This document shows positions 1-64,000 of a stretch of DNA of 64,000 nt, piece by piece. Source of the stretch: Octopus bimaculoides (taxonomy: Eukaryota). The notes beneath the pieces are model-generated. The model saw nothing but the letters and a program-made list of their open reading frames with translations. It had not been told where the DNA came from and did no database searches. Location of the stretch: positions 26,463,290 to 26,527,289 of the forward strand of contig NC_068986.1 of the NCBI RefSeq assembly GCF_001194135.2, given 5' to 3'. The position numbers and the translations under genes were made by a program. Each line of letters starts with the position of its first letter. The first letter of the stretch is position 1.

Positions 1-475
1 AATTTCTTCAAGGTGATGTCTCAGCATGGCCACAGTCTAATGACTGAAACAAGTAAAATGTGTACATCAAATATGGGAGACAACTCTAGATGTCTTTCAA
101 TCTGACCTCATCAGTGACACAGTCTTCACCACACTTACTATTATTGTTATGAAATAATCATTAAGTAAATGTACAAGATTGCACACTGGTGGCACAAGAG
201 AACAGAATTGTTAAGAGAATACGTAAGTAAAAATAAAATGCCATCTCCATGAAAAAAATAACAGTTCAGTTAGTGCTAACATATTTAATGCAGGGAACAT
301 GTACAATAAGTACCTATAAAACCAAACAGCTATAGAAGACAAAAAACAATGTTTTGTAAATATACATAATGTAAAAAGTGATAACGAAAAACTTTTTTCA
401 TGTGTCTAGTATAAATTGAATTTCAAGATTAGAAGTGATTTTTCATCAAAACAAATTTTTAAGCAGCCTACATAC

Positions 476-3400
476 CTTCATCAGTTCCCAACATATCCAG
501 AATGAGAATAGGGGGAACAGGTTTACCATATCTGGATAACTGAGACTCAAATTCTTTACCAAGCACTTCTTTACCATCTTCAAATAACTGAACCTGAAAA
601 GAGAACAAAAATTCATCCAGGAAATTTATTATCATTATAAAGTCACTAAGTAGCAGGAGCTTTTGTCTTTCAAAGTACTTGGGAACCTCACTAGAGCTAC
701 TGGCATAAAAAAAAGAACCCAGTACATACTGTAAAGTGGTTGGTTGGCATTATGAAGGGCACCCAACCATAGAAACCAAGTCAAAGCTGACATTGGAGCT
801 CAGCATAGCCCTGCAGTTTACCAAGTCCTGCTAAATGATCCAAGCCGCCACCGCCACCACCGAGTGTATCAAAGTGTATCAAAATTATGATTAGAATGTA
901 CAAATATGGCTAAACTTCAGTCATTGAAGATCAAAAGGGATATGTCAGTACATAACAAAAAAACACTGAAGTGAGTAGAACATAGTTAGCATGATTGGAG
1001 AGTACATTCTGGTCAGAGTCAATTCTTATTTGGAGTTACTGCCCTCCTTTGTTCAATCAATTTTTTTGATGATTAATTAACTATAGGAACACTAAGTACT
1101 GGTGATTAGGATAAAGCTCACTGTTTAGTGTATTTTTAATAAATTAATCTCAGCTTGACAAAGCTTTGCACATGCCAGGAAATTTATTATTTGCTGTTTA
1201 CTTATAAGAACAGCAGTTCTTAGTAAGCTATGAATGCTGGATACAATGTCTGTAGTTAATGAAGTGTAATAACACAGAAGCATGGCCTATTGTCATATGA
1301 TGTCATTTATAGCCCAGTTTAGTGTGTTTTCATGCACACATCGTCTACAAGAATTTCTCTTCCAAGACATTTACTGCAGCAAAGGCCTTTTCACGTTTGA
1401 ACAGGATATTAAGTTTACATAATTACTTACTACTTCTGTCAGTTCCAAGCTACCTGGATTGTGATCTTTAAAATAGCGAACAGCTTTCAGAACACTTTCC
1501 ATATGTTCCAGATATTTCTCCAGCCCACTGGCAATTGGTCTAGAAAAGCAGGCAGAAAAAAATATAACCATGAGGGAGAAAGAGAAGAGGGAATACACAC
1601 ATACACAAAGAAGAACGAGAGAGATGATATATCAGAGAATTTATAGATATGAAAGAAATAAAGAGGGAGTTAAAGAAAGATTCTAAATGCTTGTTTTTTT
1701 TTTTTGTTAATTCATATAACTAATTGACTGCTTTTACCAACTCTGTTGTAAATGAAATAGGTATCAATAATATAGTAAGATCATTTCAATGTCTTGTGCA
1801 GTCAACTTAGTATTTCATACTGACATATCTTACAAGCCATACATCTTACTACTAATGCTCTTTGCTCTGTGAGAACTTTCTCTGAGATCCAAGAACCAGA
1901 AAATATCTAATATTACTTAAACACTAATGATAATATTTGGAGGAAGATAAATGTATGAAACTCCTATTTCTCATTAGCAACACTAATTTTAGAAAAACGT
2001 CATCAGCATTTCCAGCAAACTTCATGAAGCTGCATCAAAAAAAAAACAAAACAAGGTATTCCTTTCAGAACAAAAGTGTTTCATTCCAGAACACTTTTTG
2101 GTTTTCTCTATACCCAAATAAAGCCAAATAATGCTCTCTACACTCATCCATTAATGGCAATCAAATAATCCAAACATATCCACTGATCTGATAAGATAAA
2201 TTCTTAAACTTTTGATAATCTATTTTTCATCCACCTCTTCTATTGATAACAAAGTGCTTATGAGAATTTGCTAGCTGCATCCATTCTTCATGAACGGAAC
2301 TACTGTGCTTGTCTCTAAGCTTTCCAGTATTTTCTGTCTCTTAATCTAACCACATCGTAAACACTACCTGCTATATTTCATTCCAATGTTTTGTATCCAG
2401 TAAAATTCTCTCTCCACTCATAGGTTCTCACAATACATTAACCTGCTTTTCCAAGTTTCAGATTAACTACATCAATATTAGTCATACTCCTCTTTCACTT
2501 TGCTATTTGGAGGGTATTCTTTGGACTAGGGTTAATGTCCTTCCTCCTTGTGCACACACACAGAGTATTGACGATAATTATGAAAAGATACATTAATTAA
2601 GGAACAAATTGATGCATTTTAGTGTAAAACATATAAAGAACTCAACAAAAAAGTTTCGTCAAAGACAACTCACCCTTCCTTGATGGCAAACTCTAGATCT
2701 TTAGCTATATGATAATATCCAAGTACATTGTCAAGAGTTGACATTGTTTTATCAATGTCTGGTGACATTAAGGAATGCAACTAAACATAAATATAAACAT
2801 ATAATTACAGAAGTCAGCTCAGTTTAATAGTTAAGCACTAGCAACAGTATGCTTTTCAATTATGTACAATTAGACAGGTTATTACAGAAATTTTGAATTA
2901 ACAGTATCAATACACAAATCTTACACATACACCCACCGAAAAAGTTAATTCCAAACTGCTACAACCATAGTGTGTTTGGCCAGTAACCTTGTGGGCATCG
3001 GTGCCAATTTTTTCTTCCTCCGTTTTCCCGTTCTTTGAACTTTCCTTGTTTCCAACGAAGGTCTCCGCCTGAAACATCATACTCTCTCTCTTTCCTTTCC
3101 TGAGCGTCTAATAACACTATCCATATCACGTCCTCACGTTGTTGTTTTTTGTTATTGTATTTTGTCTTTTTTTGAACTTATATATATATATATATATAAA
3201 ACATCTAATGAATCATTTATACTTGTGCGTAATTATCATATAGTAATATTGTTACATAAATAAATTAAATATAAATTAACAATTACACAAAAAAGAACTA
3301 TATAAGCCACTTGCACTCAATGGAAAATGAACAGTAAACACTAATTACTACAGACTATGAAGAAAGATCATTACATCACTTTGTTAAGAGTAATGGGGAA

Positions 3401-5008
3401 AGTCTCAAAAAGGATACTTTCTTGACGTCTTCTTAAGTTTTCTGTTTCTTGATATACTGGGAGAATTGTGTTTTCTAGCTTGCATAATCTTGTTTCAAAA
3501 CTGTTTAAGATGGCTAACATGTTCTGTGTATTTGTATTGCTTTTATTAAGAGACTCCTTCAGTACAGAGAGATTGTACATCTCCTGAAAAGAAATGACAA
3601 TAAAATGAGAAAATGAGACTTTACAATTGCTCTACAGTAATAAAAATCAAAACCAAAACATTTTAACATTAAATATGAGTTGTTGCTGTTGTTTAATATA
3701 AAGTTAGTCCATATTGAGCAGACCCATGACCATAAGTCAGCTCAATGAGAGTATTAAGAAAGGAAAGCTGACAATAATAACAGGAAACAGTAGAGTGGTG
3801 AAAGCATCTAGTGTAATGTTCCCATTATTTCAATCAGATCAAAGGTGGCGAGCAGGCAGAATCGTTAGCATGCCAGATGAAATGCTTAGCAATATTTTGT
3901 CTGCCACTACATCTGAGTTCAAATTCCGCTGAGGTCGACTTTGCCTTTCATCCTTTCAGGGTCGATAAATTAAGTACCAGTCAAGTACTGGAGTCAATGT
4001 AATCGACTGTCGCCCTCTCCACAGATTCCAGGCCTTGTGCTTATAGTAGAAAGGATTATTTCAATCAGAAAAGCAAGCTTCTTACCACACAGCCACTCCT
4101 GCGCCTGATGTTGAAAGTTATTCAAATTTTTAGTTCAACATTCTAAATTAGATAGATATGCTGATGCCATAAAAAAAGCACTCGTGCCAGCGCCTCGTTA
4201 AAAGCACCCAGAAAACACTGTAATGTAGTTGGAGTTAGGAAGGGCATATAGCCGTAGAAACGAAGCTAAATGAGACTGGAACCTGGTACAACTTTTCTGC
4301 ATGCCAACTCTAACCAAACCGTCCAACCCATGCCAGCATGGAAAACTGACATCACAAGAGATGACAATGATGAAGTCTCAGCGAGTAATAAACTTTCCAA
4401 ACATCAACTAGTAATGACAAATAGTTTAAGCGTTTTCCGCAAAGGTTTAGATAATGTAAATTTTCGGAATATTCTCAAAAGGAGAGTTTTTCTGAAGTCA
4501 ACGTTTGTCTTCAGAAAAAGTCTTTATGGGTAGTGCCTTGCAAGAATCAGTAGAGCGTTAGATAAAATGCTATGCGGTACTTATTCCGGTTCTCCACATT
4601 CTGAGTTCAAACTCCGGCAAAGTCAACCTTGCCTTTCATCTTTTCAGGATTGTTAAAATAAAAGTACCATTCAAGTACAGGGGTCGGCGATGTAATCGAC
4701 TTAATCCCCACCTCCCTCAAAATTTCCGGCTTTGTATCTATACCAGAAACAATTATTGTTATTCTTACAGTCTCTTCGAACTTCATCAATAAATCACTTG
4801 TTGACAACTTAAACGTAGTAAAAACAAAAGAAATTATAGGGAGTAGTTGAAATGCTGATATTTTACCACTCAAGACATTCCTTCATCTTGATGTCCTGAC
4901 CATCAGCTGTGGGTGATAATGACGGAAAGAACTTGTCAACAAAGCACTCACCTTCTCCAGTTTTCTGTCGATGTCTGCTTTAAGCACTGAAATATCATCC
5001 ATGTCCAT
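476..5008 (-). CDS. EXOC7: Exocyst complex component 7 (Exo70), 5' part; gene continues below position 1
   Basis: Exons complement(4952-5008, 3418-3583, 2674-2758, 1431-1539, 476-593). All introns GT-AG and phases chain 0,1,2,0,1. Translation MDMDDISVLKADIDRKLEK|EMYNLSVLKESL...SFETRLCKLENTILPVYQETENLRRRQE|NIDKTMSTLDNVLGYYHIAKD...|GPIASGLEKYLEHMESVLKAVRYF...|VQLFEDGKEVLGKEF...PVPPILILDML follows human Exo70 (SFESRLMKLENSIIPVHKQTENL; LFERGKEALESEF). Confidence 0.96.
3010..3160 (+). mobile_element. Degenerate Penelope-like tail in EXOC7 intron 2
   Basis: CCAACGA-AGG-TCTCCG-CCT-GAAAC-ATC at about 3052-3078 is a decayed hammerhead-like core, followed by TTTCCTGAGCGTCTAATAA as in the other tails. 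Confidence 0.45.
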
Positions 5009-5457
5009 TTTGACAAAAGGTATCTGCAGAAATCCTCACACACCTGACACCACACTTTAGACATTCACACACACAAACACCAACTCTGATGGTCGCCTTC
5101 ACTCTGCAAAAACACACACCTCCTTTCTCATTACACCTTCTCTCACTACTACTTAGCTTCTATTGTCACTTAGGGATACCATTTTATGGTTGTCGTTCTT
5201 GGGTTTAGACAAATGAATGATAAAATATAAAAACACAACTGAAATATATATTATACATATTGATATTAATAACTATATTAATTTACTATAAATAAAGAAT
5301 ACCGTAAATGTCGACTTATTATTCCACTAATTTCTTACAGCATTTCTACTTCGTTTTTGGTTGCAAGGTCACGTGGCTAACTATGGCGGCTTAAAATATC
5401 AACTCAATATTTATTTTAGTTTGTTTTCCTATTATCTGACAATCTAAACGAAAGAAA
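5009..5457. promoter_or_regulatory. Shared bidirectional promoter/5'UTR region of EXOC7 and WBP11
   Basis: 449 bp between divergent ATGs with no recognisable TE. E-box GTCACGTGG at 5368-5376 and YY1-like ATGGCGGC at 5383-5390. TSS positions are not determinable from sequence. Confidence 0.65.
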
Positions 5458-8400
5458 ATGGGACGCAGATCTATAAACACCACTAAAAGTGGGAAGTATA
5501 TGAACCCCACTGATCAAGCCAGTAAGTTTTATTTTTCGTATAGCAATAAATGTTTAGAATCGATGTTAAAGGAGCATCAATGAGTTTATTTATCCTAAGT
5601 GCCCCCCGACCAAATCTCAGCTCCTGAGTTTTCTGTAAATGGTTTTGTTATTTGACTCCTATTAATTTTTACGCTTGGAATTATTGCCTCGGTGATTTAT
5701 TTTCTTGACATCATTGCATTAATAAACTAATAATTAACATTACTTGTTATGCTAATTGGTCATTGAAGTGAAGGGTTTTGCAAACATATTTTGTGTTATT
5801 TTTTTCCTGAACTGAATTCAGTGAAATGGTAACAGAAAGTCCTTTCAGGCCGATTTTAGTTAAGCATGAAGAAAAATAACTGTCTACGCATTATTTTCTC
5901 CTTACAACACAAATGATATTGCAATGTTAAAACTGGGTGAATTGTGAACTAGAGAAAAAATACTGCGATAAGGAAATAGAAAAACAACGGAGCAAGGATA
6001 AATTATAATAAAATGTTATTCATCAAGAAATGAAATGGAATAAACTCTGATTATATTGACAATCTAGAGAAAATATATGACTAAACTTCTCTGATTTTGT
6101 ATTTTTGGTTTGAATGCATTTTGGAACTTTGGTATGTTGCATTTACATGACCAGATATTCCACTATGAGGTCTGCAATTTCAAACTTTTGCCAAAAGCCT
6201 TAGATATACTCTACTCTTTTACTTGTTTCAGTCATTTGACTGCGGCCATGCTGGGGCACCACCTTTAGTCGAGCAAATCGACCCCGGGAATTATTCTTTG
6301 TAAGCCTAGTACTTATTCTATCGGTGTCTTTAGCCGAACCGCTAGGTGACGGGGACATAAACACACCAGTATCGGTTGTCAAGCAATGCTAGGGGGACAA
6401 ACACAGACATACAAACACACACACATATATATACATATATGCGACAGGCTTCTTTCAGTTTCCGTCTACGAAATCCACTCACAAGGCTTTGGTCGGCCCG
6501 AGGCTATAGAAGATATTTGCCCAAGGTGCCACGCAGTGGGACTGAACCCGGAACTATGTGGTTGGTAAGCAAGCTACTTACCACACAGCCACTAAATATG
6601 TTTCTAATTGATATAAGACAAACATTCTTTTGATTGATGTCTTTTGTTGTTTAGCCCTAGGTAAGTATCGATTAAGCAGATCTGTAATCAGATGTATTCT
6701 TGCCACATCTGATCCAATCTATATTTCAAGCTTAATGTATCTAAGACAACATCATACATTATATTGTATGGTAAGTAGCTTGCTTACCAACCACATGGTT
6801 CCGGGTTCAGTCCCACTGCGTGGCACCTTGGGCAAGTGTCTTCTACTATAGCCTTGGACCGACCAATGCCTTGTGAGTGGATTTGGTAGGCGGAAACTGG
6901 AAGAAGCCTGTCGTATATATATATATATATGTGTGTGTGTATATATCTTTGTGCGCTTGTGTTTGTCCCCCAACATCGCTTGACAACCGATGCTGGTGTG
7001 TTTACGTTCCCGTAACTTAGCGGTTCGGTGAAAGAGACCGATAGAATAAGTACTAGGCTTACAAAGAATAAGTCCTAGGGTCGATTTGCTTGACTAAAGG
7101 CGGTGCTCCAGCATGGCCGCAGTCAAATGACTGAAACGAGTAAAACAGTAAAGAAAGTTTGGCTGCTGTTTCTAACAAGTCAAGTGATCACATAAAAACT
7201 TCCTCATTGTCTGGCTTTTAAATTAGTGCTCACCGAAGTAGATGAAAGCTTCCGTAAAAATGCATAGCATATGTCACACATTGATAACCACATTTATGAA
7301 TATGACAAGTGGATCACTTTTTATTTTTCATCTTATTGACCTGAAAATCTTCAGTCTGAGAGGTAGCAAGCAAATCTCATATGGTCTGCAACAAAACTAC
7401 AAACAGCAAATTCAGTACCAAACATTTCAATCAAAATATATATATATAAAGAAATGTAACTAGAAAGAATCCAGTAATAAATGACGTAATTAAGAAAAAA
7501 AGAACCATTAGAGAATTAGGTGCATCATATTATTGGATGGTATGTGGTAGAATCAATAGGGCATCTTTTAGTTACATACTGTGTTCAAATCCTACCAAGG
7601 TCAGCTTTATCTTTCATCTTTTCCATGGTTAAAATTAGTAGTAATTAAGTACTGGGGTCAGTATAATCAAGCATGTGTCCTCCTCTGAATTTATGGTCTC
7701 CTATCAATTGTAGGAATCAGTTTAAGTCTATTTGAAGATAGCAAGCTGGCAGAATTGTTAGCATGTTGGGCAAAGTGCTTAGCAGCATTTCTTCCATCTT
7801 TATATTCAGAGTTCAAGTTCTGCCAAGGTCATCTTTTTGGGGTTGATAAAATAAGTACCAATTAAGCATTGGGGTCCATGTAATCCCCTGAAATTGCTGG
7901 TCTTGTACCAAAATTTGAAACCAATTAAGTCTATTTGGGTCTTCTCACTAGCTTCCCAATTTTCACTACTTCTTCAAAGTAAGTAGTGGTTCTGAGGAAT
8001 ATCAACTGATCACATTTTAATTTTATGGGGTAGCAATGAAGCTAAGTATAAATTTTTTGTGTTTACAATTGTAGTAGTAAATACAGTCATAGCTATCTAG
8101 TTAAAAATGCTCACTTTGTAGCCATATGGCTCAAGTTTGATCCCACTTTGTTAAGCCTTGGGCAAGTGTCTTCTACTGTAGCTTTCAAGAAACCACTAGT
8201 TTGGGGTGAAATTTTGGAGATGAAAACTGTGTGGAAGCCCATTATATATATATATATATATCATTTGATGTGTATTTGTGTTTGTTTCTGTCAAGATTGT
8301 AAAACTTCACCATTGTTGACCTGGGACTAAACAGTTGATACACTCACTGAGTAATAAGTCAACATTAAGGGGCATAGCTGGTTGAAACCAGTTCATGCAA

Positions 8401-11393
8401 ATATTCAGCTCTGAGTAAAGCTATAAAAAACATAAATGAAAAGGAGTAATAAAAATTTATTATTTTAAAATGTCTAATTGTATGTTCTATTAATCAGACA
8501 TAACCTGTCATTCTTATTTCAGGAAAAGAGGCAAGAAAAAGGGAGTTAAAAAAAGTGAGTATTTGTTATCATGCACAAAACCAGTCTATTAAAACAAAAA
8601 TACGCTGTGATGACACAGACATTTTAGGTTTAATGCTTTACTTCATATCCTCCCCCTCATCTTCACCACCATCATTATCACCACCAACATCATGATTATC
8701 ATCTTCCATCATTGTCATCATTTCCACAGCCTGCATTACCATGAAAAATTGTTGAGGTTCACCTGATTCTGATAAAATTGACTTTGGTATTTTTACTTTT
8801 GTATTTTTAGAACAAAAAGCAGCGTATGCTTGTACGCCAAGCTGTGCTGAAAGGAAAAGACCCTACCAAAATATTACAAGAGATGGAGATAATCGACAAA
8901 ATGGGTAAACTTACTGTTTATTTTTATTTTATTGCATCTTTTTTTTTCCAGTATTTCTGACTAAAGTTCTTTATTTTAAAAACCAAACTTGGTGATCGTC
9001 AAGTACAGTTTAATTTTAACACCATAAAAATGATGAAAGGGTCCTAGTAATAATGTTCTGAATATAACTTGAAACTTATTGGGTCAGCTAACTAGTAATA
9101 CAACCTGTAGTCCCAATCTGGCCTACAAACTTAATGTAAGCACTTCATAAAGAAATTCTTTGTTTCCTTTATCAATTTTTACTTAACCCTTTAACAGCAA
9201 CATTAATTTTCATGATTATTCCAGTTATGATGTTGAATATCTACAAAAAATAGAATTGGTATTTTCTGCAAGTCACATTGCCCCAATAAAATCAACATAT
9301 CTCAGCAAAAAATAGTTCCAAGCATGCCATTCCTCAACAAAAGATCAATTGGTACATAAAGCTGCTTTCTGCAGTTAAGGTTAATGAAATTTCGAGGGAA
9401 TATATCTGATTTTTGCTGTAAAAGGGTTAAGGATCTATAAAATTCAGTATTAGAAAATAGAGTGCCCCCTGGCTGGCTCCTCTGCTGATGGCACGTAAAA
9501 ACCACCATCCGAACATGGTTGATACCAGTGCCCTCTGACTGGCTCCGCTGCCAGTGGCACATAAAAAGCACCATCCAAGTGTAGTTGATACCAGTGTCCC
9601 CTTACTCGCTCCTGTGCCAGTGGCACATAAAAAACACCCATTACAACTCTCAGAATGGTTGGCGTTAGGAAGGGCATCCAGCTGTAGATGAGTTCAGATT
9701 GGAGCCTTGTGCAGCCCACTGGCTTGCCAGACCTCAGTCAAACCATCCAACCCATGCCAACATGGAAAGTGGACATTAAAGAATGATGATGATGATGTTA
9801 TTTTTGTAGTAGCTTCAAACGAATCATTATCATCTTCATCATCATCATCATCATAATGATAAAAAGAAAGATAACAACATCCTGGCCTCTGATCTAGTCA
9901 GGTATCAATGTTCTCTTATTATCATAACTCAAAATATCAATCAATGATTTAGGTTAATACAAAAGAAAAAGTGATTACTTCATTTGGTAGATTTTTTAAA
10001 CAATAAATTGTTTTCTCTTTCATAAATGAATTGATCTACAAACACTAACAACATGTTATATTCTGTTGCAATACAGTTTACTTGAATAATCAACTCTAAG
10101 AAAGGAGAGAGTGACAAAAAAAAAAAAAACGTTTACTTGTTTGTTGGGAAATGGAAGTGGCCTGATTAACTCCATACTTACCTTGAGACCACAACCATCT
10201 CTGGCTCTCCTCCCTGTTCAACCTAACCAAAAATGTTTTAATTCTTCACTGTGTGTTGTGCTATACATGGCACATACTAATTTTTAAGTCATTAAATGTG
10301 GAGTGATTCCTTCGTTACAAATTTTATTATCACTTTTCATCATCATCATCATCTTAATCTCCACTTCTCCATACTTGCATGAGTGAGAGGGAATGCATTG
10401 AAGCAGATTTTCTAAGGATGCCTTTTCTCTCACCAGCCCTTGCTTGTTTCCTATTTGCTTTGTAGATATATCCTCTGCTCTTAATTTTTTTTTCCAGAAT
10501 ATGATCCAACCCAACCGCCCAAACTAAATGAGAAAGTCTTGAAAGACAAACGGAAGAAACTTAAAGAAACTTTCCTGCGAATTCTAAAGCTCTATGTAAG
10601 TAACCAGTTGAACCAATATATTATAGTGGGGTGGTGTCATTTGAAAGCTAAAACAATGTGAAGCGCATTGTGACCAGCGTTGTATAACAACATCCGATAG
10701 TCTGGTGGATGCCATGATACCATCATATATGTATATAAAAAATAGTTCTCTGTAACAATTGCTTGCTGAGTTTGAGCAATGTGCAGAATTTGAACAATAG
10801 CATGTAGATATGCAGTGTGCAGAAGTATACTTCTATCCTTTTCTCACTGTTTTCTTGGATGAAATTGATTTTGCTAATACATACTCATAGACACAAACTT
10901 ACAGCAAATATTAATACCATTACATATAGCTTTTTGTTTTGTTATTGAATTTCTGTGTTTATATGCATATGTTTATATTAGTGCTATATATTAATACATA
11001 CATACATACACACATACCACCACCACCATGACTACCATCATCAGCATCAGCACACACACACATATATATATATATCATCATTATCATCATCAACTACACA
11101 CAAGCCTGTAGCAAACATTATCAACTTTCAGATATCTTTCAGTTTTACTGCTAAATGAATGTCTGTGTATATTTGTATAGTATATATTAGTACATTGGTA
11201 TATGTATGTGTGTATGTATACATATATATATATATACATATATATATATAACAGGTATGGCCATGTGATTCTCCCAGTNNNNNNNNNNNNNNNNNNNNNN
11301 NNNNNNNNNNNNNNNNNNNNNNNNNNNNNNNNNNNNNNNNNNNNNNNNNNNNNNNNNNNNNNNNNNNNNNNNNNNNNNNNNNNNNNNNNNNNN

Positions 11394-11436
<43 letters not shown>

Positions 11437-14400
11437 ACAGGTATGGCCATGTGATTCTCCCAGTCACACACCCTATCTTCTTAAAAAGGAAGGTTGTCAT
11501 ATATAAAAGCCAATGTCAGTCTTCAAAAAATCTCTCATGCTTCAATCTTTAAAAAAATTAAGTACACATTGAATAATATTGCCCTTATTATACAAAAATG
11601 ACAGAATGCTCATGACTGGAATGCTGTTTATCATAGGTCTGTTCCTCGAACAAAACCTGGGGATAAGCAGTAACAAATAGGAGAACCCTTATGTGGTAAC
11701 CAACGTCAGAGCCACTGAATGTTCATTGAAACTGCTAGAAACAACAGCTAGAAACATGCTAGCCATATTCTAAATTGTAGTACTCCATTTCATATGCATA
11801 TTACATAGTCTTGGATATGGCGAGGAGAACAAATGTTAAGAAATAATGACACCAGTGTTAATTATAATGATGATGAAGTTGCAATAGAAAAAGGGTTAAT
11901 TGAAACATGCACTACGATTTTAACCTAAATCTTATTGTCACTTTAAACTAATCTCTGTATATGGAAATATCCATGTAAGATATTATTGAATGGCATTTTG
12001 AAGAACAGGTTGTAAATTTTTGTTAAAAAGTTAGATGCATATTTGACATTAATAAAAAAGAGTCTATTATTGCTTGATTTTGTTTGCAATATTTTAGTAT
12101 GACTTTTGTTTTTCATCTCGTCTTACAGGATAAAGAAAATCCTGAGTATGCATTAGAACTAAGGCGAGCAGAGTCTGAGTATGATAAGAAGAGGATCCAG
12201 TTACAGATATACTTTGGTTAGTTCTACAGCCATTCACATCAACTGCAACTATTTTTTTAACCAATTAGGGAACCTCTAGAAACAGCTTCTAAATCTCCTT
12301 CAAACCAAACCCCACGATCTTTAAAAAAGAGAAGGGTGTATTAGACAGTGTTAGTCTTATATAGAGAGAAACACACATGATGGACACTCTAGACAATGTT
12401 AGTCTCAGATATACAAAGAGACAAGATGAGGACAGCTCAAATGCTTTTGATCATAAGTCTGATCAGTCAGGCTGACCTAAGGCTAAAGAGCACAACAGAG
12501 GTCACAGCTTGAATACTTTTACCCATAAATCTGCTTAGTCAAGAATGATTGAGCGTTGAATCAGTAGCAATGTCAAAATAACAACTAAAAGAGTAAGTGG
12601 TTTCCAATACTCAAATTTTCCTCTAAACTTTTCTTACTGTCTTACATATACAAACAGCAGATTTCTAGTCCATAGCTGTTGGAGAATAAGCCAAAACAGA
12701 TGAGAGGGTGTTGTTTGAGGGTTAACTAAATTATAGGGGACCACTGAGTTGGACGCACTAATTTATGGATCATTAATAATTTACCTTGAAAAAAGTGGTG
12801 TGCACCGACGCAGTTATTGTAAGCGAGAGAATCACTTCTCGATTTATCTTAGCGTGGTTCGAAATTTAAATCGAAGAATAATGAAGGAGTTATAAGATCT
12901 TAAATTTTATAGTCATAAATAGCCATATATAGCACCATTTCATCTTTATTTGAAATCAACATGGTACAACCTTTGGCAAATAAGTTACACTTGTTTACTG
13001 GAGGGATTCAACAGTAAATGTCCAAATTGTATGACTGAAATATGCAACATACAATAAATTGAAGCTACAACTAGAAATGCTAGAAATTATTTATAAGTTC
13101 TGTTCATTTTTAACAATCACTTCTCCATGCTTGCATGGGTCAGATGGAATTTGTTGTGGCAAGGTTTCTACAGCCAGATACCTTTTCTGTCACCATCACT
13201 TACCTGTTTCCAAGCTAGGTAATATTTCTTCATGGCCAGGTATATTTTTCATGGAAGACTGAAAAATGAACAACATCGCTTGTATGGCAGTGATGCCTAT
13301 TTACAATCATCACATGATGTCAAGACAAAGGTACACACACGCATGCTCGTATATAGATACATATACGATATGCTTTATTCAGGTTCCATACCAAATCCAC
13401 TCATAAGGCTTTGGTTGGCCCCAGGTTATATGAGAAGACACTTGCCTAAGTTGTTGTGCAGTAAGATTGGATATGGTTGGGAAGCAAGCTTCTTGCTGAT
13501 AAAGTTTATAAAGTTAAATTTAAAAATAAAAACATATGAGGATTACACTTTTAAAGTTCTGGAAATTAAAGTTGATTTGTCAAATGTTCCAGTGGTTTAT
13601 AATCTCAGGAATATTTTGTAAGATTTAATCATCTTCTTGTCACCTCTAGACCTTGTGTATTTCAATTAAATATTACTTTTATATTTCAGAACAAGTGAAG
13701 AATGCTGAACGTGTACAACTGGATCAGATTCCTCTGCCTGACTTACCCTTGGAATACACCAGTAAATTAACATATTTGTTATCTACTTTCTTTTTGTCCT
13801 TGTAATGATTAATGATGTTCTTCATTTTCAGTGTTTAAAATATGAGTCTTTCGGAATTACCAGATGAAGATCTAATTAATGTTAACCAAAACTATTGTAT
13901 TATATATAAAGTGTGTGTGTGTGTGGACACTGCAAACTATGTCCCAGGTAATCCATTTGGAGGACACTAACCCCAAAGAAGGAGTTGTTCAGGGTGGAGG
14001 CTCCTCTTTGGTCCTCTTTCATTCGACAGCTTCTTTAGTATTTGTGGCATGATTGAATGCTTTCAATACACTTTGCATAGAGGTTGGTGATAGAAGATAC
14101 ATCTAGCATAGATAGCAAGCCAAAAAAATGAAATACATGAGCAAGACATGGACTCTGCAAGGTGCAATGCAAGCTAGCCATTTAGGAGAGTTGTAACTCT
14201 AAGTAAGAACTCATACAGATATACAGGGGAACTCTTAAATATTTCTTATTTCTTTATTGCCCACAAGGGGCTAAACATAGAAGGGACAGACAAAGGGATT
14301 AAGTCAATTATATCGATCCCAGTGCGTAACTGGTACTTAATTTATCAACCCTGAAAGGATGAAAGGCAAAGTCGACCTCGGCAGAATTTGAACTCAGAAC

Positions 14401-17400
14401 ATAACGGCAGACGAAATACTGCCAAGCATTTCGCCCGGTGGGGTAACATTTCTGCCAGCTTACCGCCTTAAATATTTCTGCATAGGAAAATATCTCACAT
14501 GCAAGGAGCACAATAAAATGCATACAGCTCACACTATATGATGTGTTGGCTTGCTTCTCAGTTGCTGCATGTGCAAGATGATGCATACTATGTCAAGTAT
14601 GAGACTCATCAGACCCATACCAGAATGGAAATCCAGATGTAAATTGGTGTGGTGATTATTGTATGTATGCTTTATAAACTATATAAATCAGACTGGAGCC
14701 TGGTGTTGCCATCCGGTTTCACCAGTCCTCAGTCAAATCGTCCAACCCATGCTAGCATGGAAAGCGGACGTTAAACGATGATGATGATGATGATGATGAT
14801 AAATATCAAAATATAATATCTTATCTTAATGATCTTTATTAATTAGAATTTTTTTTTTTTTTTTTATCTAGAAACATATTTAAATAAATTATGTTAAAGT
14901 TTTAATTGTGAAAATGATTTCATGTGATATAAAAATTAAGTTTAAATCAACATATTGTAAGATCAAGGAAGATTGTTTAAATTCTATAATCAGCCTTTAG
15001 CAATAATTTAGTTAATTTTCTATATCTCTGTTATAAACTTAGATTTAAAGAAGTTGAACATGAACCATTGAATATTTATTTCCACTGTTTGAACTATAAA
15101 TGTTTCATTGGGTTTTTTTTTTTGTTCTTCACTCAGTTCCTTCTATGATTCCTTTACCAAATGAAATGCCTCCTCTTGGTGCAATACCAGCTCCAAACCA
15201 GAAACAACCTGTAGGCATTCTTAAAAAACCATCCTTGTTTGTGTAAGTATTGCTTTATGAGTTGTTTTTTTGCTTGTCTTGATTAGGCTTTTCAATACCA
15301 CCCTACCCTGCTTATACTAAAGGATTCATATTTAAATTAAAATCTCAATTAATGTGAATGATATGGTGAAATTTCAGTTGGTCAACACCATCATAGTATA
15401 TACAAGTACTAACCCTCCTCCAAAATCTTGAATATATCAAAATCATCATCATCATCATTATCATCGTTTAACGTTCGCTTTCCATGCTAGCATGGGTTGG
15501 ACGCTTTGACTGAAGACTGGCGAACCAGACGGCTGCACCAGGCTCCAATCTGATCTGGCAGAGTTTCTACAGCTGGATGCCCTTCCTAACACCAACCACT
15601 CCGAGAGTGTAGTGGGTGTTTTTATGGGACCAGTCAGGCAGTACTGTCAACGGCCACGCTCAAATGGCGTTTTTTACATGCCACCTGCACAGGAGCCAGT
15701 CCAACAGCACTGGCAACGACCTCACTCGAATGTTTTTTCACGTGCCACTGGCACAAGTGCCAGTAAAGCGACACTGGTAACAAATATTGGATTCATTTGC
15801 GGTTCGGGCATGGATAGGCACTGGCGTGGCTGTGTGGTGGTTAAGAAGCTTGCTTCCCAGCCACTTTGTCCTGAGTCCAGCTTCACTGCATGGCATCTTA
15901 GGTAAGTGTCCTCTACAATAGCCCTGTGCTGACCAAGGCCTTGTGAGTGAATTTTGTAGACAGAAGCTGAGAGAAGCCCTCTGCATCATCATCATTGTCA
16001 TCATTTAACATATACTTTTCCATGCTTGCATGGATCAGGCAGAATTTGTTGAGGTAGATTTCCTATGGCTGGCTGCCCTTCATTTGTTTCAAAACAAGCA
16101 CTGTTTCTCATAGCCTGGTATAATTTTTTCATCCTTTTCCATTAAATTTATTAAATTACTTATTAAAGTCCTTTGTTACGGTTGTACCTAATGTAATGGA
16201 AGCAACTCATCATCATCCCCGAAGAGTTATGCCCCCATGATTTCCCCACAAAATGTAAACAATACAAATGATTGTATTTGTAACTTTTATGCTGATTTAA
16301 AATGTATGGATTTCACAATTATCCTCTCCAGACAAGAAGCTTGAATTAACCCATTTATAGTTTGTTTTGCTTAATACTCACACATACACACATACACCTA
16401 GTCCACTTCCATATAGTCATTAAACAAAGACTAGAAAATTTGGTACATTTTTAATTCCATGTTACACTTCATTACAGTATAGGAAATACATTATAAATAT
16501 TAGTATTAATATTATAAATATGATAAATTTATAATAAGAATATACATTTTGAGAATATGGAGAGGATCTCCTAACTGTAACTTCTCATTCATTTGATTAT
16601 GAGAATATACATATGTGCTTCATGTGGACACAGCTTGGATTATAACTTGTTCTCTACATTTCAGCAGAACTTCTAGAGTGACTCAAGAACTGATTCTTTT
16701 ACTTGCTTAAGTCATTTGACTGCGACTATACTGGAGCACCACCTTAAGGGGTTTTAGTTGAACAAATCAACTCCAGGATTTAGTCTTTGTAAGCCTGGTA
16801 CTTATTCTATCGGTCTCTTTTGCCAAACCACTAAATTACAGTGCTGTAAACACAGCAGCATCGGTTGTCAAGCGATAGTGGCAGGGACAAATACACAAAT
16901 ATATATATATGGAATTTGAACAGTGTCTAATGAGTTGGAACAAATACTGCCAGGCATTGTATCCAATGCAGCCATCCTGTATTTTTTCCTCTTTTTCTTA
17001 ATATATATATATAGAGAGAGAGAGAGAGAGTCAGTTTTTACTATTAATGCATTTATTCTCTTAATGAATATAAACCTTTTTTTTTCTAGTCCTAAAACTG
17101 GTGATGGTAAAATCATTGATATGAAACTGTACATAGAAAAATCACCTCCAGGACCTCCACCTGGCTCACCTCCTCCTCTTACTGACAGTGAAGATGAAGA
17201 GTATGATCCTGAAAAAGGTAAGACATTCTTATTACTATTTCTGCATATTATACATTTCCTTTTAATCTTTTCTTTCTTTTATTCATATACTCTTCAACCT
17301 TTACCCGAATCTCTTGACCTTATTTTTTCATTAGTTAAAAATATCCCAATATTTTTTTATTTCTTTCAAGCTTTTAAGTCTTAACTGCTAAATTCTAGAT

Positions 17401-18898
17401 TGTCTATTATATTATTACTATCACTATATATTATCTCATATAAAAATTTTCATTAATTTTTTTCCTACTATAGCTCCAAACCAATGAATGAATTTGGTAT
17501 CTGGGGACTAAAAGAGTCCCGTTGTATATAAATATCTGTGTGTGTTTGTGCTTCTTTTTCTTGACATTGCCGAATAGTTGCAAATGAATGTCACTAGCAT
17601 ACAAGCAATGTCTTTCATTTCTACTTTTACCTGGGGAAACATGTCCTACCATAGAAAAATATTATTTTGCTTGGAAACAGGTGAAAGTTGGTGACAGAGT
17701 GGGTATCAAGCTGTAGAAAATCTGCCTCAATGAATTCAGTCTGACCAATGCAAGCAATGAAAATTAGGTGTTAAAACAATGGTTATGATGATGATGATGA
17801 TGTAGTACCTTTTATTCAGTCAGTTCAACGTTCTTTCTGTATTGATACATTTTGGGACAGACAAAGGGATTAAGTCGATTACATCGACCTGAGTGCATAA
17901 CTGGTACTTAATTTATTGACCCCGAAAAAATGAAAGGCAAAGTCAACCTCGGCGGAATTTGAACTCAGAACATAACGGCAGACGAAATACCACTCAGCAT
18001 TTTGCCCGGCGTGCTAACGTTTCTGCCATCTCGCCACCTTTTGGGACTGTACCTCTTGCTATTCAGTGGCAGTGGAGCATGATGCAGTCCTGGGGCTCAT
18101 TGGATTGTCAAACTGTCCAATCCATGTCAGCATAAAACATGGACATTAAATGGCAATGATAATTCTATCAGCTTATATAAAAGAAAATGGCTAAAAATTT
18201 CAGAAATAGTTTTGTTACAGATCTCAATTCACATATTTAATTCTTATTGACAGCCATAACTTTCTTTAATGATACAAGATGAATATAACTGTAAATCTTA
18301 GGGTGTATACTGGGTGATTCTGCTACCTGCAGGTGTAAAACCAAATCAGTAACTGCTCAGATTGGTGCAATATTTTTCTCTCGCTGCCCATTTTGACATT
18401 TGTGTTTCTTTCTGTTGTAGATATTCATGAAATCATTGGTAATGTAGAGGTTGAGGAACAAGCAGCTGAAGTTGTACAAAATGTTCCTGAGCCTGTTGGA
18501 GAACCACCTGCTGGTATGGTTTGCTACTTTTTTTTCGTTTTACTCATAACCCAATACACTCCTTATTTATTACAAAGTCTTAAGCCTTGTTTCTACTGCA
18601 TCAATGAATGTGTTTGCAAGAAAGGAAATGTATTGTATCCTTAATCGAACTTTGACATTTTAATTTATTCTATTTCTTTCAACATTACAAATGTGTGTGT
18701 GTGTGTGTGTATTATATACTCGCATGCATATGTGTGTGTATGTGTGCAGGCATGGCTGTATAGTTAAGAAGTTTGTTTTGCCATCGTGTGGAATCTTGGG
18801 CAAGTGACTTCTGTTACAGCCCTGAGCCAACCAAAGCCTTGCAAGTGGATTTGGTTGATGGAAACTGGAAAAAGCCTTTTGTAAATGCGTGTGTGTGC

Positions 18899-18949
<51 letters not shown>

Positions 18950-21900
18950 TAGATATGTACATTTATATGTGTTTGTGTGTACCTTTATCTAGACATCATG
19001 TGATGTTTGTAAGGAGCATCACCATCATACTTGTGAAGTTATTCATTTCCAGTCTTCCATGAAAAATATGTCTAGTGATGTAGAAATTTGTTGGCAAGAA
19101 GGGCATCCAGATGTAGAAAATCTGCTTCGGAAATTCCGTCTGACCCACACATGGAAAAGTGGACATTAAATGATTGACAAATAACATTAAATTTATTGGT
19201 TGAAATATTTTAGATATCTCTCTCTAATTTTAATTTTTTTATTGTTTGTTTTTCAATTGTTTTAGCTAAAATTAGAAAAATCCGTTTTGCTGACGACAAG
19301 GCAAAGGCAGCGCCTGAGGAAACTGAAAAAGAGTTTAAGTATCAGTTTGCAAAGAAAATCCGTAAGAATGTCACACCTCTACAAGCGATGATGTTGCGTA
19401 TGGCTGGACAACAGGCCCCTGATGTACAGGAAGAGGATGAAGACGAAGAGAAAGATGAAGAGAGTGACAGTAAAGACAGCAAGGAGAAAGAGAGTAAATC
19501 AAGAGAGCAGAACAGTTCTGATAGTGAAGAGGATGACTCTAAGGATGTCACTGAAGAGGATGAAAATACAAATGCTGAACAGAAAAATGTAACACTTCAT
19601 TTTTTTTTCTCAACTTGCCTTTATATTTTATAAGATAATATACACTGACACTCCATTGCTTATGATGACAAGTATTCCAGTTGATCCAATCAATGGAATA
19701 GCCTACTCATGAAATTTATGTGCAAGCATCATGGCTTATGAGGACTTTTTAGTTTTGTTGAGAGCAAGACAACTTCCATAATGCTAATGCATCAAAAATA
19801 CACTTAATACACTCTGTAAAGTAGTTGGTGTTAGGAAAGGCCATAAAAAGACCCTTACCAAGACTGAAACACTAGAGCAATACATGGTCTTCCAATCTGA
19901 CTGATACAGTCAAACTGTCCACTTCATGCCAGCATGGAAAGTGGATGTGAAATGATAATGATACACACACACACACACACACACACTATTTTACTTCCTA
20001 TTTTTCCTACTGGCATGGATTGCACAACATGTATATGCATATGTTTATTAAAAGTAGTTGTTTTCATGTATAGTTATATATAAAAACAATCAAACATTAA
20101 TAAATTGGTCACTCAATACATTTAAGGTTAACAGTGACTTGGAATTTTAGCTCTGTTGTCTTTCGACTTGACTGTCTGACAAAGGCAACTGAGTCAAAAT
20201 TAAGATTGCACCCTTTCCTGATCAATGAGCTTAATGTGTCCATTTATACTTTACTTAGTGTTGACATGTGTGAAGGCACGTGACTTAGTGGTTAGGGTGT
20301 TCAGCTCACAATTACAAGGTCATGAATTCGATCTCCAGTGGCGTGTTGTATCTTTGAGCAAGATATTCTATTTTGCATTGCTTCTGTCCACTCTGCTGCC
20401 AAAAATGAGTATGTACTCCTGTATTTCAAAGGGCCAGCCTTGTCACACCCTACATCATGTTGAACCTCCCCGAGAACTACTTCAAGGGTATGTGTGTCTG
20501 TGGAGTGCTCAGCCACTTGCATGTTAACCCATTACCTACTAGGGATCACTCATATGAGATCACTTAAAAATGACAAATTTCGTAATTATCTGTCAATATT
20601 TACACATATCTAACCTTTTTGCTATATCTACTAGGTATATTTCTCTGATATTCAAATGAGGTTTGCTAATTTTTCACCCAATATCTTGCTTATTTCTATT
20701 TTAAATGTTATTTTGATCATTCCAGTGTGTTTCTAAGGCTGTTTTATGCTAGAAATCAATGTTTCATAAAAAAATTCCAGTTGATAGAATTGTGGGAGGT
20801 AATGGAGCTAATGTTATGATCAAGCTGTCTGGTTGATCAAATCAAATGGAACACTCATTGTCATAACCAATGGAGTGCCATAGAGAGTGTAGACATAAAG
20901 GTTACTTGTTTGACTTTTTATTATTGACAGTGTAAATTCATTTTTGGTTTTATAGTAAACATAGGGTGTTTTCACTTTCTAGCTCTCAGATGAAGAAGAC
21001 AATGCTAAGCAGAATTCCGATACAGGCACTCAAGATAATAAATCTGGACCAATTATGTCGATGGCACCTGTAGTACCAACAGCAACAGACATCCCTTCAC
21101 ATCCTAATAAGCTGATTCCTCCAGGTCCACCTCCAGGACTACCTCCTGGAGGACCACCAGGGGTTCCACCAGGGGTTCCACCAGGGGTTCCACCAGGTCA
21201 GTAAAACTTTTTATTTCTGAAAAGGACAAAAACAGAAGAAGGGGATGGTGGGAGCCAGAGTTTGGGAAGGACAGAGATAGGGGTTAGTACATTGTGTTGA
21301 AAGTGGGGTAGATGTTGAGAACAGTGCATTATATTGGTGGGAGTCAGAAATTAGGAGACATTGTGTTATTTTAGGAAGGTCAAAGGAATGGTAACAGTGC
21401 ATTATGTTGGGCAGAGCAGGCAGAAGTTCAGTGACAGTGCATTCTGTTGGGGAGGACATTAAGTTGTTGGGGTAACATAAGTAAAAGTAAAGGCTACCTT
21501 TTCAAGTCATGTCGACTTCTAAGGGCTTATCTGGATGGGATGCTGGTCTGACACAAGATTACTAATTTTTGCCAGCTGAGTGGACTGAAACACCATGAAA
21601 TGAACTGTTTTGCTCAAGAACACAACATGTTGCCTGGCCCAGGAATCGAAACCATGATCATATGATCATGAATCCAACACCTTAACCAGTAAGCTATGTA
21701 CCTCCACTAACATAAGTAAGGGATAGTGCATTATGTTAGGAGAGGAGAGCAAAGGTTCAGGAAGAGTGCATTATGTCAAGGAGAAAAAGAGATTGGGAGA
21801 CAATGCTTTATGGCAGAGAGGTAAGTTGAAGTGGAACAGTACTATATCATTTATTTGGCTGATGAACCATTCTGTTTCTAAAAGAAGGAGTTCTTTTATT

Positions 21901-23674
21901 TATTAAAGACACAATATTTCAGTAGTTTATCTCCATACAAATGGATTTCATTATTTGAATTAATTTTACTTTTTACTTTGTCAGGTGTTTGTGAATGTAT
22001 TTATTTTGTTAATTCTTTTTCTTTTTAGGTCCACCACCTGGAGCACCAGTATTTATGAGACCTCCACCTCTGCGGCCTCCAGCTGGCACTATGCCGCGTC
22101 TCTTACCACCAGGTCCACCACCAGGAAGACCTGCTGGTTTACCTCCTGGTCCACCACCTGGCCTACCACCTAATCTGCGTGGTTTACCTCCCAGATTGCC
22201 CCAAGGACCACCTGGTGAGTGAATTTTCTGTTGTTTTTTGTAAATTTTTTTCTCCTTTTAATGAATCTCTCTGAGAACTGCTTTAAGGGTACGTGTGTCT
22301 GTGGAGTGCTCAGCCACTTGCACTTTAATTTCATGAACTGGCTGTTCCATTGATCAGATCTAGGACACTCATTCTAACCAGTAGAATGCTAGAAAAATGT
22401 AGAGACATCATTTTTGTATTTGATAATAGTAAAAGTTAATCATTTCACCAACCTCAGGTCTAATACCTTGACAGTTTTTACAGCATTATTGTTTGGGGAT
22501 ATAAATCTTCCTGAGTTGAGAGTGTCAGCGTATCACACCAAATTTTCTCTGAGGGCTCTGGTAGTTACCCCTTTTTAGTCAGAGGTTTAACATGTTGCCC
22601 TGTTTCATGCCACCCAGTACTTTACACAAAGTACTCTAGTACTTCCCATGAAGTTTTTTTTCTGTTACTAACATTAGGACTTTTCCTACTGTTTACCCCT
22701 GCAGACTTGCAAACATGCCAAATGAATTGAGCCACAGCACCTGTGGTGTCAATGTTAGAGGAGAGAGAAGGGTGAGACCCAAAAGGAAATGATGGCCTTA
22801 CACCATTATGTTACCATCTTGCTCCCATCTTGCTCAAATACATAGATGTAAGGTTCAATTTTTCAGCAAGGAAAACATTACACTTTCTTTCGTTTTCCTT
22901 CCCCTTCTCTCTCTCTTTCTTTTTTCTTCTTTGTATTATATACTAATGTGCATAAAAAACTGCATAAAAAATTTTGGGGTTTTGATTCTGTTTTCTGTAT
23001 TTTCAGGTGTTGTTCCACCCCGACTCATACGACCTCCTGGAGCATTACCAAGCATCCCACCTCCTGGCCTGCCTCCTCCGCCTGGTGTGACTGGGCTCGG
23101 TCCACTAAATGCCAGTGTGTTGAGTGCCCCTCCAAGCATTGTGAAACCTCCATTAAAATCCAGTGAGGACAATGTGAAATCTGGCAGCAGTGCCACTATT
23201 GAAGCCAAGCCCCAGATCAAGAACCTCCTGGCTGATGTGACACGATTCACTCCAACAGCTCTAAAAGTAAAGAGGGGTATTCGTGATGCTAGAGGTCGTG
23301 TAAAGATAATCAGTAAGTATTGTTGCTTCATGTCTTTATTTCTGCTTTTCCTGTTTGCTGTTTTATTTTCATGTCTCTATGCTTGCATGGATAGGTTGGT
23401 TTTTACGGCTGAATGACCTTCATGTTGCTAACCACTCTACTTTGAGGTAGAAGTAATGCATTTTTTTTTTTTTTTTTTTTTGTTAATCCAACAAACAGGA
23501 GTACGCAAAGTTATGTTCGTTGGCAAATATGGTCAATGCTATGCTTCACTGATGCTGTCATAATAAGTTTCAGACAAACTGAAAATAACTGACACCCCCT
23601 TTCCAGCTATACCAGCATGGAAAGCTAACAAAATAACAGTGATGACGATGATGATGATGAGATATATTAGATAT

Positions 23675-23734
<60 letters not shown>

Positions 23735-24398
23735 GTTTAACGTCTGCTTTCCATGCTAGCATGGGTTGGACGACTTGACTGAGGACTGGTGAAACCGGAT
23801 GGCAACACCAGGCTCCATGTATATAATTTTAATGTCTGGAGGTGCAATGGCCCAGTGGTTAGGGCAGCGGACTCGCAGTCATAGGATCGCGGTTTCGATT
23901 CCCAGACAGGGCATTGTGAGTGTTTATTGAGTGAAAACACCCAAAGTTTCTGTTGTGCCTGTAATTCAAAGGGTCAGCCTTGTCACACTGTGTCACGTTG
24001 AATATCCCCGAGAACTACGTTAAGGGTACACGTGTTTGTGGAGTGCTCAGCCACTTACACGTTAATTTCACGAGCAGGCTGTTCCGTTGATCGGATCAAC
24101 TGGAACCCTCGACGGAGTGCCAACAACAAATTTTAATGTCTACTTTTCCATGTTTGGATGAGAGAGAGAGAAAGAGAGAGTAGGGGATGATTAAATAAGT
24201 GTACATGTGTGTTTGTGTTCACATTAACATATATTCACATGACAACTATTTTTGTTTTTAGATCCTAATCTGACAGCAAAGGAAGAAGAAAAGAGACCTT
24301 CCGGAATGCAGAATAAACCCACACCCACAGTGACACAGACGAAAACTAAGGATGATGTTTATGAAGAGTTTATGAAAGAAATGAAAAACCTTTTGTAA
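5458..24398 (+). CDS. WBP11: WW domain-binding protein 11 (SIPP1/NpwBP splicing factor), complete, 14 coding exons, 646 aa
   Basis: join(5458-5521, 8523-8554, 8811-8904, 10498-10595, 12129-12216, 13690-13761, 15137-15242, 17090-17217, 18421-18513, 19266-19588, 20983-21196, 22029-22214, 23007-23312, 24262-24398) = 1941 nt, open throughout, all GT-AG. Diagnostic segments: MGRRSINTTKSGKYMNPTDQARKEARKRELKKNKKQR, LNEKVLKDKRKKL, TPLQAMMLRMAGQ, Pro/Gly-rich region, ATIEAKPQI, TRFTPTALKV, and C-terminal TKDDVYEEFMKEMKNLL*. Confidence 0.97.
6217..6593 (-). mobile_element. tRNA-derived SINE, family A (internal CA/TA microsatellite)
   Basis: Head AGTGGCTGTGTGGTAAGTAGCTTGCTTACC...GGTTCAGTCCC, tail CAGTCAAATGACTGAAACAAGTAAAA; many copies in the window. 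Confidence 0.85.
6765..7147 (+). mobile_element. tRNA-derived SINE, family A, inverted relative to 6217-6593
   Basis: Near-full-length reverse-complement homologue of the previous copy. Confidence 0.85.
9187..9426. mobile_element. piggyBac-type MITE (240 bp) in WBP11 intron 3
   Basis: TTAA|CCCTTTAACAGCAA ... TTGCTGTAAAAGGG|TTAA. Confidence 0.8.
9460..9797 (+). mobile_element. SINE family C with (GAT)n tail
   Basis: GTTGGCGTTAGGAAGGGCATCCAGCTGTAG...CCAACCCATGCCAACATGGAAAG then GATGAT. Other copies at about 690-860, 4160-4380, 15465-15780 (minus), 19790-19965, 25680-25840. Confidence 0.75.
11279..11393. other. Assembly gap (115 N) inside a TA microsatellite
   Basis: N run with the same (TA)n-ACAGGTATGGCCATGTGATTCTCCCAGT on both sides. 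Confidence 0.97.
14247..14467 (-). mobile_element. SINE family B with 12-bp TSD
   Basis: TTAAATATTTCT at 14235-14246 and 14468-14479; core GAAAGGATGAAAGGCAAAGTCGACCTCGGC. Other copies at about 3783-4060, 4535-4760, 7735-7930, 17855-18040, 41430-41690, 43590-43735. Confidence 0.8.
21485..21707 (-). mobile_element. tRNA-derived SINE with 12-bp TSD in WBP11 intron 11
   Basis: TAACATAAGTAA at 21473-21484 and 21708-21719; tRNA-like head on the minus strand. Confidence 0.75.
23675..23734. repeat. (ATC)20 microsatellite (SINE tail)
   Basis: Perfect trinucleotide run read directly. Confidence 0.9.
23838..24128 (+). mobile_element. tRNA-derived SINE family D with 13-bp TSD
   Basis: AATTTTAATGTCT at 23825-23837 and 24129-24141; A-box TGGCCCAGTGG, B-box GGTTTCGATTCC, (CAA)n tail. 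Confidence 0.85.
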
Positions 24399-24557
24399 TT
24401 ACACTTCTCCTGTTGAGAACTGTGTTTGCTTGGGTATCGTTGGCAAGATTACAGCCTCTGTGTCTTACCTTGGGTGGCTTGCCTTATATCCAACACTTGT
24501 CATGTACATTTTCATTATTAGCAACCTAAGCAACACATCTTTATTAAAACACTAATT

Positions 24558-24599
<42 letters not shown>

Positions 24600-24642
24600 C
24601 ATGGGCTCACAAGTTCAAAAGAAGCTGTGCCTGGCCACTTAG

Positions 24643-24679
24643 AATAAAAGGCTCAAAGACAAGTCTGAGAGTGAATAAA
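24643..24679 (+). terminator. Candidate WBP11 polyadenylation signals
   Basis: AATAAA at 24643-24648 and 24674-24679, about 250 bp after the stop. A further AATAAA at 25195-25200 has GT/T-rich sequence downstream. Which one is used is unknown. Confidence 0.3.
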
Positions 24680-24842
24680 ACATATATTGAATCCATAATC
24701 ATAAATCCAACTAAATGCATATTGTTTTGCTTATGGCTTTGCAAGAACAATTCCCAAACAATATATTTTGTTGGACTAATGATTGTGGATTAAATATCTT
24801 TTATATATATATATATGTATATATGTGTGTGTGTGTATATAT

Positions 24843-24873
<31 letters not shown>

Positions 24874-25864
24874 GCTTAGTTTGTACAGAACTCCTTTCTT
24901 GAACTGATTTTATGATTACAGTACATCTGCCTCCCTTTCAATTCCTCCTCTTCCTCTATATTTTGTGATCTCGAGTGCATTGTTGGTCTAAAGAAACTAC
25001 AATCTCTCTATATTAGGCCCAGCTTCACAAAGACAAAGCTTCTTAATTTCTTGTGGCTTTGTTCCCCAGAAATCCGCACACACACACATGTTCTGTTATA
25101 CAGAAACAAGTAATGGAGAGGATGTTAATTTTGAGGAGGTTTTATTATTTTTTTTTTTCAAATATTTTTGTTATATTGATAAAAAAGAAGAAAAAATAAA
25201 TATGTATAAATTATTGATGCTTCGTTGTCTTGTATTTTTGTTTGTTTTATTCTTTTCTTTTATTTGTTTCAGTCATGCTGGGTCAGCACCACCTGGTGGG
25301 TTTTTGTAGATTACCTTTCCCCTCTGACCTACTCACATGACCTCCCCTATGCCTCTATTTCCTTCAGTGACTTTCACAGAATTCCTCCCCCACCTTGGTC
25401 TATTTCTCCCTTCCTGTTCCTTTTCCCTCACACCTTATGTTTACACATACCCCTTATTATGTTGGACAGCCCTAGATCTTCTTACAAAACCAACCCTATA
25501 GCTTTTTCGAACTTTATCCCTCCCTTTTTCTCAACCCTATCACTAATCTCTTTCCTCTCCCTTGTTCCCTGTAATTTTCCCCCATCTTCTCTTACTTACC
25601 ATTCCCTCATCCCTCAGCCTAGGATCATTACCCACTTTCTCTTCTGGTCTGACTTTCCAAGTTACAACGTGATCATCACTAGTACTGGTGCCATGAGAAA
25701 AGCACTCTGTACATTCTGTAAAGTGGTTGGCATTAGGAAGGCATTCAGCCATTGAAACCATACCAAAAATAGACATTAGATTGTGTTAAAGTATCCAACC
25801 CATAACAACGTGGAATATGGATGTTCAATAATGACAATGATGTATGTATATACACATGCATGTA

Positions 25865-26620
25865 CAAGGTCTGATCAATAAGCATCTGGACTGGTGCTCT
25901 AAAGACAACTGTAACACGTACCAAAGTAGTCCCCGTCGGAAGCCACACACTTAACCTACTGCTGTTTCCATTGATGGAAGCATTCCTGGAACTCATTTTT
26001 TGGGACAATCAGCAGCTGCCTCGTTGCATTCACTTTGAATTCTTTGACGTCCTGAAATCTTCCCTTCAAGCGGAATTTGATTTTTATAAAGAGGCAAAAG
26101 CTGCAAGGGTTGAAATCTTTGGAATACGGTGACAGTCAGACTTGGGGAATGCTGCACCTTGCCAAAAGCTGCTGCATAAGCTGTGCTGAATGGGCAGATG
26201 CATTGTCAGCCGAAAGCAGTTTTGGCATGCGTCTCATACCCAAATCGTCAGTGATAACGGACTGAACTGAACCGTAATTAATCAGCACATCCTCTGATAA
26301 CTCACGGATGATGATCTGACAATTTCCTCTCACATATGCACACACATCTGCAATGTTTTTCTCAGTTCTGTTGGTTGCAAGTCTCCCAGAATGTTCATCA
26401 CTCTCGACATTTTTTTGGCTCATACACTCCTCTTTATACACCTTCTGTAACTTTGCGTAGGCCTCTGAGCAGGTGTTGCCAAGCTTTTGGCAAAATTTGA
26501 TGCAGATTCATGGTCAGTGTGATGATCACATGCTACACACGTTTCTTCCAAGCATTACTGTAAACAACAGGTGAGCTAGAACATTAAAACTTAGTGCAAA
26601 TGCACAGCAATCATGTTTGT
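25865..26620 (-). mobile_element. Internally deleted mariner remnant
   Basis: TA|CAAGGTCTGATCAATAAG terminus. The translation jumps from the HTH region (INYGSVQSVITDDLGMRR..PKLLS) straight to DNASAHSA..., followed by C-terminal ECFHQWKQQ*VKCVASDGDYF. Right TIR not identified. Confidence 0.7.
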
Positions 26621-27769
26621 ATGATGGCTGCAACTTGCTTTAAAGCAAGACCATCACTTGATTGTTCTCTTAAATATGAGCAGCTTTTCAGTCTTATTAG
26701 GAACCTTTAACTCTTGCAAAGATGTGGCAATGATGGGTGCCTCTTAAAGTAGGTGTTCAGAGAGAGAGAGTTTACCACTCATACTGACATATGCCTTTAT
26801 TCCATTATCTAATTCTTCAGTGAATGTTTTGCCTGTCTACTGCCTGCCATAGCTTGCAGCACATAATAGAGATGTTAAAACAATCAAGTGAGACGCTGAG
26901 TTTGATGTTTACTGGGATTGAACATGAAACAATGTGGTTGCAGAGCAAACTTCTTAATCACACAGCCATATCTGTCTGCTGGATTTTCTTTTTCTTTCAT
27001 ATTTGTTTTTCTACTAGATTTTCTTTTTTTGTTTTCCTATTTGTTTTTTTTTTTTCCAAGCAGTAATAATTTATTGGCCTTTAGGGGGAAAAGAGAAACC
27101 TCAACAAAATGTTAGACACTATTAGAACAGTGTTTCTCAACCATTTTTTTGTTTTATCTATGGACCCCTTTCATTTCTATTTTACTCCAGTGTAGGGAGT
27201 AGTCATTTGATGTTTACAAAATCCTATTATATTTTTATGATTAAATATTATTAGGAATTGTATAAAATGTTCTTTTAGTATTTTGGATATTGTAGATGTA
27301 TAACCAGTTCATTCTTTTATCTCTTACTTGTTTCAGTCATTAGACTGTGACCATGCTGGGGCACCACCTTGAACTTTCTTTTAAGCCTGGTACTTATCCT
27401 ATCAGTTACTTTTTGTTGAATCACTAAGTTACAGGGACATAAACCCACTAACATCGGTTGTCAAACTGGTGGAAGGCAGACCCCGGTTGAGAACCACTGT
27501 AGTAGGAGAAAGGGCTTATTTTCATTTAGCCTGTGTCATAAATTTAATGTCTGTTTTTGATCAAGTAAATCTCTGATCAAAGGTGTTCCAGCAATGACCA
27601 TCCCACCTTATTTCCAGACATTATATTTAAAAATACATTATCCCATGTGCCATACTTTTTCTAAAGATGGTAAGGTGTGAGATAAGGGAAATTTGGCTAC
27701 TATTTCTAACAGGCCAAGTGACCACGTAGAAACTGTTTTATTGGCCCATTTCATCAGCCAGCAACCAGG

Positions 27770-27990
27770 AGTCAGCTTTCCATGACACTCTTGTGTTGTA
27801 TGCAGACAATCACCCAGGCTCTTGCCTCCAGTCCATTCCTTGATGTTGTCAGCACACAAACATCTTTGATGACCTCTTGCTCTCTTCCTCTCCATAATAT
27901 GGTCTTGGGTAGTGACTTATGGCACATTGTATGTTCAAAATATGATGACTACTGTGGACTTGATTTTTGACAATAGTTGTCTTTCGCCTC
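27770..27990 (-). mobile_element. RTE-like LINE 3'-end fragment
   Basis: IMERKRARGHQRCLCADNIKEWTG resembles the RTE C-terminal EGKRxRGRxRxRWxDNIKEWTG. Confidence 0.6.
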
Positions 27991-29289
27991 TCAGGTTTTC
28001 CAGTTCTGCAGCGTTTATTACTTTTTCTTCTCTATCACTATGTACATTGTCCAAGTTTCTGCCTCATAGAGGACAACTAGCATAATATAAGTTTACTTGC
28101 TTCAATTTTGGTGCAGTGTTATGTCTTCTGATGTGAAGATTGTTTTCATTCTTATAAATGTTGTTTTAGCCTTATTTAAAAGGCAAAGACAACGGTTATT
28201 AAACAGAACAAAAGGAAGAAAATATAAAACTAGATGGAAAGAAGCTTGAACAAATAATAAATCAGGGAGATCACTATGTAGAAGATACTCAAAGAATAAA
28301 TAAGGTTAAAATTTATTGTCCCTTTTAATATTGCATTTATATCTGCTGGCAAAATGGCAAAGTTGTTAGAGCATTAGATGGAATGGTTAGTCCACATTAC
28401 TCTATAAGGAGCATAGGGCCAATTTCTTTAGTGTATATATTTCTTCCAGGATGGGTTGCTGGTCTGTCACAGGATTACTCATTTTTGCCAGCTGAATGGA
28501 CTGGAGAAACGAGAAATGAAGAATACAATGCACCACCCAGCCCAAGAATTGAAACCACAATTTTACAATGATGAGTCCTACTCCTTAACTGCTAAGCCAT
28601 TTGCCTTCACATTGGATGGAGTATTTTGCAGTATTTGTCACAATACTTGTGCTCTGAGTTCAAATCTTGCTAATGTCAATTTTACCTTTCATTCTTTTGG
28701 AGTTGGGGTAAAAAGTTCTGTGTTCTGTAGCAGGAATATTTAGCAGACATGAGCATCTATGAATAAAAACTGAATCACTGTACCTGATGTAGAAACAAGT
28801 AAATGCTATGAATGCAATTCATCCAATTATTGATGATGTTATCAAGCACTGATTTAGAACAGGGTCTCATTAACAATTCCATTTTTGGTGCCATTTTCTC
28901 TCTGAAAGCAAAAGTTACATATAGATCTGTTTTTCTTCTAACCAGTGGTGTGTGTAAGCGATTAGTGGTGTGTGCCTTGAACTGGTCAGCTACAAGTGTG
29001 GCTGTAGCAGTCAAGACCAATGGCTGATGACGTCAGCAGCACAACCAAAATCACCTAGCTGCTAAAATCACATAATGAAGGCTATTACTTTTTTCTTGAT
29101 ACACAAATATATTACAAACTGCTGAACTGCTTTAACTTGGTCAGGACATTTTTCTGTTATTGGTTCTGATGATAACACATTGTTCTGTTTCACAATAAAA
29201 TAAAATAATTTTGTATTTAAAAATCCAAACTGAATTTGTGTTCTTGCATTTATTGATATCAACTCAACTTAACCAAATTGTTTCACTGG

Positions 29290-30977
29290 TGACAACCCCA
29301 CACTCGTAAAGGACATTATGCAGCTTCACAACATATTAAACAAGTTCAAAAACATCACTGAGATGTCAATACACTTCCCCAGCAAGAATGTTGCACAAGC
29401 ATCAAACACTAACCAGTAAAAGCAGGTCAAAGAGAAGCTCCTTCAGAGCCTTTATGTGAGCTTGGGAGTTGGCAAGAGTTGAATATGTTACCATCAGTAG
29501 GGAAACAGATGTAGTTGTCCTTATGCAAGTCTTCCTTGGTCTCTCACAGCATCGTGCTGAAAATCATGAAGGGAAGTGGGGCTAGGACACAACTCTGTTT
29601 CACACTTGTTCTCAATAGGGAAGGGGTTTCAACAGGTATTTGAGCTGGCCCCACTGGCCCTTGTGTAGAGGATGGAGGACAAAGAGAGACTTGAGCCACT
29701 CCAGGATTCTCCACAGCCTATACTTACTAACCATATCAAATGTCTTGGTCAGATCTTTGAAAGCAGCGTAAAGGGCCATGTTTTGCTCTCTGAATTTCTC
29801 CTGTATATGGTGGAGGACAAAGACCACAATGATGCTTTGGACAGATTTCATCAGTTATGGCAGAGATGAGTCTTTCTAGAAGAACATACACCGGTATCTT
29901 GTCTGCAAGGGAAAACAACATGATGCCTTTGCAGTTGGAGAATTCTGACTTTTCTCCTTTGGACAGAGATACTTTTGTGGTGTTGTGCAGGTCATGCAGG
30001 ATTTCCCTTCTCACCCAGCTCCATTAAAAGTGGTTAGTGAGTTTCTGAAGTCAGTTCCCACCATACTTGCATATTTCTGCTGGAAGACCATCTACACCAG
30101 GAACTTCATGATTTCTCAGCTTAGCAATCACTGCCTTTATCTCACTGATGGAAGGTGTGTTGTCCAGCTCTGTTTTTGCCTCCTGTTGTGATATTCTGGG
30201 AGTGCTTGCACAGAGTGTATGCCTGTCCCCAAACAGATTTGCAAATTGTTTAGTCCAGTGATGCATGATGTCATTATTCTCTTTCAGTAAAATTGATCCA
30301 TCAACAGAGTGCAGAGGGGCTTGAGTTTGATTGGTAGGACCATATACTGTGTAAAATGCATTATAGAAAGATGTCTGCCTGGTCAGCATAACATTGTGCA
30401 TTGTGTTCTCTCAGCAAGTGTTTCCCACCATTTTTTCTGGATATCTTGCAGTTTCCACTGGAGGATGCTGCTGGTAGACATGTAGGAAGACTTGGCTAAC
30501 AAGCTGTTGGGGCTGGCAAGCACTGTTTGGTGACAAGTGCACTTCTAGTAGAGAAGTTACTGGATCTCGTCATCCTTTTCATCAAACCAGTCTTTGTTCT
30601 TTCTCAATGAGAAACCCACAACATCGGTTGTTTCAGCAGAAGGCACAGTTCAAGACAACCTGAAGACATGGATGGTCAAAACACTGGCATCTGCTTGACA
30701 ACATCCTGTTGTGACAGACAGATATGAAGGACATGCTCCATAAGAGTCATGCAACATAAACCATAGGTTGGATTGTGAAAAAGTCAGATTGTCCATCAAG
30801 CATGTCAAGAAGAGAACTCCTCTAACAAAGAAACTAAAGAACAGTAAACTTCCACAACAGCAGGAAGAGCTTCAGTCAAGTTTGAACAGTAAGCATTTGA
30901 ACATTGAAGTAGCTGAAACAGACCCACAGAAGTTCTGGTAAGGCCTGAAGATTAAGATATGGGAAACGGCAGCCAAG
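29290..30977 (-). mobile_element. RTE-clade LINE fragment (endonuclease end, linker and RT) with an inverted 5' segment
   Basis: Minus strand 30625-29290: DVVGFSLRKNKDWFDE, KLRNHEVPGVDGLPAEI, SNCKGIMLFSLADKI, QEKFREQNMALYAAFKDLTKTFDMVS, VKQSCVLAP. Plus strand 30626-30977: LFQQKAQFKTT*RHGWSKHWHLLDNIL...FW*GLKIKIWETAAK. Confidence 0.88.
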
Positions 30978-32344
30978 GTATACATACATGCACACATACA
31001 TACATACACACATACATAAATATATTCATTCATTGTGAATGATGCCTATAGCAGTTTTTATTGTTGAATCACAAAGTCACAAACATAAACAAGCTGCACT
31101 GGATTTTGAGCAGGATCAATGTAAAAAACAAACAGGCATATACACATAAATATATATGCAAACACATAAATATGATGGGCTTCCATACAGTTTCTACTTA
31201 CCAATTTTCACTCACAATGCATTGGTCTGTTGGCTATAATAGAAGGTACTTGCCTAAGATTGAACTCAAAATTATATGGCAGCAAAGCAAACTTCTTAAC
31301 CATACATCTATGCATGCGTTTATAAATGTTGTTGAGAAAACTGAAAAACTGGTGCTTTATGAAGGAAGCTCTTTGAGATATTTGTTTTGCATTGAATTAT
31401 GGACACTCCTCATGTCACCGTTGCCAGCAGAAATGCAATGAATCAGTAATAGGCTGGAATAACTGGAAATCTGTAACCAATTACACTTTTGTCCACTTAT
31501 TGTAGTATAAATATATAAAAAAATGCCTCTGAATAGATTTGATTCATGAGAAATCTGATGATGTTTGCGAGATTTAACATGAGCAATGTTCCTCTAAAGT
31601 TGGCCATTATCATTTTAGATATTTTTATATTAATGTTTTCTCTCTACTGACTTGAAGAAGTTCTTTGGTTAAAGACTTTGTTACAGACATGTAGCAGGTT
31701 CTCCACTAAGTTTTTACAGTATATTGAAAAATTTCTACACTGATTAGGTTTCTTTTCTTAGAAGTTTCCTTCTTTTCATGACGTTAGAAACTTAACTAAT
31801 CCCAAATTTACAACAGAATTTTTCTGAACTGAATCAATGCGGTGGTTAACATATGACTACTATCATTCTTCCCTGGGCTAGTTTCATGAGAGGCAGAGGA
31901 TTTGCTAATCTGATTCACAAGCTGGGAAGAATTATGGAAGATTATCATTAAGGAAAAACTTCTGAGAGTCATATGTGTGTAATAACTTAAGGACTTTGAC
32001 TTTGTAAATTGGCAAGTTATATGGGTTACCTTATGAGACTACAGGGTGCCTGCAAAAGTTATTAATACCATTTATAGTGACTTAGACTATTTGTCTTTAG
32101 CTAAAACCAGAGAGCATGGCATCATGCTTTAATCCTTTAGCATTCAGATTGATCTGTCTTATTTATTCATATTGTTTTGAATTAACCATGTGCTATTTTG
32201 TAGCTTCAAGATTTCAATGATGGGATTGTTTATTTTTAGAATGACATTGTAGTGTAGGTATGATTGATGGGATCTGGCTGATTTCAACATAAAACATGTA
32301 GAATAAATGCTAAAGAATAAACAGATTAAACGCTAAAGAGTTTG

Positions 32345-32570
32345 TGGTCTGTGGCTCACATTCTTGATATGGAGTTCAAGGATGATAAACCGTCTACTTA
32401 GCTTCTAATAAACCTTTAATCTGTTACCTTAGACATAGATCTTGAAGCCAATCATGGAAAAATTAAAGTGATGTGCATCAGTTTCAGGACAGATGGAAAT
32501 TCATTCAGATTATCTTATGATGACAACGTAGAAGATTGTGCAAAGCATCAAGTACCTTAGATCCATGTAT
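32345..32570 (+). mobile_element. LINE RT remnant
   Basis: Decayed LDMEFKDD...LEANHGKIKVM...KHQVP segment resembling the YADD-region-to-KYLG stretch. Confidence 0.35.
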
Positions 32571-33039
32571 AATTTGAAAGTGATCTGCACATGTTACTGT
32601 TTAGGCTAAGGTAACATTACAGTAACTGGATCAACATTCTTTTCTCAAGTTGCAACAGTTCAGTACAATGGTTCTCTCAGAGCTACTGTTTAGCAAACAT
32701 GGTCGATAATAAAGTATATGGGGAAGAAAATTAGGTTCTTTGCTGTAACCTGTTATGGAGTTTCTTTGCGTTGGCAAGTGGAAAAACTGTGTCATAAGGA
32801 CATATGTGTGTGATGTGATAATGGGCATGTTGGGCTTAATATGTGACAATGGCATCATCAGTAATTTACATCGTACTAAACATACCAGCATAATACCATC
32901 AGTACAAAAAATGCATACCAACATAACTAGTACTAGAAGTACAAACATTACATATCAATGTGGTTAGTTTCAACAGTACAACCATGATTCAATTAAATAC
33001 ATGTTGAGAATCTCACTAAAAATGTGCATGCGTGGTACA

Positions 33040-33640
33040 GGATGAAGTGCAGGTTGTTGAAGGATTGCTTAATTTGGCAGAATGATGTGACAAAAGTCTT
33101 TGATAAATTTGAGAAATGGGTTTTTACAGTTCTCTTGTTTATTCTGCATGAAAGTGAAGGAGGCAAATGCAGACTGAGATTCTTGAACATATGGAGGAGT
33201 CTATTTAAAAAAATCTATTTTTTGTGGTATGTGTGTGTGTGTGTGTGTGGAACTATCACATCTCTGAAGAACAAAGACCATTATAGAAGTGGTTGAAAGA
33301 TGGAGAGAGGAGACTGCATGCCTGTGGGTCAGTGGCTGGAGCATGTCCATAAGTGACTGAATACCAGTTAGCAAAGTGGCTTTTCTCTTGATGCATAGCA
33401 ACAACACTGTCCCAGAAAAGGGAGTACTACATCACTGTGGGTTTCACTTCAGTCTTGTAAAGTGTCAGTTGTTGCTGGGGACTCGAATATCTTTTGGCTT
33501 TCATGCAGTCCTAGCTACACTAAGAATGTGTATTTGCCTAATGGAAACAAAGTTCAGCACTAGGAGTGACTGTGAGGTCTCTAGCGGAGTGCTGCTCATG
33601 TTTATTAAGGATGTAGAATAGTGGTGTTCTCTTTCATGAG
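33040..33640 (-). mobile_element. CR1/L2-like LINE RT C-terminal fragment
   Basis: KAKRYSSPQQQLTLYKTEVKPTVM*YS and KRKATLLTGIQSLMDMLQPLTHRHAVSSL resemble the post-RT segment of CR1/L2-group LINEs. Heavily decayed. Confidence 0.6.
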
Positions 33641-35148
33641 TGGTGCTTGAGTTTTTGAATTCTGATAAATCAGATAAATATCTTCCTCTTTTAGAATCTT
33701 ACCTATAAAAATATGAAAACTTTGTAATTGTTATTTACTTTTAATGCTTGGTGTCATACAGAATGGCAAAACGGTAACTCTTTTCTGGCTTCTGTAAATT
33801 ACTGCAACGTTTAAAACATGTTCCAATTTCTAAAGAGGGTTTCAGAAGAATACAAGCATTGAGAAAACACACTCAAATGTAACAGTGTATTTATTATTTC
33901 AGTCAAATATAAAATGGACGGAGGTTTTTTTCAAAGGCTCAATAGAAAAATCTCACAAGGAATATATATAACAAAGTACATAAGACTTTGATATCTATTT
34001 CTTAAGATTTCCATTGTAATCAATCTAACAACCAAGATTAAAAGATTAAGGCATTGCCACAGAGTAGAAGACTAATATAAAGACACAATTAAAGAGACAC
34101 AAAACATACATACACTCATATACAAACAACATTCACACATGCATACATAAAACAAACACTTAAGATATATGATTTAGACAATAGATTAAATATGTCCTTG
34201 TAGAATGCAACTTGGACTGTGTGGCTCTGTCCATCAATACCATATGGAAGCTATGAGTAACTGCAGTCAACAAATATTAGAACCGGAAGTTGAAGAATGT
34301 ATTCAATGTTTTTAATTTTTGTAAATTTTTTTTTTCCAAATTTTTATTAATTTTTTTTTTTTTCAATAGATTTTCAAAACATGAAAACTGAAAACCTACC
34401 ACATGGCTAAATTATCTTCTTAGAAATCTGATGCTTTGTTGTAATGAGCTGAAGGAAGATGTAGTTGACAACAATTGGGTAGAAAGTTCATTGTGTTAGA
34501 ATTTAAAGGTAATAATGGAGAATACACTTTATTGAAGTTCATATCTATGACAGCAAATGGAAAAACAAACTCCGCCCATTGTTAAGATATCAGTCGATCC
34601 TCTACAGCAACTTCAGGAGACCAAAATCATTAATGGTTCATTAAGTCCTAGTTACCAAGTGATTGTTCACATAAGAAAAAGAAAAAAAAATGGGTGGGAG
34701 GGGCTAAATTAAAATAAAATATAGCATCTTAAAATTTTTCAACATTGACCAGTGGTACAATATTTTTATCTCATTTTATATATTTTGTTATTTTTGTGTT
34801 GCTCTGTTTTATCTTTTTTTTCTTTTCTTTCTTTTTTGTTGTAAAATAAAACAAAACAAAACAAAACAAACTACCAAACCAAGCCAAAATGCTGCTTTTT
34901 AGGTTACTGCAGGATGTATGAATCTGAGAGGAGATTGGAAAGGCAAACAAAAAGTAGTAATATATCACCAAGAAATTATTAAGATTAGAAAGATATGTTT
35001 AGAAGGTGTTTAATGTTAGTAGAAGTATCGTAGAATTAGAAACCAAATAACTTTTTGGTGTTTAAATTTTACTGATCTTTTTGTAAACCATTTTCCAAGA
35101 TGATGTTGTTATATGTCACACTCAGTTACCATTCTCTTTTTGTCTGGT

Positions 35149-35958
35149 TTACATTATTGTATCAATATCAAAAGTTGCTGTCATATCGTCAGAATGGGTT
35201 CGAGATTCTGCCCAAGGGTGGGGATTCTCAGGTAAAGGTGAACTTGATTCAGGTGTGTTCAGTCCATCAGCACTGTCACATATAGTAAATATAGTGTTGT
35301 TAAGAAAGTCTCGAGTCTCAGCACTAAGATTGAAGCTGTTGCTACACATGTCATTCCCAGCCCACCAATGTTTGATACCAGTACCTTTTACAGTTAAATC
35401 GAGGGGGTTATTAGTTAGAGAACCATCCAGTGAATGCCCCCGACCATTCATGGAAGAATTTACAGGCTTGTTTAATATATTGCTACAGAAAAAATTGTCC
35501 ATGCTGATATCGTCAGCGTTGGATCCATCAGAATCTGGAGGACTAAGCGCCATCAAAGAACCGTAATCTACTTCATCAATAATTGTTTCTGTTTTCACTT
35601 TCACATCGCCAACCATGATGTCTTGGTCAAACAGGAAGTTCAGGTTAAAGTCATTACTCACTTCATCAGTGGGAGGCAGGTGAATGACATTTGACAGCAT
35701 TTCTGCAGCTTTGTTACCTTCCCAATCAGGTCCTGATTGGGAATTCAAACTGTCCGATTGACAGCTAATGTCTGACCGACTTCGCTTCAAGGGTGTGTAG
35801 TTAAGATCATTGTGCTTTCTTTTCTTCAATATACCATTTTCTATCTGGTCAATATATTCAGGATTCACCTTCCAGAAACCTCCTTTACCAGGTTCATCTT
35901 TTCTCCGAGGAACTTTTTGGAAACATTTATTCAAAGACAAATTGTGACGTATAGAATT
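35149..35958 (-). CDS. FOXJ1: Forkhead box protein J1, last coding exon (second half of the forkhead domain plus C-terminus); upstream exon not found in window
   Basis: Polypyrimidine + CAG acceptor at 35959-35961, then phase-0 [35 protein letters not shown] (FoxJ1-type recognition helix and wing), open to TAA at 35149-35151. C-terminal DLTVKGTGI and HPWAES resemble vertebrate FOXJ1 DLTVHGRHI and HPWDES (from recall), favouring J1 over J2/J3. Confidence 0.92.
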
Positions 35959-36804
35959 CTGTAAAGAAAAAAGAAATGAGAGAAAAAAAAGTATTAGAAA
36001 AATTTGATATCTGAAAAATATACAAAACCATTTAACATATAATAATTCAGTTAGCCAGTTGGGCTACAACAGAGAGTAAAGTATTCAAACAAACCACCTG
36101 ACAGTCATTGGGCATAGCACTGATGTCCTCTGGTGGAGGATATAAGTATTAGGTTTATATCACTCAGTTGGTTCCCTTCTTCTCTGCTGGTTCAGCCTGA
36201 GTGAATTTTAGCAGCTGATTTCCTCTTCAGGATCACTGAAGTACCGTTAGTCACCACCACATTAATAGCATAGGAGTGATTCAGAGAAGAGAAGTAAGAC
36301 ATCTTATATTTTGTAGCTGTAGTCTACCAATCCAACAATGTGACTGAATTGGAGACAATGCTTAACAGAGACATTCAAGTAATGAAGAACTTCAATGACT
36401 GGCATCTGAAAATGAACACCACAAAATCTAGCAAATACAGCACAGTAATAAATTACTCCACTCAGAGAAATACCCGTTCAATAAACCCCTTACATTTATA
36501 CAGAATGTAGAAAACAACGTGCAAAAGTTAAAATGAAGAAATTTGCTGATCAGGAACTTAACTGAAGTTAACTAGAGCACACTGACGAATGTCTCAAATT
36601 GCACTAAGGACAGACATCCTCACCAATAATGGAAATGGATTTTTAGGGAGTTGGGGGTTCACCAAGGTCTTTGAGGCTGAGGTTGGGAAAGAGTGGATTA
36701 GCGAACATGGAATATACTTGTTGTCACAGAAAATATTTGGTTATTGTGATAACATGAAAATACCACAAAGTATTTCTTAAATGATACCATATAGAATATC
36801 TTAT

Positions 36805-37125
36805 CTGTTATTCTTTTACTTGCTTCAGTCATTGGACAGTGGCCATGCTGGAGTACCACCTTGAAAGATTTTAGTCAAACAAATCAGACCACACTAAGTT
36901 ACAAGGACATAAACAAACCAACATCGGTTGTCAAACAGTGGTAGGAGACAAACGCAAACACATGCATATCTACACACATACATATATATACATACATGTG
37001 TGTGTGTGTGTGTGTGTGTAACAGGCTTCCACACAATTTCCATTGACTAAATTCACTTGCAAGGCATTGGTCAGCACATGGCTATAGTAGAAGACACTTG
37101 CCCAAGATGCCATGCAAGGTAAAAT
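36805..37125 (-). mobile_element. SINE family A, degenerate
   Basis: CAGTCATT..GGCCATGCTGG, CATCGGTTGTCAA and GGCTATAGTAGAAGACACTTGCCCAAG blocks. Confidence 0.7.
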
Positions 37126-37369
37126 ATCATGACATTTGGAACTGAAATGACAATATAATATCATATGAGATATTTAATCAATAATGTTATCAATACAATA
37201 TTATTGAATAAAATGGTCAAGAAGTGAAATTAAATTCATGTTGTTACAATCAATAAAAGTGGAGTTCTTGTTGATTGTATCATTCACCAACACACTCTGG
37301 CCTCTGTCTCCTCATTCTAATTTTTCTACCACTGCCCCTCAAAATGAATTGACTTTATGCAACCTTCAC

Positions 37370-37531
37370 ATTAAGGAGGCATTGGTTTGTTAAGGTTTGT
37401 TGCTTATAAAACAATGTTTCATGTGAGGTGAGAACCTCTGTGACTATCACCAAAGGCTGGTAGATTAAGCATAATTCAATTGTTAATCTTGAGTACATGA
37501 CTGCGAGCTTAATGAACTGTAGCTAGAATAT
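37370..37531 (+). repeat. 162-bp direct repeat, copy 1
   Basis: 161/162 identical to 40392-40553. Confidence 0.95.
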
Positions 37532-38626
37532 CTCTCCTCCTCCCAACACCCATATTGCAGCCACTTCCACCCCTAAAAACCCACACTAACTGCTAGGTCC
37601 AGTCTGTCCTCTTTGGAAAGTCAATCCTCTCACTTCTCTCTTTGTCCATGTTTTCCCTGCAGCTGTTGACTCACAACTATTCAAGAGAAACATTAATCAC
37701 TAAGGTCGACTTTGGCTTTCATCCTTCTGGGGTTGATAAAATAAGTACCTGTCATGTACAGGGGAGTGGGGGGGGGGTCGATTACATCGAACCCCCCTCC
37801 CCCAAATTTCAGGCCTTGTGTCTTTTGTAGAAGGGATTATTAAGTTGGGGTATATGGAACATAAATTAACAAAAAAAAAAAAAAAAATGTTCATTTTTTT
37901 AGCCCACTTTAAATCAGGAACTAGGGTCAGTCTCAGGTGGGTTGATATGAAAAGGGGGTAAAAGCTACACAAAAAACACACACACAAACACAAAAAGTCA
38001 CATTTTTTATAAATTGCCTTTAGACATAAAAACCACTTTTGTAACCATCGGTCTGTTTGACCAGTGCAGCTGAGCAGTCTGCTTCATTGACAAGGAGTAG
38101 AAAAACAAGAACAGAAATAAAAATATAACCACCACCACCACGAACAACATTTATATGAAATGTAAATGCGTTTTATCTTTAGAATCATTCAGGTACAACT
38201 ACAGTTTATCTTGCCAATTATCTAAGAAGGACTGGTCAAAATATGTTCTGCCTGACTGCTTTGATGGATGGTTGGATAGCTTGATGATTACACTGCTGGC
38301 TGGCTGGATGGATGGATGGTTGAGTGGATGGTAAGGTGATAGGGTGTTTACTGATTGCATGATTATGTAGGCTGATTGTTATTTGATGATTGAATGGGTA
38401 ATCGGTTGGCTGGTTAACTGGTTGGTTGGCTGGCTGGCTGGCTGAGTAGCTGGTTGGCTGAATAACTAAATGAATGGCTGATTGCCCAGCTGATCAAAAC
38501 ATTGGGTGTCTACAATAATTCCATGGATGTGTAGGTAGATGAGAGGATGGATGCAAACTTCAAAGTCCAACATATAATCACCTATATAATACATGTGATG
38601 TACTACAAAGGCTATACTAATATATA

Positions 38627-39860
38627 TTGGGTTATCCCATAAATAATGCGGTTTATTTATACTTCTTTTATTTTTCAAAATTAAGATAAATAAGGTTCTT
38701 TTTTAATCTAAAATATACTCTCCTTCATTTTCTACAATGCTCTTCCATCTACCTGGTAGACTTGCAAGGCCCTTCTTCCAAAATGCACTTGTCCATGATG
38801 AAAAATACTCCTCCAGTACTGTTCTGACTTTGTCAACAGAATTCATATTTTTTCCGTCCAAATGATTTTGAAGACTGTGGAATAAATGATAATCAGATGG
38901 GGCAATATCTGGCGAATATAGTGGGTGGGGTATCATTTCCCATTCAAACTGCTCCAACCTTTGGAATGTCATCCTCATTGTATGTGACTGAGCATTATCC
39001 TGATGAAAGAACACCTTTTGTCTTGAAACCAAAAAATGGTCATTTTCCTTCTAGCGCTGGCTTAAGCTGTTCAAGCTGCTTACAGTAGATCTCCTTTGTT
39101 ATTGTTTGGTTTGTGTTTAAAAGCTCAAAGTGGACTAAACCTTTCATATCCCACCAAACAGATAACAACACCTTACATGGGTGAAGACCTTCTTTAGCCT
39201 GGGGTGCTAGTGTTTCTCCTTTCCCTACTTACTGTTTTTGGTGTTTGACATTTTTATAGAGTACCCATTTCTCATCACCAGTCACTATTCAGTCTCAAAA
39301 GAGGTCCATTTGTGAGATGTGACAGCAAAGAAGAGCACACAGTCATTCTCTGAGTGTGACTAAACTCAGAAAGTTTGTGAGGAACCCATTGACCCAATTT
39401 GCTGACTTTTCCGATGGCATGCAGGTGTCGATGAATGGTTGAATAATGAAATTGAAGCTTCTTTGATAGTTCCTCAACAGTTACAATGGGATTTTGCTCC
39501 ACAAGGGTTTGCAGGATGTCCTCATTGAGCACTACAGATCTTCCAGGACAAGGTTTGTCTTCTAGGCTGTAGATTCCGGCTCGGAATTTCTGGAACCACT
39601 GTTGATACTGGCTTACACTTATTGTCTGATCCCCATATACTGCATTAATATTCCTCATACTTTCTGTTGCGTTGTTGTCTTTATTGAACTCATAATGCTG
39701 AATATGCTCCTATGTCACTTCTATTATAGCTTTGAAAAAAATAACTGTTAAAATCGAACTGCACTCTTCAAAACTTGCACTAAGAATAAATACAAGATAA
39801 AATTACTACCTGCTTTTATAGCAAGTTGATGCATATGGTATTATTTATGGAATGACCCAA
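38627..39860 (-). mobile_element. mariner (D,D34D) transposon, full length, transposase degenerate
   Basis: TA flanks; TIRs TTGGGTTATCCCATAAAATAA / rc TTGGGTCATTCCATAAATAA. Motifs WVPHKL, VTGDEKW, QDNA-(34 aa)-YSPDIAPSDYHLF. Several stops and a frameshift. Confidence 0.93.
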
Positions 39861-40391
39861 TATATATATATTAGTATATCCAGACATGTTTTTTCCTCTC
39901 TCCATTGTTTTCTTTCCTCATTCTTTTCTGTACAAGGGCACAGCCTGCTTGTGAAATTAACATGCAAATGGCTGAGCACTCCACAGACACACACACCCTT
40001 AATGTAGTTCTCAGGGAGACTCAGCATGACACAGAATGTGACAAGGCTGACCCTTTGAAATACAAATACAACTCATTTTTGCAAGCTTGGTGGACTGGAG
40101 CAATGTGGAATAAAGAGCTTTATTCAAGAACACAATGCTCCACCAGAAATTGAACTCACAACCTTACGATTGTGAGCTGAATACCCTAACAACTGAGCCA
40201 TGGTACCTTCACACCAAATACTATACAGTATTTGGTAATACAGGATTGCCAGTGTAATATCTGAAGCATACACTCATATATACATACACATGATTATCAC
40301 TGTATTATCTATAACCTTAGGATGTTTTAGCAAATACGAAGTCTATAATACTGGCATGTTCTCTATATTATATAATGCATCCTACAACTAT

Positions 40392-40553
40392 ATTAAGGAG
40401 GCATTGGTCTGTTAAGGTTTGTTGCTTATAAAACAATGTTTCATGTGAGGTGAGAACCTCTGTGACTATCACCAAAGGCTGGTAGATTAAGCATAATTCA
40501 ATTGTTAATCTTGAGTACATGACTGCGAGCTTAATGAACTGTAGCTAGAATAT
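40392..40553 (+). repeat. 162-bp direct repeat, copy 2
   Basis: 161/162 identical to 37370-37531. Confidence 0.95.
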
Positions 40554-40562
40554 GTGCGTGCG

Positions 40563-40621
<59 letters not shown>

Positions 40622-43600
40622 TGCTGGTGATGAAGAGGAAGAAACATGTTCAGACACGTAGCTTATAGGCTGAGTGGACAGAATACATTGGCAGCTCATC
40701 AACCAGCAGGGCCAGCAAACATAGCTTTAACATATATATATGTATATGTGTGTGTGTGTGTGTATTATATGTATGTTATATATATATATATATATAACAT
40801 ATATATAATGAATATGTTATATATATATATATAAATTACACAAGATGGGTATAAAATCAACCAGACCAACTAACATACGAACACAGAGTTTTGTCAGATT
40901 TAAGTGAAAAGCTTCCAATAATCTTTTGTTGATTAATTTCTTTTCTTTAACTTTTTTTTCTTTAAAGAGAACACCTATAACCAACTGAAAATATCAAATA
41001 AAAAAAATACATTAATAAATATATTTATTATAATTTCTCCTTTTGGCTAGGCACTTAACTTCCCAACTCTTGTACTACCATTGCTTAAATCTATCCATTG
41101 CATGATTTTCTGTCTCTCATTGTTCTCACCCAACCAACCCCAAACCAAACATAATTCATTGATTAGCTCCCATAATCTTGTTTGGAGATTGTTTGGGCAT
41201 CTCTGTTGCAATGTCTTAGCCCACTGCTCAAAACAAATTTGACAGGACTTGAGGCCAGAGATAAGACTCACACAACTGATATACTGGATTTCAAATGTTG
41301 GTACAAGGCCAGTGATTTCAGGGTAGTGGGTAAGTCAATCACATCGACCCATTTGCCTCTTATTTTTCATTCAAAATATTCCTCCACAGTTAACTTTTCC
41401 TTTTAATCTTTAAAGCTTGAACAATTAAAATTAAGTACCAGTAATATAATGGTAATATAATGAGACCAATAATAGTTTCAGATTTTGGCACAGGGCCAGA
41501 AAATTTTTTTGGGGGGGGGGGGCAAGGTGAGTCGATTACTTGATTAGTACTTATTTTATCAACCCTGAAAGGATGAAAGACAATGTTGACCTCAGCAGGT
41601 TTTGAACCCAGAACACAAAGATTTGGAAGAAATACTGCTAAGCATTTCATTGAAAGCTCTAATGATTGGGCCAGCTCACTGCTGAGATTGATTAATAATA
41701 ACCAAATAAAACTACCTTGAAAATTGAACTAACTTAGAGAGAAGGTCATACTTTTACCTGCAGAGAAATGAGATTGTGTAACATTTAGTCGTTGCTGTTT
41801 AACTCCAAGTTAGCCGTGACTGAGCAAACCTATGATCACTATGATTTTAGTCATGTGATCAAGCTGTCCATTTTTTTCCCCCAGGTGTAGTATGTCTCAG
41901 TGTATTGCAGGTAGAGTGTGGTTTGTAAGAGATTTGGCTGCTATTTCTAACAAATCAAGCAACTTCATGGAAGATTGTTTCTTGGTCTGTTATGTGATGT
42001 GACATTTATATTTTTCTCAAGGGCATGACTAAACTGAATTGGTTTCAAACCAAGAATCAAACAAAGCAGCTGGAAGTGTTCATTTAACAGGAACTTATTT
42101 CTTGCTCAACAGCTTTTGTCATTAAGAAATAATTATGATAATAAGTGAGGGTGAATGCCCTTTTTATTGCTAACCACTCAATCTATTTTCAGTTATTTTG
42201 ATTACAGGTAATGTCCTTTGCCTTGGTTACTGCAACACAGTGGCAGCAGCTGGAATATGAACCATGTAGCAGCCAAAACACAAGTAAAATATAAACAACA
42301 TAGACAAATACAGGTATATCAAATACCATACTATATAAGTTCTTGATGTATTAAAATTATTTCTGCTTGTAGAATATATATCATGGATGTAGCAGGAATA
42401 TTTAGCAATCAGATCATTTACATAGGTAATTAGTAGAATACTACCTACATCATATGAAAAATCTAACCCAACAAGGCTCCAACAAACAACACTTTCATTT
42501 TTGGCATACTTCTGTTAGAGCCAAATCACCACTATATATTTAATGCAGCAAACCCCATCGACAACAAATGGTGGATGGCGGCTGACCCAAGTGCTGGATC
42601 CACATAAAAGCAATGAACATACAGTGAATGAGAGATATCAGAAGACAGTAGCACAACCAGAAGTGAACCACAATGGATGAACGGCAACAGCAACAGACAA
42701 TGACCAGTTAACATTTTGACTGCTGTTACAACCATGCCGATCCAAGAACAATAATTTTCAACTCTTGATGTTTTGTCAGTTGTAGTAATGATAATACTTT
42801 TATTTTTATTTATTACAAAATGAATAAATACTTTTTATCTAAAATCTCAAATAATTATCAGTGTTCTTTATTGTAACATGATTATTAAATGGTAAACAAA
42901 AAACAGCTCTGTATGAGAGGAGCAGATAACCTCAAGAATCAAGGATTTCTTCAAAGCTGACATGCCATTAAAGAAAAGGACAAGCTTATCTTCAGGAGAC
43001 AATAGGACAGTCATGGACATGTGTTTCTGCCTTGGCAAGTGTCAGTACAACAACTGTCTAACCTTTGGAGAATTCTTGATTCTTGAGATGATCCTTCCTT
43101 CTGATATAGAGCTGGTCTTAGCTACCAGTGGTAATTAAGACACATGCACTACAGGTAGAGATAATTTTAATGAAATGAAGAATTAGTGTTGTATGGTATT
43201 TAATATACCTGTATCAGTCTATATGGTTCAAATACATGCCACTGGCCACTCTAAGTTATTTCTTCTAGATGAGGATGGATTAAAACCCACAGAGGCTCCA
43301 AGTACTTAAAAGATTTTGGTGCCCCCATATATGTGTAATTCAAAATCCAAACAACAATAAACCATAAAATAAATCTTGACTTTATAAAATTAAACAAAAC
43401 TTGCAGTAAGAAGGAAAATGATGTTTATTTTTGTATACTTTATATTTGAAAAATTTTCTCCTAATGTTTTCAGTTGCAAAGTCTTTGATTAGATCCTCAC
43501 TATAGTACCATGAATACTTCAAAATTATATTTCCGATCATATAAACCACTTTGAATATTATTTTATCAAGTTTAAAGTGATTTCTTATTTCTTTATTGCC

Positions 43601-45048
43601 CACAAGGGGCTAAACATAGAGGGGACAAATAAGGACAGACAAAGGGATTAAGTCAATTACATTGACCCCAGTGCATAACAGGTACTTAATTTATCGACCC
43701 CCGAAAGGATGAAAGGTAAAGTCGACCTTGGCAGTTATATATGATATGATATATAACAGTTTGAAATGTAATGGTGTAATTAATAACAGGAACATTCATA
43801 GACTTTCTGATGATTTGTAGGAAGTTTGTGCTTGGTATGTTGTTGTTTTTGTTGCTGCTGTTATTGTTATTGTTGTAGGCAGATTATGTCAGCTGTGCAT
43901 GATCAAACTTGTGACACACAGGGAGTTAAGTGGATAAAGCATTTGATTAACATTTCTGGATGTAGTCATGCTGCCTTTAATGTTGGAGCATTTAATGTTA
44001 GCCTAAATATTTCTAGCACTTAGCCCCAAATTTTCAATATGGTAGACAACAACAACAACAACAGTTCTTTCTAATTTTGGCAAAAGGGCAAAAGAGTAAT
44101 TTTAGGGGAAGGCGATTAGTTGATTACATCAACTACAGCATTGTATTCTATCAAACTCAAAAGGTAACTTTTGTGAAATTTGAACCCAGAATGTGAAGAC
44201 CCAGATGATATGCTGCTAATCATTTACTCCAATGCACCAATGATTCTTCCAGCTCGCCATCTTAATAATAATGATAACGATGACAGGGATGCTGCTGCTG
44301 ATGATGATGGTGATCCTTTATATTATAAGGCCTGAAAGTTTTTTTTGTGGTGCGAGGGACTAGTCGATTACATCAATCCTACTTCTCAACAGGTACTTAT
44401 TTCATTGACTTCAAAAGGATGAAAGACAAAGCTGATCTTGGAGGAATTTTAGCACAGAATGTGAAGACTGATGAAATGCCACCAAGAATATTTTGCCCAG
44501 CTCACAACCTTAAAAATAATAATGATGACAACGGCGGCAGTGGCGGCGATGACGATAATTCTTTCTAACTTTGGCACAAAGCCAAAAGTTTTGAAGGTAG
44601 GGCATTAGCCGTTACTAATCAACCCCAGCATGATACTGCTACTTTAGTTTATCAATTCTGAAGAACAAAAAGCAAAGTTTATTTTGACAGGATTTGAATT
44701 AAATACCACATGGCATTTTGTCTGATGCTCTAGTGATGACAACGATGACGATGAAGGTGAGGATGATGAGAATGATGATGGTGATGACAATGATGATGAA
44801 GATCTTTTTCTTCTTCTAATCATTGTTATCACTAAGACAGTGATGACAATGAGAAGAAAGGGGAGAAGAGGACGAGGAGGTAGCAGTAATTGTTGTTGTT
44901 GTTGTTGGTGGTGGTTGTGGTGGTGGTAGTAGTAAAGATTATTATCAAGGTCAGCATGCAGTAGTAACTACAAGATAATAAGATTTAATTTTTCTATTGA
45001 AAGATGTAAGCTCTGAAGAAGCTAAATAATTTGGTTGACAATAATTAA

Positions 45049-45267
45049 CCCTTTCGTTACCAGCCTGGCTGAAACCGGTTCTGGCTCTGTAGTACAAATG
45101 TCTTGTTTACATAAGTTTTGAATTAAAATCTTCCACCAAACCTTAGTCACAATTTATGTTACTAATACTAGCTTAATAACTACGTTATTTTACTAAATTC
45201 TTTGTTATATTTAAAATTAATTGAAAGAAACACAGAACATCTCAAAATATAAACAGTAACGAAAGGG
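45049..45267. mobile_element. piggyBac-type MITE (219 bp)
   Basis: TTAA|CCCTTTCGTTAC ... GTAACGAAAGGG|TTAA: perfect TIR and TTAA TSD. Confidence 0.88.
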
Positions 45268-45807
45268 TTAATGGCAAGAGCATGTCGCAGCTTAGGAACG
45301 TGTCCCACCTTGGTCTTAAAAGCTGCAGCTTCCCAGTATGTTTGTTCTGTTAACTATTCTTGACAGCGAAGTCAATTGAGATAATATGGAATAAAGCTTT
45401 GTATCTTGAAACAAAACAAAATGTAAGTAGATTAGAACTCAAAATCCATGGGTAAGTAATCTGATACTTTATCTGCTCAGCAACTTTGGTTTGGTGTCAA
45501 TTGTTAGTAAGCAAAACATAACACATGCGCACACACACGTATGCTTATGCACACCAACATACACAGTTTTTGTGCATGTGTTTGTCTCCCCTTCACCTCA
45601 CCAACACTAGACAATCAGTGTCAGTGTGTTTATGCCTCCGTAAATCAGCAGTTCGGCAAACGAGACTGATAGAAAAAGAACCAGGCTTTACAAAAATATA
45701 AGTACTGGGGTTGATTCAGTTGACTAAAATTCTTCAAGACAGTGCCCAAGCATGACTACAGTCTAATGACTGAAACAAGTAAAAGATAAAACATAAAAGT
45801 CACATGT

Positions 45808-46928
45808 TGTAAATTAATTGACCGCCTAAAGGACCCCATTTATCTTGTAATACTTCGACCGTGCGAACCAAAGGAGATGGCGACGTAGACGGTAAAAGGC
45901 TCCGTTTTACCATGTCGCACGGTCGAACACAAAACAAGATATATATATAAGATAGAAGGCTCGTCGTAAGAGATACAAGCCAAGTGCCAGTAAAGGAACT
46001 TAGGACAAACTCAACCGTTAGATATATAATGAGAATAAATTTATTAACAAAGTGAAACTGTTCGTGTCTGTGTGCGCGTGCATGCGACATATAAAATTAA
46101 CACAGTACATAAGTCAGGCCTTTTGCTACAAGACAAGGTATACAACAATGTTAAGTGACCGACAGTCATATAAGCAATAGTGTGTGTGTGAGAGAAACAC
46201 AGAACATTGAAAGAGTGTCTGTAACATAGACTGCAAAAAGTCTTAAAACACTGAGATAGAGAAAACCAGTTCGTATTAAAGTTACACAAGGAGATAGAAT
46301 GTTCATACGCAGGAAGTTGTGGTCAAGGAGCAGAGCTGTAGTATCACACTATGTGTGTTGAGCGTCGAATGCTGACCTGTGTTACCTGGTACGGAATATT
46401 CTGGCTGGTTAGTTCTGATTGTTGTTCGTGAGTGGATACTCCACTCATACAGTGAAGATAAAACCGAGTGTGTTGATATTGGTGTGTCCCTGGTGGTGGG
46501 GTTGCTGGCGCACGACATTGTGGTAGATAGTACATTGGTGGTGAAGACGTCGGCGCTGGAACTGGCTGTAGCTGTGTTCTGTATGTGTGTGGTCAACGAC
46601 CAGACCTGTGAGAGATCTGGAATCGAAGACGATATGTGTGGTCAACGACCAGACCTGTGAGAGATCTGGAATCGAAGACAATTGCCGTCGTTGGATCGGG
46701 CTTATTTATAGGCGAAAAAGGACTCACCGGAAACCCAGTAAAACTCTCTATTACGTGACTTTATCCCAAAGCCACGATTCCATGTAATGCCCCCTTAGCA
46801 AGCAGAACATGGGGACAATTGCCGCGCAAATAAGAACAAATCAGGATGATGGACAGAAAGGGCCAAGGTAGCCGAAAGCTAGATGTTAGCAGCTTCGTTA
46901 TCATGGCCGAGAGAGAGGTTTCACTACA
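45808..46928 (-). mobile_element. Probable solo LTR (Gypsy-like, 1121 bp)
   Basis: TGTA...TACA termini, flanks ATGT/ATCT (4-bp TSD with one mismatch), CpG-rich against its surroundings. On the minus strand TATAAATA (46703-46710) precedes AATAAA (46040-46045). Internal 45-bp perfect duplication at 46586-46630 / 46635-46679. Confidence 0.6.
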
Positions 46929-47825
46929 ATCTTGTTGCTCTCTAACTCTTATAGAGCCTCTATATTCACAGCACATCTTTCATAGCTATACACCATCACA
47001 CCTAATATGTCTCATATGATACACTGAAAAAGTGACTGGATGTTAAAAGTATTTGTTAACACTGTTCTGAGAAGATTTGTCGCTGATAGAAACAACAATT
47101 CTCTAAATTACCTCTGTAACTTCCTTGATCCCTAGCCACCATGCTGTCCCTACCCCCAGCATTAATTATGTCACCTAAATTACTGAATTTATCCACAACT
47201 TTCTGCAATTCAATTAGTTTATGGGCTTCATTTCACGGCTGTTCATGTTATTAAGTTTATTCAAAGCATCTAGTAGAGCTAAATAAATCCAGCACCCGTT
47301 GTAATAATAACAACACAGCTTTTGTTTACAATATCAACACAATAGTGAACTTTTGCTTGCTCCCTTCCTAATCATTAAGCAAGGCTACTTGTTTGATGTT
47401 GAGCTAATGAAAAAACCTCTATGTTGTCACTCAATCAGCTAGAAATAGTAGCCAAATATCCTTCAAAACATACTCTCCTACTGTCTTTTGAAAACAAACG
47501 TGTAAAAGAAATTCAAATAATGTCATTCTTGTGGATACACTATCCCTTAATATAAAACAGAGTGGCCATGAATTGTAAATCTTTAATCATATGTCTACTC
47601 AATTAAAGATGACTTAGGGTTAAACAATAACAACAATAAATAAAAAGCTTGTCTGGTGTTAAAGGGTTCCTGCTAACAACTGGTAACTTGTGTTCACCTT
47701 TAGGTTAAATACTTTGTTGCAAGTTTTCTCGAATTTTACAAGCAAGAAAAAATACCATCAAACAAGCAAACTTTCATCTACTAACATTCCACTTCACCAA
47801 TGCTCTCCAAATACTGGATAAACTA

Positions 47826-48010
47826 TCCCATTTTCGCCATGATAAATCACTAATCACTACAAACATTTTTCTCTCTCCTTGTTTCTTTCTGTGGAAGAGC
47901 GTAGGCTCGAAACGTTAAAGACTTTTTCAATTCCTGAGCATTATACTAATACATCTGTTTGTTTTCTACACCACCTGTCTTCGTCTGTTGTATTTTTGTG
48001 AATTCTCCCT
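47826..48010 (+). mobile_element. Penelope-like terminal fragment flanked by a 15-bp direct repeat
   Basis: ATACTGGATAAACTA at 47811-47825 and 48011-48025. The insert is a reverse-complement homologue of 63590-63750 and contains a hammerhead-like fold at 47884-47921. Confidence 0.75.
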
Positions 48011-48398
48011 ATACTGGATAAACTAGTTACAGATGTACAAACATATGTGGTGAGGACAATTAATTATTTAACTAAAGGAAGCTATAAAGCAATCATTACT
48101 ATAACTTAATTTATAATGACATTATGCTATATGTAAGTTTTACCACACAAAAAATTCTCTTTATCTTTAATATTTTACTTGTTTCAGTCATTGGACAGCA
48201 GCCATGCTGGGGCACCACCTTGATGGGTTTTAGTCAAATAGACTGAGCCCAGTACTTACTTTTAAGTTCAGTACTTATTCTTTTGCTAAGTTATATAGGA
48301 TGTAGACAAACCAACACTAGTTGTCAAGCAGCTGAGCCAGTTGGATAGACAAGCACAAACACATTCACATATACATACATACATATAGTTTTTTCTAT

Positions 48399-49986
48399 GA
48401 TAATCTTCAAGTTTAGGGGGGGGGGTAAAAAGTAAATAAAAATATTCAAGGGAAATAACTGAACGACTTACCAGTATTATCCGTTTTCTTTTTCTAAAAC
48501 AGCATGCGACGGAATTTTTTCTAATAAAAGTTTAAAATGTTTTTTTTCTTTTTACAAAACAGAAACGAAATGGTTTGCAGAAGTACCCGACGGAACGGAG
48601 TCAAAAACAACAGGCAGAAAAGAAACAATTGTGCATGGAGAGAACTTTGTCGATAGAAATGATAATGAAATTCAACAGATAAATTTCTAGGACTGCATGC
48701 TGATGTCAATGAGATAGTGTTCATTAAAAATAGATGTTTATTAATTAAATTTTCTACAGTTATGCTCCAGATGCTTGAATATATTGCACTGGAGAAAATT
48801 TAATTAAAATATATCTATTTTCAATGAACACGACCTCGCCGAGTCACCATGCAGTTCTAGAAATTCACCTACTCAACATTATACACTTCAGAAATGGCAG
48901 CCAAAAAATAAACAAATGTTTTTTCTTTTGGGATTGAATTCCGCCATAGAAATTCATGTAGATAAGATAAAAATAATTCATCCGATGTCCCGTATTGCCA
49001 CCGAAGTTTTCTTTTCAATCTCATCCACAAGTTTTCTATATTCTGTGTATGAATTTCATTATCATTTGGATCTACAAAGTGGTCCCCATGCACAATAACT
49101 TCGTGAGTGTATATACATCCTCCCAAGTTTGTGATATTGGCATAGGATGCCCACCTATCACTGATTATGTGGGTTCCTGGCAAAATCTACCGCTGTATCA
49201 TTTCCGACAGTGTCTGCTCTGTTCGGTCGGGCACTTCTACAAGGAAACACTTTCCTGAGTCTCTCTCAACGCCTCCGAAAACCCAGTGGCCAGGTCTCCA
49301 CAGCCCACGGTGGTACGTTCGATGAAAGAACTTGCTTTCATCTATTTCCACCACCAGTGGCTGTCCATTATTGTCAACACCGCCAATTTCCATGGGGTTT
49401 TGCCGAAGCCATTCGTCACACACTTCGCGGCAGAAATTGTTCCAATCTACCACGCTAGTGTGACTAAGGGAGGACTCATCTACAATGTACTTTTGCATTA
49501 TTTCCTTGCACCAGCAGTAAATAAGCAACACCAGATGGTACAGTGGAATATGGCTCCTTTCAAAAAATGAACTGTAACGAACAGATTTCTTTTTTTCACA
49601 GTGTTTACAGTACCATTCTTTTCCATCTATTCTGTCACCACGTGTAACAAGTCCGCATGGTACTAGACAGTCGTCGCAGGTAAACTTATTTCTAATAAGT
49701 CGACGGCGCGCACACCATTCCAACATTCTGTGTCTTGAACTGCTGCATAACTCTCTGATATTCCATTTTTCCTCTAATATTAATTGACGATTGAGGATTT
49801 CGTTTTCAGCAACAATAAGATGTTGCGCAGCCGGTCTTCCACGAGGCATTTTCGATTTCTCATAAGAAACTGATATTCAATCACGTGTGTGATTTATTTA
49901 TAAACAGAGTAGTACGGAGTAGACGTTCAGTTACTTCCCTTGAATATTTTTATTTATTTTTTTACCCCCTAAACTTGAAGATTACC
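48399..49986 (-). mobile_element. Merlin-superfamily (ISXO2/IS1595-like DDE) DNA transposon, full length, about 1.59 kb
   Basis: TIRs of about 63-67 bp: left 48399-48465 GATAATCTTCAAGTTTAG(G)nTAAAAAGTAAATAAAAATATTCAAGGGAAATAACTGAACG; right 49924-49986 (rc) GGTAATCTTCAAGTTTAGGGGGTAAAAAAATAAATAAAAATATTCAAGGGAAGTAACTGAACG. Imperfect 8-9 bp TSD: right CAGTTCTAT, left TAGTT(TTTT)CTAT. Confidence 0.93.
48869..49849 (-). pseudogene. Merlin transposase, 326 codons, one in-frame TAG at 49187-49189
   Basis: The two listed ORFs are in the same frame, joined by CGG-TAG-ATT-TTG (IQR*ILPGT). Features: N-terminal CxxC...CxxC, VEIDES, WVFGGVER, VPDRT, ISDRW, HTQNIENLW, YLHEFLWR, i.e. a complete DDE triad. 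Confidence 0.92.
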
Positions 49987-50500
49987 CAGTTCTATATTTG
50001 AGAGATGAGGAATTATGTACATTATTTACATTTGATGGATATTTGTCCTCATCTTGTTTGCTGTCAACACAACGTTTCGGCTGATATGCTGTCTAGTCTT
50101 CATCAGGTGTCTGAAGAATGAAGTTAAAATAATAGACAGAGAACACCACTGGAAAATACGAAAGCAGCACATATGCTAGGACATAATAACCTCCTAAGCA
50201 GACCAAGTGCAGATATGAGTAGCATATAGGAATCAGTATTAAGGAAGGATAGGAAAATATTAGATTTATAAGCCCTAAAATTCACTCTATAATTACCCAC
50301 AGGCATATGGCGTAGTGGTTAAGAACGTGGGCGACTAACCCAAAGATTCCGAGTTCGATTCCAGACAGTGACCTGAATAATAATAACATCAAAAAATATC
50401 TTAGGAATGAGAACCCAGGTTTGAAATTACCCCAAGTCATCTGATCGAGAGTATATCAGCCAAAACGTTGTGTTAACAACAAAATAGATGAGATGTAAAT
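49987..50500 (+). mobile_element. Penelope-like element fragment: inverted 5' terminal repeat, GIY-YIG C-terminus, tRNA-like segment, 3' terminal repeat
   Basis: 50117-50271 translates (one frameshift, one stop) as NEVKIIDREHHWKIRK/AAHMLGHNNLLSRPSADMSSI*ESVLRK. 49987-50115 is an inverted homologue of 50430-50495. A-box TGGCGTAGTGG and B-box GTTCGATTCC lie in 50302-50372. Confidence 0.72.
50066..50111 (-). ncRNA. Minimal type I hammerhead ribozyme motif (Penelope-associated)
   Basis: Minus strand GACAC-CUGAUGA-A-GACU(12 nt)AGCC-GAAAC-GUU-GUGUU: intact core, 5-bp stem I, stem II with one mismatch, palindromic ACGU at stem III. Confidence 0.7.
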
Positions 50501-50907
50501 AATGTATACATATATATATTATCCATAGTTTCAGTATTTTATATTCATTACGGTTGATTCAACAGTGTTAAGTAATAATTTGATTATGTAACCCAACCAT
50601 TTAAACACATAGGACACCTAGCACGCTAGATGTGATTATAACACAGAATGTTATTTGATGTTGTATAACTGATGTGTGTGTATATACAGTAGTGCTAACA
50701 TGATTTATGTTATTTATTTTTCAGAGTTCTTATCGTGTTTGGGTTTACTTTGCTGTTCAATCCTTCCAAGATCAATAAGGAGTCATGTATTCATCTCTTA
50801 TCATTCATTAATTAATATTACATTCTATACTTACCTAATGCTTTACAATAAAGAATATGTATATTGAATTCTAACAGATGGTTATTAGTATTACTATGCT
50901 TGAGCAA

Positions 50908-51600
50908 AATAATCCTTTCTATTATAGGTATAAGGCCTGAAATTTGCAGGGAGGGGGATAAGTCAATTACATCGACCCCAGTGCATAACTGGTACTTATT
51001 TAATTGACCCCGAAAGGATGAAAGGCAAAGTCAACTTTGGCGGAATTGCCTAATAATAACGATAAAAATAATAATAATAACGATAAAAATAATAATCCTT
51101 TCTATTATAAACACATGGCCTGAAATTTGGTAGCAGGGGGCGATTCAATTACATTGAACACAATACTCAACTGGCCTTAATTTATCGACCCAGAAAGGAC
51201 GAAAGGCAAAGTTCACCTTGGCAAAATTTTAACTCAGGGAGGTGGGCTAGTCAATTACATCGACCCCCCAGTGCTCAATTGGTACTTAATTTATCGACTC
51301 CCAAAAGAATGAAAGGCAAAGCCTACCCCTGAACTCAGAATATAAAGATGGGCAAAATACTGCTAAGCATTTTGCCCAGCGTGCTGACAATTCTACCAGC
51401 TCATTGCCTTTATATAATGTTTTCAAATGTTGGCACAAGGCCAAGAATTTCAGGGGAGGGGGTAAGTTGACTACATCGACCCCAGTGTTCTTGTTTTATC
51501 AATCCCAATGAATGAAAGGCAAAGTTGAACTCTGAACATAAAAACAGACAAAATGGTTAGCAACATTTTGTCTGGCATGCTAAAGATTCTGCCAGCTGAC
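50908..51600 (-). repeat. Head-to-tail cluster of about 4 partial family B SINEs
   Basis: Repeated AATAATCCTTTCTATTATA / CAATTACATCGACCCC / GAAAGGCAAAG blocks in the same orientation. Confidence 0.7.
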
Positions 51601-52531
51601 CATCTTGTTTTCGAGTAATATTGCCAGTATTAAAGAAAAGCCAAGGATTCAGTATAACATAGCATACAGAGTATATGAAGGACATAACATATAGAGTACA
51701 TAAAGAGTAGATTGACGAAAGCAGCAGGGATCAAGGAGCAGATTTGTAAGGAGGGCAGTTGGAGGTAAGCTATGAAAAAACTGGCTGGTGCAGTTTGAAG
51801 CTTAAGTTTTTGAATCCTGTTTCACCAAATTGCCTCTCCAATAGTCAGAATGCTTCTTAAAAATTTCCTTGTTGGCAGAAAGAAAGGATAAAAGAGCCCT
51901 GTAGAAAGATTAGGCGTAATAACTCAGAAATCTACAGCATGCAGGTTAGTATTAATATCCAAAGAAAGGCTCTGTTATTTAGAAAGAAATGGAAGTTCTT
52001 TTCTTTTTTTTATCCTATTAGTAGTTTTTGAACTGTCAGTCAGAGACAAAAGTGCATTATTTCAATGTAACCTTTTTGGAAACCAGTCTTTAAGAATGGA
52101 AAGCAAGTTCAGACAAATGAAATCTGTGGTTTCATGAGAGACAATTGTACTCATACTGATGTCAAATGGATTCCTAGATGATTTCATTATCCACAATGAG
52201 TTGTCAAAGTATTATGGTCCTTTTGGCTTGTAAAATATTCTCTACTTCAAAATCATTTTAATATTTATGTATGTTTTAACAACATTAATTGCTTTGATGC
52301 ATTAAGGTAGGGCAATGAAAGGATATTGTAAAACCATGTTTATTAGCATATCTGGTAGGTTTCTAAATTGGAAACAGAAACTGAAATCTTCTATTAGAAT
52401 AATGGAACAATATTCCAAATATTAAATCTTATCCTATCTGATACATATATATATTTACTAATTCTACCAATATTTAAACAATTTTCATAAAGCATTGTAA
52501 ACATTGAATTTGGGATACAAATTATTTTTTA

Positions 52532-52728
52532 CTCTTTTTTTTTGTTTCAGTCATTTGACTATAGCCATGCTGGAGCATCATCACCTTTAGTAGACCAAAT
52601 CGATCCCAGGACTTGTTCTTTGTAAGCCTAGTGCTTATTTTATCAGTCTATTTTGCTGAACCACTACGTTACAGGGATGCAAACACAGTAACATCGGTTG
52701 TCAAGTGATGGAAGGGAGACAAACACAA

Positions 52729-52810
<82 letters not shown>

Positions 52811-52968
52811 GATGGGCTTCTTTCAGTTTCCATCAACCAAATCCACTCACAAAGCTTTGGTCGACCCGAGGCTATAGTAAAAGACACTTGTCCAAGGTGC
52901 CATGCAGTGAGACTGAACTTGGAACCATGTGGTTGGTAAGCAAGCTACTTACCACACAGCCACTCCTG
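52532..52968 (-). mobile_element. SINE family A with expanded (TA)n core
   Basis: Same head and tail as 6217-6593; (CA)n(TA)n at about 52728-52809. Confidence 0.8.
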
Positions 52969-54686
52969 CACCAATTTATTATTTATTTATAATAAATTGT
53001 CCAGTGACAAACTAATGCACCAATGACTTACTAGCATTTCATTCAAAATTTCAATTCTATAGTGCTTCTGCATAATTTTCTAATATATATATATCTTTTA
53101 TCATTTACTTTTTTAGTCATTAGACTATGGCCATCCTGGGGTACCACCTTGAAGAATTTGTAGTCAAATGAAGTGACCCCAGTGCTTATTTTTTTAAGCG
53201 AGGTACTTATTCTATTGGTATCTTTTGCTGTACTGCTAAGTTATGGGGACATAAACAAACCAACATTGGGACAGAACCCAGAAACATGGGGTTGGGAAGC
53301 AAATGAGCCTTCGTCAACAAATATTACTGATGTCATATCATTTATCATACACACATCTATAGGTACATATATACTTTTAAAGACATGGATGTATGTACTT
53401 GGTCTAAAGCACTTGGTCTAAAGCACTTGGTCTAAAATACTTCGGCCTAAGAATACTAACCTAAGACACTCTCATCTAATAAATATTATTGCTACTTTTT
53501 TAGGTACTTCCAAGATTCTTCACCATTTTCTGTATTATTTACAGTTACATCTAATTTATCTAAGAACTCACAAAATTCTTATCTTCAACCTTGAGTGATT
53601 TGACATTTACAGATCTAAGAACTTTGATATTTTGATATCATTGGTTTCTCAAGAATTCTGAAATATTTTGTCACAAAACAAAGAGTGATTCAATACCCAA
53701 CTAATTGCAAAGAATGAGTGAGTAGAAGAACATCTCTTTTAATTTCATTTTATAGTGATTATGTAATCAATCTTCAGATCAAAGATGTATCCAAGTTGTT
53801 TTATAATTAATTGGTTGCTGGAACAGTGTGTTTGCCATAGGGAGGTAAAGTTCATTACAAAAAGACATCAGACACAGACTATTACTATTCATTTCACCTA
53901 CACTGCTTATCAATGGCACCAGACCAATTACTGGAATCAGAAGTTACCGAGCAGTAGGATCTTGTCATTATCATAGGCTTATGAGAAGGTAGAATGTAAG
54001 CTATCAGAAAAAGCATTTTCTAAGATTGTCAAACCATTATTTAAAAAAAAAAATTTCTTGAACCCTAGGCTTTATAAGGTCAGTCAAACAGTTTCCATGA
54101 TTGAGATCACAATATTCCCCCTGAATGGGATGCTGGTCCTTTGTAGGATTCAAGACCATCAATCTTTCAGGTTGATTGTATTGGCCCCAGTACCTGAGTG
54201 GTACTTTATTTTATTGTCTCTCAAGGAATGAAGGGAAAACTTGATCTCAGCTGGATTTGAACCAAGAATGTAAAGACCAAGAAGAAAAATCACTAAGCAT
54301 TATGTTCAATAGCCTAATGATTTTGCCAGCTTGCTGTCTTCAGAGGATAGTTTATTAAATATGTTGAGTATCTCTCTTTCAGATCTACTTTTAATGTCAT
54401 AATCTCTTTGACCTTGACGAAGGGCTAATAGTTGTTTAGCAATGATAATTTTTATTGCCAATCCATGACCAGATGACCAAGTTTCATTTTCTCCCTTGAA
54501 TTTCAAACAAAAAGGATAAATTTCTCCTATTTCATCTAGTTGACCTACCCCATGAGAATATGTTTCATTCACGGTAGTAATATATTGATAGATTTTACTG
54601 GAAGCTGAAACTTCACAAATTGTTTCTTTGAGTTTTTCATTCTGATCTTTGAAATATATGTATATTATATATACACACATACACCT

Positions 54687-54752
<66 letters not shown>

Positions 54753-55714
54753 ATAGAAAGGACAACAGAAGAAAGAAAAAGACCTCGATATTATGTAAAT
54801 AGAGGAATTTATCTGTAAAAATATATGACACTTATTCAGTAGCCATGATAAAACTCCGAGTTTCAGATGCCGGGGTGGGAACCCACGCCGCCATCTCTTC
54901 AGTTATCTGGCCATTGAAAATTCCTGTGTTTATATATATAGTGGACTCTCCCATCGAAGACTACGAATGAGCATTCAACTTTTGCTGAACAATCTGCACA
55001 AATGATTTGTTTATAGTGATCAAACGTTTGTGCCACACATTAGCTCACTCTCTCCATCAAATCAATGTTGTCTGAACAGAGGTGCATTGTTTACCACACG
55101 TCAGGTGTCAAAGTAATCACAGAACAATGTGAGATGAAGTGTTTTGCTCAAGAACACACCACCTGATCTAGGAATTGAAATCACGATCTCGCAATTGTGA
55201 GTGCAGCAACCTAACCACTAGAACATTCACTGTGGTGAATTCACTGTGTACTAGCTATAGAAAATAATTTAATATTGGAGTATATAAGCCCTTGATGGGA
55301 AAAAAAATGATTATTAGTACATTGGGGAATCGAACTTACACCTCTTGTATTGATGATAAGTGTGCTGACCAATTACACCAACTTGTCCAACTGATTTCTT
55401 TCCATTAGATTTAAGAATTATAATTTCATAGTGTTGTATAAACAAAGATGTGTGTATTCTGCGTTAAATCAAGAAACAGTGACAAGTGAAAATTCCGTAA
55501 ATAATAAGTATAAGCTTTAAGTTTATAAGTATTGACCATGTATAGGTTATAGAAAATAGTCTGATATTGGAGTGAATATAAGGGGTGAATATAAGAGGTG
55601 AACATAAAAAGTTCAACTCCCACTCCTAATACCTGTGATGGGCATAGGTACAGCCCTATCCTTTATGCCACCCCATTAAAACTAAAATTATGTGTGCATG
55701 TATATGTACATCAG

Positions 55715-55720
55715 TATGTG

Positions 55721-55795
<75 letters not shown>

Positions 55796-55941
55796 CACAC
55801 ACATATATATACACACTCGTATACACACATGTATATGCATATATATATATCTATATATATGCACATACACACATGTGCACACACACACACATACAAACAC
55901 ATACACATACACACATGTGCACACACACACATACTCATACA

Positions 55942-56014
<73 letters not shown>

Positions 56015-56190
56015 GCACATACACACAAATATTTTCACATACACATATATAGACACAAACAGATAGACACATGCATACGTATGAATATCTGTCTATATGT
56101 ATGTATGTATGTACAATTCATGTTGTATTGTCCTTCACTAGGGCATGTAATTTTTTATGCTGTGTAGTGTGTGTGTGTGTGTGTGTATGT
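55715..56190. repeat. Compound microsatellite field (TG, TA, CA, TATC, CT)
   Basis: Seen directly. Similar fields at 59714-59945 (TATG), 63220-63590 (TG/CA mosaic), 40555-40620 (GA), 54691-54750 (TA). Confidence 0.9.
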
Positions 56191-56567
56191 TAAAGGGGAT
56201 CCATTAAGGATCTAGGCATATCAAAGGGAAAATCCAAAGATGAATAGAACCATAAGTGTGGCGTAAAAACATAATAAACACAGATGATTGGGTTATCTGG
56301 TATAGTTGCAATTGTTTTGTCAAATCTTTATTGTGACATGGTACACTCAGGTATGTAGCATGCACAAACTCCTTTATATCAATGTAATACATTATGCAAC
56401 CCTCAATTCATCAGAAATACCAAATATATGAGCGAGCAATGACATACTGAGGAATCAACAGATCATTAACAAATGAAATTTTGAATCAGAATTACCAACA
56501 TTTTTAGAAATGTGAAGTGGGTGGAACTATAATCAAGAGGGTTGATAGAAGAATTTGGTTGTAAATT

Positions 56568-56959
56568 GTTGTTGTCGTTGGCACTCCGTCGCTTATGATG
56601 TCAAGTGTTCCAGTTGATCCGATCAACAGAACAGCCTGCGCGTGAAATTAACATGCAAATGGCTGAGCACTCCACCGACACGTGTACCCTTAACGTAGTT
56701 CTCGGGGATATTCAGTGTGACACAGAGTGTGACAAGGTTGACCCTTTGAATTACAGGTACATCAGAAACAGGAAGTAAGAGTGAGAGAAAGTTGTGGTGA
56801 AAGAGTACAGCAGGGTTCGCCACCATCCCCTGCCGGAGCCTCGTGGAGCTCTAGGTGTTTTTGCTCAATAAACACTCACAATGCCCAGTCTGGAAATCGA
56901 AACCGCGATCCTATGACCGCAAGTCCGCTGCCCTAACCACTGGGCCATTGCGCCTCCCC
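56568..56959 (-). mobile_element. SINE family D, full length
   Basis: Reverse-complement homologue of 23838-24128 with extra internal sequence; TSD TGGTTGTAAATT / TGGTTCTAAATT. Degenerate copies at about 20268-20530, 39915-40212, 61672-61935. Confidence 0.85.
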
Positions 56960-57695
56960 TGGTTCTAAATTATAGAATAGTTAAAAAGCATAACTAAGAT
57001 GTCATTAAATTTTTGTGACATCACTCATAAAAACTGGTACTGGCAAAACAGGATTATTTAGCATCAGATAACAGGTGCTAAGTATGACATCTGACCCTAT
57101 CAAAACATAGTCAGTTGCTATTGTTGTTCTAAAAAAAAAAAAAAAGAAAGAAAACAAAAAGAAGCCATTTACAATTTATAGTGTCTTGTACATCAATGGC
57201 GTGATCAGTATCAACATAAAAGATATAAAGGGTATAAAATTTACATTAGTTAAATATCAAAATTTAGAGAGATCGATTATATAGCTGTTATGAAGTTACA
57301 ATTTGAAAGGCTAGAATTGGCAGAGAAGGAAAAACAAAACCAACAATCACATTAAAAACTCGAAAAACCACGAATCCCAATATTTTTATCAATATTGTTA
57401 CTTTATTATTATTGAGAGTAAAGCAAGTCTATTAAAATCATATAGGTTAAGTAGATAGGTCAGTTCAGTAATAATAATAATAATTTAAAATTACGAGAAA
57501 TATTAAGAAAATGTTAAAAGAATTTAAAATAAATTACAAAGAATTATAAAAGAATTAAAAAGGTCATAAATGTTAAAAGAATTTATAAGGATTATACAGA
57601 ATTGTAAAAAACATAACCAGGGAGGATGAAGCAAATATTATAAAAAGCAAATTGATTAAAGTTAATAAATTGTAAATTATATAAAATTACAATTA

Positions 57696-58966
57696 CGAGA
57701 AGTGTTCATTGAAGATTTCCCCTGACCCACTTCCCAAGGACTGGGATAAATGAAACTTGCCATAATTATTAGTCCTTCTCTACATAGCCACCACCAATGG
57801 TGATACACTTCTCGCATTGCTTTATGCAGCTGTGAATACCTCATCTGTAGAAGTTGGTAGGCTGCATCTAGAGCCAAGACTTTACCTTGGAAATAAGTTC
57901 ATCATCATCTGAAAAGTGCTTTCCCTTCAAAAAAGACTTCATGGTTGGAAAGAGGTAGAACTCAGATGGTGCGAGGTCAAGAGAGTAAGGGGGGTGAGGA
58001 AGGATTTGCTTTCATCAGGGCAACATGTGCATTGTGAACTGGGGCATTGTCTTGGAGGAACTGGACTCCTTTAACAGCATGCCTCACCTCTCTACTTTGA
58101 TGGTGTCCTGCAACTTCTGCAGCAGAAAAGCATAATATGTTCTGTTAATTGTGGTGCCCTTTGCTAGAAAATCCATCATCACTACTCTGTGCTGGTCCCA
58201 AAAGACTGTGAGCATCACCTTGCCTGCTGAGGGTTGGAACAAGCCTTCTTTAGAGGTAGTGAGTTATCATACTTCCATTGCTTCGACTGGAGTTCAGTCT
58301 CAGGATCATAGTAATGGACCCATGTTTCATCCTGTGTGATAAGCCTGCATAAAAAATCTTCTGCATTTTCTTGGCACATTGCCAAAAGAGCCTGGGAGCA
58401 ATTGACTCATTTCTTCTTCTAAAAAGGTGTGAGCATCCAGGGAAACCATCATGCAGACATCTTCCACATGTGCAAATGGTCATGAATTATTTTTTCCACA
58501 AACCCTACACTTATCCTCACTTCTTGGGCTAGTTGCTGAATAGTTATGCAGTGATCCTCCAAAATGACAGCTTCCACTTTATGGATGGTGTCGTCATCAG
58601 TGGCAGAATGTGGTCATCCAGGAATAGGAGCAGTTGCCAACGATGTCCAATCACTTTTAAACTGGCAATGCCAGTGCTTGACCACCATTGTCACCATAAA
58701 CTTCTTTCATCGCATTGAAAGTCTCTCTTGGTGTATGACCTTTCAAGTATAAGAACCTGATTACTGATCATGTTCTTAGTAATTCAACTGCCTCCATTAT
58801 AACACTTTAGTCCACTTCAGCGGTTGTAAAAGACAAACGAATACTAGTAGAAAGCTACAATTTACAATGTAACATGTAGAGACATGTATGATTATACCTG
58901 TACAAGTTCCATTTCCTGCAATGACTGGAAGTGGGTCAGTGGAAATCTTTAAATGAACATCCCTCG
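57696..58966 (-). mobile_element. Second mariner-family transposon, full length, highly degenerate
   Basis: About 40-bp TIRs CGAGAAGTGTTCATTGAAGATTTCCCCTGACCCACTTCC / rc CGAGGGATGTTCATTTAAAGATTTCCACTGACCCACTTCC, TA on the left. Minus-strand remnants HPPYSLDLAPSEFYLFPTMK and MLTVFWDQHRVVMMDFLAKGTTIN. Confidence 0.85.
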
Positions 58967-59730
58967 CATTGGCATATGTTGTCAGAAGTAATGTTATACA
59001 AAGGTAGTTAAAGTATGATCAAATTATTAGTATTAATAGTGTTAGGATATGCTAAGTTGCCTAAATACATAATCCATTTTAGGATTATTGATATATATCT
59101 AGCATTCAGAGATTTTATAGAATCTATTAAAGTATAAGAAAGTTCTTTGGATGGAATGTAGGGGTTTGATCCATAATTCATTAGATCTATTAATAACATC
59201 ACTTGTGCATTTTAAAATTTTGAACAATTCCAGATAGCAGAGATTGCATCCATATCTATCAGTAGTATAAAGCTAAGCATATTTAGCAATGCCCCATGAT
59301 ACTTTTGTCCTTTAACTCCAGGACTTCATGGAGAGTGATGTTGTTTTTGCTTTATCTCTCCTTCTAAATGTTTGAAGATGATTATGTATTCTCAATTTAA
59401 AATTAGAAGCTGAGCTTACATAAATAAAACCATGCACATTAGTTTTTAACATTACTTTTATAAACAATGTTTTGGTTAGGAATTAATTTCCTAGTGGGCA
59501 TTCGTCGCTCACCCCCATCCCCCCAAAATGTGTTAAATTTTTTATCTATGAACAAGTCACAGTTTTGTGCAATGAAAATTTTGACACCAAATTGGAAATA
59601 AACGTTTAAGTGAAGTTAACAGTCTCTGTGCATTTCGGAATGGCTAACTTGTGTCTTCCACACTGCAATCGATTTAGTTTCAACATACGATCTCAGATCA
59701 AAACACTTACTATGCAAGTACATCTCTGTA

Positions 59731-59763
<33 letters not shown>

Positions 59764-60112
59764 TGTATGTATGTATGTATGTATGTATGTATGTATGTAT
59801 GTGTGTGTGTGTATGCATGTTTGTATGCATGTTTGTATGCATGTTTGTATGCATGTATGTGTGTATGCATGTGTGTATGTATGTATGATGTTTGTATTTA
59901 TGTATGTTTGCATGCATGTATGTATGTATGTATATATGTATGTATGACTGACAACTGGATTAGTGTAAATATACTAATAAGGTAGGGAAGTAGGAGAGAG
60001 TGAGAGAGAGAGAAAGAGGGAGGGAGAGAGAGTGTGTTGTATGTTGTTGGAAGTCGTTTGCGTATTCATTGTTTTAACAGTAGGGCTTCTGTTTGTTCAT
60101 GTACGAATATAT

Positions 60113-60147
<35 letters not shown>

Positions 60148-60436
60148 TCTCCATTGCTTTAACAATCATTTACGTATATTTGTACGCGTATAAAACATTG
60201 CCTTGTAACATTCAGAAACACCTCCCATTATACCAATTTTCACTTTCAGTTGTATCCAAAATATGGCTAATAACAACACCAACAAAGCATTACCCAGCGA
60301 TATGACTATTACGAGAGAGCTTTTCTGTGATCGCTCGACCTGTAAGAAATAGCAACCAAATCCTCTTCAAATCACAATCTACTGTCTTAGAAAAGAAGGG
60401 GTACATTCAACATTGTAATCCCCCCCCCCACACACA

Positions 60437-61155
60437 GCTTTTATCATTTGTTTCAGTCATTGGACCTCGGCCATGCTGGGGCACCGACTTGAAGGGTTTA
60501 GTAAAAAAAAAAATCCACAACAGTACTTATTTGTTAAGTCTGGCATTTATTCCATTAGTTTCTTTTGACGAACCGCAAAATTATGGGGACGTAAACAAAC
60601 CAACACCGGTTGTCAAACGATGGTGTTGGGAAGGGGAATACACATACACGACGAGTTTCCACAGTTTCTGTCAACCAGATCAGATCCGTCGCGTGACTTT
60701 TAGAGCCCCCCCCCTGCAACTTTTTGTTTCGAGGCCCCATCTCTTCAATCAAAATTCATAATTTATGCATCTTTTATTCATAACTATATTTTACTTTATT
60801 CAATATTTCACGTTATCCTAAAGAACATCTTTAAAAGTACAAGTTTTAAAAAAATTATTTAGGTCTATTACAAATCGTTTAATTCATGTTCAACATCTCA
60901 ACCAAAGTAAATAGATGACTCATCTACGTACATTGATCTTAACGTGGGGTCCCTCAACCGCGGAGGCCTCCTGCGACCGCAGGAGTTGCAGGGGCTTAGC
61001 AACGGCCCTGAACAGATTCACTCAAAAGTCACTGGTTGACTCGAGGGCTATAGTAGAAAAAAAACAAAAAAAACTTTACCCAAGATGCCGCACATTGACA
61101 CTGAACCCAAAACCAAGCGATTGCAAAGCGAACTTCTTAACCACACAGTCACCCA
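60437..61155 (-). mobile_element. SINE family A split by the hAT-like MITE
   Basis: Family A blocks present on both sides of 60681-61010. Confidence 0.7.
60681..61010. mobile_element. hAT-like MITE (330 bp) nested inside a SINE
   Basis: Termini CAGATCCGTCGC / rc CAGGGCCGTTGC with shared subterminal CCCCTGCAAC. TSD AACCAGAT / AACAGAT (one base lost). The host SINE resumes in register on both sides. Confidence 0.7.
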
Positions 61156-61558
61156 AATAAGTACGTGCAAGAAAGTTTTCGATAATATATCATTTGCTCA
61201 GTTTTATTTGAATAGGACGAAACAACGCCGTCTTGAGCTGTATTTCATTCGTATATCTCTGAACATATATCTATATATATTAACGCATGCAAATGTGTAA
61301 AAGAATATACGAACAAGAAAAAGCCAACACGGTTCAAATAACTAACTAAATAAATAAATGCCACCAATTTATAACAGAGGTGAGAATGTTATGAAATACA
61401 CAGCAACAGCACAAAAGCAACAGAAAGAATAGAGATGCGTTTTTATGTATATTATTCTGCAACCGCTTGCGCTGTGTAAACGCTCTTATCTTTATAACGA
61501 GACAGAAAATATCATTTATATTATTCGTAATGACTGAAAAATATCTATTTTAAATCAA

Positions 61559-61604
<46 letters not shown>

Positions 61605-62189
61605 CTCTCTCTCACACATGTAGATTTGGTTGTACAAACAGATAAATATAACTCAGAACATACGAGCACGTGTGTTAAGGTGCGCAGCTTAGTTGTTAGA
61701 GTATTCAGCTCACGAACGTAAAGTCGTGAGTTCGATTTTCGGCGGCGCATGGTGTCTTTGAGTAAGACGTTTTATTTCACGATGTAGAAATTAGTTGTAT
61801 CACGCCGAACCTCCCTGAGAACTACGCTAAGGGTATGCGTGTCTGTGGAGTGTTCAGCCACTTGTACGTTAATTTCATGAGCAGACTGTTCTTTTGGTCG
61901 AATCAACTGGAACACTCGTCGTCCTAACCAACACACATATATAGTTTATAGATGAGAATCAGATATTCTCCGTATAGAATACACTTAGCAGGGCTCAAGA
62001 GAATTGAACTTGAGAGCGGGTATAGAAATAAATGTGGGGATAAGCAAGTTAGACAGATCAATATATAAAGTTTTACTATATTAATACCTGAAATACAAGA
62101 AATGTATACAAATATATATATCTGTGTGTGCGTGTGTGTTTACATACAAAACAGGTCCGACTTACACAGAATACAAATGAAATAGAAGA

Positions 62190-62500
62190 TTAAAGGGGTT
62201 GAAGAAAAGTATTACAAATCCAACAGCTGTTTCTGGGAGCCCGGTGGTCCAAAATAATATTTGTGGATTGATTCCATCATAGGATGCGATAAGCCTCCGT
62301 CTTCAGGGAAGAGATCTGACATTTGAGGAATTAAAGGAAAGAAGTTCAAAGATGGAATGATTTTGTGGAGAGCTAAGTGTATTGGGGGGGGGGAAGTATT
62401 CAGATAGGGAATAGTGAGAGGAGAAAAAAAGTATCAGGAGTAGGGAGTTATAGTAGCAGGCGTGGAAAGTAGGAGGAAGAGGGGAAGGTTTTGTAGGTAG
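62190..62500 (-). mobile_element. Penelope-like tail of a different family, with a CUGAAGA...GAAAC-AGCU-GUU hammerhead core
   Basis: CUGAAGA at 62306-62300, GAAAC at 62233-62229, palindromic ACAGCUGU, GUU at 62224-62222. The PLE assignment is inferred from the motif only. Confidence 0.5.
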
Positions 62501-62636
62501 CATGTGAATGCTAGTCTATTGTGCTATTTCTGTGTGTGTGTGTGTATGCAGCAGGACCGAACCAGAAATTAAGTGGTTGTGAAGCAAAATTCTTAACCAT
62601 ACAACCACACCTTACAAATATATACATACATATTTT

Positions 62637-62751
62637 GGGACCACTTTAGCGAGCAGTCTAATTCTAAGCCCCAACCCTAACCAGATCCGATCATTTCACA
62701 GTGTAGACTAAGGGTGGGTATTACTGTAGACCGCACGCTAAAATAGCACCC
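62637..62751. mobile_element. Short MITE with GGG...CCC ends
   Basis: About 25-bp imperfect TIR (GGGACCACTTTAGCGAGCAGTCTA / rc GGGTGCTATTTTAGCGTGCGGTCTA), ATTTT on both flanks, internal CCCCAACCCTAACC. Confidence 0.5.
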
Positions 62752-62783
62752 ATTTTATATGAATACACACATTTATATATTCC

Positions 62784-63056
62784 CAGCACTTGCATTTATT
62801 TAGATCCAGGGACAGAGAAAACTCCACTTCCCTGTCACGCTTTCTCTGGAGACTTCGTAACTTCTGAGACGAAACATCCAGCATCAAGTGGACTATTACA
62901 GACAGGGTGCCACCATATTCACCCAACACTCCTAATTGTCATCTGTGCCTCCACAAAAAACTGCATATCATCTACCAGTCCGTAGTGTCCATCAAGAAAT
63001 CTGAAGTATCGTATTGCTATCACCGGAGATACACTCTTCTGGAAAATTTCAAGATC
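62784..63056 (+). mobile_element. Penelope-like GIY-YIG endonuclease C-terminal fragment
   Basis: QHLHLFRSRDRENSTSLSRFLWRLRNF*DETSSIKWTITDRVPPYSPNTPNCHLCLHKKLHIIYQ...KSEVSYCYHRRYTLL fits the PLE endonuclease tail (NST.LS..IW / W.I / C.LC..EK..I / CxH). Confidence 0.78.
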
Positions 63057-63589
63057 CTGATACACCTCCTTAGTACCAGCCACCCATAGCACCACCTGCA
63101 CCAAGGTCACCGTCACAAATTAAACCCCCATGAAGAGTACCGCAAATCACCAATCCCCAACACTTCTTCATGCCTATCTACCCGCATACTCTCACTCCAT
63201 GTGCATAACCACACGAGTATATGTGTACGCGCACGCATGTGCATGACTGCGCGTATGCATCTGCTCACCGTATGCATGTGCACTATGTGTTCCCGGGTGT
63301 ACATGTGAGAGCATGCGCACCCATATACATGTGCACCCGTGCATGTGCATGTATGTACACGTGCACGCTCGTTTGTGCGTACGCGTGTGTGCTTGTATGC
63401 ATATGTACATGGAGATACAGGTGTGCACATGTGTGTGTGTATATGTGCGCCCGCGTGTGTGCGTGTGTACCTTCGTGTTTGTGTGTATGTGTACGTGCGC
63501 GTGCGAGCGGATGTGTGAATATACTTCTAGGCACACATACACACTTGTATAAGTACGGATAAATACACGCACATATATGGGCATGTACA

Positions 63590-63755
63590 TGTATATGGGA
63601 GAATATACAAATAATAACAACAGACGAGGACAGGTGGTGTAAATAACAAAAGTATATATTAGTATGACGCTCGGGAATACGGAAAGTCTTTGACGTTTCG
63701 AGCTACGCTCTTCAACAGAAAGAATACGGAGACAAGGAGAAAAACACGGAGAAAA
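63590..63755 (-). mobile_element. Penelope-like terminal repeat with hammerhead-like motif (63687-63723)
   Basis: Minus strand UCUUU-CUGUUGA-A-GAGC-GUA-GCUC-GAAAC-GUC-AAAGA; homologous to 47826-48010. Confidence 0.7.
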
Positions 63756-64000
63756 AAAATTGAATAGTGTTCAGTCAACGGTCAATCATAATAATGGCCG
63801 ATCATAACATTGGCTGACCGGAAGTTAGAAATTCTTATTTCAGGAGAGCTAAGAAAGGGGGAGATAACAAACGGTGATCGGGAACGAGGGGCTGTGTGTG
63901 GGAGGTAGAATGCTGGTGATCTTGACGTATGTAGTGTGAAAATGGGGAAGGGAGAAAGGGAGAAAGTAGTTGGTCAGTTGTAGTGTGTGCGTGGTGTGAT

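What the first reader, a model, noticed from the sequence alone, without database searches (positions are those of the whole stretch)
476..35958. EXOC7 and FOXJ1 linked in the same order and orientation as in human
Seen: FOXJ1 lies about 30 kb upstream of EXOC7, both on the minus strand, with only WBP11 between them. Knowledge (recalled): human EXOC7 and FOXJ1 are neighbours at 17q25.1 with the same relative order and strand, while human WBP11 is on chromosome 12. Octopus genomes are known for losing ancestral bilaterian microsynteny. Inference: this may be a protostome-deuterostome conserved pair of the developmental-TF plus housekeeping-bystander type, held by FoxJ1 enhancers in or near EXOC7, with WBP11 inserted or lost in one lineage.
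Basis: partly seen in the sequence, partly recalled or inferred. Interest (0 to 1): 0.75.

Follow-up and report, generated by a model that had tools for sequence, protein, structure and literature searches.

The report
Ancient FoxJ1–WBP11–EXOC7 gene block in octopus
The octopus window holds three neighbouring genes (FoxJ1, WBP11, EXOC7) in the same order and orientation as in a snail, an acorn worm and amphioxus, a real ancestral gene block that was apparently already shown as an example in 2013.

Summary
The window is Octopus bimaculoides chromosome CM046606.1. It holds the last exon of FoxJ1 (35149-35958, minus), a complete WBP11 (5458-24398, plus) and the first five coding exons of EXOC7 (477-5008, minus).

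WBP11 is not a passive insert. It lies head-to-head with EXOC7, with 449 bp between the start codons, and tail-to-tail with FoxJ1. The assembly gap sits in a WBP11 intron. WBP11 exons are colinear across it and the contig ends overlap, so the scaffold is not mis-joined.

The same arrangement (FoxJ1 forward, WBP11 reverse, EXOC7 forward) with 23-37 kb spacing occurs in Littorina, Ptychodera and Branchiostoma. Mammals keep FOXJ1-EXOC7 but have WBP11 elsewhere (human 12p12.3). The sea urchin Diadema has broken the block (1.9 Mb apart, order inverted), and Gigantopelta and Mya probably have too.

So this is an ancestral bilaterian three-gene block, and WBP11 left it in vertebrates. The block is apparently published: the Figure 5 legend of Simakov et al. 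2013 names FoxJ, WBP11, Exoc7 and MGRN among conserved clusters. The proposed FoxJ1-enhancer mechanism is untested here, and I found no cross-phylum non-coding conservation. The octopus case adds little that is new.

The parts
477..593 (-). EXOC7 coding exon 5 (about residues 140-178). The rest of the gene runs off the left end of the window.
   Evidence: tblastn of O. bimaculoides EXOC7 P0316. The stop-to-stop frame is listed.
1431..1538 (-). EXOC7 coding exon 4 (about residues 104-139)
2673..2759 (-). EXOC7 coding exon 3 (about residues 75-103)
3419..3583 (-). EXOC7 coding exon 2 (residues 20-74)
   Evidence: A phmmer search with this exon finds full-length Exo70-domain proteins.
4952..5008 (-). 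EXOC7 coding exon 1 (residues 1-19, ATG at 5008-5006)
5009..5457 (.). 449-bp spacer between the divergent EXOC7 and WBP11 start codons, a putative shared bidirectional promoter. It carries TCACGTGG (E-box) and ATGGCGGC (YY1-like) at -89 to -66 from the WBP11 ATG.
   Evidence: The same head-to-head arrangement occurs in Littorina, amphioxus and Ptychodera.
5458..24398 (+). WBP11, complete coding region. Approximate exons: 5458-5521, 8524-8556, 8811-8903, 10498-10595, [gap], 12129-12216, 13690-13760, 15140-15236, 17152-17217, 19266-19546, 20983-21200, 22029-22214, 23007-23276, 24296-24398.
   Evidence: tblastn with human WBP11 written from memory, frame and splice inspection, Pfam Wbp11 at 4.3e-18 on the spliced N-terminus, and nucleotide matches to Wbp11 exons of Littorina, amphioxus and Ptychodera. 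Exon ends are approximate.
11279..11393 (.). Assembly gap inside WBP11 intron 4, within a (TA)n microsatellite. The flanking 66 bp are duplicated, so the contig ends overlap.
   Evidence: exon colinearity across the gap
24399..35148 (.). Intergenic region between the convergent 3' ends of WBP11 and FoxJ1 (about 10.75 kb). No gene is called. It contains ORFs that look by eye like mariner- and reverse-transcriptase-derived fragments but gave no Pfam hit.
35149..35958 (-). FoxJ1 last coding exon with stop codon (residues 174-442). It encodes the C-terminal half of the forkhead domain, from [13 protein letters not shown] onward.
   Evidence: Pfam Forkhead 2.7e-15 on the exon and 9e-38 on the full protein.
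35959..64000 (-). Part of the single 34.6-kb FoxJ1 intron, which splits the forkhead domain after ...SWQ. Exon 1 lies beyond the right end of the window.

Best explanation
The window carries an inherited bilaterian microsynteny block of three unrelated genes: FoxJ1 (forward), WBP11 (reverse) and EXOC7 (forward), shown here on the opposite strand. Octopus kept it from the protostome-deuterostome ancestor.

Shown:
- The identity of the three genes.
- Their order and orientation.
- Continuity of the scaffold across the gap.
- The same configuration in a gastropod, a hemichordate and cephalochordates. The FoxJ1-EXOC7 half is kept in mammals: the order is shown in sheep, and the strands rest on my memory of the human map.
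- Hence WBP11 is ancestral to the block and moved away in the vertebrate lineage.

Inferred (mechanism):
- The WBP11-EXOC7 pair is most likely held together because the two housekeeping genes start 0.36-0.5 kb apart and share a bidirectional core promoter. A break between them would damage both.
- FoxJ1 is attached through its 3' flank. It stays there either because some of its regulatory DNA overlaps WBP11/EXOC7, or simply because a 20-40 kb block is a small target for rearrangement.
- I rate constraint of some kind at about 0.6-0.7 and pure inertia at about 0.3.
For: Gene identity:
- FoxJ1 exon is 100% identical to P0001.
- EXOC7 exons are 96-100% identical to P0316, the differences falling only at residues overhanging the splice junctions.
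- Wbp11 Pfam hit at 4.3e-18.

Synteny from record coordinates:
- Branchiostoma CM033050.1: FoxJ1 13,179,633-13,187,618 (+); WBP11 (-) first codon 493 bp from the EXOC7 start; EXOC7 13,224,874-13,240,615 (+).
- Ptychodera CM083797.1: FoxJ1 18,165,018-18,173,275 (+); WBP11 (-); EXOC7 18,207,033-18,224,549 (+).
- Littorina CM074560.1: FoxJ1 36,013,575-36,015,477 (+); a gene with the Pfam Wbp11 domain (-) 362 bp from EXOC7; EXOC7 36,038,282-36,054,702 (+).
- The gap from FoxJ1 to EXOC7 is 30.1, 37.3, 33.8 and 22.8 kb in octopus, amphioxus, Ptychodera and Littorina.

Supporting evidence:
- Protein accession order places FoxJ1 and EXOC7 one or two numbers apart in O. vulgaris and Argonauta hians.
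- Sheep: RNF157, FOXJ1 and EXOC7 are listed together in one 99-kb interval.
- Human WBP11 is at 12p12.3.
- FoxJ1 has the same two-exon structure and intron position in seven species.
- A YY1-like ATGGCG motif lies 73-116 bp upstream of the WBP11 ATG in octopus, amphioxus and Ptychodera. An E-box plus ATGG(C/T)GGCTT composite is shared by octopus and Littorina.

Literature:
- The Simakov 2013 Fig. 5 legend names Exoc7, FoxJ, WBP11 and MGRN.
- That paper reports 469 bilaterian blocks against 157 expected by chance.
- Irimia 2012 describes 5'-5' pairs under 1 kb apart as a signature of shared promoters.
Against: The linkage is not obligatory.
- Diadema setosum has FoxJ1 and EXOC7 1.88 Mb apart in inverted order, with no WBP11 within 10 kb of EXOC7.
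- Accession numbering suggests separation in Gigantopelta and Mya.
- Pecten has no gene within 10 kb downstream of FoxJ1.
- Vertebrates separated WBP11 from EXOC7, and Ptychodera has a DUF4385 gene between them. The shared promoter can therefore be split.
- No non-coding sequence matched between phyla.
- The promoter motifs are 6-8 bases long and were found post hoc.
- No expression, chromatin or contact data were available.
Confidence: 0.88

Rival explanations
1. Genomic regulatory block. FoxJ1 enhancers lie inside or beyond WBP11/EXOC7, which are bystander genes, and this entanglement is what has preserved the block.
For: - The block combines a developmental transcription factor with two housekeeping genes, the classic composition described by Irimia 2012.
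- It survived in octopods, whose lineage is reported to have undergone large-scale genome reorganisation.
- The FoxJ1-to-EXOC7 spacing is similar (23-37 kb) in four genomes of different size.
- Simakov 2013 speculates that such linkages preserve cis-regulatory landscapes.
Against: - Only exons match between phyla; no conserved non-coding element was found.
- The block is broken in Diadema, which still has FoxJ1, and probably in Gigantopelta and Mya.
- WBP11 left the block in vertebrates.
- From memory, not checked here: a roughly 1-kb human FOXJ1 promoter is enough for ciliated-cell expression in transgenic mice.
Confidence: 0.3
2. Neutral persistence. The block is ancestral but is kept only because it is small and rearrangement breakpoints rarely fall in it. 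No selection acts on the linkage.
For: - Simakov 2013 estimates that 157 of 469 blocks would persist by chance within conserved macrosynteny.
- Several lineages have broken the block without obvious consequence.
- FoxJ1 and EXOC7 stay on one chromosome in all six chromosome-level pairs compared, as expected from slow, local rearrangement.
Against: - Order and orientation of all three genes are identical in four phyla after more than 500 million years.
- This includes octopods, whose lineage reorganised heavily.
- The 5'-5' pair lies less than 0.5 kb apart in three lineages, a signature linked to co-regulation.
Confidence: 0.3
3. Chance convergence, or an assembly artefact. The octopus adjacency arose independently or comes from a scaffold mis-join at the gap.
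For: A gap of estimated length lies between EXOC7 and FoxJ1.
Against: - WBP11 exons 1-4 lie left of the gap and exons 5-13 lie right of it, colinear with a single Littorina gene.
- The contig ends overlap by 66 bp.
- Accession order in the O. vulgaris and Argonauta annotations suggests the same neighbourhood.
- The identical configuration occurs in three other phyla.
Confidence: 0.01

Closest known systems
Conserved orthologous gene cluster with FoxJ, WBP11, Exoc7 and MGRN E3 ubiquitin ligase (Simakov et al. 2013, Nature 493:526, Figure 5; PMC4085046)
   Same: The same three orthologous genes are tightly linked, and the paper presents the cluster as an example conserved across diverse metazoans. 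The human neighbour RNF157 is, from memory, the MGRN-type ligase. Sheep lists RNF157-FOXJ1-EXOC7 together.
   Different: Only the figure legend could be read. That the four names belong to one panel is my inference. Octopus was not among that paper's genomes. The MGRN/RNF157 neighbour could not be found within 10 kb upstream of FoxJ1 in any locus fetched.
Conserved 5'-5' gene pairs with a bidirectional promoter, such as HSPD1-HSPE1 (Irimia et al. 2012, PMC3514665)
   Same: WBP11 and EXOC7 are divergently transcribed. Their starts are 449 bp (octopus), 362 bp (Littorina) and 493 bp (amphioxus) apart, and the orientation is conserved across phyla.
   Different: Promoter sharing and co-expression were not measured. 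The pair was separated in vertebrates and interrupted by a DUF4385 gene in Ptychodera.
Genomic regulatory blocks: a developmental regulator plus bystander genes that carry its enhancers
   Same: A developmental transcription factor (FoxJ1) lies next to housekeeping genes in deeply conserved synteny.
   Different: No conserved non-coding elements, enhancers or chromatin contacts are shown. The linkage has been lost in some lineages.

Membership tests
Ancestral bilaterian FoxJ-WBP11-Exoc7 microsynteny block | The three genes are orthologues of FoxJ1, WBP11 and EXOC7. | tested here: met
   - FoxJ1: best hits across phyla are all FoxJ1, with similarity over the whole C-terminal tail. The intron position is shared by seven species. 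The forkhead domain matches human FOXJ1 at 63/81 positions, against 50-52/81 for FOXJ2 and FOXJ3 (human sequences from memory).
- EXOC7: Exo70_N and Exo70_C domains.
- WBP11: Pfam Wbp11 at 4.3e-18.
- No formal phylogeny was built.
Ancestral bilaterian FoxJ-WBP11-Exoc7 microsynteny block | [quoted passage not shown] | tested here: met
   Protostomes: Octopus (window) and Littorina. Deuterostomes: Ptychodera and Branchiostoma. There are zero to two intervening genes.
Ancestral bilaterian FoxJ-WBP11-Exoc7 microsynteny block | Same gene order and relative orientation. | tested here: met
   FoxJ1 and EXOC7 are co-directional with FoxJ1 upstream, and WBP11 is antisense between them, in all four lineages.
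Ancestral bilaterian FoxJ-WBP11-Exoc7 microsynteny block | An MGRN/RNF157-type ligase lies next to FoxJ1. | not testable with these tools
   The window ends inside the FoxJ1 intron. The 10 kb upstream of FoxJ1 in L001 and the other loci gave no tblastn hit to MGRN1 written from memory.
Bidirectional-promoter gene pair | 5'-5' orientation with less than 1 kb between the genes. | tested here: met
   449 bp between the ATGs in octopus. 362 bp in Littorina and 493 bp in amphioxus between the WBP11 first codon and the annotated EXOC7 start.
Bidirectional-promoter gene pair | Shared promoter activity and correlated expression. | not testable with these tools
   The only evidence is sequence motifs, YY1-like and E-box, at similar positions.
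Genomic regulatory block | Regulatory elements of the target gene lie inside or beyond the bystander genes. | tested here: inconclusive
   blastn of the window against loci from four other phyla found matches only in coding exons. Such deep non-coding conservation is rarely expected, and no cephalopod genomic comparison or chromatin data were available.
Genomic regulatory block | Synteny is maintained wherever the target gene is maintained. | tested here: not met
   Diadema keeps FoxJ1 but has it 1.88 Mb from EXOC7 in inverted order. Gigantopelta and Mya are probably broken too.

The most novel reading that the evidence does not exclude
The block survived the coleoid genome reorganisation because ancient FoxJ1 (motile-cilia programme) enhancers sit in WBP11 or EXOC7 introns or in the 10.7-kb region between the WBP11 and FoxJ1 3' ends. 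That would make this small locus a tractable place to find regulatory elements of bilaterian age. The lineages that broke the block would then have moved or replaced those elements.
Probability: 0.25. Interest if true: 0.45.

Novelty: already known. Interest (0 to 1): 0.25.

Why it matters
The result confirms that the locus is correctly assembled. It also shows that octopus keeps a textbook-type ancestral gene block even though coleoid genomes were heavily rearranged.

It corrects the evolutionary reading. WBP11 belongs to the original block and was removed in vertebrates, not added in octopus.

The locus combines two proposed causes of conserved gene order: a promoter shared by two housekeeping genes, and a developmental regulator beside bystander genes. 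It is small enough (about 30-70 kb) for direct tests. As a discovery it adds only another species to a published example.

Tried and rejected
I used stop-to-stop frames and tblastn instead.
- A search for the N-terminal half of the forkhead domain in the window found nothing. The explanation is a 34.6-kb intron, with exon 1 outside the window.
- The word-indexed protein search with the spliced EXOC7 N-terminus missed the octopus protein, although the query equals its residues 1-178. This is a tool limitation. I reached EXOC7 orthologues through a phmmer search with one exon.
- Single WBP11 exons gave no Pfam hit or only a sub-threshold one. The spliced N-terminus passed.
- Look-ups of non-longest isoforms or GenBank-only models failed. 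I used longest isoforms and RefSeq members instead.
- Rfam found no RNA gene in the window, so an intronic non-coding RNA is not an evident cause of linkage.
- Supplements of Simakov 2013, Irimia 2012 and Touceda-Suarez 2020 are not held. The main texts of the latter two do not name these genes.
- No MGRN/RNF157 was found in the fetched flanks.
- Mis-join and chance convergence were rejected, as set out under the rival explanations.


Full report
**What the window is.** The last-exon frame at 35149-35958 (minus strand) is identical to residues 174-442 of the 442-residue Octopus bimaculoides 'forkhead box protein J1-B' (P0001). That protein is encoded on chromosome CM046606.1 of assembly GCA_001194135.2. 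The fetched locus L001 matches window 25149-64000 at 100% identity. Window position w therefore equals record position 26,463,289 + w.

**FoxJ1.**
- Only the last coding exon is in the window. It starts at 35958, exactly the finding's end coordinate, with [13 protein letters not shown], the second half of the forkhead domain (Pfam Forkhead 2.7e-15).
- Motif and tblastn searches found no first half of the domain anywhere in the window.
- The reason is a single intron of 34.6 kb. The gene spans 35,959 bp, and exon 1 (residues 1-173) lies at about window position 71,100, beyond the right end.
- The same two-exon structure, with the intron at the same point of the forkhead domain, occurs in Pecten, Littorina, Branchiostoma, Ptychodera and Diadema. 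There the introns are only 0.4-10 kb.
- Hits across phyla cover the whole C-terminal tail and are all named FoxJ1.
- The forkhead domain agrees with human FOXJ1 at 63 of 81 positions, against 50-52 for FOXJ2 and FOXJ3. The human sequences were written from memory.

**EXOC7.**
- The O. bimaculoides protein (P0316, 711 residues, Exo70_N and Exo70_C domains) maps to five minus-strand exons: 4952-5008, 3419-3583, 2673-2759, 1431-1538 and 477-593.
- These encode residues 1-178 only. The rest of the gene runs off the left end of the window.
- The finding's start coordinate, 476, is the boundary of exon 5.

**WBP11.**
- It is on the plus strand, contrary to what 'between them' might suggest.
- The ATG is at 5458 (MGRRSINTTKSGKYMNPTDQ) and the stop at 24396-24398 (...KDDVYEEFMKEMKNLL).
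- About 13 exons were located by tblastn and frame inspection.
- The spliced N-terminus hits Pfam Wbp11 at 4.3e-18.
- WBP11 is therefore head-to-head with EXOC7, with 449 bp between the start codons. It is tail-to-tail with FoxJ1, with 10.75 kb between the stop codons.
- No other gene is called in the 10 kb downstream of FoxJ1. The ORFs there look by eye like transposon fragments but gave no Pfam hit.

**The gap.**
- N 11279-11393 lies in a (TA)n tract inside the WBP11 intron between exon 4 (10498-10595) and exon 5 (about 12129-12216).
- Exons 1-4 are on the left contig together with EXOC7 exon 1. Exons 5-13 are on the right contig together with FoxJ1.
- At nucleotide level the exons on both sides match the single annotated Littorina Wbp11 gene in colinear order. 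Window 5455, 8809, 12122, 13676 and 17144 match L008 9642, 7278, 6218, 5810 and 4466. tblastn places exon 4 in between.
- The last 66 bp before the gap recur at bases 5-71 after it, with 64 identical. The contig ends overlap, and the 'gap' is a failed merge in a microsatellite.
- The scaffold is not mis-joined here.

**Synteny elsewhere.** I obtained FoxJ1 orthologues and EXOC7 orthologues, then their genomic coordinates.

| Species (record) | FoxJ1 | WBP11 | EXOC7 | FoxJ1 end to EXOC7 start |
|---|---|---|---|---|
| Amphioxus hybrid assembly (CM033050.1) | 13,179,633-13,187,618 (+) | (-), first codon 493 bp from the EXOC7 start | 13,224,874-13,240,615 (+) | 37.3 kb |
| Ptychodera flava (CM083797.1) | 18,165,018-18,173,275 (+) | 622-residue gene (-), confirmed by tblastn | 18,207,033-18,224,549 (+) | 33.8 kb |
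| Littorina saxatilis (CM074560.1) | 36,013,575-36,015,477 (+) | gene with the Pfam Wbp11 domain (-), 362 bp from EXOC7 | 36,038,282-36,054,702 (+) | 22.8 kb |
| Octopus (window, flipped) | forward | reverse | forward | 30.1 kb |

- In Ptychodera a small DUF4385 gene sits between WBP11 and EXOC7.
- The flipped octopus arrangement (FoxJ1 forward, WBP11 reverse, EXOC7 forward) is identical to the other three.
- Consecutive protein accessions suggest the same neighbourhood in O. vulgaris (CAI9724208 and CAI9724210-12) and in Argonauta hians (GAB1611129 and GAB1611127, on one 1.1-Mb scaffold).
- In sheep, RNF157, FOXJ1, EXOC7, ZACN, GALR2, SRP68 and EVPL are listed together in one 99-kb interval. 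This fits my recollection of human 17q25.1.
- Human WBP11 is at 12p12.3.

**Where the block is broken.**
- In the sea urchin Diadema setosum both genes are on OZ188193.1, but 1.88 Mb apart and in inverted order. No WBP11 lies within 10 kb of EXOC7.
- In Gigantopelta and Mya the two genes share a chromosome, but their accession numbers differ by about 570 and about 6,900. The Diadema difference is 177 for 1.9 Mb, so these two are probably separated. This is indirect evidence.
- Pecten has no gene in the 10 kb downstream of FoxJ1, which is inconclusive.

**Interpretation.**
- An identical order and orientation of three unrelated genes in Mollusca, Hemichordata and Cephalochordata, plus the FoxJ1-EXOC7 half in vertebrates, means the block was present in the protostome-deuterostome ancestor.
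- WBP11 is an original member that left the block in the vertebrate lineage. It was not inserted in octopus.
- Two mechanisms discussed in the literature fit the anatomy. One is a 5'-5' pair less than 1 kb apart sharing a promoter. The other is a developmental regulator beside bystander genes (Irimia 2012).
- For the first, the spacing is conserved at under 0.5 kb in three lineages.
- In addition, a YY1-like ATGGCG motif lies 73-116 bp upstream of the WBP11 ATG in octopus, amphioxus and Ptychodera. An E-box plus ATGG(C/T)GGCTT composite is shared by the two molluscs. These motifs are short and were found post hoc, so they are only suggestive.
- For the second, I found no support. All nucleotide matches between the window and loci of the other phyla fall on coding exons. 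The block has also been broken in some lineages.
- Neutral persistence of a small block remains a serious alternative. Simakov 2013 estimates 157 of 469 blocks by chance.

**Novelty.**
- The Figure 5 legend of Simakov et al. [quoted passage not shown]
- From memory, RNF157, the gene upstream of FOXJ1 in mammals, is the MGRN-type paralogue. One panel therefore almost certainly shows this very block. The figure and supplement could not be read.
- Cephalopods are reported to retain 275 metazoan microsyntenies, no fewer than the 216 reported for scallop. Retention of one block in octopus is therefore not exceptional.
- The finding is correct and neatly resolved, but it is not new.

Noticed in passing
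window 35959-64000 and L001 10525-45141: The single FoxJ1 intron is 34.6 kb in octopus, against about 0.4-0.5 kb in Pecten and Littorina and 6.7-10 kb in amphioxus, Ptychodera and Diadema. That is about a 70-fold expansion within molluscs, at a conserved intron position inside the forkhead domain.
   Followed up: partly
window 38706-39709 (-): A Mos1-type mariner transposase remnant lies in the FoxJ1 intron (Pfam HTH_48 at 2.5e-15 on 39278-39709), split over several frames. It is bracketed by two 162-bp copies, 99% identical, at 37370-37531 and 40392-40553.
   Followed up: partly
window 48869-49849 (-): Two adjacent long ORFs (220 and 104 residues) lie in the FoxJ1 intron. The second carries an ISXO2-like / IS1595 DDE transposase domain (9e-10).
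   Followed up: partly
window 29736-30401 (-) and 26136-26441 (-): ORFs in the WBP11-FoxJ1 intergenic region look by eye like reverse-transcriptase and mariner fragments. Pfam gave no hit.
   Followed up: partly
window 5369-5392; L008, L005 and L010 upstream of WBP11: The motif TCACGTG-N6-7-ATGG(C/T)GGCTT lies about 66-89 bp upstream of the WBP11 ATG in octopus and Littorina. AAnATGGCG (YY1-like) lies at -116 in amphioxus and -73 in Ptychodera. This may be a conserved core element of the shared promoter.
   Followed up: partly
L005 2473-5905 (+): In amphioxus a 976-residue LRR plus TIR (Toll-like receptor type) gene is nested on the opposite strand within the WBP11 gene range.
   Followed up: no
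L010 6615-7622 (+): In Ptychodera a 244-residue DUF4385 gene sits between the WBP11 and EXOC7 starts, widening the head-to-head spacer to 3.6 kb.
   Followed up: no
Mya arenaria chromosome of 71,556,252 bp: Mya has at least four distinct FoxJ1-like proteins more than 90% identical to each other, plus a 925-residue 'FXJ1A-like' model, all on the chromosome that also carries EXOC7. This suggests lineage-specific FoxJ1 duplication.
   Followed up: no
window 11213-11278 and 11398-11464: A 66-bp sequence is duplicated on both sides of the assembly gap, 64/66 identical. The true sequence is probably shorter than the scaffold, with no missing unique DNA.
   Followed up: yes
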